Shown: positions 1 to 64,000 of the stretch, piece after piece
How the letters are laid out: every line of letters begins with the position of its first letter
Numbering within the stretch: position 1 is the stretch's first letter
Assembly (NCBI GenBank): GCA_038231135.1
Contig: JBBRLX010000001.1
Coordinates: forward strand, 64,001 to 128,000
Length of the DNA stretch: 64,000 bases
Direction of reading: 5' to 3'
Source: Candidatus Eiseniibacteriota bacterium
Lineage (GTDB): Bacteria; Eisenbacteria; RBG-16-71-46
The notes under the pieces: model-generated
Told to the model about the DNA's origin: nothing
Database searches by the model: none
Seen by the model: the letters and a program-made list of their open reading frames with translations, nothing else
Translations under genes and position numbers: made by a program

Positions 1-34
1 CCGGGATCACGGCGATGCGATAGTCCCTGGCCAT
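1..34 (-). CDS. 5' end (partial) of isocitrate/isopropylmalate/tartrate dehydrogenase family protein
   Basis: Reverse complement reads ATG-GCC-AGG-GAC-TAT-CGC-ATC-GCC-GTG-ATC-CCG-G = MARDYRIAVIP(G), the typical N-terminus of this family; GGAG SD just upstream; not in ORF track. Confidence 0.7.
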   Translation of the reverse strand, partial: MARDYRIAVIP

Positions 35-249
35 GCGACTCCTCTGAGTGTGGGGATGAAACCCCGCGTGCTGGGCGGCGTCTGATGGGTTGCCACCGGA
101 CGCTAACAGAGGCTGCCGGAGTCCTCCAACACGACCATTTTTTCTCCGCTCGGTTGGAAAAATGTAGAAGTGGGATCTTCGTCCGTTTCCTGGCCTCCGT
201 GGAACCATCGAATTTCAAATGACTTACGCGCGTCGCGAAGTCTGTAAGG

Positions 250-265
250 TTGGCACGAATCTTCC
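250..265 (+). promoter_or_regulatory. Possible sigma54-like -24/-12 element upstream of hybrid kinase
   Basis: TTGGCAC-GAATC-TTCC; -24 box matches, -12 has CC instead of GC; AT-rich context. Confidence 0.3.
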
Positions 266-405
266 GAAGGGACCGGAAATTCAAATTTCCACACCTTTCA
301 CGTGAGCGCCGTCTCCGGGATCCGGATGAGCCCCGCACCGGCGATCCGCAGAGTGCCCTCGTCGAAGCGTTCTATATGTGCCGCCGCCCAACTCTCGAGG
401 ACTTC

Positions 406-1836
406 ATGATCAAGACCGAGGCTCCGCCCAACGCGATCCAGGATGATCAACTGGTGGAACTGCTGACGGCGCTGACCGCGCTCAGGGAAGGCCGCCGCGA
501 TGTGCGGCTGCCGTCGCAGTGGACCGGAGTCTCGGGCAAGGTGGCGAGCGCGTTCGCGGAAGTGGCCGAGCTCAACGAGCGCATGGCCGACGAGCTGGCG
601 CGGCTGCGGCGCGTCGCCGGCCGCGAAGGAGGTTTGCGCCAGCGGCTGTCGGTCGGCGACGTGAGCGGCTTCTGGCGCGATTCGGTGGATTCGGTGAACG
701 ACCTGATCGACGACCTCGTGTGCGACGACCGCAACAAGAGCGAATTCCTCGCGATGCTCGCTCACGAGCTGCGCAATCCGCTCGCGCCCGTGCGGAACGC
801 GATCGAGGTCCTGAATCTGGACGGCCTTGCCCCGGACCGGCAGCAATGGGCGCGCGGCGTGATCGACCGGCAGATGCAACAGATGACCCGGCTGATCGAC
901 GATCTGCTCGACATGAGCCGGATCACGCGCAACCAGCTCGAGCTGCGCCGCGAGCGAGTGACGCTCGCGGAGGTGGTGCAAGGCGCGATCGAGACCAGCC
1001 GGCCGCTGATCGAATCGCACGGTCACCGGCTCACGGTGACGCTCCCCGCGGAGCCCGTGTATCTCGAGGCGGATCTCACACGCCTCGCGCAGGTGCTGCT
1101 CAACCTGCTGAACAACGCCGCCAAGTACACGGAGAATGGCGGGCTCATCGAGTTGGAGGCGCGCCGCGGGGATGGCGACGTCGCGGTGGTGGTGCGTGAC
1201 ACCGGCATCGGGATCCCGCGTGAGCAACTGCCACGGATCTTCGACATGTTCACCCGGCTCGACCGCTCGCTCGAGAAGTCGCAGGGCGGGCTCGGCATCG
1301 GTCTTACGCTCGTGAAGCGACTGGTCGACATGCACGGCGGCACGATCACCGCCGACAGCGAGGGCCCCGGGCTCGGCAGCGAGTTCACGTTGCGGCTGCC
1401 CGTAGCCCGCCCGCCGGCAGCGGCGTCGCCGTCGCCGTCGAAACGCCTGGTCCGCGCCCCGCAGCCATTCCGGATCCTCGTCGCCGACGACAACACGGAC
1501 GCCGCCGACACGCTCGGGATGCTGCTCGAGAGCATGGGCCACAGCGCACGGGTCGCCTACGATGGGCTCGAGGCCATCGAGGCGGCGCAGGACTTCCAGC
1601 CCGAGGTCGCGTTCATCGACGTGGGCATGCCGCGACTGAACGGGCTCGACGCCTGTCGCCGGTTGCGCGCCGACCACGGCTCCGATGCGATGGTGCTGAT
1701 CGCGCTGACGGGCTGGGGACAGGACGAGGATCGCCGCCGGACGCGTGAGGCCGGCTTCGACCACCATATGGTCAAACCGGTCGATCCCACGCAACTCATC
1801 CGGATACTCGCCGAGCTGCAGGCGGTCCGGGGCTGA
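406..1836 (+). CDS. Cytoplasmic hybrid sensor histidine kinase (HAMP-HisKA-HATPase-REC)
   Basis: H-box FLAMLAHELRNPL, N-box NLLNNAAKYT, DTGIG, GLGIGL, receiver ILVADD...FIDVGMP...KP; ATG 406 follows GAGG. Confidence 0.92.
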   Translation: MIKTEAPPNAIQDDQLVELLTALTALREGRRDVRLPSQWTGVSGKVASAFAEVAELNERMADELARLRRVAGREGGLRQRLSVGDVSGFWRDSVDSVNDLIDDLVCDDRNKSEFLAMLAHELRNPLAPVRNAIEVLNLDGLAPDRQQWARGVIDRQMQQMTRLIDDLLDMSRITRNQLELRRERVTLAEVVQGAIETSRPLIESHGHRLTVTLPAEPVYLEADLTRLAQVLLNLLNNAAKYTENGGLIELEARRGDGDVAVVVRDTGIGIPREQLPRIFDMFTRLDRSLEKSQGGLGIGLTLVKRLVDMHGGTITADSEGPGLGSEFTLRLPVARPPAAASPSPSKRLVRAPQPFRILVADDNTDAADTLGMLLESMGHSARVAYDGLEAIEAAQDFQPEVAFIDVGMPRLNGLDACRRLRADHGSDAMVLIALTGWGQDEDRRRTREAGFDHHMVKPVDPTQLIRILAELQAVRG

Positions 1837-1842
1837 GACCGG

Positions 1843-3108
1843 TCAGCTCCCGGAATGCAGCGTGAGCTGAATCGCCGTCCACACCGGCTGCGGCTCGTTG
1901 TGCTTCAAGGCCGGGCTGAACCGCCACATCGGCAGGGCGCCCAGCACGGCCGACACCACGGACGGCGGAATGCGCCCGGCGTCGAACCATGGCAGCTCGT
2001 GCAGCACGATCCGGCCCTGCCGGTTGACGAGCACCGGCAGCGTGAGGTCGGCGGCGGTGCCGTGGCGGCCCGAGTCCGGCAGCGCGGCCTTGATGGAGCG
2101 CACGATCAGCGTCGGCTGGTCCATCTGGACGAACTCCTCGAGCTTGGGACCCAAAGGCGAGGTGAGGAGCCCGGCGGCGCGTTCGCCGGTGAGCAGTTCG
2201 GCCGGCAGCGAATCCGGGTGCCCGAATGGCAGCTGCGCGCGCACCAGCGCGGTCGCGGCGGCGCGATAACTGGAGTCGAGCGACACCGCGGTGCGGAACC
2301 GGTCCTGGGCCTCCATGCGCCGGCCGTCGCGCCACGCGAACACGCCTCGCAGGTAGAACGCCTCGGGCAGCGTGGGATCGAGCTCGGCGGCCACGTCAGC
2401 GGCGTGCCGCGACGTCTCGAGATCGCCGTCGTGCCCGGCGCACACGGCGAGGATCAGCCATTCCTTGCCCGCCAGCGGCCGCGCGGCCACCGCGGCATCC
2501 GCCGCGACGCGCGCCTCGTGCCACTTCGCGAGCGTGGCGCCCAGCTCGGCGCGGGCCCGCACGATGTACCAGTGCCAGCCGTCGAACGAGCCGTTCACCC
2601 AATAGCGGTCACGCTCCGACTGGTAGTCGCGCCGGCGCGTCGCCGGCATCGAATCGTGTTCGGCGGCGACGAGCACCGGTCCCGTCAGGCGCTTCCAGGC
2701 CGCGTCCCTGAGCCCGAGCCGCGACTCGGCGAGCGCCATCGCGATCTCCAGGTCCGCGTCGGGCTTCACCCGGTCGTGGAGCTGGCGCAGTTCGTCCAGC
2801 TCGGGGCCGTAGGCGCCGAGGTCGTCGAGGCGCTTGGCATCGGCGGCGAGGTCGGCAATCGCGAGGCCTGAGGCATGGGCGGCCGGCGCGGGACCAGGCC
2901 TCAGCCGGGGCGCCGTGCGCGGACGCGGCGGCGCATCGCCGAGCGCGGGCGCCGAGGCGAATGCCCGGCCGGGGCTCAGCAGCATCGCCGCGGCGCACGC
3001 GAGCGCGGCGGACGTCGCGAGCGCGGAGCGTAGCCGGAGCCTCGACCGGCGGCCGGCGGGCGTTCGAAGCACGCGTGCCGGGCGGCAAGACGGGGCCATC
3101 GCGCTCAT
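1843..3108 (-). CDS. Secreted TPR-repeat protein with C-terminal TonB_C-like domain
   Basis: Signal-like ALACAAAMLL..AFA; TPR-like helices (AAELDPTLPEAFYLRG); C-term WRFSPALKHNEPQPVW; ATG overlaps stop of upstream gene. Confidence 0.65.
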   Translation of the reverse strand: MSAMAPSCRPARVLRTPAGRRSRLRLRSALATSAALACAAAMLLSPGRAFASAPALGDAPPRPRTAPRLRPGPAPAAHASGLAIADLAADAKRLDDLGAYGPELDELRQLHDRVKPDADLEIAMALAESRLGLRDAAWKRLTGPVLVAAEHDSMPATRRRDYQSERDRYWVNGSFDGWHWYIVRARAELGATLAKWHEARVAADAAVAARPLAGKEWLILAVCAGHDGDLETSRHAADVAAELDPTLPEAFYLRGVFAWRDGRRMEAQDRFRTAVSLDSSYRAAATALVRAQLPFGHPDSLPAELLTGERAAGLLTSPLGPKLEEFVQMDQPTLIVRSIKAALPDSGRHGTAADLTLPVLVNRQGRIVLHELPWFDAGRIPPSVVSAVLGALPMWRFSPALKHNEPQPVWTAIQLTLHSGS

Positions 3109-4346
3109 ACCACCCGCGTCTCGGCGAGCGCCTCGATTACCGCGCGGATCTCGGCCTCGGTGAGCAGGCGGTCGACGCTCTTCGCCCGCTGGAACACGGC
3201 CTGCACGCGTTCGGGCGTCGCCGTGAGCTCGTGGCTCTCGAGCCAGAAGATCACGTTGCTCTCGCCGCTCATCGGGCCGACTTCGATCGACTGGCGGCGG
3301 CCGACGAGGCTCGCGGGCACGCCCGAGTAGACGCGATCGGCGAGCCAGTCCTCGCCCTTGCGGTACGCCTTGATCACCGCCGCCGCGTGCACGCCGGTGC
3401 CGGTGCGGAACGCGTCCTGGCCCACCACCGGATAGTTCGTCGGCACTGGCACGCCGGTGGTGTGGCTCACGCGTTCGCAATACTCGGGCAGCGCCGTGAG
3501 GTCGTTGTCGATCCAGCCCAGCAGCCTGAGATTCACGAGCAACTGGTCCATCGGCGTGTTGCCGACGCGCTCGCCGATGCCGATCGCGCAGCCGTGCACG
3601 CGCGTGGCGCCGGCGCGGATCGCGGCGATGGTGTTGATGACCGCGAGCCCGCGATCGCTGTGGCCGTGCCAGTCGAGGCCCACGTCGGCGCCGCTCTCGA
3701 GCACCACGGTGGCGGCGAACCGCACCAGGTTCGCGACCCCGGTGGGCGTGGCGTGGCCCACGGTGTCGCACAGGCACAGCCGCTGGGCGCCACAGCGGAT
3801 CGCGGTGAGGAACAGCCGCCGCAGCGTGTCGGGATGGGCGCGCACCGTGTCCTCGGTGACGTACATCACCGGCAGACCGTGCTCCACCGCGTACGTCACG
3901 GCGTCCTCGGTGTGGCGCAGCATGATGTCCAGCGTCCAGTTCTCGGCGTACTGGCGGATGGGCGAGGAGCCGATGAATGTGCACACCTCGATCGGCAGTC
4001 CGGTCTGCTGCGAGATCTCGATCACCGGCGTGATGTCCTGGCGCAGCGTGCGCGCCGCGCAGTTCGCCCGGATCGTCATGCGGTGGTCGCGGATCTCCTG
4101 CGCCAGCCGGGCGACGTCCTTCACCACGTGCGGGCCCGCGCCCGGCAGGCCGATGTCGGCGGTGTCGATGCCGAGCCGCTCCATCAGGTGGAGGATGCGC
4201 AGCTTGTCCTCGATCGCCGGCGTGCGCACCGACGGCGACTGGAGCCCGTCGCGCAGCGTCTCGTCGTCGAACTGCACCCGGAACGGCGGCGGCTGCCAGC
4301 GCTCGCCGGCGTCGTTCCAGTCGTAGATCAGGTCACGCTCGTTCAT
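3105..4346 (-). CDS. LeuA-family (DRE-TIM) 2-isopropylmalate/homocitrate/citramalate synthase-like enzyme lacking regulatory domain
   Basis: DETLRDGLQ, CDTVG, HGHSDRG, GIGERVGN motifs; 413 aa. Confidence 0.85.
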   Translation of the reverse strand: MNERDLIYDWNDAGERWQPPPFRVQFDDETLRDGLQSPSVRTPAIEDKLRILHLMERLGIDTADIGLPGAGPHVVKDVARLAQEIRDHRMTIRANCAARTLRQDITPVIEISQQTGLPIEVCTFIGSSPIRQYAENWTLDIMLRHTEDAVTYAVEHGLPVMYVTEDTVRAHPDTLRRLFLTAIRCGAQRLCLCDTVGHATPTGVANLVRFAATVVLESGADVGLDWHGHSDRGLAVINTIAAIRAGATRVHGCAIGIGERVGNTPMDQLLVNLRLLGWIDNDLTALPEYCERVSHTTGVPVPTNYPVVGQDAFRTGTGVHAAAVIKAYRKGEDWLADRVYSGVPASLVGRRQSIEVGPMSGESNVIFWLESHELTATPERVQAVFQRAKSVDRLLTEAEIRAVIEALAETRVV

Positions 4347-4517
4347 GCGGGGACTCGAATCATTGGGGTGCGGGGCGGCGCGTCAGCGGGAAGCTGGCCA
4401 ACGAGTATGCGAGCACGGCCGCCGGGGCGCAATAGGCCGGACGTTTTCCTGACGACGCCGGCCGCCGGGGGCAGCGACTTTCCGTGGCCGTCCGTCACCG
4501 CCGTCCGTCACCGTACG

Positions 4518-5768
4518 TCAGGCGCGCTCCACCACGATCGCGATGCCCTGGCCGCCGCCGATGCAGGCCGACGCCACGCCCCAGCGCTTGCCGCGGCGGC
4601 CCAGCTCGACGAGCAGCGTGTAGAGCAGCCGCGTGCCGCTGGCCCCCAGCGGGTGGCCGAGCGCGATCGCGCCGCCGTTCACGTTCACCTTCTCGCGGTC
4701 GAGCCCGAGCGTCTTCTCCACCGCCAGGTACTGGCCGGCGAACGCCTCGTTGATCTCGATCAGGTCGAGGTCCGCCACCTGGATGCCGGCGCGTTCGCAC
4801 GCCTTGCGGATCGCGGGCGCCGGGCCGATGCCCATGATCGACGGATCGACGCCCACGCTGGCGTAGCCGCGCACGATGCCGAGCGCGCGCTTGCCGGCGG
4901 CGCGCGCCTGGTCGCCGCTGGTGACGATGACGGCCGCGGCGCCGTCCACGATGCCGCTGGCATTGCCGGCGGTGACGAACGATTCCGGACCGAACGCGGG
5001 CTGGAGCTTCGCCAGCCCTTCGAGCGTCGTGCTCGGGAACAGGTGGTCGTCCTTGTCGACCATCATCGATTTCTTCCCGAGCTTCACCTCGACCGGCACG
5101 ATCTCCTCGGCGAACCGCCCGGTCTGGGTCGCGGTGTTGCCGAGCTGATGCGAACGCAGCGCGAACGCGTCCTGCTGCTCGCGCGTGATGCCGTGCTGGC
5201 GGGCGAGGTTATCGGAGGTCTGCGCCATGAAGCAGCCGCAGTAGCTGTCCTTGAGCGCGACGAACAGCGAGTCCTCGAGCTGGCCCTGGCCGAGCTTGAG
5301 GCCCGCGCGCGCCCCGCGGATCACGTGCGGCGCCTGCGACATGTTCTCCATGCCGCCGGCGACCACCCACGTCGCCTCGCCGTCGCGGATCTGCTGGACC
5401 GCGGTGACCACGCTCTGGATCCCCGAGCCGCACAGCCGGTTCAACGTGAGCGCCGGCACTTCGACCCCGAGGCCGGCCTTGAGCGCGACGTGGCGGGCGC
5501 CGTAGATCGCGTCGCTCGACGTCTGCAGCGCGTTGCCCATCACCACGTGGTCGATCTTCGCGGGCTCGATGCCGGCCCGCTCGATCGCCGCCTTCGCCGC
5601 GATGGCGCCGAGGTCGATCGCCGAAACGCTCGCGAGCAACCCGCCGGGCTGGCCGTCCCCGCGCTTGCCACCGATCCACTCGGCCATGGGGGTGCGTGCG
5701 CCCGCTACGATGACGACCTCGGCTTGATCACGGTTCGACAAGGGGTTGCTCCTTCGGATTGAGAACAT
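4518..5768 (-). CDS. Acetyl-CoA C-acyltransferase (thiolase); true start may be slightly downstream
   Basis: NRLCGSG, NEAFA, GGAIALGHPLGASG, CIGGGQG. Confidence 0.95.
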   Translation of the reverse strand: MFSIRRSNPLSNRDQAEVVIVAGARTPMAEWIGGKRGDGQPGGLLASVSAIDLGAIAAKAAIERAGIEPAKIDHVVMGNALQTSSDAIYGARHVALKAGLGVEVPALTLNRLCGSGIQSVVTAVQQIRDGEATWVVAGGMENMSQAPHVIRGARAGLKLGQGQLEDSLFVALKDSYCGCFMAQTSDNLARQHGITREQQDAFALRSHQLGNTATQTGRFAEEIVPVEVKLGKKSMMVDKDDHLFPSTTLEGLAKLQPAFGPESFVTAGNASGIVDGAAAVIVTSGDQARAAGKRALGIVRGYASVGVDPSIMGIGPAPAIRKACERAGIQVADLDLIEINEAFAGQYLAVEKTLGLDREKVNVNGGAIALGHPLGASGTRLLYTLLVELGRRGKRWGVASACIGGGQGIAIVVERA

Positions 5769-5858
5769 GATGGAATCTCGAGTTCGGCGGCGACGCTAGC
5801 AGGCGCGCCGCCCACCCAACAAGCCACGGCCGGCCGGACCCCGTGATAATGTCGGCGC

Positions 5859-6278
<420 letters not shown>

Positions 6279-6372
6279 TCACGGCACTGCCGGCTCCGGA
6301 GCCTTGCCGAGAACTTCGGCGAACGAAGCGTGGCAACCGAATGGAAACACGAGGTCTGGAGCGCGGTGTCCG

Positions 6373-7257
6373 ATGCTGAGGACGCTCGAGGGGGGGACCC
6401 TCTGGGTCATGGTGGCGATCGCGGCGCTGCTCGGGCTCGGGCTGGTCGTCAGCCTCGCGATTCAGCTCCGTCGGGCACTCGCGGCGCGGGAACGCGCGGA
6501 ACTGGAGCTGAAACGTGCCGCGATAGCGAATCAGGAATTTTTCTACACGCTGCTGGAGGAGCTGAATTTTACGCTGGCCGCGCTCGGTACTGTGATCGAG
6601 CTCATGCGACGTGCGGCGGACAAGACCGTTGCGTACTCGCAGTTCCGCGACAAGCTGGATCGCCAGGTCGATCGGCTCCGGAATCTCGTCAACCGTCTGC
6701 TCGACATGAACAGATTCGTGCTAGTCGACTTGGGTGTTCGCAATACCCCGATCAACCTCGCCGATGTGATCAAAATCGCCTGCGAGACGAGCCGGCAGTC
6801 GATCGAAGCGTCCAAACGCCACCTCTCCGTGACGCAGTCGCGAGCCCCGCTGACGTTGCTGGGCGATGAGGCGCAGCTCTCCGAGGTGGTGTCGAACCTG
6901 TTACTCAACTCCGCGAAGTACACGCCGCCCGGTGGCCACATCGAGCTCACTACGGAACGAATCGGCGACGACGCCGTGATCCGGGTGCGGGATGACGGCA
7001 AGGGCATTCCGTCCGACATGCTGCCACGAGAGTACGACCTGTTCATGCAGATCGATCGGTACGGGTCCACGTTTCCATACGGGCTCGGAATCGGCCTCAG
7101 CCTGGCGCGGTGGCTGGTGGAACTGCATGGCGGCACGATCGAAGCCGCGAGCGACGGCGCCGGGCGCGGCACCACGTTCACCGTGCGGCTGCCGCTGGAC
7201 ATCGAGCCCGGGGCGGCGACCGCGGAGCCCCGGCCCGACGCGGAGGCCCGGTCATGA
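6373..7257 (+). CDS. Membrane-anchored histidine-kinase-like protein with degenerate H-box
   Basis: Single TM helix; HATPase motifs NLLLNSAKYT, DDGKG, GLGIGL intact; H-box reads FYTLLEELNFTL. Confidence 0.8.
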   Translation: MLRTLEGGTLWVMVAIAALLGLGLVVSLAIQLRRALAARERAELELKRAAIANQEFFYTLLEELNFTLAALGTVIELMRRAADKTVAYSQFRDKLDRQVDRLRNLVNRLLDMNRFVLVDLGVRNTPINLADVIKIACETSRQSIEASKRHLSVTQSRAPLTLLGDEAQLSEVVSNLLLNSAKYTPPGGHIELTTERIGDDAVIRVRDDGKGIPSDMLPREYDLFMQIDRYGSTFPYGLGIGLSLARWLVELHGGTIEAASDGAGRGTTFTVRLPLDIEPGAATAEPRPDAEARS

Positions 7258-7754
7258 CGCTGCCGGTCGATCCGTCCGTCCCCGCCGTCCGCCCGGTCCG
7301 GCGTGAGGACCTGCCGCGGGTCTGGGAACTGGTGCTGGAGCTGGCCCGCTACGAGCGGCTCGAGCACATCGTCAAGAACACACCCGAGCGGCTAGCCCGG
7401 CACCTGTTCGACGGCCGGTGGCCCGCGGTCGAGTGCCTCGTGGCCGAAATCGACGCAGCGATCGTCGGTTACGCGCTGTTCTTCGGCTGCTACTCGAGCT
7501 TTCGCGGGCAGCCCGTGATCTGGCTCGAAGACCTGTGCGTTACCGAGTCGCGGCGCGGCAGCGGAGCGGGGGTCGCTCTGATGCGGGCGCTGGCCCGGCT
7601 GGCAGTCCTGCGGGAATGTGCCCGGGTGGCGTGGGATGTCCTCGACTGGAACGACCCGTCGATCCGGTTCTACGAGCGGCTGGGCGCCCGGCGGAGCGAG
7701 GGCTGGCACAATTATGTGCTTGAAGACGAGGCGCTGCGGGCTTTGAATCAATAG
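7254..7754 (+). CDS. GNAT N-acetyltransferase (spermidine/spermine/thialysine acetyltransferase-like)
   Basis: ELARYE, WLEDLCV..RRGSGAG, VLDWNDPSIRFY. Confidence 0.88.
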   Translation: MTLPVDPSVPAVRPVRREDLPRVWELVLELARYERLEHIVKNTPERLARHLFDGRWPAVECLVAEIDAAIVGYALFFGCYSSFRGQPVIWLEDLCVTESRRGSGAGVALMRALARLAVLRECARVAWDVLDWNDPSIRFYERLGARRSEGWHNYVLEDEALRALNQ

Positions 7755-7757
7755 ACG

Positions 7758-8537
7758 ATGAACGGCCGGTTGGGCCGTTCTGCCCCCAAAGCCCCTGGGA
7801 AACTTGCGGAGCCGAGCATGAATCGTCGCGCATCTCGGTCGAACCTGCCGCCGCGCACCCTTGCCCTGCTGCGTATGGGTGCGCCGGCGGCCTTCGCCGT
7901 CCTTCTGGCGGGCGCCGCAGCGGCCGATTGTCCGGGCGGCGGTCTCGGAATTCCGTGCGGAACCGACAGCGATGTCCCGTGCGGCCTCAACCTGGTCGGC
8001 CGTTCCGGCACAGCGGCCGATGCCCACAGCACGTTCACCGTCGTCGTGCGCGATATCGCCCACAATCCCGTGGCCGGGTGTGACGTTTCCGTCGACTTCA
8101 GCGGCTGCGCCCCCGACATCCGGGTCGCGATCGATCAACCGTGGCCCGGACTCGCCATCACGTGCGCCGGGGCCGGGAGCGCCGTGGTGCACGCGACCAC
8201 CGACGGCGCGGGGCAGGCGACCTTCAGCATCGTCGGCGGCGCCAACAACGCCGGCACGGGAACGCCGGGCGCCGGATTTCACTGCGCCACGGTTCGTGCC
8301 TGCGGAGATCTGCTGGGGACCGTCAACGTCGGTGCGTTCGACGAGAACAGCTCGGGTGGCCTGAATCCCGCCGACATCTCGGTGTGGCTGCCCGATTTCT
8401 TCAACTCTCAAACGGTGTACGTGTCGCGCTCCGACTACAACTGCACGAACACCATCAACCCCGCCGACCTCAGCATGCTGCTCGCCGCGTCGTTCGGCGC
8501 GGGCTCGACCCAGAGCGGGGGCGACTACTGCCACTGA
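7758..8537 (+). CDS. Secreted Cys-rich protein with Ig-like region and C-terminal dockerin-like Ca-binding repeat pair; start uncertain
   Basis: Signal-like AAFAVLLAGAAAA; VVVRDIAHNPVAG (Big-1-like); DENSSGGLNPADIS and DYNCTNTINPADLS. Confidence 0.7.
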   Translation: MNGRLGRSAPKAPGKLAEPSMNRRASRSNLPPRTLALLRMGAPAAFAVLLAGAAAADCPGGGLGIPCGTDSDVPCGLNLVGRSGTAADAHSTFTVVVRDIAHNPVAGCDVSVDFSGCAPDIRVAIDQPWPGLAITCAGAGSAVVHATTDGAGQATFSIVGGANNAGTGTPGAGFHCATVRACGDLLGTVNVGAFDENSSGGLNPADISVWLPDFFNSQTVYVSRSDYNCTNTINPADLSMLLAASFGAGSTQSGGDYCH

Positions 8538-8544
8538 GCGTCTG

Positions 8545-9066
8545 TCAGTGGCCCCGCACCTGCGAGGTCACGGCTTCGGCGAGCGACTCGTGCAACGCGC
8601 CCAACAGCTCCGCGAACTCGGGGGATCCGCCATCGCCCGCGATGTGCCGCGCGGCGGCCTCGCCCAGACGCTGCGTGACGGTCGTCGCTCCCGACGCGCC
8701 GCCGTCCTGGCCGATCGCGCCGTATTCGGCGTAGCGGTCCGACACCCGCGCGCGCAGCGCATCGAGCGTCTCGCCGGGCTCGAGCGTGCGGCTCCAGCCG
8801 TCCATCACCGCGTCGTGCAGCGCGTCGATCGCGGCGCCGGTCTCGATGTTGAACCCGCCGCCCGCGACGAGTCCCCGCACGCAGCCGTAGAGCGCGAACA
8901 CCTCCCATTCACGGCGGGCCGCGAGGCCGGTGGCGACGGCCGCGCCGTCGCGCGATTCCGCGAGATCCCGAAGCAGCGCGGGCGCGTGCTCGAAGAACAG
9001 CGCGGCGATCGCGCGGCCGCGCTCCACGGGGTCCGTGAGCTTCACGACGGCGGGTTTGTCGTCCAA
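8545..9066 (-). CDS. Hypothetical helical protein
   Basis: Host-like codon usage, overlaps end of hbd, fills gap between genes. Confidence 0.65.
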   Translation of the reverse strand: MDDKPAVVKLTDPVERGRAIAALFFEHAPALLRDLAESRDGAAVATGLAARREWEVFALYGCVRGLVAGGGFNIETGAAIDALHDAVMDGWSRTLEPGETLDALRARVSDRYAEYGAIGQDGGASGATTVTQRLGEAAARHIAGDGGSPEFAELLGALHESLAEAVTSQVRGH

Positions 9067-9908
9067 TTGTAGAAGCCCCGTCCGCTCTTGCGGCCGTTGA
9101 GGCCGGCGAGGACCATCCGCTTGAGCAGCGGGGGTGCTGCGAACCGCGGCTCCTTGAACTCGTCGAACATGATCTGCGAGATGTAGTACGTGGTGTCGAG
9201 CCCCACGTAGTCGGTGAGGAACAGCGGGCCCATGGGGTACCCGCAGCCCAGCTTCATCGCGTTGTCGATGTCATCGCGGCTGGCGAGGCCCTGCTCGAAC
9301 ACCCGCACCGCGTCGAGCATGTACGGCACCAGCAGCCGGTTCACCACGAACCCCGTTGAGTCGCCGCAGCTCACCACCGTCTTGCCGGTGGCCAGGCACC
9401 AAGCGGACGCGGCCTGCACGACGTCGGGGTGGGTGCGCACCGTCCGCACCACCTCGACCAGCTTCATCAGCGGGACCGGGTTGAAGAAGTGGAGCCCGAT
9501 CACGCGGTCGGACCGCTTCACGAACGTGCTCATCTCGGTGATCGACAGGCTCGACGTGTTCGAGGCGAAGATCGTCCCGGGCTGGCAGACATGGTCGAGC
9601 GTCGACAGCAGCTCCTGCTTGGCGGAGATGTTCTCGACGATGGCCTCGACCACCAGGTCGCAGTCCGCGAGCGCCGCCAGTTCGACGGTGCCGGTGAGGT
9701 TTGCGAGCGTCCTGTCCATGTCGGCCTGCGCGAGCTTGCCCTTCTCGACGCCGCCCTTGAGGAACTTCCGGATCGAGCCCAGGCCCTTGTCGAGCACGTC
9801 CTGCGACACCTCGCGCACCACGGTCGGGAACCCGGCCTGGGCGCTGATCTGCGCGATGCCGCTGCCCATCAGCCCGCAACCCACCACACCCACCTTGTGA
9901 ATCGCCAT
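9042..9908 (-). CDS. hbd: 3-hydroxybutyryl-CoA dehydrogenase
   Basis: GCGLMGSGIA, SNTSS, GLHFFNPVPLM, GYPMGP. Confidence 0.93.
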   Translation of the reverse strand: MAIHKVGVVGCGLMGSGIAQISAQAGFPTVVREVSQDVLDKGLGSIRKFLKGGVEKGKLAQADMDRTLANLTGTVELAALADCDLVVEAIVENISAKQELLSTLDHVCQPGTIFASNTSSLSITEMSTFVKRSDRVIGLHFFNPVPLMKLVEVVRTVRTHPDVVQAASAWCLATGKTVVSCGDSTGFVVNRLLVPYMLDAVRVFEQGLASRDDIDNAMKLGCGYPMGPLFLTDYVGLDTTYYISQIMFDEFKEPRFAAPPLLKRMVLAGLNGRKSGRGFYNWTTNPPS

Positions 9909-10098
9909 GATCGAGTCCGCCTCCGTTGCTGGTTCACCGGACGCCCGCTTTGGGGGTCCGCCATCGTGTTTCGCAGGTGCTCGTCGAGGACGCCAGGCAC
10001 TCGATGCGGGCGCGCAGGATACGCAATTGGGCAGACACCGTCATCCTGCTACGCTGCTCCCGAAACCGGCTGGTTCACTCAATAGGGGAGTGTGTCCG

Positions 10099-11316
10099 TT
10101 GTCCTTCGCCCCGTTCGAATCCCTCGTGCTCGAGAGCACCACCCGCATCGTGCTGCTGGTGCTCGACGGGCTCGGCGACCTGCCCGATCCCGCCCACGAC
10201 CAGCGGACGCCACTGCTGGCCGCGCGCACGCCCAACCTCGATGCGATCGCGGTGCGCTCGGCGCTCGGTCGCATCCTGCCGGTCGCGCCCGGCATCACGC
10301 CCGGCAGCGGGCCCGGACATCTCGCGCTGTTCGGCTACGACCCGATCGAGACCCAGGTCGGGCGCGGCGTTCTCGAAGCACTGGGCGCCGGTATCGAGCT
10401 CAAGCACGGTGACGTCGCGGCGCGCGCGAACTTCTGCACGATCGACGCCGCCGGCGTCGTCACCGACCGCCGCGCCGGGCGCATTTCGACCGAGGTATGC
10501 ACGCGGCTCGTCGAGTTGCTGCGCGCCAGCTGCTCGAAGTTCGAAGACATCGAGGTCGTGCTCAAAGCCGGCAAGGGCCACCGGTTCGTCGCGGTGTTCC
10601 GCGGGCCCGGCCTCGCGGGGGCGGTGAGCGACGCGGATCCGCACAAGGAGGGCAAGCCGATCCCCGTAGCGCACGCGCTCGACCCGGACGCCGCGGCCGC
10701 GAAGACCGCGCGCATCGTGAACGCGTTCATGGACGCCGCGCGCCGCGTGCTCGCGACCGAGCACCCCGCGAATGCGGCGCTGATGCGCGGGCTGTCGGCG
10801 CGGCCCCGGCTGCGCAGCTACGCCGAGCGCTACAAGCTGCGCGCGGCGGCGGTCGCGGCATACCCGATGTATCGCGGCGTGGCCGAGCTGGCCGGCATGG
10901 AGCTGTTCCCGGTGGGGGAGGCGCCGGAGCAGGCGTTCGCCGAGGCCGCCCGGGTGTGGCCGGACCACGACTTCGTGTTCATCCATGTGAAGGGCACCGA
11001 CATGGCGGGCGAGGACGGCAACTTCGACGCCAAGGTTGCCACGCTCGAGGCCGTGGACCAGGCACTGCCCCCGCTGCTGGCGCTCGCGCCCGACGTGCTG
11101 TGCGTCACCGGCGACCATTCGACTCCGGTGCCGATGAAGGGCCATTCCTGGCATCCGGTGCCGGTGCTGGTCCACGGGCGGTTCTGTGGCGCCGACGGCG
11201 AGCCCCGGTTCAACGAGCGCAGCGCGCGGGGGGGCAGCCTCGGAACCTTTGCCAGCCGCGATCTGATGGCTATACTCCTTGCGAACGCCGGGCGCCTCGA
11301 CAAGTTCGGAGCCTGA
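10099..11316 (+). CDS. apgM: 2,3-bisphosphoglycerate-independent phosphoglycerate mutase, archaeal (ApgM) type
   Basis: LDGLGD, TPNLD, PGSGPGHLALFGYDP, TGDHSTP, HSWHPVP; TTG start after GGGGAG. Confidence 0.9.
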   Translation: MSFAPFESLVLESTTRIVLLVLDGLGDLPDPAHDQRTPLLAARTPNLDAIAVRSALGRILPVAPGITPGSGPGHLALFGYDPIETQVGRGVLEALGAGIELKHGDVAARANFCTIDAAGVVTDRRAGRISTEVCTRLVELLRASCSKFEDIEVVLKAGKGHRFVAVFRGPGLAGAVSDADPHKEGKPIPVAHALDPDAAAAKTARIVNAFMDAARRVLATEHPANAALMRGLSARPRLRSYAERYKLRAAAVAAYPMYRGVAELAGMELFPVGEAPEQAFAEAARVWPDHDFVFIHVKGTDMAGEDGNFDAKVATLEAVDQALPPLLALAPDVLCVTGDHSTPVPMKGHSWHPVPVLVHGRFCGADGEPRFNERSARGGSLGTFASRDLMAILLANAGRLDKFGA

Positions 11317-12582
11317 ATGACCTCACGTCCCGGTGTGCCCGCTCAGCCGTCTTCCTGCCACGATTCCCATGATCCCCACGATCCCGGCCGCGCCGGTTCC
11401 GGACGCTGGTGCCGGATGCCGCGTCCCGGCGCCGCCGCGCGCCTCGCCGCGTTCGGCATGCTCGCGCTGTGGCTCGCCGCCGCACGGGTCGAGGCGCAGC
11501 AGCCGTCGCCGCTCGACATCGGATTATGGCAGTTTCCCGGCGCGTCGTCGGCCCCGGCCACGGCGCGGTCGGCGTCGTTCGCGCTCGCCAACCGCTGGCT
11601 CGGCGACCAGCCGTTCGACAACCCGGCCGCCGGGCTCCACAGCGGCGTGTCGGCCTCCGGGCTGATCGAGCACGTCAGCCGCCAGGACCTGCGCTCGGTG
11701 AACCGGCAGTTCTCGGAGCAGAGCGCGTTCATCGATTTCGGCGGCGCGTGGGTCGCCGTGCCGGTCGGATCGGTGAAGCTCGTGGCCTATGCGTATCAGC
11801 CGGTGTTGCGGCTCGAGGACAACACGTTCACCCGCGGCGAGCTCGGCGGCCCCACGCAACCCGCGGTCGTGCTGAGCAACGGTTCTGCGCGCGAGCTGCG
11901 CGCGGGGCTCGCGGTGTCGAAGGCATTCGGTCCGCTGCGCGTCGGCGCGGCGGGGGAATGGAACCGGCGCTCGGACGTGTACGAGTACGAGGAGCGGTCG
12001 GGCTCGCCCGATCAGGGGCTGCGCCACGTCGACTTCGCCGGCGATGGCGTCGGCGGCCAGGCGGGCATCACATGGGGCGAGGACGCCGCGGACCGGCGCG
12101 GTTTCACGCTTGGCCTGTCCGCGCGGTACGCCCCGGCGATCACCGTGGATGGCGTCCAGAGTTTCCACCTGTTGTCGGGCGACAGCACCGGCACGGTGGC
12201 CTCGGACCACGATTCGGGCGTCGAAGCCGGCGCGTCGATCGGCTACCGGCTGAACGAGACGTTCCGAGTGATGCTCGGCGCGGGGGGGCGATCCCAGCGG
12301 GCGTGGCCGGACTTTGGAGTGACCGGTAGCCGGGCGCTCCAGTGGGGGGTGGGCGGCGAATTCCACGATGCACGCGACCCGTGGACCCTGCGGTTCGGCG
12401 TCGGGCAGGAGCACGAGCCCGACAACGCGGAATTCCGCTCCGGGCTCGTGGGACTCGGGGTGGGATGGAAGCTCGACCACTCGTCCATCGACGTCGGTCT
12501 GCTGCACCGCAGCATCAACCGCGGCGTGAGTCCCACGTCCTACGACGACCGCGTCATCGCGTCGGTCGCCGCCGACTTCTGA
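11317..12582 (+). CDS. Putative outer-membrane beta-barrel protein (start probably ~11416-11458)
   Basis: Signal peptide-like segment, alternating amphipathic strands, C-terminal Phe (VAADF). Confidence 0.65.
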   Translation: MTSRPGVPAQPSSCHDSHDPHDPGRAGSGRWCRMPRPGAAARLAAFGMLALWLAAARVEAQQPSPLDIGLWQFPGASSAPATARSASFALANRWLGDQPFDNPAAGLHSGVSASGLIEHVSRQDLRSVNRQFSEQSAFIDFGGAWVAVPVGSVKLVAYAYQPVLRLEDNTFTRGELGGPTQPAVVLSNGSARELRAGLAVSKAFGPLRVGAAGEWNRRSDVYEYEERSGSPDQGLRHVDFAGDGVGGQAGITWGEDAADRRGFTLGLSARYAPAITVDGVQSFHLLSGDSTGTVASDHDSGVEAGASIGYRLNETFRVMLGAGGRSQRAWPDFGVTGSRALQWGVGGEFHDARDPWTLRFGVGQEHEPDNAEFRSGLVGLGVGWKLDHSSIDVGLLHRSINRGVSPTSYDDRVIASVAADF

Positions 12583-12617
12583 GGGGGGCGGCCGCCGCTG
12601 CGCACGCTTGGCACTGG

Positions 12618-12626
12618 TGCTATACT
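12618..12626 (+). promoter_or_regulatory. Extended -10 promoter candidate for tRNA-Leu/tig
   Basis: TGCTATACT about 95 nt before the tRNA. Confidence 0.45.
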
Positions 12627-12719
12627 GGCGCAAACCATTGACCCACGCCTGTTTCGCGGACGTTGTTCCGCGGATGGGTCCCGCGGATCTCGCGCGTCCG
12701 CCCGTCGGTTGCGACGAGT

Positions 12720-12804
12720 GCGAGAGTGGCGGAACTGGCAGACGCGCTGGACTTAGGATCCAGTGGGGAAACTCGTGGGGGTTCAAATCCCCCCTCTCGC
12801 ACCA
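12720..12804 (+). tRNA. tRNA-Leu(TAG)
   Basis: GCGAGAG/CTCTCGC acceptor stem, anticodon arm CTGGA-CTTAGGA-TCCAG, long variable arm, GGTTCAAATCC, encoded CCA. Confidence 0.96.
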
Positions 12805-12845
12805 CCGTTCGGCCCGCAGCGGCCTCAGACCCTGGAGTGACACGA

Positions 12846-14141
12846 ATGAACGTAACGTCCCGAGCGACCGGAGCGTGGCAGCATACGCTCGACATCGACG
12901 TTCCGGTGGCCGAGGTGGATCGGACGCTCGACGAGGTGGCGCGCCAGGTGCAGCGCCGCGCGAGCATCCCGGGGTTCCGGCGTGGCAAGGTGCCGCTGGA
13001 GATGGTCCGCCAGCAGTTCGCCGACCGCGTGGAGCAGGAGTTCCTCGAGACCTATGTGCCCAAGATCGCCGGCGAGGCGATCGAGCAGTCGCGTCTCGAC
13101 CCGGTGGTCACGCCGCTCGTCCGTAACCTCAAATTCAGCCCCGGGATGCCGCTGCAGTTCGAAGTGCTGGTCGATGTGAAGCCCGAGGTCGAGGCGAAGG
13201 ACTACAAGGGCCTGAAGGCGCAGCGCGAAACGCATGCCATCGAAGAAGATGCGGTCGAGCGCGTGCTGACCGACCTGCTCGAGCAGTCGGCGGTGTACGT
13301 CGACCTTGAGCGGCCCGCCCAGCGCGGCGACGTGGTGCTGCTCGATTCCACCCGGATCGACGCCAACGGCCGCCGACTGGCGTCGTCACGGGCCAAGGGG
13401 CGCCGGATCCAGCTTGGAGCGCCGGACCTGCTGCCGGACCTCGAGAACGCGCTGCTCGGGACGGAAGCGGGCCAGGAGCGTACAGTCGAGGTGAATTACC
13501 CCGCTGATTATCCGGCAGAGGAGCTGGCGGGCAAGCCTGCCCGTTACGTGGTGAAGATCCGCAAGATCCAGGAAAAGAAACTCCGGGATCTGGACGATAA
13601 CCTTGCTCGGGACGTGTTTCAGCTTGGATCACTCGAGGAGCTCAGATCCCGGGTCCGGCTGAATCTCGAAGGCGAACACCGCGTCCGAATGCAGCGGGAG
13701 CTCGAAGATTCGATCGGGGAGGGGCTGCTGTCCCGAAACACCGTCGAGTTGCCCGAGCGGTGGGTACAATGGATGCTCGAACGGGTGATCGCGGACGCCG
13801 CTGGCAGCACCGAGGTGCCGGAGGCCATGCGGACCGAGCTGGTGCAACGCTACCGGCCCGGTGTGGAACGCTCGCTCAAGCGGTCGGTGTTGCTCGACGC
13901 GGTGGCACGGCAGGAGAAGCTCGAAGCGACGGATGACGAGGTGGCCGAGGAGATCGGGCGCATGGCGCAGGCCGATCCGCGGCAGGCGGCCCGGATTCGT
14001 GCCCGGTACGCCACGGCCGAACGCCGCGAGACGCTGCGCGACTCGCTACGTGAACGCAAGGCTTTGGACTGGTTGATCCAGGCGGCGGAGATTCAGGAAA
14101 CCGCGGGAACGTCTTCGATCGTGGTTCCGGCAGGTCGCTGA
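12846..14141 (+). CDS. tig: Trigger factor
   Basis: [10 protein letters not shown] ribosome-binding motif; tRNA-Leu-tig-clpP-clpX-lon synteny. Confidence 0.95.
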
Positions 14142-14199
14142 AGCATCTGGAAGGCAGCGGCATCGAACATTGGCGGCATCTTCAGGGAGGAGTCGCGGT

Positions 14200-14784
14200 A
14201 TGGGTCTGGTTCCCATCGTCGTCGAACAAACCGGCCGGGGCGAGCGTGCCTACGACATCTATTCACGCCTGCTCAAGGACCGCATCATCTTCATCGGGAC
14301 TCCGATCGACGACCACGTGGCCAACCTCGTGATCGCACAGATGATCTTCCTCGAAGGCGAGGATCCCGATCGCGACATCAACATTTACATCCACAGCCCC
14401 GGCGGAATGGTCACGGCCGGGCTCGCCATCTACGATACGATGCAGTTCGTGAAGCCGGACATCGCCACGCTGTGCATGGGCCAGGCCGCGAGCATGGCCG
14501 CGGTGCTGCTGGCCGCGGGCGCCCCCGCCAAGCGCTCGGCGCTGCCGAACGCCCGGATCATGATCCACCAGCCGCTCGGCGGCACCCAGGGCCAGGCGAC
14601 GGACATCGAGATCTACGCCAAGGAAATGTTGAAGATGAAGGAGCGGTTGAACGGTATCATGGCCAAGCACACCGGCCGCACGATCGACCAGATCGAGAAG
14701 GACACCGACCGGGACAACTTCATGTCTTCCGCCGAAGCGAAGACGTACGGCATCATCGACGACATCATCGACAAACGTAAGTAA
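14200..14784 (+). CDS. clpP: ATP-dependent Clp protease proteolytic subunit
   Basis: [25 protein letters not shown]. Confidence 0.98.
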
Positions 14785-14803
14785 CCGGTCCGACGAGGAA
14801 TCC

Positions 14804-16063
<1,260 letters not shown>

Positions 16064-16071
16064 TCCTACGC

Positions 16072-16103
16072 CGGGCGGCCGCCGAGCGGCCGCCCGTTTC
16101 GTT
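16072..16103 (+). terminator. GC hairpin / weak intrinsic terminator between clpX and lon
   Basis: CGGGCGGCCGC-CGA-GCGGCCGCCCG followed by TTTCGTT. Confidence 0.55.
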
Positions 16104-16150
16104 ATCGGTGCACCGGGCGCGGCACGCGTGTCCGGCGCCCGCCCAGAGGA

Positions 16151-18694
<2,544 letters not shown>

Positions 18695-18772
18695 TCTGGG
18701 TCCGGACCGCGCGTTCGGCCCCCGCCTGACGAGTTCGGAACACGATTCACACGCTACGAGGGAGTGGAACCC

Positions 18773-19942
18773 ATGACCGTGACGACACCGCCTGCCCGCA
18801 CCACCGCCAAGACGTTCACCCGCACCCGGTTGTTCACGCCCGGTCCGGTCGAGATCCCGAGCCGCGTGCTGCGCGCGCTGTCGCAGATTCCGCCGCACCA
18901 CCGCACGGAGGTGTTCCGCGCGCTGTACATGCGGGTGACCGATGCCATGCGCACGCTGCACCAGACCGCGGGAGAGGTGTTCCTGCTCGCCGCGTCCGGC
19001 AGCGGCGCCATGGAAGCCGCGGTCGTCAACGTGATGTCCCCCGGCCAGAAGGCGCTGGCGGTCGTGGGCGGCAAGTTCGGCGAGCGCTGGGCGTCGCTGC
19101 TCAAGGCCTATGGCGTGCCGCACGATCTGGTCGACGTCGAGTGGGGCCACGCCGTGGAGCCGTCCCAGATCGAGCATGCGCTCGACAAGGACAAGACGAT
19201 CACCGCCGTGTTCGCCACCCACAGCGAGACCTCGACGGGCGCGCTGCACGACGTCGAAGCGTTCGCGAAGATCACCAAGGCGCGCGGCGTGAAGCTCGTG
19301 ATCGATGCGGTCACCAGCCTCGCCGTGCATCCGCTGCCGCAGGACGCCTGGGGCATCGACGTGGTCGTGTGCGGATCGCAGAAGGGCCTGATGTGCCCTC
19401 CCGGCCTCGCGTCGGTGAGCCTCGCGCCCTGGGCCGCGGCGGCGATCGAGCAGGGCCTGCCGCGGTTCTACTTCGACCTGCGGCGCGCGCGGAAGAGCGC
19501 TCCGCTGGGCGAATCGCCGTTCACGCCCGCCGTGAGCCTGGTGCTGGCGCTGGAAGAGGCGCTCGCCATGATGAACGAGGAGGGTCTCGACCAGGTGCAT
19601 GCGCGCCACCGCCGGCTGGCCGGCGCGATGCGCGCCGGGGCGCAGGCGGCGGGCTACGCGCTGTTCTCCTCCAGCCCGTCCTATGCCGTCACGGCGCTGC
19701 TGCCGCCGTCGGGCGTCGAAGCGTCCGCGGTGGTGAAGCGGCTGCGCGACGTGCACGGCATGGTCGTCGCGGGCGGGCAGGACAAGCTGAAGGGCAGGAT
19801 CCTGCGCATTGGCCACATGGGCGCCTACGACTTCTCGGATATCGTCGCGATGGCGAGCGCGCTCGAGGAATGCGCGACCGCGCTCGGGGCGCGCGCCTCG
19901 GGAGCCGCCGACGCCGCGCGCGCCGCATGGGAAGCCGTCTAG
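18773..19942 (+). CDS. Class V PLP aminotransferase (serine-pyruvate/alanine-glyoxylate family)
   Basis: LFTPGP, HSETSTG, DAVTS, GSQKGLMCPPG, RIGHMG. Confidence 0.92.
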   Translation: MTVTTPPARTTAKTFTRTRLFTPGPVEIPSRVLRALSQIPPHHRTEVFRALYMRVTDAMRTLHQTAGEVFLLAASGSGAMEAAVVNVMSPGQKALAVVGGKFGERWASLLKAYGVPHDLVDVEWGHAVEPSQIEHALDKDKTITAVFATHSETSTGALHDVEAFAKITKARGVKLVIDAVTSLAVHPLPQDAWGIDVVVCGSQKGLMCPPGLASVSLAPWAAAAIEQGLPRFYFDLRRARKSAPLGESPFTPAVSLVLALEEALAMMNEEGLDQVHARHRRLAGAMRAGAQAAGYALFSSSPSYAVTALLPPSGVEASAVVKRLRDVHGMVVAGGQDKLKGRILRIGHMGAYDFSDIVAMASALEECATALGARASGAADAARAAWEAV

Positions 19943-19943
19943 C

Positions 19944-20855
19944 ATGAAGGCATTCCTGGCAGAGAAGCTGGCCCCGGCCGCGGCGGACTGCCTGCGTGCC
20001 GCGGGCTGGGAAGTGGTCGAGCGCACCGGGCTCCAGGGCGCGGAGCTGGCGGCGGCGCTCGCCGGCTGCGACGCGCTGCTCGTGCGTGGCGCCACCAAGG
20101 TCACCGCCGACGTGCTGCGCGCCGCGAACGGGCTCAAGGCCGTCGCCCGCGCCGGCACCGGGCTCGACAACGTGGACGTCGCGACCGCGAAGGAGCTGGG
20201 AATCCAGGTGCTGAACGCGCCGGCCGCGAACACGATCTCGGTCGCGGAGCTCACCCTCGGCTTGCTGCTCGCGCTTGAACGCCAGCTCGTGCCCGCGGCC
20301 TCGGACCTGCGCGCCGGAAAGTGGGAGAAGGCCAAGTACTCCGGCCGTGAACTCAACGGCAAGACGCTCGGACTCGTCGGCTTCGGCCACATCGGCCGCG
20401 CCGTCGCGATGCGTGCGCGTGCGTTCGAGATGGACGTGATCGCCACCGATCCGTTCATCGGCACCTGGCCCGGCGAATTCGGCTGGGTGCGCGAGACGCC
20501 GCTCGCCGACATGCTGCCGAAGGTGGACTACCTGTCGCTGCACGTGCCGCTCACCAAGGACACGCGCGGCCTGATCGGCGCCGCCGAGCTCGCCCGCATG
20601 AAGCCCGACGCCGTGATCGTGAACTGCGCGCGCGGCGGCATCGTGGACGAGTCCGCGCTGCTCGCGGCGCTGACCACGGGCAAGCTGCGCGGCGCGGCAC
20701 TCGACGTGTTCGCCACCGAGCCCCCCGGCGAGCTTCCGCTACTCGCGCTGCCCAACGTGATCGCCACGCCGCATCTGGGCGCGTCGACGCGCGAGGCGCA
20801 GGATCGCGCGGGCGTGGAAGCGGCGCAGCGGGTGATCGCGGCGCTGAAGGGCTGA
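19944..20855 (+). CDS. serA: D-3-phosphoglycerate dehydrogenase-like 2-hydroxyacid dehydrogenase (no ACT domain)
   Basis: RAGTGLDNVD, GFGHIG, NCARGG, TPHLGAST. Confidence 0.8.
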   Translation: MKAFLAEKLAPAAADCLRAAGWEVVERTGLQGAELAAALAGCDALLVRGATKVTADVLRAANGLKAVARAGTGLDNVDVATAKELGIQVLNAPAANTISVAELTLGLLLALERQLVPAASDLRAGKWEKAKYSGRELNGKTLGLVGFGHIGRAVAMRARAFEMDVIATDPFIGTWPGEFGWVRETPLADMLPKVDYLSLHVPLTKDTRGLIGAAELARMKPDAVIVNCARGGIVDESALLAALTTGKLRGAALDVFATEPPGELPLLALPNVIATPHLGASTREAQDRAGVEAAQRVIAALKG

Positions 20856-20889
20856 GGCGCGGCGCGGGCTCGGTCTGCGCGTGCTTTTG

Positions 20890-20922
20890 GGCGAAACCCC
20901 CGCACCGGGGGTTCGCCGTTTT
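20890..20922 (+). terminator. Intrinsic terminator candidate after serA
   Basis: GGCGAA(A)CCCCCG-CAC-CGGGGGTTCGCC followed by GTTTT. Confidence 0.6.
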
Positions 20923-20978
20923 ACGTCACCCCGCCCCTCTGCTAGCGTCCCCCGGCTTTTTCAACGGGAGGGACGCGC

Positions 20979-22247
20979 GTGCCGTGCACGGTGGTGGTGG
21001 GCGCCCAGTGGGGTGATGAGGGCAAGGGCAAGATCGTCGACGCGCTGAGCGCGAAGTCCGACGTGGTCGCGCGCTACCAGGGCGGCCCCAATGCCGGGCA
21101 CAGCGTAATCTGGCAGGGCCGCACGATCGTGCTGCACCTGGTGCCGTCGGGCGTGCTGCACGCGCGCACTCGCTGCCTGATCGGCAACGGCGTGGTGATC
21201 GATCTCGCGAAGCTCCGCGAGGAGGTCGCTATGCTCGAATCGCTCGGCGTCGACGTCGCGGGCCGCATCGGCGTGAGCCCCGCGGCGCACCTGATCCTGC
21301 CCTATCATCGTGTGGTCGAGAGCGTCGCCGAGCAGGGCCCGACCGCGATCGGCACCACCGGGCGCGGCATCGGGTTCGCGTACCGCGACAAGGCCGCACG
21401 CACCGGGCTGCGTGTCGGCGATCTCGATGACGGCGCGGTATTCGCGGCGACCGCCGACCGCAACCTCGCTGCGCTGCGGCGCGAATTCCCGACGGCCGAG
21501 CTCGGGCGCATGACCGGGGCGTCGGTGTTCGAGGAGTTGCGCGAGCACGCCCGGTGGCTGGCGCCGATGGTGTGCGACGTGTCGGACGAGCTGCATCGCG
21601 CGCTCGGCGACGGCCGCCAGGTGCTGCTGGAAGGCGCGCAGGGCACGCTCCTCGATCTCGACCACGGCACCTATCCCTTCGTGACCTCGTCCGCCGCGAG
21701 TGCCGCGGGCGCGCCGCTGGGCGTGGGGCTCGGACCGCGGGCCGTGGATCGCGTGATCGGTGTGAGCAAGGCGTACACCACGCGCGTGGGGCACGGCCCG
21801 TTCCCGAGCGAGATGGCCGACGCCGAGGCGTCGCGGCTGCGGGAGGCGGGCGAGGAGTTCGGCGCGACCACGGGCCGGCCGCGCCGCTGCGGCTGGCTCG
21901 ACATCCCGGCGCTGCGCTACGCCGCGCGCGTGAACGGCTTCGACGAGCTGGTGATCACCAAGCTCGACGTGCTCGACGAATTCGACGAGATCCGCGCCGT
22001 GATCGGTTACGAGCGCGACGGCAAACCGCTGCCAGGCTTTCCCGCCAGCGCTACGACGCTCGAGCAATGCCGGCCAGTGCACACGAGCTTCCCCGGCTGG
22101 CGCGCGAGTACGGAGTCGGCTCGGAGCTGGCGCGATCTGCCCGCGAACGCCCGCGGCTACCTAGAATGGATCGAGCGCGAGAGCGGCGTGCGGATCGGCA
22201 CCGTGTCGGTCGGCGCCGGGCGCGACGCGGAGCTGGCGCGGGGGTAG
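20979..22247 (+). CDS. purA: Adenylosuccinate synthetase
   Basis: QWGDEGKGK, GTTGRGIG, EGAQG, GATTGRPRRCGW. Confidence 0.98.
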   Translation: MPCTVVVGAQWGDEGKGKIVDALSAKSDVVARYQGGPNAGHSVIWQGRTIVLHLVPSGVLHARTRCLIGNGVVIDLAKLREEVAMLESLGVDVAGRIGVSPAAHLILPYHRVVESVAEQGPTAIGTTGRGIGFAYRDKAARTGLRVGDLDDGAVFAATADRNLAALRREFPTAELGRMTGASVFEELREHARWLAPMVCDVSDELHRALGDGRQVLLEGAQGTLLDLDHGTYPFVTSSAASAAGAPLGVGLGPRAVDRVIGVSKAYTTRVGHGPFPSEMADAEASRLREAGEEFGATTGRPRRCGWLDIPALRYAARVNGFDELVITKLDVLDEFDEIRAVIGYERDGKPLPGFPASATTLEQCRPVHTSFPGWRASTESARSWRDLPANARGYLEWIERESGVRIGTVSVGAGRDAELARG

Positions 22248-22359
22248 AGCGGCGCGGGGAGCGAAGGCGGGTTTTCGATTGCTCCCCGGCGGGTTAACTT
22301 CTCCCGAAGCTGCACACCCCGTTGATCCATGCCTCAGGCCCCATACACGAGGAGACGTC

Positions 22360-22680
22360 ATGCTGATCGTCCGCGAAACCATGTACTGCAAGCCCGGCAA
22401 GGTGCGCCCCATGGTCGAGAAGTTCGTCGCGATGTCGAAGCTCATGGAGAAGTCGGGCATGGGAAAGATGCGCGTGCTCACCGACGTCAGCGCCGAGAGC
22501 TACTGGATGATCGTTGCGGAGATGGAAGTGGCGAGCCTCGACGCCTTCGAGAAGATGATGGTCCCGGGCCAGGGCCAGGGCCAGGGCGGCGCGGCCGCGA
22601 AGGAGATCGAGGAGTTGATGAAGGGCTACCACGATCTCGTGGATCACGGGAAGCGCGAGATCTTCAAGATCGAAGTCTAA
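22360..22680 (+). CDS. Small NIPSNAP-like/dimeric alpha-beta barrel hypothetical protein
   Basis: MLIVRETMYCKPGK...GKREIFKIEV; AGGAG SD. Confidence 0.7.
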   Translation: MLIVRETMYCKPGKVRPMVEKFVAMSKLMEKSGMGKMRVLTDVSAESYWMIVAEMEVASLDAFEKMMVPGQGQGQGGAAAKEIEELMKGYHDLVDHGKREIFKIEV

Positions 22681-22708
22681 CCGCGGCGCGTCCCGCGCCC
22701 GTGACGGT

Positions 22709-22784
22709 GACCCGTTAGCTCAGTCGGTAGAGCACCTGCCTTTTAAGCAGGGAGTCGCTGGTTCGATCCCAGCACGGGTCACCA
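22709..22784 (+). tRNA. tRNA-Lys(TTT)
   Basis: GACCCGT/ACGGGTC acceptor stem, anticodon arm CCTGC-CTTTTAA-GCAGG, GGTTCGATCC, CCA. Confidence 0.96.
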
Positions 22785-22984
22785 ACACGTAGCAGCTTTT
22801 CCACTGGTGAAAATACTTGCTCAACTTCAATTACGCGTCCGTATCCGGGCGAGACGACGGAGAGCGAGGGCCCATTCCCCTCGCGATCTTCGGTAGCATG
22901 TGGATGGTCTTGTCGTAATCCGCCGGACTTGGCTCTCCGTAGGGCCCTCTCGTGTTCGGAAAACTTGCTGGATCTCCCACATGC

Positions 22985-24043
22985 CTACCGGCCGAACACC
23001 AGGGGGACAGCGACCCAGACGGCAACGGGCTGGCTCTTCGCGAGCGCCGGCTTGAAGACCCATTTCCGAATGCATTCTTCAGCTGTCCGATCGAGTAACG
23101 GAATTGACTTCTCGATCCGTGTGTCCTTCACGAGGCCGTCTGCGCCGACCAATACCTGCACCACGACGGTGTCGGACACGCCGCTGCGTGAGACGTCGTC
23201 GGGATATTCGGGTCGGACCTTTAGTAGGGCTATAGGAGGTTCTTCCACGAACACGTGCTCGCCGAACCTCGGAAGGTGGTCATCGGTTACGCGGGGCATT
23301 CGGGGGAGCCGTGAGTCACGCCGGAGTCGGATCGTGATCGGGTCGCGCGGTACCTGAGTGTCCAGGTGCCCGCCGATGTATGCAAAGGCACAAGCGTCCA
23401 CGCCGATGCGGCCAACTGGAACATCGGCGATGTTGAAGGTTCCAAGTCTGTCCGTGTAGGCAGCCAACCTCGTCGCAACGACTACCACGCATGCCGAAAG
23501 TCCGATGGGGTTGCCCGTCGAGTCATCGACGACGTTCCCTCGCAGGACCGTTGTTGGATGCGGCTTCGGCGGTGGCTCCGGCCACCTCGGGACAAGTTTC
23601 ACCCGAAACCACATGAGCGCGTCGTCCACGTTGATCGTGTGGAAGGCAGTGGGCCGTGTCGTGATGGTCACCGAATCCCACCCGTAGACGCCAGGCGCCT
23701 TGGAGTCCCTCCCATCCAGTGCGAGGGCGCTCTTCTGGAAGAGCAGGCGCACCGCGTGAGTGTCGAGGCGCTTCCCGAGTCTGAACGACGGGCTGTTGAT
23801 GAAACCGAACGTGTTCCCGACTGTCTCGCCCGGCCGAACGCGCCATGTGAGCGAGTCCCATCCCCACTCGGAATCATTGCAGATGTCCATGTCTCCGCCC
23901 CATGACTTGAACATCACGCGCACGGTCACGCTGTCCGCGTGCGCGATTCTTCGACGAGGAGTGTGAGAGGTCGTAGAACCTCCCCTCGCGGATGCCGTGA
24001 GCAGGAAAGCCGCAACGAGAAGCAAGTTGGATCGCGCGCCCAT
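22985..24043 (-). CDS. Secreted protein with carboxypeptidase-regulatory-like Ig domain and C-terminal TonB_C domain
   Basis: LRGNVVDDSTGNPI...TDRLGTF; PEYP...VVVQVLVGADG...WVFKPA. Confidence 0.75.
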   Translation of the reverse strand: MGARSNLLLVAAFLLTASARGGSTTSHTPRRRIAHADSVTVRVMFKSWGGDMDICNDSEWGWDSLTWRVRPGETVGNTFGFINSPSFRLGKRLDTHAVRLLFQKSALALDGRDSKAPGVYGWDSVTITTRPTAFHTINVDDALMWFRVKLVPRWPEPPPKPHPTTVLRGNVVDDSTGNPIGLSACVVVVATRLAAYTDRLGTFNIADVPVGRIGVDACAFAYIGGHLDTQVPRDPITIRLRRDSRLPRMPRVTDDHLPRFGEHVFVEEPPIALLKVRPEYPDDVSRSGVSDTVVVQVLVGADGLVKDTRIEKSIPLLDRTAEECIRKWVFKPALAKSQPVAVWVAVPLVFGR

Positions 24044-24121
24044 AGGATCGCCCAACTGTACAGGGTGTCTTGCGGACATCGAAATGCGCGGATGGCGCGC
24101 AGCCGCGCAAAACCCTGGCCC

Positions 24122-24625
24122 TCACCGCTCCTTGTACCCCCGCCCCCGATCCGTCGCCTCACGGTCGCGGACGAAGCTCATCACCGGCACCCCATAGCCG
24201 CATCTCGTCACGGTGCGCTCGATCTCGATGTCCACGATCTGGCGCGGCGCCCCCGAGTCGATGTCCTCCTGGCGGAGCACCCGCGCCGCGAACGGCGATT
24301 CCGTCACGGGCGTGACGTGCGCGTGACCGAACAGCCGTACGATGGCGGCGTCGCCGGACTCGAACGAGCACACCATCACCGTGATCGGCCCGTCGCTGCG
24401 CGAATGCCGCGCGGTCTCGTTGCCGCTGCCGGGATAGTCGAGATAGGCGACGTGCCTGCGGTCGAGCACTACCAGCGGCACGCCGCCCTTCGGCGATAGG
24501 TTCACGGGACCAATCCCATGGGGCTCCGCGGCCAGCGAGGGATCGGTGGTCGCGACGAAGAACATCCGGGAGTCCCGGATCAGGCGCGCCTGGGCGTCCG
24601 TGATCGAGTCGTGATAGGTGGCCAT
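24122..24625 (-). CDS. Pyridoxamine 5'-phosphate oxidase-like FMN-binding protein
   Basis: FFVAT, NLSPKG, YLDYPGSGNETARH, CGYGVP. Confidence 0.85.
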   Translation of the reverse strand: MATYHDSITDAQARLIRDSRMFFVATTDPSLAAEPHGIGPVNLSPKGGVPLVVLDRRHVAYLDYPGSGNETARHSRSDGPITVMVCSFESGDAAIVRLFGHAHVTPVTESPFAARVLRQEDIDSGAPRQIVDIEIERTVTRCGYGVPVMSFVRDREATDRGRGYKER

Positions 24626-24664
24626 GCCGGCATCATCCGAACGCGGCGATCGAGAGTCAACGCC

Positions 24665-25027
24665 CTAACGCCCCGAGCGGCCCTGGGCCGCCGGGCTCAG
24701 GCTCCGCACCGCGGCATCCCGATCGTCGTGGACCGGCAGCACATGCGCGAGACCCAGCTCCGCCAGCAGCCGGCGCTGGAGGGGACTCGCCCCGCACAAT
24801 GCAATGCGGCCGCCGCACTCCACGGCGAGATGCTGGGCATTGGCCAGCACCCCAACGCAATGGGCGGTGAGCGGGTGCACGTGCGACAGATCCACCACGA
24901 CTTTCACGCGGTTCCGCACCAGCGCCAGCATCCGGGACTCCAGTTCGTCGCATTCGCAACCCTCGTACAACGTCTGCGAGGGCACGACCACGATCACCTG
25001 ACCCACCTCATGCGACGCCACGCTCAT
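24665..25027 (-). CDS. STAS domain protein (anti-sigma-factor antagonist-like)
   Basis: VVVDLSHV...GGRIALCG...ELGLAHVLPVHDDRDAAV; AGGGAG SD. Confidence 0.75.
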   Translation of the reverse strand: MSVASHEVGQVIVVVPSQTLYEGCECDELESRMLALVRNRVKVVVDLSHVHPLTAHCVGVLANAQHLAVECGGRIALCGASPLQRRLLAELGLAHVLPVHDDRDAAVRSLSPAAQGRSGR

Positions 25028-25312
25028 ATCCCGCTCCCTTCCAGCTCAGCCACGGCTTCGGCGGCCTTCACGACTGCTAAGACGGATCGAGCGGGCGGAA
25101 AGTTGCCTGCCATCCACCAACGCCGGGTTTGTCGCGCTATTCGCCTGTCACGTCCGCGTCACGGCTCGTCCGTTCCGGTCCGAGGCGCGGTGAGTTGCCC
25201 AAAAGCGGTCGAAGCCCGAGAGTCCCGTAGTCGACGTCGGTCATGGTCGGCGATCACCACAACGCACGTTTGCCGGGTCACAATGAGTTCATCACGTCAC
25301 GGGGATTGATCC

Positions 25313-26743
25313 ATGAGCGGGCTTCGATCGGATGCGTTCGTGTTCTTCGGTGCCACGGGCGATCTCGCCTACAAGATGATCTTTCCGGCGCTGCAGAAGT
25401 TGATCCAACGCGGCAACCTCGATATCCCCATCGTCGGCGTGGCCCTGCCCAAGCTGAGCCCCGACGAGTTCAAGGCGCGGGCGAAGGCGAGCCTGGAAGA
25501 GCACGGTGGGCTGGATCCGGCGGCGTTCGCCAAGTTGTGCACGCTGCTGCAGTACGTCGACGGCGACTACGCGGACCCGGCAACGTTCGCAAAGCTGCGC
25601 AAGGCGCTCGGCAGCGGCTGCCGTCTGCTGTGCTATCTCGCGATTCCACCGAGCCTGTTCGCCACCGTCGCGGAAGGGCTGGCGGGCGCGGACTGCATCC
25701 AGGGCACGCGAGTGGTGGTCGAGAAGCCATTCGGGCGCGACCTCGCGTCGGCCGTGGAACTCAATCGCACGCTGCTGCGGTTCTTCACCGAGGAGTTCAT
25801 TTTTCGCATCGATCACTACCTCGGCAAGGAAGCCGTCCAGAATCTCGTCTACTTCCGGTTCGCGAATCCGCTCATCGAAGCGGGGTGGGACCGGCACTAT
25901 ATCGCGGACGTGCAGATCACGATGGCGGAGAACTTCGGCATCGCGGGCCGCGGCAAGTTCTACGAGGAATCGGGGGCGATCCGGGACGTGGTGCAGAATC
26001 ACATGCTGCAGGTGATCGCCAACCTCGCCATGGAATGCCCGGTGGGCACGGCCCGCGAGGCCCATCGTGATGAGCGTGCACGATTGCTCCAGGCGGTCCG
26101 GACGCTCACGCCGGCCGATGTCGTGCGCGGCCAGTTCCGCGGCTACCGGAACGAGCCGGGCGTGGCGTCTGATTCGAACAACGAGACGTTCGCGGCGCTG
26201 CGACTCCATATCGACAACCCGCGCTGGAGCGGCGTGCCGTTCTGGGTGCGCGCGGGGAAGTGCCTGCCGATGTCCACGACCGAAGTGCTGGTCCGGTTCA
26301 AACGCCCGCTGCGGCCGGTGCTGGACGAGGCCGTGCCGTCGATGGATTCCTACTATCGATTCCGGCTCAGCCCCGACGTCGTGCTGGCGCTGGGTGCCAG
26401 GGTCAAGAAGCCGGGAGGGCTCATGGTCGGAGAACAGATCGAACTGGTCGCGCACTACGAGCCGCCCGAGGAGATGGGGCCTTACGAGCGGCTGCTGGGC
26501 GATGCGATCAATGGCGACGGCACGCTGTTCGCGCGCGAAGACTCGGTCGAGGCGTCGTGGCGCATCGTGGACCCGATCCTCGGCAACGTGACGCCGGTGT
26601 TCGAATACGACCCCGGCACGTGGGGGCCTCCCGAGGCCGACCGCGAGGTGGCGCCCGAGGGGGGCTGGAACAACCCGGCTCCCGAGGGCATGACCGCCTC
26701 TCCGAATGTAGCGATACCTTCGAGCGTGGAGGTGGCGGGATGA
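25313..26743 (+). CDS. zwf: Glucose-6-phosphate 1-dehydrogenase
   Basis: FGATGDLA, EKPFG, RIDHYLGKE, RDVVQNH. Confidence 0.96.
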   Translation: MSGLRSDAFVFFGATGDLAYKMIFPALQKLIQRGNLDIPIVGVALPKLSPDEFKARAKASLEEHGGLDPAAFAKLCTLLQYVDGDYADPATFAKLRKALGSGCRLLCYLAIPPSLFATVAEGLAGADCIQGTRVVVEKPFGRDLASAVELNRTLLRFFTEEFIFRIDHYLGKEAVQNLVYFRFANPLIEAGWDRHYIADVQITMAENFGIAGRGKFYEESGAIRDVVQNHMLQVIANLAMECPVGTAREAHRDERARLLQAVRTLTPADVVRGQFRGYRNEPGVASDSNNETFAALRLHIDNPRWSGVPFWVRAGKCLPMSTTEVLVRFKRPLRPVLDEAVPSMDSYYRFRLSPDVVLALGARVKKPGGLMVGEQIELVAHYEPPEEMGPYERLLGDAINGDGTLFAREDSVEASWRIVDPILGNVTPVFEYDPGTWGPPEADREVAPEGGWNNPAPEGMTASPNVAIPSSVEVAG

Positions 26744-27459
26744 AGAACGGAGCTCGCAAGCGCATCCTGGTCGTCGACGTCGGCGGAACGCACGTCAAGG
26801 TTCAGGTCACGGGCGGCAAGACGCCGCGCAAATTCGTGTCCGGCTCCGCGATGACGGCGGAGCAGATGGTGGCGGGGGTCCGGAAGATCGTCGCGGGCTG
26901 GAAGTATGAAGCGGTTTCGATCGGCTATCCCGGTCCCGTGCATCGCGGCCGCCCGCTCGCGGAGCCGCACAATCTCGCGCCGGGCTGGGTCGGGTTCGAC
27001 TTCGCGGCCGCGTTCGGCTGCCCGGTCCGTCTCATGAATGACGCGGCCATGCAGGCGCTCGGGAGTTATGAGAAGGGGACGATGCTGTTCCTCGGGCTGG
27101 GGACCGGCCTCGGCTCGACGCTGATCGTCCACGGCATCGTGCGGCCGATGGAACTGGGCCACCTCCCGTACCTCAAGAAGACCTACGAAGACTATGTGGG
27201 CCTGCGGGGACTGAAGCGTTTCGGCAAGAAGAAATGGCGCCATTATGTCGATGACATCGTTGCACGGTTCGTCGCGGCGCTGATGCCCGACGAGGTCGTG
27301 CTCGGGGGTGGCAACCTCAAGCTGCTGAAAAAGCTGCCGCCGGCATGCCGGGCCGGGGCCAACACCAACGCGTTCCGCGGAGGGTTTCGGCTGTGGGAGG
27401 AATCCCGTGAAGCGGGTTCTGGCGCTGTATCGGCGGCACCTCGAGCAGCCTCGCCGTGA
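26740..27459 (+). CDS. ROK family kinase (polyphosphate glucokinase-like)
   Basis: VDVGGTHVK, NDAAMQALG, GLGTGLGS, ELGHLP; ATGA overlap with zwf. Confidence 0.85.
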   Translation: MKNGARKRILVVDVGGTHVKVQVTGGKTPRKFVSGSAMTAEQMVAGVRKIVAGWKYEAVSIGYPGPVHRGRPLAEPHNLAPGWVGFDFAAAFGCPVRLMNDAAMQALGSYEKGTMLFLGLGTGLGSTLIVHGIVRPMELGHLPYLKKTYEDYVGLRGLKRFGKKKWRHYVDDIVARFVAALMPDEVVLGGGNLKLLKKLPPACRAGANTNAFRGGFRLWEESREAGSGAVSAAPRAASP

Positions 27460-27901
27460 ACGCCTGTTTCTGGCCTCGGCCGGATTCTTCGCGGCATTCG
27501 GGATCGTCCGTCTGCTGGCGCACGCCATTCGCCGTCGGATCGGGCCGTTTCACGACATCGCATTCGGCCACACCCACGTGCACCACCTGGTGTGGGGAAT
27601 CCTGATCCTGCTGGTCGTGGGCTATGGATGGCTCATCGAGCTGGGCAAGGGGCGGCAGCCGGAATCCCACGTACTCGCGCGGTCGATGGCGATCCTGTAC
27701 GGAGTGGGAGCGGCGCTCACGCTCGATGAATTCGCGCTGTGGCTGCATCTCGAGGACGTGTACTGGACGCGTCAGGGCCGGGCCAGCGTCGACGCGGCGC
27801 TGCTGTTCGGCGCGCTGGTCTCGCTGGGTTTCTGGGGCGGCCCGTTCCTGAGAGCCGTGGCTCGCGAATCGACACGGTTCTCGAGGAGACGGAAGCATTA
27901 G
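27407..27901 (+). CDS. Conserved integral membrane protein
   Basis: Four hydrophobic segments; HVHHLVWG and ALTLDEFALW motifs. Confidence 0.75.
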   Translation: MKRVLALYRRHLEQPRRERLFLASAGFFAAFGIVRLLAHAIRRRIGPFHDIAFGHTHVHHLVWGILILLVVGYGWLIELGKGRQPESHVLARSMAILYGVGAALTLDEFALWLHLEDVYWTRQGRASVDAALLFGALVSLGFWGGPFLRAVARESTRFSRRRKH

Positions 27902-28113
27902 TACGAAGTCCCGATCCTGTGAGCGCAGCCAGGATCGAAGCCGGCGTTCGCTCGCGCCGGTCATCGCAGGAAGCAACGCTGCGAGTCAGCGAGTTCACAA
28001 GCCCCGCCGCGTGTGGTGTCCGCGCCACACACGCGTCACCCCGCCGGTATTCGCATCGCCGCCGAATCGCCTGCAAATCATTGTGATTCCCGCCGCCGAT
28101 CACGCGCCGCGAA

Positions 28114-28130
28114 CTGGCACGGCGGGTGCT
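28114..28130 (+). promoter_or_regulatory. Sigma54 -24/-12 promoter candidate
   Basis: CTGGCAC-GGCGG-GTGCT, correct GG/GC spacing, ~70 nt before ATG 28202. Confidence 0.55.
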
Positions 28131-28201
28131 CTTCCCTAGGATACGGCCGAGTCGTCAAGACACAGTGCATCTCAAACCGCAATCAACCGGGGAGAATCAC
28201 G

Positions 28202-28717
28202 ATGATCCAGTTTCGCAAGTTGTCCGTTGCCAGTCTGCTCGTTCTGGGAACCGCCGCCACGTTCGTCGCGGGCGCCGCGACGCTCGCGGGCGCCGCGAAT
28301 TCCTCGACCGATCCGGACGCCGGCACGTCCGCCCAGTCGAAGTCCCACGGCCGCCACGAAGGCCGGAAAGAGCATGGCGTGAACGAGCGCCTGGAGCGCA
28401 TGACTCAGCGGCTCAAGCTCACGGCGGAGCAGCAGGAGAAGGTCAAGCCGATCCTGGAGGCGGAGAGGGCGCAGTGGAAGTCCCTCCACTCCGAGGACAA
28501 GGCCAAGCCCCGCTCGGCCGAGGACAAGGCGGCGATGGAGAAGGAGCGCAAGGAACTGCGTGCCGACACCGACAGCAAGCTCGCGCAGGTGCTGACCGCC
28601 GACCAGATGAGCGAGCTTCGCAAGTTCCAGCGTGAGCACATGCGGAAGGAAAGTGCGAAGGAAGAGAAGGCGGAGAAGGGCGAGAAGGGCGAGAAGGGCG
28701 AGAAGGGCAGCAGTTAG
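28202..28717 (+). CDS. Periplasmic Spy/CpxP/ZraP-like helical protein
   Basis: Signal peptide; two LTxxQ motifs (LKLTAEQQ, VLTADQ). Confidence 0.75.
   Translation: MIQFRKLSVASLLVLGTAATFVAGAATLAGAANSSTDPDAGTSAQSKSHGRHEGRKEHGVNERLERMTQRLKLTAEQQEKVKPILEAERAQWKSLHSEDKAKPRSAEDKAAMEKERKELRADTDSKLAQVLTADQMSELRKFQREHMRKESAKEEKAEKGEKGEKGEKGSS
28673..28708 (+). repeat. Coding tandem repeat (GAGAAGGGC)x4 = EKG repeat
   Basis: Four exact 9-nt copies. Confidence 0.9.
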
Positions 28718-28740
28718 TCGATAGCCGCATCGGATGCAAG

Positions 28741-28773
28741 GGACGCCGGAGCCCGGTTCGGGATCCGGCGTCC
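28741..28773. terminator. Hairpin between convergent genes
   Basis: GGACGCCGGA..CCCG-GTT-CGGG..TCCGGCGTCC inverted repeat. Confidence 0.55.
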
Positions 28774-28793
28774 TGGCGGTTCTAGTCGCCGCG

Positions 28794-30011
28794 CTAGAAG
28801 ATTTCCGGGCACCACGGCGCACGGTCCGCTGTGAACAGTGCGTCCGCGCGAGTTGCCGCGCCGGGGCGGCGCTCTTCGATCCGCGCCGAACGCACGAGCT
28901 GCCCGAACGTGAAACCTCCGAGATAGACCGTCCCCAGCGCCGTGACGTCGAGCGCCAGGTCGGCATCGGCCGTCGTGCGCTCCACGCTGCCCGCGGCCAC
29001 GCGATAGCGGCCCTGATTCCATGGGCAGAACGCGTCGGCCACTTCGATCACGACCGGATCCGCGCCCGACAGCGCGCGCGCGGCCAGCGCCGCCGGCACG
29101 TCGACGAGCCGCACCCACACGCCGTCGCGGACCTGGAACTTCATCTCCCGCGGACGCGCGATCAGGAACCACAGCGCGTGATCGAGCGGCAGCAGTTGCG
29201 CCTTGACGCTCGCGACCCAGTCGATGTCGAGCAGGAAGCGCCATAGGTCGCGCGTCGCCGCCGGCGTGGCGCCCACCGCCTCGATGACGTTGACGTGCCC
29301 CGCACTCGTACCGGAATCGAACGACTGATGGATGCGATAGAGCGCATAGCCCTCCGGGCGACCATCGATGGTGAGCAGCACCCGGTTGAGCACTCCGCCG
29401 CCCTGGCGCCGGCTCTCGGGATCGGCGAACCGGCGGAACCGCCACCAGTTCTCGGAGCGGGCGAACATGCCCGGCTGGTCGGTGCGGACCCGGTCGTAGA
29501 TACGCGAGAACGGTTCGAGCGCATCCGCTTCATTGACGAGCTGGAGCTCCGATCGGCCTGGCGTGGGCAGCACGAACGCGTTCGAGGATTTCGGGATGTC
29601 GACATTGCCGGCGACCGACGCCATGCCATAGCCGAACCTGCCGTAGATCGTGTCTTCCGATGCCCACAGATAGGCGACCGGCTCGCCGCGGTGGTGAATG
29701 TCGTCGAGTTGAACGCGCATCATCTGGCGCAGGATCCCGCGGCGCCGGTGGGTGGGCATGACGCCGACCACTGTGACGCCGGCGGCCCGGACCGATCCGC
29801 CGGGCACGGTCAGCTCGAACGGGTACGAGGCTGCACCGCCGACCACCGTGCCGGCTTCATGCGCAGCGATCGCGCGCGATGGTTCGAGAATTGACTTGAA
29901 TCGCCGGAGATCGTCTTCGCTGAACGGTCCGCCGCCAAAGTAATGCCACACGGGCACCAGTGCCGACGGAACCTCTTCGGATGAACGGCAGGCTGCGACT
30001 TCGATTTCCAT
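28794..30011 (-). CDS. Eis-family GNAT acetyltransferase with SCP2-like C-terminal domain
   Basis: VGVMPTHRRRG, LWASE..IYGRFGYG, DAFCPWNQG, C-term WCPEIF. Confidence 0.9.
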   Translation of the reverse strand: MEIEVAACRSSEEVPSALVPVWHYFGGGPFSEDDLRRFKSILEPSRAIAAHEAGTVVGGAASYPFELTVPGGSVRAAGVTVVGVMPTHRRRGILRQMMRVQLDDIHHRGEPVAYLWASEDTIYGRFGYGMASVAGNVDIPKSSNAFVLPTPGRSELQLVNEADALEPFSRIYDRVRTDQPGMFARSENWWRFRRFADPESRRQGGGVLNRVLLTIDGRPEGYALYRIHQSFDSGTSAGHVNVIEAVGATPAATRDLWRFLLDIDWVASVKAQLLPLDHALWFLIARPREMKFQVRDGVWVRLVDVPAALAARALSGADPVVIEVADAFCPWNQGRYRVAAGSVERTTADADLALDVTALGTVYLGGFTFGQLVRSARIEERRPGAATRADALFTADRAPWCPEIF

Positions 30012-30237
30012 GCGTGTTTCCTCCAGCCGTGCGGAGTGCGTAGGCAGGTGCCGGCCGGGCCGGGGGCGCAATGTGCAGCATGTGACGGCGGATTTCAACG
30101 GGGCACCCGCCTCGTTGGGCCGGCCCTGAACCGGATGCTACAATTTACCCTCGCCCGCATGATCGCTACGATCGCTCACGCATGAGACCTCCGGTCCGCG
30201 ATGGCTGCCCGCGTGCGCCACGTCTCCGCGAGGATTG

Positions 30238-31086
30238 ATGAAGAATGTGTTCAGCGTCGATCTCGAAGACTGGTATCAGGGCCTCGAGATCGACATCGAC
30301 TCATGGGACCGGTTTGCGCCCAGGATGGAAGCGGGTCTGCTTCCGCTGCTGGCCATGCTCGCGGCCGCAGGTGTTCGGGCGACGTTCTTCGTCCTGGGTC
30401 ATCAGGCGGAACGCACGCCCGAGTTGATCCGGCGCATCGCCGCAGCCGGTCACGAGATCGCCTCGCACGGATGGTCGCACCGGTTCGTGTACCGGCAGCC
30501 GCCCGAGCAGTTCCGGCAAGAGCTGCGCCGCAGCAAGGTCGTGCTCGAGCAGATCGCCGGCGCGGCGGTGGTGGGATATCGCGCGCCCTACTTCTCGATC
30601 ACGGCCGAGGCGCTGTGGGCGCTCGACGTGCTCGTCGAAGAGGGGTTCCAGTACGACTCCAGCATCTTCCCGACGTTCAACTACCGCTACGGAATTCCGG
30701 GCGCCACGCGCGTACCGGGCTGGCTGACGACCCCCGGCGGCCGGCGCTTGTACGAGATTCCGCTCAGCACCGTGCGCCTTCCCGCGACGGCCGGCATCAA
30801 CGTCCCGTTGGGGGGCGGCGGCTACTTCCGGCTGTATCCGTATTCGCTCACGCGGAGGTTGATCGACCACCTGACCCGCGTCGAACGGCTGGCGCTGGTG
30901 TTCTACGTGCATCCATGGGAGTACGACCCCGGGCAGCCGCGGATTCGGTTGCCGCGCTGGATGCCGGAACAGACGCACTACCTCAACCTTGCATCGACGA
31001 CCCCCAAGACCCGGCAGTTGCTGCACGACTTTCCGTTCACCACCATGCGTGACGCCTTCGGCGACGCGTTCGCCCCGAAGGATTGA
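30238..31086 (+). CDS. Polysaccharide deacetylase (XrtA-system/DUF3473 type)
   Basis: SVDLEDWY, ATFFVLG, HEIASHG, GYRAPYFSI, GGGYFRL, HPWEYDP. Confidence 0.9.
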   Translation: MKNVFSVDLEDWYQGLEIDIDSWDRFAPRMEAGLLPLLAMLAAAGVRATFFVLGHQAERTPELIRRIAAAGHEIASHGWSHRFVYRQPPEQFRQELRRSKVVLEQIAGAAVVGYRAPYFSITAEALWALDVLVEEGFQYDSSIFPTFNYRYGIPGATRVPGWLTTPGGRRLYEIPLSTVRLPATAGINVPLGGGGYFRLYPYSLTRRLIDHLTRVERLALVFYVHPWEYDPGQPRIRLPRWMPEQTHYLNLASTTPKTRQLLHDFPFTTMRDAFGDAFAPKD

Positions 31087-31859
31087 GCGTGCGGATTTAC
31101 ATCCTCACCCAGGAAGACGCGTTCTACATCCCGGTGATCATCGACACCGTGCTGTCGGCCCGGTCGGACGTCGTGGGGGTCGGAATCGTCCCGGGCGAGC
31201 TGCAGCCGGGGCATGTGCAAAAGTACCTGCACCTGATGGGTGTCCGGGACTTCGCGCTCCAGTCGGCCAATCTCGTGATTCATCGCGCGTTGGATGTGGT
31301 GTCGCGCGTGATCCCCATGCCGCGCAGTTACTCGGTGAGCGGGGCGGCGCGGCGGGTGTCGGTGCCCGCGGAGCAGGTTCCGAAGGTGAACGACGCGAAG
31401 TTTCTGGATCACCTGCGCTCGCTGGGCGTCGATCTCGTGGTTTCGATCGCCTGCCCGCAGATCTTCCGCCAGCCGCTGCTCGACCTGCCGGCCCATGGCT
31501 GCATCAACCTGCACGGCGCGCTGCTGCCCCGATATCAGGGCCTGCTGCCCTCGTTCTGGGTGCTGGCGAACGGCGAGGCCGAGACCGGCGTCACCGTGCA
31601 TGTCATGGATGCGAAGCTCGACCACGGGGACATCCTGCTGCAGCGCCGGGTACCGATTCGCGACGACGACACCGTGCACCGGCTGGTCCGGCGTTCGAAG
31701 GTCGAATTCGGCCGCCAGCTCCTGCTCGAGGCGATCACGCAGATCGATCAGGGACGCGTGACCCGGACGCCGATGGACATGAGCCAGGCCAGCTACGTGG
31801 CGTTTCCGGACGATGCGGCGAGGGCCCAATTTCGCAAGCGAGGGCGACGCTTCATTTAA
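31083..31859 (+). CDS. Formyltransferase-family protein (probable sugar N-formyltransferase)
   Basis: INLHGALLPRYQG, GVTVHVMDAKLDHGDIL; lacks Fmt C-terminal domain. Confidence 0.85.
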   Translation: MSVRIYILTQEDAFYIPVIIDTVLSARSDVVGVGIVPGELQPGHVQKYLHLMGVRDFALQSANLVIHRALDVVSRVIPMPRSYSVSGAARRVSVPAEQVPKVNDAKFLDHLRSLGVDLVVSIACPQIFRQPLLDLPAHGCINLHGALLPRYQGLLPSFWVLANGEAETGVTVHVMDAKLDHGDILLQRRVPIRDDDTVHRLVRRSKVEFGRQLLLEAITQIDQGRVTRTPMDMSQASYVAFPDDAARAQFRKRGRRFI

Positions 31860-32204
31860 GTTGCCCCGAGAGATGCGCCGGAGCCGCTGACTTTGCGTCT
31901 GGCAGCGCATCTCGGCTGAATCCGGGCGGCTCGGGCAGAATCCAATCTGTCGTTGCGGGTGTGGAAAAGCGGTCAGAAACCGGCCGGCATGGGGCGGGAA
32001 AACCCTGCGAAGATTGCTTTTACGAAAATCCTTGGATCTCCGTCATATTTTTGCAAACCTGTGAACCTGATGGTCGCATCAGAGAACGCGTAGCCTGGTT
32101 CCCGGAGACGGGCCGGCGACGATCAGGGCCGTAACATCAAGCCAAAAGGGCCCTTCATCTGAGTGGCTGCGTTTGGAGTTTTCCCGGTCGCACCCGGAGA
32201 ACCC

Positions 32205-32450
32205 GTGGACTGCAACGAAGTATTGGATCAACTGTCGGATTTTCTCGATGAGGGCGCCCGCGCCGACTTGTGCCGCGCGATCGAGCAGCACCTCGTCCAG
32301 TGCAAGGACTGTCGGTTCTATGTCGATTCGGTGAAGAAGACGATCGTGCTCTACCAGGCCGACTCCGGCGTCGAGGTCCCGATCTCGATCAGCACCCAGC
32401 TTCAACAGGCGCTCGCGCGCGAGTACCGGACCGCGCAGAAGGACGATTGA
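32205..32450 (+). CDS. zf-HC2 (ZAS) anti-sigma-type small protein
   Basis: C...LSDFLD...HLVQCKDC (HxxxCxxC); GGAG SD before GTG. Confidence 0.85.
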   Translation: MDCNEVLDQLSDFLDEGARADLCRAIEQHLVQCKDCRFYVDSVKKTIVLYQADSGVEVPISISTQLQQALAREYRTAQKDD

Positions 32451-32476
32451 CACCCCGCTCGACGCGCTCCTAGACT
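32447..32476 (+). promoter_or_regulatory. Sigma70 promoter candidate for ychF-like gene
   Basis: TTGACA-18 nt-TAGACT. Confidence 0.6.
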
Positions 32477-32576
32477 CCCGCTCCTCATTCGCCCGCAGGT
32501 TCCGCCTGCGGGCGCTTGTGTGTACGCCGCAACACCCTCCGGAGTCCGCGGCCCTCCATCACCCCGGAAGCGAAGC

Positions 32577-33629
32577 ATGAAGCGCGTCGGAATTCTCGGA
32601 CTCCCCCAGTCGGGCAAGTCCACGGTGTTCGAAATCCTGATGCAGGGCGCGGGCAATTCCGCCTCGGGCGGGTCACGCGACCAGGTGGGCATGGTGCGCG
32701 TCCCCGACGCGCGCGTGGACCAGCTCGCCGTGCTGTTCAAGCCCAAGAAGACCACGTACACGCAGATCCAGTTCGTCGACAGCGCCGCGGCCGGTCACAC
32801 CAGCGCGCGCGTCGCGGCCAAGGGGCCCGATCTGTTCGCGGCCGTGCGCAACTGCGACTTGCTGATGGCCGTGGTGCGCGACTTCGAGAACGCGGCCGCG
32901 CCGGCTCCCAAGGGGGTGGATCCCGATCGCGACCTGCGCGACGTCGAAACCGAGCTGATCTTCAACGATCTCGCGATCTGCGAGACGCGCATCGAGCGCA
33001 TCGAGAAGGAGCTGCGGATCGGCAAGAAACAGGGTGAGCGCGAGCACGTGCTGCTGGTGCGCTGCAAGACGCGCCTCGAGGCCGAACAGCCGCTGCGCGG
33101 CGAGACGTTCGACGCCGAGGAGGAGAAGCTGCTGCGCGGGTTCCAATTACTCACGCGGAAACCGCTGCTCGTGGTGTACAACCAGGACGAGAACTCGACC
33201 CGCACGCCGCCGCCGCCCGGCCCGGGCACGAACGCGGTGGTGATCAAGGCGCATCTCGAGCGTGAGATCGTCGCGTTGCCGGCCGAGGAACGACCGGCGT
33301 TCCGCGCCGAACTGGGCATCGGCGAGGACGGGCTCTCGCTGCTGATCCGGGCCTGCTACGATCTGCTGGGACTGATCTCGTTCTTCACGGTCGGCCCCGA
33401 CGAGGTGCGGGCGTGGACGATCCGCCGCGGCGAGCATGCCGTGGATGCGGCGGGCGAGATCCATTCCGATCTCGCCCGCGGATTCATCCGCGCGGAAGTG
33501 AGCGAGTGGCAGACGTTGATCGAGAAGGGCGGCATCGCGGGCGCACGCACCGCGGGCCAGCTGAGGCTCGAAGGCCGCGACTACGCGGTGAACGACGGCG
33601 ACTGTCTGGAGATCCGGTTCAATGCCTGA
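32577..33629 (+). CDS. ychF: YchF-family ATPase (DUF933), atypical
   Basis: GLPQSGKST, VPDARVD, LISFFTVGPDEVRAW, AGEIHSDLARGFIRAEV, LEGRDY.V.DGD. Confidence 0.85.
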   Translation: MKRVGILGLPQSGKSTVFEILMQGAGNSASGGSRDQVGMVRVPDARVDQLAVLFKPKKTTYTQIQFVDSAAAGHTSARVAAKGPDLFAAVRNCDLLMAVVRDFENAAAPAPKGVDPDRDLRDVETELIFNDLAICETRIERIEKELRIGKKQGEREHVLLVRCKTRLEAEQPLRGETFDAEEEKLLRGFQLLTRKPLLVVYNQDENSTRTPPPPGPGTNAVVIKAHLEREIVALPAEERPAFRAELGIGEDGLSLLIRACYDLLGLISFFTVGPDEVRAWTIRRGEHAVDAAGEIHSDLARGFIRAEVSEWQTLIEKGGIAGARTAGQLRLEGRDYAVNDGDCLEIRFNA

Positions 33630-34215
33630 GTGCCCGAGACTCGAACGCTGGCCGGTGCTCGTCGCGACGTTCGCGATCGCACTGGGCGCCGCGGCTCCCG
33701 CCCACGCGCTGGCGCCCGCGAAGTTCGGCGGCCACCTGTCGCTGGGCTACGCCCACTTGTTCACCACGCAATCGCCGGGGGGCTCGCTGTCGCTCGCCGG
33801 CGGGGTCGACTATCCGGTGTCGGACGACCTGCGCATCGGCGCCGAGGCCGGCTTCGACCTGCTCGGCAGCCGCTCGGTCGACGTCGGCAGCCAGACGGCG
33901 AACCTCGACTACACGATGTTCGAGGCCGCGCTGCTCGCGCACTGGAAACCGGCCGGGCTCGGGCCGATCGGCCGGATCTCGGCGGGTCCGGCGCTGATGA
34001 GCGCCCGCGCCGAGCTGTCGACCGCCGGGGGTGGCCTCGCGTTCACCGGGCTCGCGATCGAAAAGGTCGTCCCGGGCGCCGCGTTCTCCGTGACGCTGCT
34101 CAAGAAACGCTCGAAATCCCCGGTGCTGGCCGGCCTCGAGCTGGGCGTCCATTCGGCGTTCCTGCCCAACGACACCTGGACGGTCGTGAAACTGAGACTG
34201 GCGATCCACTACTGA
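33622..34215 (+). CDS. Small outer-membrane beta-barrel-like protein
   Basis: Signal peptide (AHA), alternating strands, C-terminal aromatic (LAIHY). Confidence 0.6.
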   Translation: MPECPRLERWPVLVATFAIALGAAAPAHALAPAKFGGHLSLGYAHLFTTQSPGGSLSLAGGVDYPVSDDLRIGAEAGFDLLGSRSVDVGSQTANLDYTMFEAALLAHWKPAGLGPIGRISAGPALMSARAELSTAGGGLAFTGLAIEKVVPGAAFSVTLLKKRSKSPVLAGLELGVHSAFLPNDTWTVVKLRLAIHY

Positions 34216-34269
34216 GCGGTGGGGCGCGTTTGGACCTCCCGCCACCCCCGAGCTATGCTCCGTGGTCTG

Positions 34270-34402
34270 AACTCCTTCGGGGCGGGGTGCGAGTCCCCAC
34301 CGGCGGTAAAGCCCGCGAGCGGCTCCTCAGGTTCCAGACTTGGTGGCCGCAGATCCGGTGAAACTCCGGGGCCGACCGTACAGTCGGGATGAAAGAGGGA
34401 GA
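34270..34402 (+). ncRNA. FMN (RFN) riboswitch
   Basis: CTTCGGGGCGGGGTG..AGTCCCCACCGGCGGTAAAGCCCGCGAGC...AGATCCGGTGAAACTCCGGGGCCGAC.GTACAGTC.GGATGAAAGAGG upstream of ribD. Confidence 0.95.
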
Positions 34403-34439
34403 CGCGCGGGCACCACCCTGTCCGCGGCCGTCGCATGTT

Positions 34440-34475
34440 CGCCCCGTGGTCGATTCCGCGGGGCGTTTCGCGTTT
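34440..34475 (+). terminator. Putative riboswitch expression-platform terminator
   Basis: CGCCCCGTGG-TCGATT-CCGCGGGGCG followed by TTTCGCGTTT. Confidence 0.55.
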
Positions 34476-34492
34476 CGAAAGGCTGGATCCGA

Positions 34493-35644
34493 ATGCAGAA
34501 GCCGGTGCGCGGGCGATCGGGCAGAACCGGTCGCACCGCTGCCGAACGGGATACCGACGAGCGGTTCATGCGGCGCGCGCTCGCGCTCGCGGGCCGCGGC
34601 CGCGGCGCCACGCGTCCGAATCCCATGGTGGGTGCGGTGGTGGTGCGCGGCGGCCGCGTGGCCGGCGAGGGCTGGCACCGCGCGGCCGGGCTGCCGCACG
34701 CCGAGATCGGGGCGCTCGGGCAGGCGGGTGGCCGCGCCCGCGGCGCCACGCTGTACGTGACGCTCGAGCCGTGCGCCCATACCGGCCGCACGCCGCCGTG
34801 CGTCGACGCGATCATCGCGGCCGGCATCACGCGCTGCGTGGTCGCGCTGCGCGACCCGCACGTGATTGTCGACGGCCGCGGTTTGCGCCGGCTGCGCCGC
34901 GCCGGCATCAACGTGCAGACGGGCGTGCTCGAACCCGAGGCCCGGCGCCTGCTCGCCGGCTACCTCCGGGTCCACGAGCGCGGCCGGCCGCTCGTCACGT
35001 GGAAGATCGCGACCACGCTCGACGGCAGGGTCGCGGATCGCCGCGGGCGCTCGCAGTGGATCACGGGCTCCGCCGCGCGCGCCGAGGTGCACCGCTTGCG
35101 TGCGCAGTCCGACGCGATCGTGATCGGCTCCGGCACCGCGCGCGCCGATGATCCGCGACTCACCGTGCGCGGCCGCGCGCGCCGCGCGCCGCCACCGTTG
35201 CGCGTGGTGTGCGACAGCCGGCTCGAACTGCCGCGTACGCTCCGGCTGTTCCGCCCGCCGCTCGCGCGCGGCACCGTCGTGGCCTGCCGGCGCGACGCCC
35301 CGGCCGCGCGGGTGGCGGAGCTCGAGCGCCGCGGCATCCAGGTGTGGCGGCTGCCGGCGAGCCGCGGCGGCGTGTCGCCCCGTGCGGTCGCGAAGCGGCT
35401 CGCCCAGGCAGGCTGCCTGGACGTGCTGCTGGAATCGGGCCCGCGGCTCGGCACCGCGTGGCTGCGGGCGGGCGTCGTGGACCGCCTGGCGTGGTTCGTC
35501 GCACCCAAGCTGCTCGGCGCCCCCGGCCTGCCCTGGTGCGGTCCGCTGGGGCGCAACTCGCTCGCCGCCGCGCTGCCGGTCCGCATCGACCGGATCGGCC
35601 GCGCCGGCGACGATGCGTTCCTCTCCCTCGAACTCGAGGCCTGA
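34493..35644 (+). CDS. ribD: Riboflavin biosynthesis deaminase/reductase
   Basis: PNPMVG, HAE, TLEPCAH.GRTPPC, SQWITG. Confidence 0.96.
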   Translation: MQKPVRGRSGRTGRTAAERDTDERFMRRALALAGRGRGATRPNPMVGAVVVRGGRVAGEGWHRAAGLPHAEIGALGQAGGRARGATLYVTLEPCAHTGRTPPCVDAIIAAGITRCVVALRDPHVIVDGRGLRRLRRAGINVQTGVLEPEARRLLAGYLRVHERGRPLVTWKIATTLDGRVADRRGRSQWITGSAARAEVHRLRAQSDAIVIGSGTARADDPRLTVRGRARRAPPPLRVVCDSRLELPRTLRLFRPPLARGTVVACRRDAPAARVAELERRGIQVWRLPASRGGVSPRAVAKRLAQAGCLDVLLESGPRLGTAWLRAGVVDRLAWFVAPKLLGAPGLPWCGPLGRNSLAAALPVRIDRIGRAGDDAFLSLELEA

Positions 35645-35645
35645 C

Positions 35646-36254
35646 ATGTTCACCGGACTGATCGAAGCACTCGGCACCGTGGCCCGGCTCGAGGCGCGGC
35701 CGCGCGGCCGCTGGCTCGAAATCACCACTCCCGCATTCGGCGACCTCGCGATCGGCGACAGCATCGCCGTGAACGGCGTGTGCCTCACCGCGACCGCGGT
35801 CGGCCCGCACGGCTTCTCGGCGGAAGCGGTGCCCGAGACGCTGTCGCGCACCACGCTCGGCGAGTTGCACCGCGAGGGCCAGGTCAACCTCGAGCGCGCA
35901 CTGCGCGTGGGCGATCGCTTCGGCGGCCACATGGTGCAGGGGCACGTCGACGGCGTAGCCCAGGTGCGCCGGGTCGTCGCCGAGGGCGCCAGCCGGCGGG
36001 TGCACTTCGAGCTGCCCGAGGCGCTCGCGCCGTTCGTGGCCGAGAAGGGCTCGATCGCCGTCGACGGCGTCAGCCTCACCGTGGCCGCGTGCGACCTCGA
36101 CTCGTTCGAAGTCGCGCTGATCCCGCACACGCTCGAACACACGATCGCGCGCACCTACCGGGTGGGCTCGCGCGTGAATCTCGAGGTCGATCTCGTGGCG
36201 CGCTATCTCGCGCGCATGCTCGAGGTCGGTCCGATCGAAAGGAGCCCATCGTGA
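35646..36254 (+). CDS. ribE: Riboflavin synthase (alpha chain)
   Basis: [30 protein letters not shown]. Confidence 0.97.
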
Positions 36255-37708
36255 GCCGGTCCCGACCCCGCCGCGCCGCGCGTACGACGACCGCTGCCGC
36301 GCCGCGCCGGCGCAGGCCGGCCACGGCCGCGCCGCGCTCCCGCACGGCGGCCGCGGCCGCGCCGCACGGGCGCACGGCGCCCGCCGCGACGCGGCGAGGG
36401 CGCCCCAAGTCCGTCGCGTCCCGCCATGCCCGGATCGCGCCGGACTCACCCCGGTCGCGCGAATCGAGGAACGGCGCGGCGTCGCGCCCGCGGGGCGACG
36501 TGTTCCTCGGCGTCGCCGAAGCCGTGGCGCAGATCAAGGCGGGGCGGATGGTGATCGTGGTGGATGACGCCGACCGGGAGAACGAAGGCGACATCGTGTT
36601 CGCGGCCGAGAAGGCCACGCCCGACCTGGTGAACTTCGCGGTCAAGCACGGCCGCGGCATCCTGTGCGCGCCGATGGTGCCCGAGATCGCCGACCGGCTG
36701 GGCCTCAAGCTGATGGTGTCGCAGAACACCGCCAAGTTCGGGACGCCGTTCACGGAATCCGTCGACGTGCGGCGCGGCACCACGACCGGCACCTCGGTGT
36801 TCGACCGCACGCGCACGCTCAAGTCGCTCGCGAATCCACGCACCCGGCCCCGGGACCTCGACCGGCCGGGGCACGTGTTCCCGCTGCGCGCCGCGCCCGG
36901 CGGCGTGCTGCGCCGCGCCGGGCACACCGAAGCGGTGCCGGATCTGTGCCGGCTCGCGGGTCTCGAGCCGGTGGGTGCGCTGTGCGAGATCCTCACCGAC
37001 GACGGCGGCATGATGCGGCTGCCGGAGCTGCAGAAGTTCGCGCGCCGTCACGGGCTCGGCATCCTCACCATCCGCGACCTGATCGAGTACCGCCGCCACC
37101 GCGAGCAGCTGGTGCGCCGCATCCTGACGGTGCCGCTGCCGACCGAGCACGGCACGTTCCAGCTCCACCTGTACGAGAGCGTGCTCGAGAACGACCATCA
37201 CGTGGCGCTGGTCGCGGGGCGCGTCGATTCGCGCAAGCCGGTGCTGGTGCGCGTGCACTCGCAGTGCCTGACGGGCGACGTGTTCGGCTCGCAGCGCTGC
37301 GACTGCGGCCAGCAGATGCACGCGGCGATGGCGCAGATCGCGAAGCAGGGCGGCGTGTTCCTGTACCTGCGCCAGGAGGGCCGCGGCATCGGGCTCGCGA
37401 ACAAGCTCAAGGCCTACCGGCTGCAGGACCAGGGCTACGACACCGTCGAGGCGAACGTGAAGCTCGGGTTCGCCGCCGATCTGCGCGACTACGGCATCGG
37501 CGCCCAGATCCTCGCGGATCTCGGCGTGCGTAAGATCGATCTGCTCACGAACAATCCGCGCAAGATCGTGGGCCTCGAAGCGTACGGGCTCACGATTCAC
37601 CAGCGCCTGCCCATCAAGATCGCCGCCACCCGCTATAATCGGAAGTACCTGGCGACCAAGCGCGACAAGCTGGGCCACCTGCTCGATCTCGACCTGGGAG
37701 AGGTGTGA
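36251..37708 (+). CDS. ribBA: Bifunctional DHBP synthase/GTP cyclohydrolase II with long basic N-terminal extension
   Basis: [48 protein letters not shown]. Confidence 0.95.
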
Positions 37709-38181
37709 TGGTGCGGGAGCCCGCCGCGAACGCCGAGGCCGCCGGGCTCAGGTTCGCCGTGGTCGCGGCCCGGTTCAACGAGAGCTACGTGCGCCGGCTG
37801 GCGGACGCGGCGCTCGACGTCCTGCGCCGCCGCGGCGCCCGCGAGGAGGATCTCGAATTGCTGTGGGTGCCGGGCAGCTTCGAGTTGCCGCTCGCGTGCC
37901 GGTGGGCCGCGGACACCGGGCGCTATGACGCGGTGCTCGCATTCGGCCTCGTGCTCAAGGGCGAAACCGAGCACTTCCGCCTGGTGGCGGACGCGGCGTC
38001 CGACGGGCTGCTGCGCGTGGGGCTCGACACCGGCGTGCCGGTGCTGAACGGCGTGCTGGCCGCGTACGACGTGGAGCAGGCCGCGGCGCGCACCGGCGGC
38101 GCGCTCGGCAATCGTGGCGCCGAGATCGCGCTCGCCGCGGTGCACATGGCGAATCTGAAGCGCACGCTGGAGAGCGCGTGA
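37708..38181 (+). CDS. ribH: Lumazine synthase
   Basis: ARFN, VPGSFELP, GETEHF. Confidence 0.95.
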   Translation: MVREPAANAEAAGLRFAVVAARFNESYVRRLADAALDVLRRRGAREEDLELLWVPGSFELPLACRWAADTGRYDAVLAFGLVLKGETEHFRLVADAASDGLLRVGLDTGVPVLNGVLAAYDVEQAAARTGGALGNRGAEIALAAVHMANLKRTLESA

Positions 38182-38747
38182 CGCGCGCGCGTGGCCGGCA
38201 CCCCGGCGGATCGCCCGGCGGCCCTCGCGGCGGCGCCCCCGGCGGCCCTCGCGGCGGCGCCCCCGGCGGGCCGGGTGGCGGCCCCGCCCACAACTTCACG
38301 GACCGGGGGCGCGGCGGCGACGACGGCCGCGCCGACACCGGCCGGCGCCGGGCGCGCGAGCTGGCGTTTCGCGTTGCCTACGAATCCGACGTGAACCACG
38401 ATGCCGTCGCCGACGTATGGCAGCGCATCGCGGCGGACGAGCGGCTCACCGACGACCAGCGCGAGCTGGTCGACGACGTCGTCGGGGCGCTGGCGCGGGA
38501 GGGTGGCGTGGACGCACATCTCGAGGAGGCGCTCGAACGCTGGCCGCTCGCCCGGCTGGCCGCGACCGACCGGGCGGTGCTGCGCGCCGCGGTCGCCGAG
38601 CTGGTCGCCCGCGCGGGCATCCCCGCGCCGATCGTGATCGACGAATCGATCGAGATCGCCCGGCGGTTCGGCACCGACGAGTCGGGCCGGTTCGTCAACG
38701 GCGTTCTCGACCGAGTGGCGCGCATGCTGCGCCCGGGCGAGCTGTGA
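38178..38747 (+). CDS. nusB: Transcription antitermination factor NusB with Gly/Pro/Arg-rich N-terminus
   Basis: RRRARELA, DRAVLR, IDESIEIARRFG, FVNGVLD; follows ribH. Confidence 0.92.
   Translation: MTRARGRHPGGSPGGPRGGAPGGPRGGAPGGPGGGPAHNFTDRGRGGDDGRADTGRRRARELAFRVAYESDVNHDAVADVWQRIAADERLTDDQRELVDDVVGALAREGGVDAHLEEALERWPLARLAATDRAVLRAAVAELVARAGIPAPIVIDESIEIARRFGTDESGRFVNGVLDRVARMLRPGEL
38214..38261 (+). repeat. Exact 24-nt tandem duplication (PGGPRGGA x2) in nusB 5' end
   Basis: CCCGGCGGCCCTCGCGGCGGCGCC twice. Confidence 0.9.
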
Positions 38748-39466
38748 AGCCGCACGCGGTGCTGTCGGACATCCACGGCAATCTCGAGGCGCTCGAGGCG
38801 GTGCTCGCCGACATGGACCGCCGCGGCGTCGAGCACATCGCCTGCCTCGGAGACTTCGTCGGCTACGGCGCGGCGCCGAACGAGTGCATGGACCTGCTGC
38901 GGCCGCGCCTCGACGTCGCCGTCGCCGGCAACCACGACCTCGCCGCCTGCGGCCGCATCCGGCTCGGCTACTTCCACAAGGACGCGGCGACCGCCGCGCG
39001 CTGGACCAACAAGAGCCTGACGCCGGAGAACCTGGCCTGGCTCGAGGCGCTGCCGTTCACCTCGGAATGGCAGGGCATGTGGCTCGTGCACTCGACGCCC
39101 TCCGAGCCCGACAGCTGGTCGTACGTGATGGCGGCGGACGAGGCCGGGCTCGAGATGGCGGCGTATACGCAGGCTGTGTGCCTGATCGGACATTCGCACT
39201 ATCCCGGCGCGTTTCGTCGCAGCGGCAACACGGTCACGTATACGCGCGACACGGAGGTGCCGATCGTGCCCGGCGACAAGTATCTCGTGAACGTCGCGAG
39301 CGTCGGCCAGCCGCGCGACGGCGATCCGCGTGCGGGCTACCTGCTCGTCGAACCCGGCGTGCTGCGGCACGTACGGCTCGGCTACGATGTGAACCGGGCG
39401 GCCGCGCGCATCGAATCCGCGGGCCTGCCGTCGATGCTGGCGGAACGCCTGCGCTGGGGGGAGTGA
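38744..39466 (+). CDS. Metallophosphoesterase (calcineurin-like)
   Basis: SDIHGN, LGDFVGYG, GNHD, GHSH, SVGQPRDGDPRA. Confidence 0.93.
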   Translation: MKPHAVLSDIHGNLEALEAVLADMDRRGVEHIACLGDFVGYGAAPNECMDLLRPRLDVAVAGNHDLAACGRIRLGYFHKDAATAARWTNKSLTPENLAWLEALPFTSEWQGMWLVHSTPSEPDSWSYVMAADEAGLEMAAYTQAVCLIGHSHYPGAFRRSGNTVTYTRDTEVPIVPGDKYLVNVASVGQPRDGDPRAGYLLVEPGVLRHVRLGYDVNRAAARIESAGLPSMLAERLRWGE

Positions 39467-40245
39467 GATTGGCGGATCGCGTTTCGACGCTGGAACACTG
39501 GGAATCCTACTGGCGCGGCCATGCGAACCTCGAGGAGACCTACTCCACGGGCGGTCGGCTGGTGCGCGAGGTGCTCGCGGACGGCGACGTCCGCGGCCGC
39601 GTGGTGATGGAGGTCGGCGCCGGTTCGGGCCGCGACATCCTCGAGCTGGCGCGCCACGGCGCGACCGGCATCGTGCTCGACTATTCGCCGGCGTCGCTCG
39701 AGCTGGTGCAGCGGCAGTCGCGGGCGTCGGGCGTGCCGGTGCACCTGATCCGCGCCGACGCGCTGGCGCTGCCGTTCAAGGATGGCGCGATCGACGTGGT
39801 GTTCCACCAGGGCCTGCTCGAGCACTTCCGCGACCCGATGCCGCTGCTGCGCGAGAACGCGCGCGTCACGAGGACCGGCGGACGGGTGATCGTCGACGTG
39901 CCGCAGACCTGGCACCTGTACACCGCGATGAAGCAGTCGCTGATTGCCCTGAACCGCTGGTTCGCGGGCTGGGAGACCCAGTTCACGCCGGCCGAGCTCG
40001 AGCGCTGCGTGCGGGCCGCGGGGCTCGAGGTGAAGCGCACGTACGGCGAGTGGCTGGTGCCGGGCCTCGCCTATCGCGTGACGCGCGAGGTGCTGAAGCG
40101 CGGCGCGGCCGTCACGCTGCCGCTCGAGCCGCGCGGGCCGGTCTGGTGGCAGCGCATGTGGACGGGCGCGCGGGCGCGATTCGGCCACACCCGCGCGGCA
40201 CTCTATACCTGCCACGTGATCGGCACCGTGGGGATCAAGCGTTGA
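39463..40245 (+). CDS. Class I SAM-dependent methyltransferase
   Basis: EVGAGSG, ADALALPF, GLLEHF. Confidence 0.88.
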   Translation: MRLADRVSTLEHWESYWRGHANLEETYSTGGRLVREVLADGDVRGRVVMEVGAGSGRDILELARHGATGIVLDYSPASLELVQRQSRASGVPVHLIRADALALPFKDGAIDVVFHQGLLEHFRDPMPLLRENARVTRTGGRVIVDVPQTWHLYTAMKQSLIALNRWFAGWETQFTPAELERCVRAAGLEVKRTYGEWLVPGLAYRVTREVLKRGAAVTLPLEPRGPVWWQRMWTGARARFGHTRAALYTCHVIGTVGIKR

Positions 40246-41390
40246 GCGCGGCGCCCGATCGCCCGCTGCGAATCGTGGCCGTGAACTTCCGCGATCCCGG
40301 TAATCCCGAGGCCGGCGGGGCCGAGTTGCACCTGGAGGAGATCCTGCTCGAAGCCGTGCGCCGTGGTCACGACGTGACGTGGCTCGCCGCGGGATTCCCG
40401 GGCGGGGCGCCGGACACGGTCCATCGCGGCATCCGGGTGGTGCGCCGCGCCACGTGGTGGAACTTCAACCTGGCGGTGCGCGGCGTGCTGGCGCGCGAGT
40501 TCGCGTCGCCGCCGCCCGATCTCGTGATCGAGGACATCAACAAGGCGCCGTGCTTCACGCCGGGCGCGGTGGCGGCGCCGGTGGCGGTGATCGTGCCCCA
40601 CCTGTTCGGCACCACCGCGTACCAGGAGGCGCCGTGGCCGGTCGCGACCTACGTGCTCGCGCTCGAGTCGCGGATCCCGGCGGCCTACCGGGCATGCGAC
40701 TTCCTCGCGATCTCGGAGAGCACGCGCGACGACCTGATCGCGCGCGGCGTGCCGCCCGCGCGCATCGCGGTGGTCCACTGCGGCCTCGATCACGACACCT
40801 ATCGCGTGAATGGCACGCCCAAGAGCGCCGGCCCCACGATCCTGTACGTGGGACGGCTGCGCCGCTACAAGGGCGTCGACTGGACGATCCGTGTGATGCC
40901 GCGCGTGCTGGCCCGGGTGCCCGGCGCCCGGCTGGTGGTGATCGGCGACGGACCCGACCGGCCGCGGCTCGAGGCGATGCTGGGCCGCAGCGGCGCCGGG
41001 CACGCAGTCGAATTCCTCGGGTTCATCCCCCGCGCCGACAAGGCGCGGTGGATGCGCGCGGCATGGGCGGTGGTGCAGCCGTCGCCCAAGGAGGGCTGGG
41101 GGCTCACGGTCGTCGAGGCGGCCGCCTCGGGCACCGCCGTGATCGCCGCCGACAGTCCGGGCCTGCGCGATTCCGTGCGCCGCGACGAAACCGGACTGCT
41201 GGTGCCGTATGGTGACGACGCGGCGCTCGAGCAGGCGCTGGTGACGGTGCTGACCGACACGCCGCTGCGGGACCGACTGGCCCGTGCCGGCGTCGCGTGG
41301 TCCAGGAACTTCACGTGGCCCGATTGCGCGGCGCGTTCGCTCGACGCGCTGCTCGCGCCGGTCACGGCGCGGCGGGCGGAGGCGGGATGA
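40242..41390 (+). CDS. Glycosyltransferase family 4
   Basis: AGGAE, YVGRLRRYKG, EGWGLTVVEA. Confidence 0.92.
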   Translation: MSAAPDRPLRIVAVNFRDPGNPEAGGAELHLEEILLEAVRRGHDVTWLAAGFPGGAPDTVHRGIRVVRRATWWNFNLAVRGVLAREFASPPPDLVIEDINKAPCFTPGAVAAPVAVIVPHLFGTTAYQEAPWPVATYVLALESRIPAAYRACDFLAISESTRDDLIARGVPPARIAVVHCGLDHDTYRVNGTPKSAGPTILYVGRLRRYKGVDWTIRVMPRVLARVPGARLVVIGDGPDRPRLEAMLGRSGAGHAVEFLGFIPRADKARWMRAAWAVVQPSPKEGWGLTVVEAAASGTAVIAADSPGLRDSVRRDETGLLVPYGDDAALEQALVTVLTDTPLRDRLARAGVAWSRNFTWPDCAARSLDALLAPVTARRAEAG

Positions 41391-42394
41391 ATCTCGAGGA
41401 CGGCCACGCGTATTCGGGCAAGGGCGTATGGGCGCTGATCGCCAAGATCGGGCTCAGCCTCGCGTTGATGGTGTTCCTGTTCCGGCGCATCCCGCTGCAC
41501 GAGGTGCTCGAATCCATTCGCACCGCGGATCGCTCGTGGCTGCTCGCGGCGGTCCTGCTGCTGGTGGCGAGCAACGTGCTGGGCGCCTATCAATGGGAGC
41601 GGCTGCTGCGCGCCGTCGACATCCGCATCCCGTTCTGGAAGGTGTGCGCCTATTACCACGTCGGGCTGTTCTTCAACAATTTCCTGCCCGCAAACATCGG
41701 CGGCGACATCGCGCGGGTGCTCGACGCGTCGCGTCACGGGCCCAACCGCGGGACGGTCGTGTCCACGGTGATCATGGACCGGCTGCTGGGGACGGTGGCG
41801 CTCGCCGGCATGGCGCTGATCATGACGCTGCCCGCGATCAACCGGTTCCACCTCGCGTTCGTGTACCTGGCGCTCGTGGGATTCTTCGCGTTCAGCGTGA
41901 TGCTGGTGTGGGCGATCTTCCATCCCGGGCTGCTGCCCCAGGTGGAGCGGGTGCTCGCCCGGGTCGGATTCCGCTCGCTGGGCCCGCACCTGGACGACCT
42001 GGCGGAGCGGATTCGACATTTCCGTGACCGTCGCGGATTGTTTGCCGGACTGCTCGCCATGGCGATGGTGGTGCAATTGTCGAGGATTTTCGTGCACGTC
42101 CTGGTGGCGCGCGCGCTCGGGCTGGCGATCCCGCTCACCTACTTCCTGCTTTTCGTTCCGCTGCTGGGGGTGATAGTCTCGCTGCCCATCTCGTTGAACG
42201 GCATCGGGGTGCGCGAGGGGGCGGGGGTCGTGCTGTTCGGACTCGTCGGCGTCGGACGCGCACAGGCGTTCTCACTTCAATTCACTACTTATCTGGTGGC
42301 GGTGGCCGTGAGTCTGTTGGGCGGGATGATTTTCCTGGCACGCATTCCCCGCCGTCGCAGAGCCGAACGGCTGGCCGCACGGAGGTCTTCCTGA
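41387..42394 (+). CDS. LPG_synthase_TM (UPF0104) flippase-like membrane protein
   Basis: FFNNFLPANIGGD, MDRLLG, LPISLNGIGVREG. Confidence 0.88.
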   Translation: MNLEDGHAYSGKGVWALIAKIGLSLALMVFLFRRIPLHEVLESIRTADRSWLLAAVLLLVASNVLGAYQWERLLRAVDIRIPFWKVCAYYHVGLFFNNFLPANIGGDIARVLDASRHGPNRGTVVSTVIMDRLLGTVALAGMALIMTLPAINRFHLAFVYLALVGFFAFSVMLVWAIFHPGLLPQVERVLARVGFRSLGPHLDDLAERIRHFRDRRGLFAGLLAMAMVVQLSRIFVHVLVARALGLAIPLTYFLLFVPLLGVIVSLPISLNGIGVREGAGVVLFGLVGVGRAQAFSLQFTTYLVAVAVSLLGGMIFLARIPRRRRAERLAARRSS

Positions 42395-45078
42395 TGGATG
42401 CGGCGCGTCGCGCCACGTATGGCATCGCCCTCCTCGTCTTCCTCATCGCCGCCACCGTCTACCTGATCACGCTCACGCCTACCGTGCCATTCTGGGACGC
42501 CGGCGAATTCATCGCGGTGTCCAAGATCCTCGGCATCCCGCATCCCCCCGGCACGCCGCTGTACGTGATGCTGGGGCGCATCGCCACGCTGATCCCGTGG
42601 GGCACCGGCGTCAGCGCCTTCGCCCGGCGCGTGAACGCGATGTCGGCGCTGCCGTCGGCGCTCGCCGTGATGTTTACGTATCTGTGCACGCTCAAGTTCG
42701 TGCGTCTCGCGCTGCGCGGTCCGGTGACCGAGCCCGCGCCGCGCGCGGGCCGCCCGTCCGACGCCCCGGTCGCAGACCTCGCGCCGCCGGCGGGCCTGCC
42801 GTGGACCGAGATCATCGCGCAGGTCGGCGGCATCGTCGGCGCCCTGATGCTCGCGTTCTCCGACTCGTTCTGGGAGAACTCGATCGAGGCCGAGGTCTAC
42901 CAGATGATGAGCCTCGGCTCGATCCTGGTGTTCTGGCTCGGCCTGCGCTGGTGGGAGGAGCATGACCGCAAGCCCAACGTGAAATACCTGCTGATCGCCA
43001 CCTACGTGCTGTGGCTGAGCATCGGGTTGCACCTCGGCGTCGGCGTGATGGGCCTGCCGCTGGTGGTGCTGATCGCGCTCGTCGACTGGCGCGTGGCGGT
43101 GCTGTTTGCGATGCCGTTCCTGTCGATCCTGCGCGTGGTCGCCGGCCTCGAGCGCATGGCGGGAGCGGTGCTGATCCTGTCGCTCGGCACGTTCGTGGTG
43201 TGGTACTTCCAGCGCAAGATGCCCGGGCCGCTCGTGCTGCTGAGCGCCGTGGGCACCGCGATCGGCTCCTACTACGCATTCACGGACGCCACGTTCACCC
43301 CGACGGCGGCGGTGCTGTCGGCGCTCGGCGTCATCGGACCGCTGGCGTGGCTCGCGCGCACCCGCAGCGAGGGCCGCATCCTGCTGCTCGCCCTGTTCCT
43401 GATGATCGCGGGCTACTCGACGCATCTCTACCTGCCGATCCGCGCCGCGCAGCACCCCGGCGTGAACGAAGGCGCGCCCGACAACTGGGACAAGCTGCGC
43501 GATCTGCTCGAGCGCAAGCAGTACGGCGAGATGAACATGTTCGTGCGCCGGGCGCCGCTGTCGGTCCAGCTCGACAAGGAATTCTGGCGGTACTTCAGCC
43601 GCCAGTGGCCGCTGTTTCCGACCGGCCGGCTGTGGGGTGTGCTGCTGCCGCTCGCGCTCGGCCTCGCGGGGGCGTGGTGGCTCGGGCGCCGGAATCGAAC
43701 ATCGTTCCTCTACACGTTCGTATTCTTCGGGCTCAATACCGCAGGACTCATCCTGTTCCTCAACTTCAGCGATCACGAGGTGCGGGACCGCGACTACTTC
43801 TACCAGAGCGGCTACCACGCGTACGCGATCTTCATCGGCGTGGGCGCGGCGTGGCTGATCCACTGGGTGCGGGACTCGTTCGACGAGGGATCGGCGCGCC
43901 GCTACCTGACCGCGTTCACCGCGCTGCTGATGCTCGCGATGCCGTTCCTGATGATGAAGACGCTGTGGTTCACGCACGACCGCCGCGGCAACTACGTGGC
44001 CCACGACTACGCCTACAACATGCTGGCGCCGCTGGCGCCGAATTCGTTCGTGTTCACGAACGGCGACAACGACACGTTCCCGCTGTGGTACATGCAGCAG
44101 GTCGAGGACTTCCGCCGTGACGTGCGGGTGGTGAACCTGAGCCTGCTGAACACCGACTGGTACATCCGGCAGCTGCGGGACGAGGAGCCGAAGGTGCCGA
44201 TCCAGCTCGACGACCGCACGGTCGACATGCTCGGGGTCGGCGCGATCCGTGACAGCACCGGCAACATCGTCTACACCAGCCGGTTCATGGTGGATCACAT
44301 CATCCGCCAGGACCGCAAGCCCGACGGCACGTGGAAGAAGCAACCGTACTTCGCCGTCACCGTGCCGGAGCACATGGGGCTCGACAAGAACTTCACGCTC
44401 GAGGGCCTGGTCTACCGCGTGAACCCCGAGTCGACCACCGTCCAGATCGACGAGGCGGTGACCCGCCATTCGCTGTACGACGTGTTCATGTACCGCGGGC
44501 TGTTCAAGCCCGACGGCTCATGGGATCCCGGCGTGTTCAAGGACGAGAACGCCGCGACGCTGTCGCGCAACTACGCAGCGGCGCACCTGCAGCTCGCGTT
44601 CCTGTACCGCAAGCGCGGCCAGCTCGATCGCGGGATCGCCGAGATGGAGCGCGTGGCGCGCATGTTCCCGGACTACACCGACGTGATGGTGCCGCTCGGC
44701 AGCTTCTACATGGACAAGGGCGACACCGCGCGCGCGCTGGCGCTGTTCAAAAAGATCTCGGAACGCAATCCGCAGGACGTCGAGGCGCGCTACTACTACG
44801 GCGTGATCCTGGCGTATCGCGGCAACGTGCCCGAGGCGCTGGCGCAGCTCGACCAGGTGATCCGCACCGATCCCACGTACACGATGGCCTACTACGCGGC
44901 CTACTTCACGCTGTCGGAGCGCGGCGACAAGCAGCGCGCCATGGGATACCTCGAGCGGTGGGTCGAGGCGAACCCCAACGACGCGCAGGCGCAACAGTTG
45001 CTCGAGCAGCAGCGCCGCGCCATGGGGCTGGCGCAGCCGCCGGCCGCGATCCGTCCGCCGGTGCCGAACCTGCCCTAG
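42394..45078 (+). CDS. DUF2723/TMEM260-like GT-C glycosyltransferase with C-terminal TPRs
   Basis: FWDAGEFIA..ILGIPHPPGTPLY, EAEVY, RDRDYFY, FTNGDNDTFPLWY; many TM helices; TPR tail. Confidence 0.9.
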   Translation: MDAARRATYGIALLVFLIAATVYLITLTPTVPFWDAGEFIAVSKILGIPHPPGTPLYVMLGRIATLIPWGTGVSAFARRVNAMSALPSALAVMFTYLCTLKFVRLALRGPVTEPAPRAGRPSDAPVADLAPPAGLPWTEIIAQVGGIVGALMLAFSDSFWENSIEAEVYQMMSLGSILVFWLGLRWWEEHDRKPNVKYLLIATYVLWLSIGLHLGVGVMGLPLVVLIALVDWRVAVLFAMPFLSILRVVAGLERMAGAVLILSLGTFVVWYFQRKMPGPLVLLSAVGTAIGSYYAFTDATFTPTAAVLSALGVIGPLAWLARTRSEGRILLLALFLMIAGYSTHLYLPIRAAQHPGVNEGAPDNWDKLRDLLERKQYGEMNMFVRRAPLSVQLDKEFWRYFSRQWPLFPTGRLWGVLLPLALGLAGAWWLGRRNRTSFLYTFVFFGLNTAGLILFLNFSDHEVRDRDYFYQSGYHAYAIFIGVGAAWLIHWVRDSFDEGSARRYLTAFTALLMLAMPFLMMKTLWFTHDRRGNYVAHDYAYNMLAPLAPNSFVFTNGDNDTFPLWYMQQVEDFRRDVRVVNLSLLNTDWYIRQLRDEEPKVPIQLDDRTVDMLGVGAIRDSTGNIVYTSRFMVDHIIRQDRKPDGTWKKQPYFAVTVPEHMGLDKNFTLEGLVYRVNPESTTVQIDEAVTRHSLYDVFMYRGLFKPDGSWDPGVFKDENAATLSRNYAAAHLQLAFLYRKRGQLDRGIAEMERVARMFPDYTDVMVPLGSFYMDKGDTARALALFKKISERNPQDVEARYYYGVILAYRGNVPEALAQLDQVIRTDPTYTMAYYAAYFTLSERGDKQRAMGYLERWVEANPNDAQAQQLLEQQRRAMGLAQPPAAIRPPVPNLP

Positions 45079-45153
45079 GGTTCGGGCACGGGACCACCTT
45101 AGTCGCGGTCGATCACAGGAGCCCGCCCGTCGCGGCGGCTGGAAAGGAACCGG

Positions 45154-46110
45154 ATGGCGCAACGGCACGCTCTGGTGACGGGGGCGGCGGGGTTCATCGG
45201 CTCGACGCTCACGGAACGCCTGCTCGCGATGGACGTGCGGGTGACGGGCGTCGACCTGTTCACCGACTACTACGATCCGGCGTTCAAGCGCCGCAACGTG
45301 GCGGCGGCCGTGGCGCACCCGAACTTCCGGCTGCTCGAGCTGGACCTGGGTGAAGCCGACCTCGCCGCGCTGCCGGATGCCGACGTGGTGTACCATCAGG
45401 CCGCGCAGCCCGGCGTGCGCGCGTCGTGGGGCGCCGAGTTCGCGGTCTACACGCATCACAACGTGCTCGCGACGCAGCGCCTGCTCGAGCGCTATCGCGG
45501 CACCGCGCTCGAGCGCTTCGTCTACGCGTCGTCGTCGTCGGTGTACGGCGACGCCGAGCAGTACCCCACGTCCGAGACGCTGCTGCCGCGGCCGTTCTCG
45601 CCCTACGGCGTCACCAAGCTCGCGGCCGAGCACCTGGTGCTGCTCTACGGCCGCAACTTCGGCCTGCCGGTGGCGGCGCTGCGCTACTTCACGGTCTACG
45701 GGCCGCGCCAGCGCCCCGACATGGCGTTCCACCGGTTCGCACGCGCGATGCTCAAGGGCGAGCCGATCGTGGTCTACGGCGACGGCACCCAGTCGCGCGA
45801 CTTCACGTTCATCGCCGACGCGGTCGAGGCGAACGTGCGCGCCTGGCAGCGCAGCGCGCCGCAGGGCGTCTACAACGTGGGCGGCGGTTCGCAGGTCGAC
45901 GTGCTGCAGGCGATCGCGATCCTCGAATCCGCGCTGGGCGTGAAGGCCCAGATCGAGTTCCAGCCGCGGCCCCCGGGCGACCCGATGCGCACCCGCGCCG
46001 ACGCCACGCGCATCCGCGCCGATTTCGATTTCGTTCCGGCCACCCCCATCGAACAGGGCCTCGCGGCCGAGGCCGACTGGGCCCGCGAGGTGTACGCGGC
46101 GCGCGTATGA
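45154..46110 (+). CDS. NAD-dependent nucleotide-sugar epimerase/dehydratase (UDP-glucuronate 4-epimerase-like)
   Basis: TGAAGFIGS, AAQPGVR, ASSSSVYG, YGVTK, YGPRQRPDMA. Confidence 0.92.
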   Translation: MAQRHALVTGAAGFIGSTLTERLLAMDVRVTGVDLFTDYYDPAFKRRNVAAAVAHPNFRLLELDLGEADLAALPDADVVYHQAAQPGVRASWGAEFAVYTHHNVLATQRLLERYRGTALERFVYASSSSVYGDAEQYPTSETLLPRPFSPYGVTKLAAEHLVLLYGRNFGLPVAALRYFTVYGPRQRPDMAFHRFARAMLKGEPIVVYGDGTQSRDFTFIADAVEANVRAWQRSAPQGVYNVGGGSQVDVLQAIAILESALGVKAQIEFQPRPPGDPMRTRADATRIRADFDFVPATPIEQGLAAEADWAREVYAARV

Positions 46111-47048
46111 CCGCGTCCTCGATCACTGCTGTCATCCCCGCGTACAACGAGAGCGAGAGCCTCACCGAGCTCCACCGCGAACTGGTGCTGGCGCTCGACG
46201 CGCTCGGCTGCCCGTGGGACGTGGTGTACGTCGACGACGGGTCCCGCGACGGCACCGAAGGGGTGATCGAGGCGCTGTCGGCGAACGACCCGCGGGTCGC
46301 GGGCATCGTGCTGCGGCGGAACTTCGGCAAGTCGGCCGCGCTCGCGACCGGGTTCCGACACGCGCGCGGCGAGTGGATCCTGACGCTCGATGCCGACCTG
46401 CAGGACGACCCCGCCGAGCTGCCGAAGCTCGTCGCCGCGCTCGAGGGCGGGTTCGACCTGGTGTCGGGCTGGAAGGTGAACCGCCAGGATCCGATCACGA
46501 AGACGCTGCCGTCCAAGCTGTTCAACGCCGTCACGTCGGCGGTCGCGGGCATCCGGCTGCACGACTTCAACTGCGGATTCAAGCTGTACCGCCGCGAGGT
46601 GGTCGAGTCGATCGAGGTCTACGGCGAGCTCCACCGGTTCATGCCGGCGCTCGCGCACTGGCGCGGATTCCGCGTGGGCGAGGTCGGCGTGCGCCATCGC
46701 GCCCGGCGGTTCGGCAAGAGCAAGTTCGGGCCGGCGCGGTTCATCAACGGCTTCCTCGACCTCATGGGCGCCGCGTTCATCTCGACGTCGGCGCTCAAGC
46801 CGCTGCACGTGTTCGGCCGCATCGGCATCGCGTTCCTGGTGCTCGGCTGCCTGCCCGGAGTGTTCTTCGTGAGCCAGTGGATCCACCACGAGCCGCTGCG
46901 CGTGCGGCCGCTCATGCTGCTCGGCGTGGGGATGGTGCTCGTCGGCATCCAGTTCGTGCTGATGGGCCTGCTGGGCGAGATGATCGCCCACATGGGCTCG
47001 CGGGTGGACTACCCGATCCGCCGCTACCTGCGCTGCGGGAAGCTGTGA
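46107..47048 (+). CDS. GT2 polyprenol-phosphate glycosyltransferase (ArnC/GtrB-like, two C-terminal TMs)
   Basis: IPAYNE, VDDGSRD, RNFGKSAA, DADLQDDP, HDFNCGFK. Confidence 0.9.
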   Translation: MTASSITAVIPAYNESESLTELHRELVLALDALGCPWDVVYVDDGSRDGTEGVIEALSANDPRVAGIVLRRNFGKSAALATGFRHARGEWILTLDADLQDDPAELPKLVAALEGGFDLVSGWKVNRQDPITKTLPSKLFNAVTSAVAGIRLHDFNCGFKLYRREVVESIEVYGELHRFMPALAHWRGFRVGEVGVRHRARRFGKSKFGPARFINGFLDLMGAAFISTSALKPLHVFGRIGIAFLVLGCLPGVFFVSQWIHHEPLRVRPLMLLGVGMVLVGIQFVLMGLLGEMIAHMGSRVDYPIRRYLRCGKL

Positions 47049-47740
47049 TGCGCGCGTTCATCCTCGCGGGCGGGCAGGGCACGCGGCTCAAGGCGCGGTT
47101 CGGCGACCTGCCGAAGCCGCTGGCGCCGATCGGCGGCGTGCCGTTCCTCGCGCGCCAGCTCGACTGGCTCGCCGGCTACGGTGTGCGCGACGCGGTGCTG
47201 TGCGTCGGCTACGGCGCGGACCAGGTCGAGGCGACGCTCGGCGACGGCCTCGCCCACGGCGTGACGCTGCGCTATTCGGTCGAGGACGAGCCGCTCGGCA
47301 CCGGCGGCGCGCTGGCGCGGGCGCACGGCCTGGTGCTGGGTCCCACGCTGGTCGTGAACGGCGACACGCTGCCGGAGTGCGACCCGTGGGCGATCGAGCG
47401 CGACCGCTGGGAGCGCGGTGCGATCGGTGCGGTCGGGCTGTTCCACGTCGACGACGCGCGGTCGCGCGGCCGCGTCGAGCTCGACGACCGGGGCGCGATC
47501 GCCGCGTTTCGCGAGAAGGACGCGGACGACTCCGGCGGGGCCTGGGTGAACGGCGGCGTATACGCGTTCGACGCCGCGCTGTGGCGCCTGCTGCCCGCGG
47601 GCCCGTCGTCGCTCGAGCGCGACGTGCTGCCGCGGCTCGCGGCGGCCGGCCGGCTGATCGGCCACCGCTCGCCGGGACGGTTCTTCGACATCGGCACGCC
47701 CGAGGACTGGGAGCGCGCGGACCGGGAGCTGACGCGATGA
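47048..47740 (+). CDS. hddC: Sugar-1-phosphate nucleotidyltransferase, HddC-like
   Basis: LAGGQGTRL, PKPLAP, EPLGTGG, NGDT, FFDIGTPED; adjacent to HddA-like kinase. Confidence 0.7.
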   Translation: MRAFILAGGQGTRLKARFGDLPKPLAPIGGVPFLARQLDWLAGYGVRDAVLCVGYGADQVEATLGDGLAHGVTLRYSVEDEPLGTGGALARAHGLVLGPTLVVNGDTLPECDPWAIERDRWERGAIGAVGLFHVDDARSRGRVELDDRGAIAAFREKDADDSGGAWVNGGVYAFDAALWRLLPAGPSSLERDVLPRLAAAGRLIGHRSPGRFFDIGTPEDWERADRELTR

Positions 47741-48765
47741 AGACGCCGCACTACCTGCGCGCGCGTGCGCCGCTGCGGCTGTCGTTCTGCGGCGGCGGCA
47801 CCGACGTGTCGCCGTATCCCGAGGAGCACGGTGGCATGGTGCTGTCGGCGACCATCAACCAGTACGCCTACGCGTCGCTGCGGCCGCGGCGCGATTCGAA
47901 GCTCACGCTCGCGAGCCTCGACTACGACATGCTGGTGAAGTATGCCCACCCGCGGCGCATGCGGCTCGACGGCAACCTCGACCTGATCAAGACGGCGGTG
48001 CGCGCGCTCAAGGTGAAACGCGGCGCCGACCTGTGGTTCCACTCCGACGCCCCGCCCGGCTCCGGGCTCGGTTCGTCGTCGACGCTGTGCGTGGCGCTGA
48101 TCGGCGTGCTCGGCGAGTGGCTGAACAAGTCGTTCACCAGCTACGACGCGGCCGAGCTGGCGTACCGCGTCGAGCGCATCGACCTGGGGCTCGCCGGCGG
48201 CAGGCAGGATCAGTACGCCGCGGCGTTCGGCGGCTTCAACTTCATCGAGTTCAACCCCGACTCGACGGTCGTGAACCCGCTGCGCATCCGGCCGGAGGTC
48301 GTGCTCGAGCTCGAGGCCCGCATGCTGCTGTGCTACATGGGCCAGACCCGGCAGTCGGCGAACATCATCGAGAAGCAGGTGGCGAACTATCGCCGCGGCC
48401 GCGAGGAGACGGTGCGGGCGCTGCACGACCTCAAGCTCCAGACGATCGAGATGAAGAAGGCGCTGCTGCTCGGCGACATGGACGGGTTCGGCGAGCTGCT
48501 GCACGAGGCGTGGGAGCACAAGAAGCAGCTCGAACCCGGCATCTCGACCGGCCACATCGACAAGCTGTACCAGCTCGCCCGCAAGGAGGGCGCGATCGGC
48601 GGCAAGATGCCGGGTGCCGGCGGCGGCGGCTACTTCCTGTTCCTCACGCGCTACGACCGCCAGCACCGCGTCGCCGCCGCGCTCACGAAGCTGGGCGGGC
48701 AGGTGGTCCCGTTCCAATTCGAGCCGCGCGGGCTCCTCAGCTGGTCCGCTCCGCGCTCGCGGTGA
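47737..48765 (+). CDS. hddA: GHMP sugar kinase, D-glycero-D-manno-heptose-7-phosphate kinase-like
   Basis: APLRLSFCGGGTDV, PPGSGLGSSS, GGRQDQYAAAFGGFN, GAGGGG. Confidence 0.8.
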   Translation: MKTPHYLRARAPLRLSFCGGGTDVSPYPEEHGGMVLSATINQYAYASLRPRRDSKLTLASLDYDMLVKYAHPRRMRLDGNLDLIKTAVRALKVKRGADLWFHSDAPPGSGLGSSSTLCVALIGVLGEWLNKSFTSYDAAELAYRVERIDLGLAGGRQDQYAAAFGGFNFIEFNPDSTVVNPLRIRPEVVLELEARMLLCYMGQTRQSANIIEKQVANYRRGREETVRALHDLKLQTIEMKKALLLGDMDGFGELLHEAWEHKKQLEPGISTGHIDKLYQLARKEGAIGGKMPGAGGGGYFLFLTRYDRQHRVAAALTKLGGQVVPFQFEPRGLLSWSAPRSR

Positions 48766-48775
48766 CGGAGCGGCG

Positions 48776-49951
48776 ATGACGCCGCGCCGGCGGATCGCGC
48801 TCGTGGGTCCGCTCGCGCCGTGGCGCGGCGGACTCGCGCAGTACCTGGCGCAGCTCGGCGAGGCGCTGGTCCCGTATGCCGACGTCCAGGGCGTCACGTT
48901 CACGCGCCAGTACCCGGGGCTGCTGTTTCCGGGCGCGAGCCAGCTCGACCCGGCGGCCACGCGGCCGTCGTTCCCGGTGGCGGCGCTGCTCGACACCATC
49001 GATCCCCTGAGCTGGCGCCGCGCCGCCGCGCACCTCGTGCGGCTGGCGCCCGAGGCGATCATCCTCAAGTGGTGGATGCCGTTCTTCGGTCCCGCGTTCG
49101 CGGGCGCCGTGGGCCGGGCCCGCCGCCACGGCTCGCGCGTGGTGCTGGTGTGCGACAACCTGGTGCCGCACGAGCGCCGCCCGCTCGACACGACGTTCAC
49201 GCGCTGGATGCTGCGCCAGTCCGACGGGTTCCTCGTGATGTCGGACGCGGTCGAGCGCGACCTCGACCGGCTGGTGCCGGGCGCCGTGCGCCGCCGCGTC
49301 GCGCACCCGCTCTACGCGCAGTTCGACCAGGGCCGCTGGGAGCGCGCCAGCGCGCGTGCGCGGCTGGGGCTCGCGCCCGACGACGAGGTGGTGCTGTTCT
49401 TCGGCTACGTGCGGCGCTACAAGGGGCTCGATACGCTGCTCGAAGCGTGGCCGCGGGTGCGCGCCCGGCGGCCGCGCGCCGTGCTGGTGGTGGCGGGCGA
49501 GTTCTACGAAGATGCGGGTCCGTACCGGTTGCTGGCGGAGCGCGCGGGGGGCGAGCCCGCGGTGCGGCTGCTCGAGCGCTATCTGCCGGACGAGGAGGTC
49601 GAGGCCGTGTTCAAGGCGGCGGACGTCGTGGTGCTGCCGTACCGCTCGGCCACCCAGAGCGGCGTCACCCACGTCGCCTACGCGCTCGGAGTGCCCGTGA
49701 TCACCACCGACGTCGGAGGACTGGCCGAGACCGTGACGCCCGCGACCGGGCTCGTGGTGCCGCCCGACAACCCCGAGGCGCTCGCCGCCGCGATCGTCCG
49801 CTACTTCGCCGACGGCCTGGGCCCGGCACTGCGCCTGGGCGTGGAACGCGTGCGGTGGCAGCAGTCGTGGGACGTGCTCGCGCGCGAGACGCTGGAGCTG
49901 ATCGACGCGCTCACCCCCGGCCGCGCGCCGGCGGCCGGCGGGGCGCGATGA
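48776..49951 (+). CDS. Glycosyltransferase family 4
   Basis: PWRGG, FFGYVRRYKG, LPYRSATQSG. Confidence 0.9.
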   Translation: MTPRRRIALVGPLAPWRGGLAQYLAQLGEALVPYADVQGVTFTRQYPGLLFPGASQLDPAATRPSFPVAALLDTIDPLSWRRAAAHLVRLAPEAIILKWWMPFFGPAFAGAVGRARRHGSRVVLVCDNLVPHERRPLDTTFTRWMLRQSDGFLVMSDAVERDLDRLVPGAVRRRVAHPLYAQFDQGRWERASARARLGLAPDDEVVLFFGYVRRYKGLDTLLEAWPRVRARRPRAVLVVAGEFYEDAGPYRLLAERAGGEPAVRLLERYLPDEEVEAVFKAADVVVLPYRSATQSGVTHVAYALGVPVITTDVGGLAETVTPATGLVVPPDNPEALAAAIVRYFADGLGPALRLGVERVRWQQSWDVLARETLELIDALTPGRAPAAGGAR

Positions 49952-51639
49952 CGATCGTCGCGTTCCAACCCCTGGACGAGGCGCCGCGCACCGCGCGCTG
50001 GATCGCGGTCGCCGCCCTGCTGCTCTACGTGGTGTCGGGCGGCGGGAGGATCGTGGGCAGCGACGAGGTCACGATGCTCGAGTTGTCGCGCGCGCTGCTG
50101 CACGGCGGGGTCGCGGTGCCGGCGGGCGCGACACTCGACGGCGCGGACGGACGGCACTACACGAAGAACGCCGCGGCGCAGGCGGTGCTGGCGCTGCCGC
50201 TCACGGCGGTCGCCGAGGGCGCGGCCGGCGCCGCCGGGCTCGCGCCCGCGCGCCGGCTGCTGGCCGTGCGGTTCGTCGTGTCGTTCTTCAACGCGCTGGT
50301 GACCGCGCTGCTGCTGGCCGCGTTCTACGTGGCGGCGCGCCGGCTGCGCGTGCGGCCCGGCATCGCGCTCGGGGCCACGGCGCTGCTCGGATTCGCGACC
50401 CCGCTGTGGGTCTACTCCAAGAGCTTCATGGCCGAGCCGCTGCAGGGGCTCGGCTTGCTGCTGGCGCTCGCCGGCTGCGCGGGGGTGGGCGACGACGAGT
50501 CCGCCGGCGCCACGGCGCGCCGGTTTCCCGACCGCTCCGCGCGCGCGGCCGGCATCGGCATGTTCCTGGCCGTGTCGGCCAAGCTCAGCATGCTGCCGCT
50601 CGCGCTCGCGATCGGCGCCGTGCTGCCCGGCCGCCGGCCGGCGGCGTGGCGCGCACCGGTCGTGGGCGTGCTGCTGGCGCTCGCGGGCCACGGGCTCTAC
50701 GACTTCGTCCGGTTCGGCACGCCGTTCGAGACCGGCTACGGCGCCCAGGCCACCACCGCCGCGTACACCACGCCGCTGTGGGTCGGCCTCTATGGGCTGT
50801 TGCTGTCGTCGGGCAAGGGTGTGCTGTGGTTCGCGCCCGCGCTGTGGCTCGCGCTGCCGGTGTGGCTCACCCATGCCGGCGCCTCGGAGCTGCTGCCGCC
50901 GTCGCGCGACGCCGAGGTCCGCGTGCGGCGCGGGCTCGCGAGCCGGCTCTCGCGGCTCGACGCCGAGGCGCGCGTGCGCTGGGGGGCGGCGCTCGCGTGG
51001 CTGGCGGCGCTGTGGCTCTACGGGCGGTTCCAGCACTGGGCGGGTGACGGCTCGTTCGGGCCGCGCTACCTGGTGCCGGTGCTGCCGCTCGCGTTCCTGG
51101 TGGTGGCGCTGGTGCTCGAGCGCGGCTCGCGCGGCGCGCGGCGCTGGGCCATCGTGCTCGGCGTCCTGGGGCTGCTCGTGAACCTCGGCGGCGTCGCGAT
51201 CTATTTCGGCGCCCAGATGCGCGAGGCCGGGGATTATCCGTACCAGCTGCCGCTCGAACACCCGCGCTCGCTGAGCGACAGTCACTTCAATCCGCGCTAC
51301 ACACCGATCGTGGGCCACTGGTCGATGCTGGTGCGCAACCTGGGCGAGCACCTGCACGGCCGCGAACCGCGGCTCGGCGTCGGCGTCGCCGCGTCCGCAC
51401 CGGAATCCACCGCCGCGTCCGCGCCGGAATCCAGCGCCGCCACGACCGCCGCCCGGCTCGGCATCGCCGCGGACGATCAGTCGAAATTGCTGCATGCGCT
51501 GGATTTCTGGTGGCTCTACCTGGGCTACGCGGGATTCCCGCGGCTCCCGGTGTGGGCGCTCGCGGGGGTGCTGAAGCTCGCGGGGCTCGTGGCCGCGTGG
51601 CGGGCATGGCGTTCGGCGCGCGCCGAGGCGCCGGCGTGA
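49948..51639 (+). CDS. Multi-pass membrane protein, probable GT-C (PMT/ArnT-like) transferase
   Basis: N-terminal TM then SDE acidic motif; YSKSFMAEP; RFGTPFETGY; FGPRYLVP. Confidence 0.7.
   Translation: MTIVAFQPLDEAPRTARWIAVAALLLYVVSGGGRIVGSDEVTMLELSRALLHGGVAVPAGATLDGADGRHYTKNAAAQAVLALPLTAVAEGAAGAAGLAPARRLLAVRFVVSFFNALVTALLLAAFYVAARRLRVRPGIALGATALLGFATPLWVYSKSFMAEPLQGLGLLLALAGCAGVGDDESAGATARRFPDRSARAAGIGMFLAVSAKLSMLPLALAIGAVLPGRRPAAWRAPVVGVLLALAGHGLYDFVRFGTPFETGYGAQATTAAYTTPLWVGLYGLLLSSGKGVLWFAPALWLALPVWLTHAGASELLPPSRDAEVRVRRGLASRLSRLDAEARVRWGAALAWLAALWLYGRFQHWAGDGSFGPRYLVPVLPLAFLVVALVLERGSRGARRWAIVLGVLGLLVNLGGVAIYFGAQMREAGDYPYQLPLEHPRSLSDSHFNPRYTPIVGHWSMLVRNLGEHLHGREPRLGVGVAASAPESTAASAPESSAATTAARLGIAADDQSKLLHALDFWWLYLGYAGFPRLPVWALAGVLKLAGLVAAWRAWRSARAEAPA
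51388..51435 (+). repeat. Near-exact 24-nt coding duplication (AASAPEST/AASAPESS)
   Basis: GCCGCGTCCGCACCGGAATCCACC / GCCGCGTCCGCGCCGGAATCCAGC. Confidence 0.85.
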
Positions 51640-52598
51640 GCGGCTCCGGCGTGTCGCCCGGTGCGGACCCCGGCGCCGGTGGCCCGGGGGTGCGGACGCT
51701 CACCGTGATCGTGCTCAACTGGAACGGGCTCGCCGATACGCGGGTACTGCTGCCCACGCTCGCGCGCTCGCGCATGCCGCCGGCATGGCGGCTGCGGGTG
51801 ATGGTGGTGGACAACGGCTCCACCGACGGATCGCAGGCGGCGCTCGCGCGCGAGTTCCCGGATGTCGAGCTGGTCGAGAACGGCAGCAACCTGCGGTTCG
51901 CGGGCGGCAACAACGCCGGGTTGCGCCGCGCGCTCGGGCGCGGCGACGATGCGATCATGCTGCTCAACAACGACACCGCGGCCGATCCCGCGATGCTCGA
52001 GCACCTGATCCTCGCGCTGGAGCAGGACCCGGCGGCGGGCGCCGCTGCGCCGCTCACGTATTTCGCGGCGCCGTCGCAGCGGATCTGGTACGGCGGCGGC
52101 CGCTGCATCCCCTGGCTGGGCCACGCATCGCATCGCGGGGTGCGGGCACTCGACCACGGGCAGTACCGGGCGGTCGAGCCGACCGGCTACCTGTCGGGCT
52201 GCGCGCTGCTCGCGCCGCGCGCGGTGTGGGAGCGGGTCGGCCTGCTCGACGAGCGCTACTACATCTACGCCGAGGACTGCGACTGGTGTCTGCGGGCGCG
52301 GGCGGCCGGGTACCTGCTGCTGTTCGTGCCCACGGCGCGGCTGTGGCACAAGGTGTCGGCGGCGTCGGGCGCCGCGAGCCCGTGGAAGATCTACCAGCGC
52401 CTGCGAGCGAACCTCACGATGTTCGCTCGCCATGCGCGCGGCATCGGGCGCGTGACCTGGCTGCCGGCCTTCGTGGTGCAGCAACTGGTGCTCGCGGCGT
52501 GGCTGCTCGCGCGCGGCCGGGCCGCCGCGGCGGCCGCGGTGCCGCGCGCGTTCGCCGACGCGGCGCGCGGCGTCGATCCCGGCCGGGTGCGGCTGTGA
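51636..52598 (+). CDS. Glycosyltransferase family 2 (WbbL/rhamnosyltransferase-like)
   Basis: VLNWNG, VDNGSTDGS, LLNNDT, YAEDCDW. Confidence 0.9.
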   Translation: MSGSGVSPGADPGAGGPGVRTLTVIVLNWNGLADTRVLLPTLARSRMPPAWRLRVMVVDNGSTDGSQAALAREFPDVELVENGSNLRFAGGNNAGLRRALGRGDDAIMLLNNDTAADPAMLEHLILALEQDPAAGAAAPLTYFAAPSQRIWYGGGRCIPWLGHASHRGVRALDHGQYRAVEPTGYLSGCALLAPRAVWERVGLLDERYYIYAEDCDWCLRARAAGYLLLFVPTARLWHKVSAASGAASPWKIYQRLRANLTMFARHARGIGRVTWLPAFVVQQLVLAAWLLARGRAAAAAAVPRAFADAARGVDPGRVRL

Positions 52599-53446
52599 CC
52601 GCGCTCACGATCCGCGCAGTCAAACCGGTGCGCGCCCCCGGCGAGCCGCCGCTGTTCCTCTACGAGCTGATCGACGCCATGCCCGCCGGCGCGCGCGTGC
52701 TCGACGCGGGCTGTGGCCCGGGATCATGGGACTACGCGCGGCGCCCCGACCTCGACATCTCGGGCTTCGACATCAAGTTCCCGCCGGGGCCGCCGGCGCG
52801 ACGCCCCCACGTGCAGGTGTTCCGCGGCGACATGGCGCGGCTGGCGGTGCGCAGCGGCAGCTACGATCTCACCGTGTGCCACTACGTGCTCGAACACGTC
52901 ACCGAGCTCGTGGCGTGCTGCGACGAGCTCGCGCGCGTGACGCGGCCGGGCGGCACGCTGTACCTGTCGGTCCCGCGGGCGGCGGCGTTCGACGACCGGC
53001 TCTACCGGTTCGCCGGCTATTTCGCGAAGTACGCGCTCGGCAAGTTCCAGAAGCGCATCGAGCATCAGCAGCGATTCGACTTCCTTGAGCTCGCGGAGCT
53101 GTTCTACGCCCGCGGCTTCGAGCTCGCGGCCATGGCGGTCGTGCCGGCGGGGTTCTCGTGGATGAACGACGCCCGCACCAAGCCGCTGCAGCGCCCGTTC
53201 ACGGAGTTCGTCGCGTGGCTGCACCGCACGCTCGGCGTGGACCTGGGTGCCGGCGCGAATTACGTGCTGAGCCTGAGGAAGACCGGCGCCACCGGGCTCA
53301 GGCGCGTGACGCACGTGTGCCGCGAGTGCGGCGAGCATGCGGTGATCGACCCGGTCCTGCCGTGGCCGGAACGCTGGGTGTGCCCGTGGTGCGGCCGCGA
53401 GAACCCGCTGGGCGCGCCGCGCGGACCGGCGGTCCCCGATGCGTGA
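52595..53446 (+). CDS. Class I SAM methyltransferase with C-terminal Zn-ribbon
   Basis: VLDAGCGPG, YVLEHV; CRECG...CPWCG. Confidence 0.85.
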   Translation: MTALTIRAVKPVRAPGEPPLFLYELIDAMPAGARVLDAGCGPGSWDYARRPDLDISGFDIKFPPGPPARRPHVQVFRGDMARLAVRSGSYDLTVCHYVLEHVTELVACCDELARVTRPGGTLYLSVPRAAAFDDRLYRFAGYFAKYALGKFQKRIEHQQRFDFLELAELFYARGFELAAMAVVPAGFSWMNDARTKPLQRPFTEFVAWLHRTLGVDLGAGANYVLSLRKTGATGLRRVTHVCRECGEHAVIDPVLPWPERWVCPWCGRENPLGAPRGPAVPDA

Positions 53447-54896
53447 GCATCTCAAGAAGCTCGGGGCGGAGTCGTTCGTCTACGGCATCGGCCAGGTCGG
53501 CGGCCGCGCCGTGCAGTTGCTGCTGGTGCCGATCCTCACGCGCGCGCTGGCGCCGTCGGCGTTCGGCATCTCGGAGCTGGTGATCGGCTATTCGCAGACC
53601 GCTGTGCTGATCCTGGTCATGGGCATGGACGGGGCGCTGGCGCGGTTCTTCTACCAGCAGCCCGACCGCGAGGCGCGGATCCGCATGGTGTCGTCGTCGT
53701 TGATGTTCCGGCTCGCGTCCGCGTTCACGCTGGCGGCGCTGATCGCGCTGGCTGCGGGGCCTTTGGCCGGCCACCTGATGAGCGGTGAGGCCTACCGCAA
53801 GTACCTGGTGATCGGCGCGATCACGCTGCCGTTCACGCTCACGGTGGTGTTCGGCAACGACGTGCTGCGGGTGACGTTCCAGCCGTGGAAGTTCATCACG
53901 CTCAACATCGCGCAGACCGTGGTGACGACCGCGATCGCGCTGTACTTCGTCCTCGTCCGCCACGCCGGGGTCGTGGGCGTGCTGTACGGCCGGCTCGCCG
54001 GCGACGCGTTCTCGGCGCTGCTCGCGCTCGTGCTGATCCGGCATTCGCTGCGGCCGCGATTCAGCCGGTCCACGCTGCGCATGATGCTCGGTTACGGGCT
54101 GCCCACGATTCCCGCGGCGTTCGCGTTCGGGTTCATGACGGGGCTCGACCGCTACTGGATGCAGCGCACCCGCACGCTCGACGAGGTCGCGGTGTACGCC
54201 GTGGCGCTCAAGTTCTTCGCGGTCGTCACGATCGCCGCCTCGGCGTTCCAGCTGGCGTATGGGCCGTTCGCGTTCGCGCGCGCCGGCCGGGAGGAGGCGC
54301 CGCGGCTGTATGCCCGGGTGTTCGGCGCCTACGTGGCGGTCGCGTCGACGGGCGCCCTGCTGGTGGCGGCGTTCGTGCCCGACGTCCTGCGCGTGCTGGT
54401 GCCGCCGCAATACGCCGGCGCCGCGGTGCCCGCGCTGTGGCTGGCCTTTGCGGCCGTGACGCTCGGAGCCTACACTGTCGCCTCGCTCGGAATCGGACTC
54501 GCGCTCAAGACTCCGCTGCTGGGCTGGTGCAGCGGCGGGGCGCTGGCGGTGGCGGTCGGAGCTCATTCGCTGCTCACGTCGCGCTACGGCGGTCCCGGGG
54601 CGGCGATCGCCACGTTCCTGGGCTACGCGACGACGGCGTTTCTCACCTACCGGGTCGCGCAGCACGTGCATCCGCTGCCCTATCGCGGGGGCCGCGCGGT
54701 TCTGGTGGTGGCGCTGGCGCTCGGGTTCGCGCTCGGGCTGCAGCGGTGGGCGCCGCCGGGAGTGGTGGGAGTGGCGGTGAAGCTGGCAGCGGTGGCGGCA
54801 TTCGCCGCGGTCATGCTGATGCTCAAGATGCATCGGAGTCAGGGGACCGTATCGCCGCGGTGGCGGCCGGCATCTCCGGCGGAACCGCCGGCGTGA
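53439..54896 (+). CDS. Wzx-like oligosaccharide flippase
   Basis: LKKLGAESFVYG, LLVPILTRAL..FG, GMDGALARF, DRY; ~12-14 TM segments. Confidence 0.85.
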   Translation: MREHLKKLGAESFVYGIGQVGGRAVQLLLVPILTRALAPSAFGISELVIGYSQTAVLILVMGMDGALARFFYQQPDREARIRMVSSSLMFRLASAFTLAALIALAAGPLAGHLMSGEAYRKYLVIGAITLPFTLTVVFGNDVLRVTFQPWKFITLNIAQTVVTTAIALYFVLVRHAGVVGVLYGRLAGDAFSALLALVLIRHSLRPRFSRSTLRMMLGYGLPTIPAAFAFGFMTGLDRYWMQRTRTLDEVAVYAVALKFFAVVTIAASAFQLAYGPFAFARAGREEAPRLYARVFGAYVAVASTGALLVAAFVPDVLRVLVPPQYAGAAVPALWLAFAAVTLGAYTVASLGIGLALKTPLLGWCSGGALAVAVGAHSLLTSRYGGPGAAIATFLGYATTAFLTYRVAQHVHPLPYRGGRAVLVVALALGFALGLQRWAPPGVVGVAVKLAAVAAFAAVMLMLKMHRSQGTVSPRWRPASPAEPPA

Positions 54897-54941
54897 GCGC
54901 GTCCGGCCGCTGAAGCAGGGAATCTTCGGGAGGCGTCGCCG

Positions 54942-57128
54942 ATGTGCGGGATCGCGGGCGTGATGGTGCAGGACGGACGGGTCGATCTCGGCCGGCTGCG
55001 GCGGATGTCGGAGCTGCTGCGGCACCGCGGGCCCGACGACGAGGGCACGGTGCTGATCGACCCCGCGAGCGGCACCGCGCTGCCGCTCGCCGGCGCCGAC
55101 ACTCCGGAGGCGGTGCTCGCGAGCCGGTTCCCGTTCGCGCCCGGGCGGGGCAAGGGTAATCCCGCGAACGCGCAGTTCCGCGTGGGACTCGTCAATCGCC
55201 GGCTCGCGATCGTCGACCTGTCGCCCGCCGGCCACAACCCGCTGTCGGACGCCGACGCCACCGTGTGGATCACCTACAATGGCGAGGTCTACAACCATAT
55301 CGAGCTGCGGGGCGAGCTGGAGCGGCTGGGGCACACGTTCCAGGGTCACACGGACACCGAGGTGGTGCTCGAGGCCTGGAAGGAGTGGGGTCCCGAGTGT
55401 CTGCCGCGGTTCAACGGCATGTTCGCGTTCGCGATCTGGGATGGCCGCCGCCAGGAGCTGTTCTGCGCCCGTGACCGGTTCGGCGTGAAGCCGTTCTACT
55501 ACCAGTGGGATGGCCGCGACTTCGCGTTCGCGTCCGAGCCCAAGGCGCTCGTGCTCACCCAGACCGGCCCGATCCGGCCGCGGCTCGAAGCGGTGCGCGA
55601 TCTGCTGGCGCTCGACTGGGTGGATCACGAGGCCCGGACGTTCTTCGAGGGCGTGTGGCAGCTGCCGGGCGGTCACTACTTCCACCGCACCCGCGATTCG
55701 GTGCGCCTCGAACGCTGGTGGTCGCTCGACCCCCGGCGCCGCACGCACGGCACCGAGGCGGAGCGCGCCGCGGAGTTCGCGCGGCTGTTCACGAGTGCCG
55801 TCGAGCTGCGGCTGCGCGCGGATGTCGAAGTCGGCTCCTGCCTGTCGGGCGGGCTCGATTCCAGCGCGGTCGTCACCACCGCGTCGCGGCTGGCGGGGCG
55901 CCCGCTCCATGCGTTCACCTGCGCCTACGACGAGGGGCCGGCCTACGACGAGCGCGGCTACGTGCAGGTGGTGTGCGACGCCAGCGGCGCGGTGCCCCAC
56001 GTGGTGATGCCGGCGGGCGATGACTTCTGGCCGGTGTTCGACCGGCTGGCGAGCGGGCAGGACGAGCCGACCGCCGGCCCGGGGCTCTACTCCCAGTGGA
56101 AGGTGATGGAGCTCGCGCATCAGGCCGGCCTCAAGGTGCTGCTCGACGGCCAGGGCGGCGACGAGACGCTGGCGGGCTACTGGCGCTACCTGCCGATCCG
56201 GCTGCGGGACCACCTCACCACCGGCCGGTTCGGCGAGTTCGCCGGCCTGTTCGGCCCGGTGGCGGAGCGGCTCGGTGTCACGACCACGCTCGCGCTCACG
56301 ATGGAGCCGTTCCTGCCGCGCGGCCTGGTCGCGCCGCTCAGGCGGCGCTACGGGCAGGGCAAGGACCGCGTGCTCGGCCCGGCGTTGCGCGCGGCCCACC
56401 TCGGGCCGCCGCCGCAGCTCACCCCCGACTCGGGCTTCCCGACCGCGTTGTCGCGGCAGCTCGCGTTCGACACGCTGCAGCGGCTGCTGCCGTCGCTGCT
56501 GCGCTACGAGGACCGCAACAGCATGGCGTTCTCGATCGAGACGCGGTTGCCGTTCCTCGACTACCGGCTCGTGGAGTTCGTGTTCTCGCTCCCCGACGAA
56601 GACAAGCTCGACGGTGCGACGACCAAGGCGATCGAGCGCCGCGCGCTGCAGGACCGCATCCCGAAGCGCGTGCTCGACCGCACCGACAAGATGGGTTTCG
56701 AGACGCCCACCGATCTATGGCTGCGCGGCCGGCACGCCGACGAGGTGCGGCGGCGGCTGCTGCTCACCGGCCCGCTCCAGGAGTGGATCGACGGGGTCGC
56801 GATGCGCGAACAGCTCGAGGACTACCTGGCGGGCCGGCGAGACATCGGGCTCCAGGTCTGGCGCTGGCTGTCGCTCGACGCGTGGATGCGCGAGTACATC
56901 ACCGGGGATCCGCGCGCGGCCGTGCGGGGGTTGCGCACACCGGCGCCGACCGCGCGGCTGCGCACGGTCGGCGCCCCGCGCTACGTGCGCGTGCGCGAGC
57001 TGTCGAGCGGTGCGCCGGGGATCGGCGCCGTCGTGCCGCAGGCCGGGGTACCGGCCGTGGCCGCGGCGCCCGCGGGGATCCGTTCGCAGGGGGCTTCGGC
57101 TCCCGGCCCGTCCGGCCCGCGTTCCTGA
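54942..57128 (+). CDS. asnB: Asparagine synthase-type glutamine amidotransferase (glycan-associated)
   Basis: MCGIAG, HRGPDDEG, NGEVYNH, LSGGLDSS, DGQGGDE, RLPFLDYRL. Confidence 0.92.
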   Translation: MCGIAGVMVQDGRVDLGRLRRMSELLRHRGPDDEGTVLIDPASGTALPLAGADTPEAVLASRFPFAPGRGKGNPANAQFRVGLVNRRLAIVDLSPAGHNPLSDADATVWITYNGEVYNHIELRGELERLGHTFQGHTDTEVVLEAWKEWGPECLPRFNGMFAFAIWDGRRQELFCARDRFGVKPFYYQWDGRDFAFASEPKALVLTQTGPIRPRLEAVRDLLALDWVDHEARTFFEGVWQLPGGHYFHRTRDSVRLERWWSLDPRRRTHGTEAERAAEFARLFTSAVELRLRADVEVGSCLSGGLDSSAVVTTASRLAGRPLHAFTCAYDEGPAYDERGYVQVVCDASGAVPHVVMPAGDDFWPVFDRLASGQDEPTAGPGLYSQWKVMELAHQAGLKVLLDGQGGDETLAGYWRYLPIRLRDHLTTGRFGEFAGLFGPVAERLGVTTTLALTMEPFLPRGLVAPLRRRYGQGKDRVLGPALRAAHLGPPPQLTPDSGFPTALSRQLAFDTLQRLLPSLLRYEDRNSMAFSIETRLPFLDYRLVEFVFSLPDEDKLDGATTKAIERRALQDRIPKRVLDRTDKMGFETPTDLWLRGRHADEVRRRLLLTGPLQEWIDGVAMREQLEDYLAGRRDIGLQVWRWLSLDAWMREYITGDPRAAVRGLRTPAPTARLRTVGAPRYVRVRELSSGAPGIGAVVPQAGVPAVAAAPAGIRSQGASAPGPSGPRS

Positions 57129-57140
57129 GGCACGGCACTC

Positions 57141-58265
57141 GTGGACCTCGTGGTGCTCTCCGAGGTCCGCTGGGGATACTTTCGCACCCGCAAGCAATTC
57201 CTGCTGTCGCGGTTCCCCGAATCGTGGCGGATCTTCTTCGCGCAGCCGCCCGGCGGCGGCAGCGACGATCCCTGGACGCCGCGCCGCGAGGGCAACGTCA
57301 CCTGCTTCACGGTGCCGTTCCTCAAGCCCGGCACCCGGAGTCCGATCTACAACGCGGCGATCGCCACGTCCGCCGGCCGCGCGGCGGTGGAGTGGATCGC
57401 GGCCCGGCAGCTCGGCCACCGGCTCAAGGCTCTGGGAGTCGGGCCGTCGCCGGTGGTGGTGGTGTCCAACATCTACGCCGCGGGCGCGCTTTCGCGGCTG
57501 CGCGCGAACCGTGTATTCTACGATTTCAATGACAGTCCGTTTCAGTTCTCCACGTCGCCGGCCTGGGCCGGGACGTACTGGCAGCGCACCCGCAGTCAGG
57601 TGGACCTGTTCTTCGTGGTGTCCGAGTACTATCGCCGCCAGTTGAGTCGCGAGACCGATCGGCCGCTCGTCCTGATCGGCAACGGCGTGGAGTGGGAGCG
57701 GTTCTCGACCCCCCGGCCGGTGCCCGCGGATCTGAGCGGGCTGCCGCGGCCGCTCATCGGCTATGTGGGGCTGCTGTCTCACTTCCTGGATTTCGGTGCG
57801 CTCGAGGCGCTGCGCGAGGCACGGCGTGGAGGCACACTGGTGCTGATCGGCCCCGGCAGTCCCGCCACCGACGCCGCGGTCGCCGAGTTCGGCCGCAAGG
57901 ACGGCGTGCGGGTGCTCGGGCCCCGTGCCTATGATGACGTGCCGGCCTACATGCAGGCGCTCGACGTCGGCGTGATCCCATTCCGCGCCGCCGATCCCCA
58001 CGTGCAGGGCATCAATCCGAACAAGGTGTACCAGTATCTGGCCGCCGGCGTGCCGGTGGTGACCACGCCGATCCTGGATCTGGCGCCGGCGCCGCCCGCG
58101 CTCCAGCACGCACTCAACGCCGCGTCGATGGCGCTCGCCCTGGGGCGCGCGCTCGACGCGCCGCGTGATCGCGACGCATGCCGCGCGCTCGCCCGGCCGC
58201 ACGACTGGTCGGTGCTCGCCGCCCGCATGGTCCAGGCGATCGAACAGCGGCTCGCCGCCGCCTGA
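57141..58265 (+). CDS. GT-B glycosyltransferase (TuaH-like)
   Basis: RKQFL, NGVEWERF, IGYVG, NPNKVYQYLAAGVPVV. Confidence 0.85.
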   Translation: MDLVVLSEVRWGYFRTRKQFLLSRFPESWRIFFAQPPGGGSDDPWTPRREGNVTCFTVPFLKPGTRSPIYNAAIATSAGRAAVEWIAARQLGHRLKALGVGPSPVVVVSNIYAAGALSRLRANRVFYDFNDSPFQFSTSPAWAGTYWQRTRSQVDLFFVVSEYYRRQLSRETDRPLVLIGNGVEWERFSTPRPVPADLSGLPRPLIGYVGLLSHFLDFGALEALREARRGGTLVLIGPGSPATDAAVAEFGRKDGVRVLGPRAYDDVPAYMQALDVGVIPFRAADPHVQGINPNKVYQYLAAGVPVVTTPILDLAPAPPALQHALNAASMALALGRALDAPRDRDACRALARPHDWSVLAARMVQAIEQRLAAA

Positions 58266-58301
58266 CGCGACGTTCCACCTCCACCCGGGAACCTAGATTC
58301 C

Positions 58302-60773
58302 ATGTCCGAGCGCAGGACCGTGAAACCCGCCCGCAAGCCGATCGACGCCACGCGGCCGCCGGCGCGCGCGGCGGGCTTCACGCTCGACACCCGCTGGGTC
58401 GCGATCGTGTTCGGCCTGCTCGTGGTGCTGTTCTTCCACGACGTGGTCGTCGGCGGCAAGACGTTCGTGTCGCCGGACACCACGGCCCCGGCGGGCTTCG
58501 TGCGCATGGGGGAGCAGGCGCTGTATCACGATCACTATTACCCGCTGTGGAACCCGTATGTGTTCCTCGGCATGCCGTCGTTCGCGAGCGGCGCCTACAA
58601 CCCCCTGATCTATCCGCCCGACTGGCCGCTGGCGCTGGTGCAGAAGGTGCTGCCGTTCCTGCCCGACCTGACGTGGATGCTGCTCTACTACTTCCTCGGC
58701 GGCGTGTTCATGTTCCTGCTGGCGCGGGACTGGGGCGCCCGGCCCGAGGGCGCGCTGCTCGCCGCGGTGGCGTACGTGTTCGCGCCGAACCTGATCGCGG
58801 TGGGGTCGCACGGCCACGGCAGCCAGCTCGTGGATTCGATGTACCTGCCGCTGATGATGTGGCTGGGGTCACGCTGGATGCAGCGCGGGCGGCTCACGGA
58901 TCTGGGCTGGCTCGCGATCGCGGGCGGCTTCCAGCTGCTGCGCGGCCACGTGCAGATCTGCTTCTACACCTGGATGGCGCTCGGGCTCTACACCGTGGCC
59001 GAGCTGATCGCGTCGATCCGCGCCGGTGCCGTGCCGGAGCGGCTCGCGCGGGCGGGCGGCATGCTGGCGGCGGCGCTGCTCGCGTTCGGCATCGCGGGGT
59101 TCTACAACCTGCCGCTGCGCGACTACGCGCAGTACTCCATCCGCGGCGGTACCGACGTGGGCGGTGGCGTGGGACAGGAGTACGCCACCGCGTGGTCGTT
59201 CGCGCTCTATGAGCTGCCGTCGATCGTGGTGCCGGGCTGGGCCGGGTTCGGAGGCCAGACCTACTGGGGCGGCATGCCGTTCACCGACTACCCGAACGCG
59301 TTCGTCGGCATCGTCACGGTGGTGCTCGCGCTGTGCGCGGGGTTCGCGGTGGTGCGGCGGCGCGCGTTCGTGCTGGTGCTCGCCGTGTTCGCGCTGCTCG
59401 TGGCGTTCGGCAAGAACTTCCCGCTCTACGGCGTGCTGTACGGGCATCTGCCGCTGTTCAACAAGTTCCGCATCCCGGTGATGATCGTGCTGCTGTTCCA
59501 GCTGGCGGCGGCGCTGGGGCTCGCGTGGGGGTGGAGCGCCGTGCTCGAGCTCGCGCACGGCGACCGGGCGCGCCGCGAGCGGCTCGCGAAGCTGCTGCTC
59601 GCGATGGCGGCGGTGCTCGCGATCGTGCTGGTCGCGGGCGTGTTCGGGCAGGACCTGTGGCGCAGCGGGTACATCGCGAACGCCATGCGGCTGCGGAACG
59701 TGCCCGGACTCGGCTACACCCCCGAGCTGGGGGCCCAGGCGTACACCGCTTACGTGGGCGACCTCGGCCGCGCGTGCCTGCTCGGGCTGCTCGCGATCGG
59801 CGCCGCGTGGCTGGCGCTGCGCGGGCGACTGGCGCCGCGGGTCGCCAGCCTCGTCGTGCTCGGGCTCCTGATGGTCGAGCTGTGGCCGGTGAGCGGGCGG
59901 CTGATGGCCCCCGTGATCGGCGATCCCGTCCAGCGTAACGCCGAACAGGGCCGCGACGACGTCACCGATTTCCTGGTCCAGGCGGGCCCGCCTGGCACGT
60001 TCCGCGTGCTGCCGGTGGAGGAGTTCCAGAACAACCGGTTCGCGGGCTTCGGCATTGCGTCGGTCGGCGGCTACCATGCGGCCAAGCCGCGCCGCATCCA
60101 GGATTTCATGGACTACGGCGCGAACCGGGAGCTGGTGTTCGATCCCCGCTGGATGCGGCTGCTCAACGTGCGGTTCATCGTCACCCACCAGAAGCTCGAG
60201 CCCGCGCCGCCGTATCTCAAGCTGGTGCACGAGGGCTCGGCGCTCGTGTACGAGAACCTGTCGGCGCTGCCGCGCGCGACACTGGTCGGCAACTACCGCG
60301 TGGTGACGCCGGCGAAGGCGATCCTCGATTCGGTCCGGAACGGATCCAGCGACAGCGCGCTGCTCACGTATCTCGAGCAGGATCCCAAGCTCACGCTCGG
60401 CCCGCTCGCGGGCCCGTCCGCCGCCGTGGTGAGCCGCTACCGCTTGAACGACGTGACGGTGGACGTCGATACGCCGGCGCCCGCGCTGCTGCGGCTCGCC
60501 GACGCGTGGTACCCCGACTGGGTCGCGACGGTCGACGGTCACGCGGCGCCGCTGTACGCCGCCGACTACCTGCTGCGGGCGGTGCCAGTGCCGGCGGGCA
60601 AGCACCAGGTCCGGTTCACGTTCCAATCGAAGGCGGTCGGCGCCGGGCTGTTGGTGTCGATCGCGAGCTGCCTGATCTCGCTCGGCCTGCTGATCGCCGG
60701 TATGGCGTTGCAGCGGCGCCGCGAATCGTCACCGCCGGGCGCCGTCGCGGCGGCCGCCGCACCGGGGGCGTGA
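58302..60773 (+). CDS. YfhO-family GT-C membrane protein
   Basis: PLWNPYVFLGMP, HVQICFY, PLFNKFR, DAWYPDW.ATVDG, VPAGKHQV. Confidence 0.88.
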   Translation: MSERRTVKPARKPIDATRPPARAAGFTLDTRWVAIVFGLLVVLFFHDVVVGGKTFVSPDTTAPAGFVRMGEQALYHDHYYPLWNPYVFLGMPSFASGAYNPLIYPPDWPLALVQKVLPFLPDLTWMLLYYFLGGVFMFLLARDWGARPEGALLAAVAYVFAPNLIAVGSHGHGSQLVDSMYLPLMMWLGSRWMQRGRLTDLGWLAIAGGFQLLRGHVQICFYTWMALGLYTVAELIASIRAGAVPERLARAGGMLAAALLAFGIAGFYNLPLRDYAQYSIRGGTDVGGGVGQEYATAWSFALYELPSIVVPGWAGFGGQTYWGGMPFTDYPNAFVGIVTVVLALCAGFAVVRRRAFVLVLAVFALLVAFGKNFPLYGVLYGHLPLFNKFRIPVMIVLLFQLAAALGLAWGWSAVLELAHGDRARRERLAKLLLAMAAVLAIVLVAGVFGQDLWRSGYIANAMRLRNVPGLGYTPELGAQAYTAYVGDLGRACLLGLLAIGAAWLALRGRLAPRVASLVVLGLLMVELWPVSGRLMAPVIGDPVQRNAEQGRDDVTDFLVQAGPPGTFRVLPVEEFQNNRFAGFGIASVGGYHAAKPRRIQDFMDYGANRELVFDPRWMRLLNVRFIVTHQKLEPAPPYLKLVHEGSALVYENLSALPRATLVGNYRVVTPAKAILDSVRNGSSDSALLTYLEQDPKLTLGPLAGPSAAVVSRYRLNDVTVDVDTPAPALLRLADAWYPDWVATVDGHAAPLYAADYLLRAVPVPAGKHQVRFTFQSKAVGAGLLVSIASCLISLGLLIAGMALQRRRESSPPGAVAAAAAPGA

Positions 60774-60798
60774 GCCCGGCCGGGCCGCGCAACGACAC

Positions 60799-61515
60799 GT
60801 GGAAAAACTCGTCATCGTACCGACCTACAACGAGCGCGACAACATCGAGCCGTTGCTGCGGCGCATCCTGGCGCAGCCGCTCGACCTGCACGTGCTGGTC
60901 GTCGACGACGGTTCGCCGGACGGCACGGCGGCGGTGGTGCGCGAATGGATGACCACGGAGGCGCGCCTCCACCTGATCGAGCGGGCCGGCAAGATGGGAC
61001 TCGGCTCCGCCTACCGCGAGGGCTTCCGTTACGCGCTCGACCACGGCGCCCAGTACATCTTCGAGATGGACGCCGACTTCTCGCACGACCCCGACAGCCT
61101 GGGCGCGTTCCTCGAGCACATCGAGCACGCCGACGTGGTGCTCGGCTCGCGCTACCTGAACGGCGTCACGGTCGTGAACTGGCCGATCCAGCGGCTGATC
61201 CTGTCGTACCTCGCGAACCGCTACACGCGGCTCATCACCGGTCTGCCGGTGAACGACGCCACCGGAGGCTTCAAGTGTTTCCGCCGGCGGGCGCTCGAGG
61301 CGGTGCGGCTCGACAAGGTGAAGTCCGACGGCTACTCGTTCCAGATCGAGATGACGTTCAAGATCTGGCGCAAGGGGTTCCGGATCGTCGAGATCCCGAT
61401 CCTGTTCGTGGATCGCCGGGCCGGGGTGTCCAAGATGAACCGCAAGATCGTGTGGGAGGCGGCCTGGATGGTGTGGCGGCTGCGGTTCAACGACTGGTTC
61501 GGCCAGCTCGAATGA
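60799..61515 (+). CDS. Polyprenol monophosphomannose synthase (DPM1/Ppm1-like GT2)
   Basis: IVPTYNERDN, VDDGSPDGT, GLGSAY, EMDADFSHDP, DATGGF, GYSFQIEM. Confidence 0.92.
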   Translation: MEKLVIVPTYNERDNIEPLLRRILAQPLDLHVLVVDDGSPDGTAAVVREWMTTEARLHLIERAGKMGLGSAYREGFRYALDHGAQYIFEMDADFSHDPDSLGAFLEHIEHADVVLGSRYLNGVTVVNWPIQRLILSYLANRYTRLITGLPVNDATGGFKCFRRRALEAVRLDKVKSDGYSFQIEMTFKIWRKGFRIVEIPILFVDRRAGVSKMNRKIVWEAAWMVWRLRFNDWFGQLE

Positions 61516-61549
61516 CGCAGTCCGGGCGGATCCGGGGTATTCTAGGGGC

Positions 61550-63841
61550 ATGATCGGATCCGTCTCGCGGGTGGCCCGGCCGGGCGTCGCGGCCCTGCTC
61601 CTCGCCGCCCTGTGGGTCACCCCCATGCCCGCCCATGCCAGCGGCGCGTGGACCACCTACCTCCGCGCCTACACCTATGCCGACCTGATCGCGGATTCGA
61701 CCACGGTGTGGTGCGCCACGCTCGAGGGCGGCCTCGTGCAATTCGACCGTGCGACGCACACGTTCACGACCACGGTGCGGGAGCCGGGCGGCATCGCCAG
61801 CAACTCGCTCACCGCGCTCACGTTCGACCGCTCACGGCGGCTGTGGGCCGGCACCCAGGGCGCCGGGCTCAGCTACCTGTCGGCGGATCGCAGCCGGTGG
61901 AACCTGCTCAACGAGTTCGACGGGTTGCCGTCGGACACCGTCAACGCGTTGACGCCGCAGGGTGACACGCTGTGGATCGGCACCACCAAGGGCATCACGC
62001 TGTGGGACGGCCAGCGCGTCCTGGGCTCGCTGCCCGACGGCATCAACGCCTCGCCGTTCGCGAGCAACAACGTCACCGGCATCGTGGTGGCGGGGGACTC
62101 GCTGTATCTCGCGACGCGCGGGGGAGTCTACCGCTCGCTCGAGTCGCAGAACCTCCAGGTGTGGGACACCCTGAACCGCGGGTTGCCGACGCCCGTCGTC
62201 GAGCAGTTCGCCACCGACGGCACCACGATCATGGCGTTCTCGAGCGACACGGCGTGGAAGGCGCCCTACGTGCTGTCGGACACCGGCTGGGTGCGGCGGC
62301 CCACGCCCGCCGTCGCGCGCCGGATCGGCGCCGACCGCAACACGATCTTCGTGATGACCTCGGTCGGAATGTATCGCTGGAACGGCGCGGGGTACGCGCC
62401 GATTCCGGGCTCGCCGGGTTCCGGACCGCTCCCTCAGCAGTGGATCGCCCCGGCGATGGCGCCCGACGGCAAGCTCTATGGGGCCAGCCGCAGCGGCATG
62501 TTCGAGCAACCCGCGGGGGTGTCGCTCTGGACGCTCTACCGGCCGCAGCAACCCCCCGGCAACAACATCACGAACCTCGCGCTCGAGGGTCCACGCCTCT
62601 ATATGACCACCTATAACGAGGGCATCGGCCGCTACGACGGCGTGAACTGGCGCAACTGGCCTCCAGGCTTCTGCCAGCTGCCGGCCTGCAGCCGGGATAC
62701 CTCGTTCGGGACCGCGACGTTCGCGTTCTCGTTGCTGATCGACCGGCGCAGCGCCAAGTGGTTCACCACCTGGGGCGAACCCGGCAACCCGCTGAGGCCG
62801 GGTGCGGTCGAACACATGGTCGACGACACCGATCCCCCGCAGTTCACCTCGGTCCAGGCGTGGTCCGACGGCCTCGACCCGGTGCGCCACTCGTTCGGCA
62901 TCGGGTCCACGCTCGACTCCAGTGGCGGCCACTGGTTCGGCCTCGACAGTCCCGCGCGCGAGGATCAACAGTTCTCGCCGATCGGGCTCGATTACTACGA
63001 CAGCACGGGGACGTTCGTCCGCAACCTCAGCCCGTCGAACACCGGCATATTCGGTCTGCGCACCGGCCGCATCATCGCGCTGACGACGGATGCGCTGGGC
63101 GTGATCTGGATCGGCACGACCGGCCAGGGCGTGCAGCGGCTGGTCTACGACCCGGTACTGAACACGGCCATGTTCGAAACCGTGAGTCCCGACGACAAGA
63201 TCGACGTGCGTGGCATCGTCGCCGTGGGCGACACGGTGTGGGCGCAGAGCACGAACGACGTGCGGGACTACCGGCGCTCGGGCGGCCTCATCGGCGCCTA
63301 TCCCGTGCTCGCCGGGCCCTCCGACATCGCCGGGCACTCGCTCGAGGTCGCGAAGGACGGCACGGTGTGGGCGGCGACCGTGAACGGCGTCCGGGTCTAC
63401 CGGAGCGACGGCACCGTGCTCGCGGACTACACGGAGGCGAACTCGCCGCTCGCGAGCGACGAGGTGCGCGCGATCCGCTCGGATCCCGTGACGGGCGTGC
63501 TGTGGATCGGCACGGCGGCCGGCCTGCACCGCTTCGACCCCCGGTTCGTGCCGGCGCCGCCGCCGTCGGTGGTGCGGCTCGATGCGCGCGTCTATCCCAA
63601 TCCGTCGCGGCTCACCGCACTCGGCGTCGATCTCCGGCTCGCCGGCAACACCTCGGACTATCGCGGCGCGATCTACGATCTCACCGGCCGGCTGGTGCAC
63701 TCGTTCTCGGGTGCCGCGAACGGCGCGCGCATCTGGGATGGTCGCGACCGCGACGGCCGGCGCGTGCAGCCCGGCGTCTACTTCCTCCACGTGACCGCGG
63801 GCGGCCGTTCCACGCTGGTGCGCATCGCGCTCCTGCATTAG
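61550..63841 (+). CDS. Secreted tandem beta-propeller protein with C-terminal T9SS-CTD/FlgD-like Ig domain (PorZ-like)
   Basis: Signal peptide; repeated LWxGT / GLPSDTV / NSPLASDEV propeller motifs; VYPNP...YDLTGRLV...WDGRD..G..V..GVYF. Confidence 0.8.
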   Translation: MIGSVSRVARPGVAALLLAALWVTPMPAHASGAWTTYLRAYTYADLIADSTTVWCATLEGGLVQFDRATHTFTTTVREPGGIASNSLTALTFDRSRRLWAGTQGAGLSYLSADRSRWNLLNEFDGLPSDTVNALTPQGDTLWIGTTKGITLWDGQRVLGSLPDGINASPFASNNVTGIVVAGDSLYLATRGGVYRSLESQNLQVWDTLNRGLPTPVVEQFATDGTTIMAFSSDTAWKAPYVLSDTGWVRRPTPAVARRIGADRNTIFVMTSVGMYRWNGAGYAPIPGSPGSGPLPQQWIAPAMAPDGKLYGASRSGMFEQPAGVSLWTLYRPQQPPGNNITNLALEGPRLYMTTYNEGIGRYDGVNWRNWPPGFCQLPACSRDTSFGTATFAFSLLIDRRSAKWFTTWGEPGNPLRPGAVEHMVDDTDPPQFTSVQAWSDGLDPVRHSFGIGSTLDSSGGHWFGLDSPAREDQQFSPIGLDYYDSTGTFVRNLSPSNTGIFGLRTGRIIALTTDALGVIWIGTTGQGVQRLVYDPVLNTAMFETVSPDDKIDVRGIVAVGDTVWAQSTNDVRDYRRSGGLIGAYPVLAGPSDIAGHSLEVAKDGTVWAATVNGVRVYRSDGTVLADYTEANSPLASDEVRAIRSDPVTGVLWIGTAAGLHRFDPRFVPAPPPSVVRLDARVYPNPSRLTALGVDLRLAGNTSDYRGAIYDLTGRLVHSFSGAANGARIWDGRDRDGRRVQPGVYFLHVTAGGRSTLVRIALLH

Positions 63842-63857
63842 CGGCCCGCGCCCGCGC

Positions 63858-64000
63858 GTGACCGATCACTGCCGGATTCTCGACGAGGCTCCGCCCGCGT
63901 GGCACGAGTTGCTCCACGCGGATCCCGGCGCGGGGCCGGGGCATCGCCCGGGCCTGTGGAGCGCACTCGCCGGCGCCATACCCGGCGGCAGCGTGCGGTT
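63858..64000 (+). CDS. Partial CDS, possibly GNAT (CelD/BcsL or FemAB-like)
   Basis: Open frame from GTG: TDHCRILDEAPPAWHELLHADPGAGPGHRPGLW; W..L....P.A...H.P.W pattern. Confidence 0.45.
   Translation, partial: MTDHCRILDEAPPAWHELLHADPGAGPGHRPGLWSALAGAIPGGSVR

Follow-up and report, generated by a model that had tools for sequence, protein, structure and literature searches.

Gene organization and conservation of the locus

The window, i.e. the whole stretch of 64,000 nt analysed here and the reference for all coordinates, comes from a Candidatus Eisenbacteria genome of 93% completeness. Between nusB upstream and mraZ downstream lie 19 complete genes on the plus strand (38744-63841), and a 20th, encoding a GNAT protein (Acetyltransf_6), starts at 63858 and runs to the window edge (63858..64000). 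With the start codons chosen in this analysis, 10 of the 18 junctions overlap and the widest gap is 75 nt, in agreement with the approximately 20 co-directional genes of the initial annotation. About 4.8 kb of the operon extend beyond the window edge, with four further genes in conserved order, namely the GNAT gene, two GT4 genes and a fourth GT-C candidate, followed by mraZ (L001, 859-5784). Upstream, the locus is coupled to ribD-ribE-ribBA-ribH-nusB (34568..38747, plus strand; Pfam), with a 4-nt overlap between nusB and the first gene of the locus, and this flank is conserved. An FMN riboswitch aptamer (34269..34404, plus strand; Rfam RF00050, 112 bits versus a gathering score of 66), present upstream of 5 of 6 related loci, heads the rib genes, which run unbroken into the locus. 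A promoter and terminator scan of 33500-50000 gave no signal above shuffles.

Gene order is kept in all eight genera sampled from the family and partly in both of the remoter relatives sampled. The genes for the TMEM260-, YfhO- and DPM1-like proteins described below share one operon in 10/10 Eisenbacteria sampled, and this trio is also found in one operon in records labelled Krumholzibacteria/Latescibacterota and Gemmatimonadales. The locus is confirmed as a real, conserved operon. Several relatives have a GT2-WbaP-type fusion inserted between the DPM1-like and PorZ-like genes, and the locus of a class-level relative (G038) combines such a fusion with Wbp-type genes of the oxidoreductase, DegT and hexapeptide families. 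The PorZ-like last gene of the window, the 4.8 kb extension, the rib-nusB coupling and the fusion in relatives had been overlooked in the initial annotation.

Sugar supply, lipid-linked donors and flippases

All genes described from here on lie on the plus strand, and domains were called at curated Pfam or NCBIfam cut-offs. The first gene (38744..39466) encodes a conserved calcineurin-like metallophosphoesterase (PF12850, 61.5 bits). The next ones belong to a widely conserved block and encode SAM methyltransferase 1, a candidate sugar O-methyltransferase (39469..40245; PF08241, 74 bits), and GT4 glycosyltransferase a (40242..41390; PF00534, 126 bits). The following protein (41387..42394) is a UPF0104/LPG_synthase_TM membrane protein with eight hydrophobic segments in a hydropathy scan (PF03706, 143 bits; TIGR00374 over cut-off), and it could be a lipid-phosphate-sugar flippase. 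After the TMEM260-like gene come an NDP-sugar epimerase/dehydratase (45154..46110; PF01370, 192 bits) and a GT2 protein with two C-terminal membrane helices (46107..47048; PF00535), a candidate polyprenol-phosphate-sugar synthase whose best NCBIfam matches, ArnC and PgfS, are both under cut-off and which also weakly resembles archaeal AglJ. The variable part of the operon includes a sugar-1-phosphate nucleotidyltransferase (47045..47740; PF00483), a GHMP sugar kinase (47737..48765; PF00288/PF08544) and SAM methyltransferase 2 (52595..53446; PF13489). GT4 glycosyltransferase b (48776..49951; PF13692) belongs to a conserved block, and a soluble GT2 is weakly rhamnosyltransferase-like (51636..52598; PF00535; TIGR01556, 59 bits, under cut-off). 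A Wzx-type flippase (53439..54896; PF01943, 54 bits, and PF13440, 45 bits, both over cut-off) precedes an AsnB-family amidotransferase (54942..57128; TIGR01536 over cut-off; eps_aminotran_1, 388 bits, under cut-off), a candidate uronic-acid amidating enzyme of WbpS type, and GT4 glycosyltransferase c, which is TuaH-like (57141..58265; PF13692, 44 bits; TuaH model under cut-off). Finally, a GT2 without membrane anchor (60799..61515) has dolichol monophosphate mannose synthase 5mlz as its best PDB match (E 1.6e-30) and is a candidate DPM1-like polyprenol-phosphate-mannose synthase.

Most of the initial gene assignments are thus borne out: the two flippase types, the epimerase, AsnB, both methyltransferases and the glycosyltransferases (three GT4, three GT2) are all over cut-off. 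For HddA, HddC and ArnC, the kinase, nucleotidyltransferase and GT2 domains hold, but the finer names stay under their cut-offs (290/600, 108/300 and 191/529 bits, respectively). A gmhA-like gene was found by family search on another contig (C17), under cut-off, and a search with a short gmhA motif had no match.

Wzy, Wzz and WbaP/WecA domains had no match in the 23 locus proteins searched with Pfam, the 19 window proteins having also been searched with NCBIfam, as the initial annotation had noted for the window. Matches to PF02397, PF04932 and Wzz on other contigs place the standard Wzy/WaaL, Wzz and WbaP genes outside the locus, and the genome has LpxC. A standard Wzx/Wzy O-antigen cluster, already doubted at first reading, is rejected since its Wzy/Wzz/WbaP-type genes lie on other contigs and none lies here. 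The WbaP-type initiator in the locus of several relatives means, however, that Und-PP chemistry may still be in play.

Known three-component lipid-phosphate-sugar systems include GtrABC, ArnCEFT, CsbB/GtcA/YfhO and Streptococcus PgfS/M1/E/M2. The locus resembles them in its adjacent polyprenol-phosphate-sugar synthases, candidate flippases and GT-Cs, the second synthase having ArnC and PgfS as nearest families, but differs in that a single core operon contains a Wzx arm and as many as four GT-Cs besides two synthases. A GtrA-type flippase had no match in the locus. Systems made of synthase, flippase and GT-C are described as common in bacterial glycans (PMC11127046).

The TMEM260-like and YfhO-like proteins

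The protein encoded at 42394..45078 is a TMEM260-like (DUF2723) GT-C with C-terminal TPRs. PF11028 matches with 141 bits versus a cut-off of 24.2, the sole PDB match of residues 1-699 is human TMEM260 (9rql), and TPR Pfam matches lie at about residues 725-865. By positions counted off the printed alignment, D35, H50 and D558 correspond to D52, H67 and D441 of the human enzyme, each of which is essential (bioRxiv 10.64898/2026.03.17.711096). R374 and Y377 pair with R264 and Y267 of the human REEYG loop by eye only, as HMMER set this loop as an insertion. All five residues are invariant in 36/36 homologues. The likeness to human TMEM260 (CAZy GT117) thus covers the PF11028 module, the three essential residues, likely R264/Y267, a Rossmann-like motif and the TPR tail, and we consider the protein a candidate initiating protein O-mannosyltransferase. 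The mannose added by the human enzyme, by contrast, stays unextended.

The protein encoded at 58302..60773 is related to YfhO by PF09586, just under cut-off (27.3 versus 28.5 bits) and over a C-terminal stretch only; precomputed annotation assigns PF09586 to it and to most close homologues. YfhO of Firmicutes glycosylates lipoteichoic acid. A profile built from 108 close homologues had no meaningful PDB sequence match. A single-sequence fold reached a pLDDT of 42 and the alignment-based AlphaFold model 93.5. The best structural matches of the latter (Foldseek was also run) are STT3 (Z 20.9, rmsd 4.9, 456 aligned), AftD (Z 20.8, rmsd 5.3, 573 aligned), AftA (19.6) and Pmt4 (19.3), Pmt2 and PglB also falling within Z 18.7-20.9. 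All 20 chains with Z of at least 8, and the matches listed down to Z 7.6, have GT-C or GT-C-like folds. The protein therefore models as a GT-C, and it may act as a glycan ligase or oligosaccharyltransferase.

The polytopic membrane protein encoded at 49948..51639 is a weak GT-C candidate: its PMT match reaches 16.2 bits versus a cut-off of 22.7, its ESM Atlas neighbours at 0.99 hold PMT_2 in 11-20% of members, and D39 after the first helix is conserved in an 18-sequence alignment. The fourth candidate, located beyond the window, is weak too, with no Pfam match and ESM Atlas neighbours suggesting PMT_2 at minority shares. Three GT-Cs had been proposed initially. Two of them hold, through the human TMEM260 match and the fold model, but the PMT/ArnT-like one is only a lead.

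Sequon bias in exported proteins

In the predicted exported proteins of this genome, the motif D[ST][ALVIMT] occurs 942 times versus 653 expected, a ratio of 1.44 (bootstrap 1.31-1.59), whereas the cytoplasmic class gives 1.06 and control motifs 0.84-0.98. Among 3730 tripeptides, DSL shows the strongest over-representation (200 versus 64). The excess is confined to serine (DS 1.96, DT 0.97) and drops to 1.10 once the 50 top proteins, out of 506, are set aside. Four other Eisenbacteria, when pooled, give 1.66 (109/65.6) for exported proteins, with a cytoplasmic class that is also raised (1.33), and 19 Bacteroidota genomes give 1.38 (191/138.7), with the reversed motif also raised there (1.23). 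The Proteobacteria control, E. coli plus pSymB, gives 1.04 (58/55.6). The earliest controls covered 200-400 kb, which proved too little (E. coli 35/28, Adhaeribacter 34/34, Fodinibius 21/23); the first positive control had no excess (55/56.5) and only the larger one had it. In 200 kb samples of two genomes from outside Eisenbacteria that have the conserved genes, the motif was not in excess (45/39.1 and 34/43.4).

Distribution in Bacteroidota

Homologues of the TMEM260-, YfhO- and DPM1-like proteins were found in 91/91, 89/91 and 90/91 Bacteroidota genomes, respectively, mostly as single-copy, scattered genes. Where TMEM260- and YfhO-like genes lie on the same contig, their coordinates, inspected by eye, put them at least about 39 kb apart. 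The DPM1-like gene lies 9-11 kb from the TMEM260-like gene in 3 of the 91 genomes, but this proximity is rejected as operonic because unrelated genes in mixed orientation intervene in the two cases inspected. Mannose is the first sugar of the O-glycan core of this phylum, for which the transferase, the ligase and the core flippase are listed as unidentified (PMC12871550). With the general O-glycosylation of Bacteroidota (B. fragilis lfg locus, T. forsythia, P. gingivalis; PMC12871550), Eisenbacteria share the D-S/T-hydrophobic excess in exported proteins (1.44 here versus 1.38), a Wzx with variable GTs and modifiers, and the three homologues. The lfg locus is arranged as metG then wzx, with no known transferase, whereas here the operon follows nusB, wzx is internal, and GT-Cs, lipid-sugar synthases and Wzx are together. 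Moreover, the phylum is a different one and the excess concerns serine only. No literature joining Bacteroides, O-glycosylation and TMEM260 was found in a search that did not cover most subscription journals.

The PorZ-like gene and type IX attachment

The last complete gene of the window (61550..63841) encodes a secreted beta-propeller protein with a type IX sorting domain (TIGR04183, 26.7 bits, cut-off 23). PorZ (NF052228) is its top NCBIfam match, under cut-off (101/260 bits). The gene is kept in the locus in 10/10 genomes and in two remoter ones. In the genome, PorU (491/420 bits), the PorV/PorQ family model (182/90) and SprA (537/200) are over cut-offs, the separate PorV and PorQ equivalogs do not reach theirs, and 159 proteins bear the PorZ-like tail. 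PorM/GldM and PorN/GldN had no match in this 93% complete genome; control genomes gave none either. In P. gingivalis, wbpS follows porS and VimA is an acyltransferase (PMC7468200). The AsnB gene follows wzx here in the same manner. The GNAT protein matched no NCBIfam family at E 1e-6 and is therefore not of the FemAB family, which VimA matches; its identification as VimA is unsupported. In a search that did not cover most subscription journals, no literature linking Eisenbacteria to type IX secretion was found.

Compared with the P. gingivalis attachment system (PorU/V/Q/Z and the Wbp/Vim A-LPS linker; PMC7468200, PMC13086638), the common elements are the PorZ-like gene, the wzx-asnB pair, the GNAT gene, the PorU, PorV-family and SprA genes of the genome and the WbaP-type fusion of relatives. 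The differences are a PorZ score under cut-off, a GNAT that is not VimA-like by NCBIfam, a locus with asnB and wzx as its only such genes (neither WbaP nor the other Wbp genes), PorM/PorN not found, and GT-Cs outside the proposed A-LPS route.

Proposed pathway and alternatives

The initial annotation had proposed an extracytoplasmic protein or glycolipid decoration pathway. This is partly supported: the genes stay together in relatives, the YfhO-like protein has a modelled GT-C fold and human TMEM260 is the match of the DUF2723 protein, but the third GT-C is weak and a WbaP-type initiator occurs in the loci of relatives. Given the sequon bias and the PorZ-like gene, the proposal narrows to protein O-glycosylation of Bacteroidota type and anchoring of type IX cargo. 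We give an even chance to a pathway of this type, started by the TMEM260-like enzyme and with a second arm feeding the anchoring, for which we infer donors, acceptors and reactions as follows. The DPM1-like enzyme would make polyprenol-phosphate-mannose; flipping it would fall to the UPF0104 protein, and transfer of the first sugar, in the periplasm, onto the serine of D-S-hydrophobic motifs to the TMEM260-like enzyme. The ArnC-like synthase, with the soluble GT4s and GT2s, the epimerase, the kinase/nucleotidyltransferase pair, AsnB and the methyltransferases, would make an oligosaccharide or more lipid-linked sugars, a product that Wzx would flip and that the YfhO-like protein and the two weaker GT-Cs would add to the protein-bound core. 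The second arm (Wzx, AsnB, PorZ-like protein, GNAT and GT4s) probably provides the glycan anchor of type IX cargo or bears it. The conserved frame of the operon around a variable Wzx/GT/modifier middle mirrors such a core plus outer glycan model, and we count this in its favour. We do the same with the residues shared with human TMEM260, the sequon excess, the near-universal homologues in Bacteroidota and the presence of the three genes in one operon in Eisenbacteria and in the Krumholzibacteria/Latescibacterota and Gemmatimonadales records.

Several observations are counted against it. Human R355 aligns to Y468 and has no exact counterpart, the invariant R464 and R466 being nearby; the human enzyme, in contrast to the one proposed here, reads a long IPT-domain sequon and not a tripeptide. 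Elsewhere in the genome there are another TMEM260-like gene, one YfhO-like paralogue and, for the fourth GT-C candidate, seven paralogues. Mannose is taken as donor because of a distant match to an archaeal enzyme, and the bias in sequons is a property of the genome, not of the operon. Also counted are the limits of the sequon signal given above: the restriction to serine, the dependence on the top 50 proteins, the lack of excess in the two genomes outside Eisenbacteria and in the first positive control, and the raised reversed motif in Bacteroidota and cytoplasmic class in the other Eisenbacteria. On the basis of HHpred, distribution and essentiality, a 2026 preprint, counted here too, predicts that YfhO acts as the OTase in Bacteroidota (bioRxiv 10.64898/2026.07.27.740950).

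That prediction would make the YfhO-like protein an oligosaccharyltransferase transferring a lipid-linked glycan onto the sequon in one step, the TMEM260-like enzyme serving other clients or adding a later sugar. The model, tying STT3 with AftD ahead of PglB (Z 18.7), and the weak AglJ likeness of the ArnC-like enzyme are consistent with this, but AftA, AftD and ArnT, whose acceptors are glycans or lipids, are as good matches as the protein-modifying enzymes. YfhO is moreover absent from P. gingivalis (bioRxiv 10.64898/2026.07.27.740950), which yet has an O-glycoproteome (PMC8729774), and the TMEM260-like family is slightly the more widespread one in Bacteroidota, although the difference is small. 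We regard one-step transfer as unlikely.

It also seems improbable to us that the operon mainly makes an A-LPS-like glycolipid anchor used by the PorU sortase for type IX cargo, in which case the GT-Cs would act on that glycolipid and genes elsewhere would serve the sequon bias. The retained PorZ-like gene, the type IX components and tailed proteins of the genome, the wzx-asnB order recalling porS-wbpS and the Wbp-type genes and fusion of G038 all point in this direction, WbaP being the initiator of the P. gingivalis linker (PMC13086638). However, the route proposed for that linker (WbaP, Wzy, WaaL) names no GT-C of the present families (PMC13086638), and neither fusion nor Wbp genes of that kind are present in the locus studied here. 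The GNAT and PorZ assignments fall short, as stated above, and exported proteins lacking the PorZ-like tail show more sequon excess (1.62) than those bearing it (1.10). Very unlikely, finally, is that three-component modules decorate LPS, capsule or membrane lipids from other clusters with side sugars and act on no protein: the commonness of such systems, the presence of all three gene types (the UPF0104 protein being a putative flippase), LpxC and the separate Wzy/Wzz/WbaP clusters and the activity of Firmicutes YfhO on lipoteichoic acid would fit, but a TPR-bearing TMEM260-like enzyme with its acceptor-activating aspartate, the sequon bias and the fixed core-chromosome position across distant lineages would be left unexplained.

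More broadly, the operon could be the intact record of an ancestral envelope glycosylation of the FCB group. It would then name the missing Bacteroidota enzymes, i.e. DUF2723 as initiating O-mannosyltransferase, the DPM1-like protein as donor synthase, YfhO as outer-glycan ligase and UPF0104 as core flippase; O-glycosylation and type IX anchoring would share lipid-linked sugars, and the route would be stepwise and periplasmic as in eukaryotes, not an en-bloc transfer. We put this forward tentatively, with somewhat less than even confidence. In Bacteroidota, which are major gut bacteria, the enzymes that start and finish O-glycosylation are still missing (PMC12871550; bioRxiv 10.64898/2026.07.27.740950), a gap of more than 15 years. 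Three genes that are nearly universal and scattered in that phylum sit together in one operon in a sister lineage with the same sequon bias, and thus provide a short list of candidates for tractable strains. If the proposal is true, the pathway and a type IX-like anchoring would extend to an uncultured phylum, and TMEM260, a human disease enzyme, would gain a bacterial counterpart with a defined job.

Organization and conservation of the locus

Nineteen genes, all on the + strand, lie between positions 38744 and 63841, and the same 19 frames were obtained with a codon-model gene caller. With the chosen starts, 10 of the 18 junctions between them overlap. The broad gene classes listed in the initial annotation were borne out by Pfam and NCBIfam; the finer names ArnC, HddA, HddC and YfhO fall below the cut-offs of their own models, and the gene called PMT/ArnT-like has a weak PMT match only. 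PorZ is the top NCBIfam match of the last in-window gene (61550-63841), at 101 bits versus a cut-off of 260, and a type IX sorting domain is present at the C-terminal end of the encoded protein. Past the window edge follow a GNAT gene (starting at 63858), two GT4 genes, a fourth GT-C candidate and then mraZ. Coupled to the locus on its 5' side are nusB and riboflavin genes headed by an FMN riboswitch (34269-38747), with overlapping junctions into the glycosylation genes, and the riboswitch is found upstream in five of six related loci. The window also contains a tRNA-Leu (12720-12804), a housekeeping run at 12846-22247 (trigger factor, ClpX, Lon, class V aminotransferase and adenylosuccinate synthetase) and a tRNA-Lys (22709-22784), after which GC drops to 0.63 (22001-24000).

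The genome containing the window is 4.09 Mb (93% complete), and the nearest homologues of its TMEM260-like protein (42394-45078) belong to Candidatus Eisenbacteria records. A PF11028 match was found in all 41 genomes searched, the window's own included. Conservation of the neighbourhood, a check put forward in the initial annotation, was analyzed in 10 of 40 relatives, selected for long contigs. The full order from nusB to mraZ is kept in 8 of 8 compared relatives from other genera of the family, and part of it in more distant ones: the order-level relative is without an epimerase match, and the class-level relative has Wbp-type genes in place of the locus middle. A wider survey covered 78 loci surrounding TMEM260-like genes, with taxon labels as deposited. 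The block nusB-methyltransferase-GT4-UPF0104-TMEM260-epimerase-ArnC-like-YfhO-DPM1-like is kept in four loci labelled Krumholzibacteria or Latescibacterota (L041, L059, L074, L077) and in one of Gemmatimonadales (L047), and was seen to continue to the PorZ-like gene in two of these genomes. The full block is not kept at the TMEM260 site of L040 and L071 (labelled Latescibacterota), and these neighbours are absent from all 39 loci that carry the label Balneolales, Rhodothermota, Bacteroidota or Chlorobi, apart from one weak GT2 match. The comparison across relatives thus reveals a conserved framework with a variable central part, the latter composed of the HddA/C-like pair, the second GT-C candidate, the second methyltransferase, Wzx and AsnB. 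The TMEM260-like gene is tandemly duplicated within the locus in relatives L008, L037, L046 and L074.

The TMEM260-like and YfhO-like proteins

For residues 1-699 of the DUF2723 protein, human TMEM260 is the sole PDB match (E 3e-17). D35, H50 and D558 align to human D52, H67 and D441 (positions counted on the printed alignment), which are essential in the human protein, D441 being the catalytic base (10.64898/2026.03.17.711096). R374 and Y377 correspond, matched by eye, to the human donor-loop residues R264 and Y267; human R355 has no exact counterpart in the alignment. The five residues with a human counterpart do not vary in any of 36 homologues, which were picked from 74 candidates to lower redundancy. 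In the available portion of the PNAS paper on TMEM260 (PMC10214176), mention of bacteria is limited to distant homologues. A second, shorter TMEM260-like gene is located outside the locus (contig C27:4589-6478).

The model of the YfhO-like protein (58302-60773), folded with an alignment of 132 sequences, has a pLDDT of 93.5. Its structural matches are STT3, AftD, AftA, Pmt4, Pmt2 and PglB (Z 18.7-20.9), with concordant Foldseek results. On this predicted structure, the matches fix the fold class as GT-C, but not the acceptor. Of the three GT-C folds initially proposed, structure prediction supports that of the YfhO-like protein. For the second (49948-51639) and fourth candidates, the basis is a conserved aspartate following the first helix, together with neighbours in the ESM Atlas. 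Outside the locus, the genome has a YfhO-like paralogue (C39:549-2846) and, for the fourth candidate, a close paralogue (C28:26918-28654).

Initiation and the probable type IX arm

In agreement with the initial annotation, no initiating WbaP/WecA domain is present in the locus. The four PF02397 genes of the genome are all on other contigs. In relatives, a fusion of a GT2 with a WbaP-like phosphoglycosyl transferase is encoded between the DPM1-like and PorZ-like genes (L011:12457-14526, L013:4131-6224, L135:15427-17544 and L146:1632-3845), with PF02397 over cut-off in genomes G038 and G043 and weaker in G025 and G042; the fusion also occurs in L041, L059 and L077. A search for it gave matches in 6 of 16 relatives outside the family, weak ones in 2 of 24 inside it, and none in the window's own genome. 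The fusion may have been lost in the family, initiation may depend there on an unlinked gene, or the glycan may be built on a monophosphate lipid sugar. A separate cluster (C6:87262-96630) contains Wzz-like, WecA-like and Wzy/WaaL-like genes, the PF04932 match being the only one from a family search, as well as a GT2 resembling the GT2 half of the fusion missing here.

PorU, a PorV/PorQ-family protein and SprA are encoded in the genome, all over cut-offs, along with 159 proteins carrying a PorZ-like tail. GldM and GldN gave no match in the genome in a search without a working control, and the system is possibly type IX-like with a different motor. Contigs C30, C5, C3 and C2 (L217, L219, L224, L225) carry SprA, two more C25 peptidases and PorU, the last adjoining a PorV-family gene. 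In P. gingivalis, porS (wzx) is followed by wbpS (asnB), the linking sugar is acylated by VimA (PMC7468200), and the linker is initiated by WbaP (PMC13086638). The wzx-asnB pair and the PorZ-like gene with its adjoining GNAT fit an anchor arm of this type, as do the fusion with WbaP and the Wbp-type genes that relatives carry, but by NCBIfam the locus GNAT is not VimA-like. That an anchor glycolipid is the main product appears to us improbable.

Sequon bias and the proposed pathway

The Bacteroidota O-glycosylation motif was counted as D[ST][ALVIMT], with the expectation drawn from each protein's composition. Exported proteins were defined by applying a signal-peptide rule based on hydropathy to our own gene calls; this crude classifier placed 51 of the 159 tail-bearing proteins as cytoplasmic. 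The 506 predicted exported proteins contain 942 motifs versus 653 expected, a ratio of 1.44 (bootstrap 1.31-1.59); the ratio is 1.06 in 1261 cytoplasmic proteins and 0.84-0.98 for control motifs (E-, N-, swapped, reversed). DSL ranks first of 3730 tripeptides for excess. The ratio reaches 1.90 in lipoprotein-like proteins, and among exported proteins it is 1.62 without a type IX tail versus 1.10 with one. Elsewhere, it is 1.66 in other Eisenbacteria, 1.04 in Proteobacteria and 1.38 in 19 Bacteroidota genomes. Several observations count against the sequon reading, however: small samples of two non-Eisenbacteria genomes that carry the conserved genes yielded ratios of 1.15 and 0.78, the ratio was 0.97 in an initial small control set of Bacteroidota/Balneolales, the value for cytoplasmic proteins of the other Eisenbacteria is raised too (1.33), and the excess is confined to serine sequons and carried by about a tenth of proteins. 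Eisenbacteria may be among the bacteria for which this ratio is plotted in Figure 2A of PMC12871550.

According to the same source, Bacteroidota O-glycosylation has no discovered transferase, ligase or core flippase, the core starts with mannose, and it would be worthwhile to look for homologues of the eukaryotic O-mannosylation system. Of 91 Bacteroidota genomes drawn evenly, 91 have TMEM260-like genes, 89 YfhO-like and 90 DPM1-like ones (47-62% identity for the last), mostly as one copy each and not as an operon. Orthology of the YfhO-like genes is a matter of similarity only, because the query, an Adhaeribacter protein, is 22% identical to the window's protein. Our literature search found no proposal of the bacterial TMEM260 family as the Bacteroidota O-glycosylation transferase. 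A 2026 preprint (10.64898/2026.07.27.740950) predicts YfhO as the transferase and describes P. gingivalis as lacking it; this bacterium has an O-glycosylation pathway (PMC8729774). That YfhO is the transferase here seems unlikely. A side decoration of LPS or capsule, the weakest alternative, is very improbable.

The O-glycan reading, YfhO as the transferase and the anchor glycolipid can coexist. The most likely reading, to which we give about even chances, is that the operon produces a Bacteroidota-type O-glycan with a linked anchor arm, TMEM260-like enzyme first and YfhO later. It is proposed to work like Bacteroidota O-glycosylation, although the locus is not an lfg locus. The first sugar would be added by the TMEM260-like enzyme, with the donor from the DPM1-like enzyme (60799-61515), YfhO would then add more, and the anchor arm would be linked to this O-glycan pathway.

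Follow-up and report, generated by a model that had tools for sequence, protein, structure and literature searches.

A TMEM260-family glycosyltransferase in an Eisenbacteria operon as a candidate initiator of Asp-Ser/Thr protein O-glycosylation

A TMEM260-family protein in a sugar-transfer operon

In a 64,000-nucleotide stretch of Candidatus Eiseniibacteriota DNA (the window), the open reading frame at 42394..45078 encodes an 894-aa protein which, judged by its sequence, is a TMEM260-family (PF11028) GT-C glycosyltransferase with Rossmann-like and TPR domains. On balance, we favor the view that this protein initiates a general O-glycosylation system of the Bacteroidota type, with YfhO as the main rival for this role. 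In Bacteroidota, the first sugar of the O-glycan is mannose, attached to D-S/T-X, and the transferase is still undiscovered (PMC12871550). According to this work and a preprint, the attaching enzyme has escaped identification for more than 15 years, including in dominant gut and oral species (PMC12871550; bioRxiv 10.64898/2026.07.27.740950). More tentatively, and with slightly less than even confidence, we propose that the TMEM260/DUF2723 clade found across the FCB group is this long-sought initiator, that Eisenbacteria and FCB phyla other than Bacteroidota share the system, that the operon represents its complete parts list, and that human TMEM260 descends from, or is sister to, a bacterial housekeeping enzyme of glycosylation and has been retargeted. 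The parts would be a lipid-P-Man synthase, a flippase, a core methyltransferase and GT4, the initiator, and ArnC-like, Wzx and YfhO proteins for an outer glycan.

The operon lies between ribH/nusB and the dcw cluster; across 44100-64000, promoter and terminator signals did not exceed chance. It comprises:

39469..40245, + strand: SAM methyltransferase, predicted sugar O-methylation
40275..41390, + strand: GT4 glycosyltransferase (39/40 phylum loci)
41387..42394, + strand: LPG_synthase_TM / flippase-like membrane protein, candidate lipid-linked-donor flippase (24/40 loci)
42394..45078, + strand: TMEM260/DUF2723-family GT-C glycosyltransferase, Rossmann-like and TPR domains, 894 aa
45154..46110, + strand: NAD-dependent nucleotide-sugar epimerase/dehydratase
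46107..47048, + strand: ArnC/PgfS/GtrB-type GT2, second predicted polyprenyl-phosphate-sugar synthase and rival donor source
47048-47740, + strand: sugar-1-phosphate nucleotidyltransferase (below family cut-off)
47737-48765, + strand: HddA-like GHMP kinase (below family cut-off)
48776..58265, + strand: variable middle block (GT4, GT-C-like, GT2, methyltransferase, Wzx-type flippase, AsnB-like amidotransferase, GT4)
49948-51639, + strand: second unclassified GT-C-like membrane protein, in the middle block
53439-54896, + strand: Wzx-type flippase flanked by glycosyltransferases, in the middle block
58302..60773, + strand: YfhO-like GT-C, rival initiating-transferase candidate or outer-glycan ligase
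60799..61515, + strand: DPM1/Ppm1-like GT2, predicted polyprenyl-phosphate-mannose synthase
61550..63841, + strand: PorZ-like beta-propeller protein with C-terminal sorting domain, possible substrate

The nucleotidyltransferase and kinase at 47048..48765 are predicted to form a nucleotide-sugar supply pair. The variable middle block resembles an outer-glycan locus, and some relatives have compact operons lacking Wzx and the variable glycosyltransferases.

Sequence and fold of the 894-aa protein

The reading frame starts with an ATG overlapping the stop codon of the gene upstream. PF11028 matches residues 35-230 with 141 bits against a curated cut-off of 24.2 (E 3.9e-41), and in a family profile search TPR families span about residues 725-865. 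Family membership as such is ordinary, and databases already use the labels DUF2723 or TMEM260-like. Residues 34-57 form the motif WDAGEFIAVSKILGIPHPPGTPLY, in which the D35 codon occupies 42496-42498. In the AlphaFold2 model (mean pLDDT 93.5), a membrane part of many helices is followed by an alpha/beta domain (~535-700), and residues 718-876 form ten helices of the TPR type. The first-pass annotation had described a TMEM260-like protein with a WDAGE motif, a multi-TM core and C-terminal TPRs; the PF11028 score and the profile alignment to human TMEM260 uphold the family assignment, and the motif, the model and the TPR families agree with the architecture.

Human TMEM260 (CAZy GT117; Pfam PF11028; PDB 9RQL/9RQM/9RQN) serves as the reference (PMC10214176; bioRxiv 10.64898/2026.03.17.711096). 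It is the sole solved-sequence match of residues 1-709 (9RQL, E 3.6e-17), and a TPR-free profile also matches it (E 5.9e-38). The full-length profile was swamped by TPR matches, a problem solved with a profile of short-form homologues, which gives a single uninterrupted alignment over human residues 28-485 (E 8.4e-48); human TMEM260 was missed by a profile limited to residues 325-500. Fold searches with the model returned only generic GT-C and TPR matches, with Z 23-25 to STT3, ALG12, Pmt and ArnT, and TMEM260 entries were absent from the results, the library probably lacking 9RQL/9RQM. Hence, the fold scores do not separate one type of acceptor from another.

Catalytic and contact residues

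Three segments carry the residues that correspond to the human active site:

42493..42552, + strand: sugar-recognition loop W34-G53 with D35 (= human D52) and H50 (= human H67)
43513..43524, + strand: donor-loading-loop motif R374-x-x-Y377 (= human R264/Y267)
44059..44076, + strand: NGDNDT 556-561, in which D558 = human catalytic base D441

The profile alignment (E 8.4e-48) pairs D52, H67, R264, Y267 and D441 with these residues, and D35, H50, R374, Y377 and D558 each occur in 145/145 aligned homologues. By this comparison, the donor-binding and catalytic residues are intact. In the 2026 structures of human TMEM260, D52 contributes to donor binding and D441 is the general base (bioRxiv 10.64898/2026.03.17.711096). 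Thus, the Asp of WDAGE, earlier taken to be catalytic, does align to a human functional residue, but it corresponds to the donor-binding D52, and the predicted base is D558.

On the acceptor side, N556, D560 and S583 occupy the positions of the human contacts R439, P443 and E466, and these replacements are nearly invariant in the 145 homologues. R464 and R466 are each found in 144/145. The human donor-contacting R355 pairs ambiguously, with R466 in the E 5.9e-38 profile or with Y468 in the E 8.4e-48 alignment. The human protein targets extended peptides through a sequon rather than folded domains, and its TPR domain suffices for peptide binding (bioRxiv 10.64898/2026.03.17.711096). The human TPR part, with its asparagine ladder (N602, N638, N642, N680), did not align; in the first TPR helix of the bacterial protein, N719 (106/145) and N726 (133/145) are conserved.

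Distribution, gene linkage and essentiality

The TMEM260-family gene is core: it occurs in 81/81 genomes of the phylum, in 151/151 Bacteroidota and in many FCB phyla, and the Bacteroidota loci examined carry the motifs of the 894-aa protein. The DPM1-like gene is present as one strong copy in 80/81 phylum genomes (two copies in the remaining one) and in 31/31 Bacteroidota. Its product here has Pyrococcus Dol-P-Man synthase (5MLZ) as best solved relative (E 1.6e-30, vs 3.7e-08 for ArnC), with the DxD motif present as DAD in the alignment to 5MLZ; for Bacteroidales genes of this type, GDP-mannose specificity is by annotation only. Wherever both genes share a contig, the DPM1-like gene follows the TMEM260-family gene at 3-30 kb on the same strand (52/52 genomes). 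In 11 of these 52, belonging to five families and possibly one clade, the cluster is split such that YfhO has moved elsewhere and DPM1 stays by the TMEM260-like gene. Outside the phylum lineage, a DPM1-like gene lies within 6 kb of the DUF2723 gene at 6/60 loci, and in Bacteroidota at 0/28.

The proposal that the donor synthase is co-encoded therefore stands as regards the shared operon and the 52/52 linkage, but the gene immediately follows the YfhO-like GT-C, at 15.7 kb (12 genes) downstream, and an ArnC-like GT2 is also present. Since the operon holds this ArnC-like synthase and two further GT-Cs (one YfhO-like), we infer rather than observe mannose as the donor. Elsewhere in the genome, 17 other PMT_2-type GT-C matches are potential users of lipid-mannose. 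For GDP-Man supply, a ManC-like gene lies on contig C5 (below family cut-off). No canonical rhamnose (rml) cluster was recognized in this 93%-complete genome, and the best RmlC-type match for dTDP-Rha supply sits in a CDP-sugar-like cluster. The SAM methyltransferase adjoins the TMEM260-family gene in 38/40 phylum loci and 15/75 wider loci, and the GT4 of the 40275 type occurs in 6/31 Bacteroidota genomes, in each case no more than about 5 kb from the DUF2723 gene.

In published Bacteroidales screens, P. vulgatus CL10 shows no insertion at all in DUF2723, and the gene is listed as essential in 5/6 strains, as is the polyprenol-P-mannose synthase in Bacteroidales; the YfhO-like gene is marked essential in 4/5 strains and nearly so in a sixth, and the ArnC-like gene in 6/6 (PMC13114119 supplement file 3). 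The B. thetaiotaomicron DUF2723 gene, BT3247, is not marked essential (PMC13114119 supplement file 3); BT2133 (essential, 902 aa) was rejected as the DUF2723 gene because it is LptD.

An Asp-Ser sequon excess in exported proteins

Export was predicted with a rule of our own making, and the relatives contribute small samples. The 502 predicted exported proteins of this genome contain 432 DS[LVT] motifs vs 186 in shuffles (2.3-fold), and the 1343 cytoplasmic proteins 335 vs 283 (1.2-fold). After removal of paralogues, 243 exported proteins hold 259 DS-hydrophobic motifs vs 127 expected, with Leu, Thr and Val favored, and ES-, NS- and reversed control motifs in this set lie at 0.9-1.1. Three proteobacterial replicons without PF11028 give 24 DS[LVT] vs 31 expected (0.8). 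Observed and expected counts are 17 vs 9 and 7 vs 3 in Bacteroidota samples, and 36 vs 17 and 10 vs 4 at other FCB loci. Among eight relatives sampled, the excess is at least 1.5-fold in five and absent in three. Genomes without an excess despite an intact gene are G040 (28 vs 39), G050 (3 vs 9) and G011 (8 vs 8), all without YfhO in the operon. Sorting-domain cargo of this genome is depleted in the sequon (243 vs 316), and the same depletion has been reported for P. gingivalis surface proteins (PMC10897501). The excess indicates that a glycosylation system likely exists, and the evidence favors, as its target, a short linear Asp-Ser sequon in numerous exported proteins rather than a fold.

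A possible mechanism

The TMEM260-family protein would take mannose, either by itself or within a short lipid-linked core, from a polyprenyl-phosphate carrier and attach it to Ser/Thr of Asp-Ser/Thr-hydrophobic motifs in many exported proteins. The 60799 enzyme would make lipid-P-Man from GDP-Man on the cytoplasmic side, and the 41387 protein would flip it. In the periplasm, the TPR and Rossmann-like domains may grip the newly exported, still extended chain while D558 deprotonates the Ser hydroxyl. More speculatively, the sequon Asp might be accommodated through loss of the acidic human E466 (here S583) together with the near-invariant R464/R466, and the ArnC-like, Wzx and YfhO genes might build an outer glycan and ligate it to the protein-bound mannose.

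Rival enzymes, donors and acceptors

The sequon excess does not tell which GT-C serves the system. The YfhO-like GT-C (58302) could read D-S/T-X using lipid-mannose from its neighbor 60799, with the TMEM260-like protein extending or capping the protein-bound glycan or serving a narrower protein set. We consider this unlikely, though it is the alternative to be taken most seriously. YfhO is universal in the sample (81/81 phylum genomes), lies immediately before the DPM1-like gene in this and most other phylum genomes, and is essential in several Bacteroidales, BT3247 being a DUF2723 gene without this mark. Pooled relatives with YfhO in the operon show 51 DS[LVT] vs 26 expected, and compact operons 58 vs 63; two compact-operon genomes nevertheless show an excess (G071, 14 vs 6; G013, D[ST]-hydrophobic 18 vs 10). 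In the split clusters (11/52), DPM1 keeps with the TMEM260-like gene while YfhO departs, and in Bacteroidota YfhO pairs with ArnC-like genes (6/28). To our knowledge, the only characterized PF11028 member is a protein O-mannosyltransferase, whereas Bacillus YfhO glycosylates a polymer, with an ArnC/GtrB-type partner. A 2026 preprint proposes YfhO as the OTase for D-S/T sites (bioRxiv 10.64898/2026.07.27.740950). Separating the two enzymes through YfhO-free genomes fails: a PF09586 search left 7/151 Bacteroidota without a match, but 4/4 of those re-tested hold a YfhO-like gene, so that the absences may be a threshold effect.

It is improbable that the TMEM260-family protein, while acting on proteins, draws its donor from the adjacent epimerase and ArnC-like pair, as a lipid-linked uronic acid or amino sugar instead of mannose. 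The ArnC-like gene lies 1 kb downstream in 39/40 phylum loci, so co-location does not fix the donor; it is marked essential in 6/6 Bacteroidales strains, and sequence cannot give GT-C donor specificity with certainty. Against this, the mannose- and phosphate-contacting residues of human TMEM260 are retained, the ArnC-like linkage is confined to this lineage (0/60 other loci; 0/28 Bacteroidota), and the reducing-end sugar in Bacteroidota is mannose (PMC12871550).

Still less probable is a lipid or polysaccharide acceptor (lipid A or core, or the anionic LPS anchoring sorting-domain cargo), like that of ArnT-type GT-Cs. The last gene of the operon is PorZ-like, the operon has the Wzx and amidotransferase typical of surface-polysaccharide loci, a heptosyltransferase-like GT directly follows the DUF2723 gene at several Ignavibacteria loci, and LPS steps would fit essentiality too. 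In the fold search, ArnT (Z 23.2) and ALG12 (Z 24.9) come out on a par with protein transferases, but such scores do not discriminate. Against a lipid or polysaccharide acceptor, the protein belongs by sequence to a protein-transferase family, and it retains the Rossmann-like palm with its acceptor base and the TPR domain, which is sufficient for peptide binding in TMEM260.

The first-pass annotation had named beta-sandwich products of 7758-8537 and 61550-63841 as acceptors. The IPT strand-B Ser/Thr sequon is missing from both. The former lacks the human IPT core motif as well as D-S/T-hydrophobic motifs; the latter is the PorZ-like beta-propeller, not a beta-sandwich, with 8 D-S/T-hydrophobic motifs vs 3.4 expected (p 0.02). 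IPT/TIG domains number 12 in this genome, spread over 4 ORFs; 8/12 carry a D-S/T-hydrophobic motif in a later loop, so IPT domains may be substrates via the Asp-Ser sequon. That the TMEM260-like protein, as in human, adds mannose to the IPT/Ig-like beta-sandwich domains in a handful of secreted proteins is the least probable reading: Ser/Thr occupies the human acceptor position in 5/12 domains but is missing in 7/12, the R439, P443 and E466 contacts are replaced, both named substrates fit poorly, and four accessory proteins poorly explain a universal, mostly essential gene.

Significance and comparison with known systems

The locus supplies a candidate initiator with residue-level predictions (D558, D35, S583, R464/R466), brings together, as one operon, gene families that in Bacteroidales are dispersed and for the most part essential, and frames a clean two-way contest between the TMEM260-like protein and the recently proposed YfhO. 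If our preferred reading holds, O-glycosylation of this type would reach uncultured FCB phyla, and the enzyme would offer glycoengineering a three-residue sequon and the human disease gene TMEM260 a bacterial model.

The bacterial protein shares with human TMEM260 the GT-C core, Rossmann-like palm and TPR fingers in identical order, the equivalents of D52, H67, E144, R264, Y267 and D441, and a DPM1-type donor synthase. In contrast, its membrane region is some 85 residues longer (c. 232-325), and its TPR part is extended to ten helices vs five in human. It also differs in having acceptor contacts N556, D560 and S583 vs R439, P443 and E466, and a predicted three-residue Asp-Ser sequon on many proteins vs an IPT-strand sequon.

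General O-glycosylation in Bacteroidota combines a D-S/T-X sequon, a mannose-based core and an LFG outer-glycan locus (PMC12871550). The sequon excess in exported proteins, with Ser and Leu/Val/Thr preferred, and the Wzx and variable glycosyltransferase block resemble this system, and Bacteroidales hold scattered orthologues of DUF2723, the Ppm synthase, the ArnC-like GT2, LPG_synthase_TM and YfhO. In contrast, the present genes lie in one operon of a different phylum (homologues are labeled Ca. Eisenbacteria), and a canonical rml cluster, relevant to the mannose-rhamnose core, was not recognized in the 93%-complete genome.

With the PMT and Pmt-Ppm1 systems (GT39) of fungi and actinobacteria, the protein shares its GT-C fold, the model scoring Z 23.3 against both Pmt2 and Pmt4 with an rmsd of 4.0-4.3 A across about 370 residues, and a predicted lipid-P-mannose donor from a DPM1/Ppm1 enzyme. 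PMTs modify Ser/Thr-rich regions and have no Asp sequon. Unlike them, the TMEM260-family protein is without a MIR domain, carries TPRs and places its base in the soluble domain.

Family and fold of the TMEM260-like protein

The ORF 42394-45078 (+) encodes an 894-aa protein that belongs to the TMEM260/DUF2723 family (PF11028) by domain, fold and catalytic residues. The PF11028 match scores 141 bits, TPR matches lie at ~725-865, and the first loop singled out by the first-pass annotation comprises residues 34-57. Its nearest relatives in the database carry the label Candidatus Eisenbacteria (2285/7996 candidates at E 1e-10 or better), and residues 1-709 match 13,380 cluster representatives. An AlphaFold2 model (80 sequences; pLDDT 93.5, pTM 0.91) predicts a bundle of membrane helices together with an alpha/beta domain and ten helices of TPR type. 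Its top whole-core fold matches are GT-C enzymes, namely STT3 (Z 25.1, rmsd 5.0 Å, 439 aligned), ALG12 (Z 24.9), Pmt2 and Pmt4 (Z 23.3) and ArnT (Z 23.2).

We consider it somewhat probable that this protein initiates D-S-X protein O-mannosylation with lipid-P-Man as donor. By homology, the DPM1-like 60799 product would make lipid-P-Man, which the linked GT4 and methyltransferase might conceivably extend and methylate, and the flippase-like 41387 product would flip the lipid-linked donor. As judged from human TMEM260, D35, H50, R374 and Y377 would bind the donor and D558 would transfer the sugar to the Ser of D-S-X, while the TPR and Rossmann-like domains hold the chain. More speculatively, the ArnC-like, GT, Wzx and YfhO genes might supply an outer glycan.

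Genomic context

The gene is part of a series of genes on one strand that stretches from the riboflavin/nusB genes past the window end, with stops and starts overlapping or close.

Operon genes, 5' to 3', plus strand (start positions for genes named in the text)
methyltransferase
GT4
41387, LPG_synthase_TM protein, flippase-like
42394, TMEM260-like GT-C protein
epimerase
46107, ArnC-like GT2
nucleotidyltransferase
GHMP kinase
GT4
second GT-C-like protein
GT2
methyltransferase
Wzx
amidotransferase
GT4
58302, YfhO-like GT-C
60799, DPM1-like GT2
61550, PorZ-like protein

Just beyond the window end, four further genes belong to the operon (G000:C1:127858-132783), among them, by eye, two GT4-like and another GT-C-like; mraZ and the dcw cluster come next. 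The second GT-C-like gene (49948-51639), conserved across several families of the phylum, encodes a membrane protein of 563 aa with many helices, whose first loop (GSDE) is GT-C-like; it has no Pfam match and a weak NCBIfam match to the LA_3751/3752 putative glycosyltransferases. The HddC/HddA-like nucleotidyltransferase and GHMP kinase at 47048-48765 both score under their family cut-offs, and gmhA/gmhB are absent from the operon; the pair may be a salvage route to another nucleotide sugar.

TMEM260-like, DPM1-like and YfhO-like genes occur in 81/81 genomes of the phylum (80 relatives and this one, 14 families). The TMEM260-like and DPM1-like genes share a contig in 52 of the 79 relatives with a listed best match, the contigs differing in the other 27, and in 52/52 one-contig relatives, which are related and not independent, the DPM1-like gene follows 2.7-30 kb downstream on the same strand. 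Forty fetched phylum loci carry ArnC-like (39/40), GT4 (39/40), methyltransferase (38/40) and flippase-like (24/40) genes. Several compact operons (L010, L011, L015, L016, L018, L020-L022, L032) encode a DPM1-like protein, next a GT2 of 700-735 aa that carries fused CoA-binding and bacterial sugar-transferase domains, and after it a PorZ-like protein. Duplicated TMEM260-like genes (L009, L016-L017, L037, L066, L075, L085) occur as tandem copies in several FCB genomes; in G040 the two lie 30 kb from each other. This genome also holds a stand-alone PF11028 gene of 629 aa (L002, G000:C27:4589-6478, minus strand), whose first Asp and His are kept and whose HPPG and NGDND motifs have diverged; its role may differ from that of 42394.

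Sixty of the 75 loci listed in a wider survey belong to other lineages (KSB1, Calditrichota, Marinimicrobia, Ignavibacteria, Gemmatimonadota, Cloacimonadota, Zixibacteria, Bacteroidota and other records). Within 6 kb of the TMEM260-like gene, 6/60 of these have a DPM1-like gene and 0/60 an ArnC-like gene. Bacteroidota carry the DUF2723 family in 151/151 genomes, and DPM1-like and ArnC-like genes in 31/31 each. For the 28 of these 31 with listed positions, the ArnC-like gene lies within 12 kb of YfhO in six and of DUF2723 in none; the DPM1-like gene is near neither. These neighbourhood counts outside the phylum speak for, but do not prove, a pairing of DPM1 with the TMEM260-like gene and of the ArnC-like gene with YfhO. 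At the Bacteroidota loci L167 and L168, a small polysaccharide deacetylase gene directly follows the DUF2723 gene.

The YfhO-like GT-C has been proposed as the OTase in a July 2026 preprint (bioRxiv 10.64898/2026.07.27.740950). In 11/52 relatives YfhO lies elsewhere (other contig or megabases off) and both synthases stay by the TMEM260-like gene; we regard initiation by YfhO as unlikely. A donor other than mannose for the 42394 product is less probable again. A ManC-like gene is found elsewhere in this genome, in which a search for rhamnose genes turned up no canonical rml cluster.

Donor-side and acceptor-side residues

According to the 2026 cryo-EM preprint on human TMEM260, the general base is D441, the donor is bound by D52, H67, R264, Y267 and R355, peptides are recruited via a TPR Asn ladder, and the enzyme is active on extended peptides; bacterial sequences may be among those in the preprint's conservation figure (10.64898/2026.03.17.711096). 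A 13-homologue profile aligns continuously with human 28-485 (E 8.4e-48).

Residues of the 42394 product, human TMEM260 counterparts and occurrence in 145 aligned homologues, which are full-length sequences picked for having the first motif (first six equivalents from the 13-homologue profile alignment; last four are acceptor-side replacements)
D35, D52, 145/145
H50, H67, 145/145
E167, E144, 141/145
R374, R264, 145/145
Y377, Y267, 145/145
D558, D441, 145/145
N556, R439, 133/145
N559, L442, 145/145
D560, P443, 144/145
S583, E466, 139/145

The counterpart of human R355 is ambiguous between alignments. A catalytic Asp that fails to align, which the first-pass annotation took as refuting its reading, is not seen: the residue aligns, at D558. 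The Asp of WDAGE, which that annotation had proposed to mutate, is D35, a donor-binding position. As the donor and catalytic residues are kept and the acceptor-side residues replaced, the chemistry appears, by alignment, to be retained and the peptide-reading surface to be altered.

The acceptor

In Bacteroidota, mannose is the first sugar of the glycan, attached at D-S/T-(L,I,V,T,A,S,M) in proteins outside the cytoplasm, and this sequon is enriched in Bacteroidota proteomes (PMC12871550). P. intermedia favours DS(L/I/V), and sites in the surface cargo of P. gingivalis were judged to be selected against (PMC10897501). We counted motifs in called genes, separating exported from cytoplasmic proteins by a simple signal-peptide rule and taking within-protein shuffles as expectation. 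DS[LVT] occurs 432 times vs 186 in the 502 exported proteins of this genome and 335 times vs 283 in the 1343 cytoplasmic ones. Sorting-domain cargo (82 proteins) holds 243 D[ST]-hydrophobic motifs vs 316. The excess persists without cargo and paralogues and is confined to the Asp-Ser-Leu/Thr/Val order; in these exported proteins, Glu, Asn and reversed-order motifs show no excess and DT motifs are not enriched. Controls sampled from three replicons in which a search found no PF11028 gene (pSymB, E. coli K-12 and pNL2; for the two plasmid hosts the search covered the plasmid only) give 24 vs 31 in 102 proteins, and two Bacteroidota samples 17 vs 9 and 7 vs 3.

Among eight relatives sampled over 90-400 kb each, the sequon is at least 1.5-fold in excess in five (G044 15/9, G054 24/9, G003 12/8, G071 14/6, G013 5/3). 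The samples of G040 (28/39), G050 (3/9) and G011 (8/8, four proteins) show no excess, which counts against reading the protein as a D-S-X transferase. Their operons are compact and without YfhO; so are those of G071 and G013, yet with excess. The GT-C fold scores are nearly tied and uninformative on the acceptor; a lipid or LPS acceptor seems to us quite improbable.

IPT specificity as in human TMEM260 is the least probable reading: 5/12 TIG domains of this genome carry Ser/Thr at the human acceptor position, and human-type acceptor specificity is not borne out for the 42394 product. In 8/12 IPT/TIG domains (G000:C26, C4, C20, C14) a D-S/T-hydrophobic motif lies in the same later loop, a possible domain-level glycosite by motif position.

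The two substrates first suggested fare poorly. The 7758-8537 product contains neither a D-S/T-hydrophobic motif nor an IPT core motif, and the supposed beta-sandwich 61550 product resembles PorZ, at 101 bits and under the family cut-off, and has a sorting domain. The former, with no match in Pfam or NCBIfam, is Cys-rich and likely secreted; its start probably lies near residue 40, and its C-terminus bears a duplicated acidic motif that we take to resemble dockerin.

Essentiality and comparison with known systems

We equated the genes of PMC13114119 with window genes by family name and single strong Bacteroidota hits, not sequence to sequence, and took its 'y' columns as essential. In its supplement file 3, the DUF2723 gene of P. 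vulgatus CL10 has zero insertions. Among the reciprocal best hits of this gene, those of B. fragilis P207, B. uniformis, P. merdae and P. vulgatus ATCC 8482 are marked essential, and BT3247 of B. thetaiotaomicron is not. The mark is given to polyprenol-P-mannose synthase in 5/6 strains, ArnC-like and LPG_synthase_TM genes in 6/6, and YfhO in 4/5, with near-zero insertions in CL10 (PMC13114119). For BT0251, BT4044, BT4564 and BT2796 (yfhO), this is matched by a list for B. thetaiotaomicron (PMC8121099 supplement). Essentiality is uninformative on which GT-C acts first.

The accessible text of the founding TMEM260 paper mentions only 'distant homologs in bacteria' (PMC10214176), and we found no published test of any bacterial PF11028 member in the literature covered, most subscription papers being outside it. 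Of the Bacteroidota O-glycosylation machinery, a review describes OTase, ligase and core flippase as undiscovered (PMC12871550). This window newly contributes a single-operon parts list, the sequon signature of an Eisenbacteria genome and the substitutions at the acceptor site. The five gene families of the essentiality data (DUF2723, polyprenol-P-mannose synthase, ArnC-like, LPG_synthase_TM and YfhO), scattered and mostly essential in Bacteroidales, lie here in one operon, suggesting that they form one pathway.
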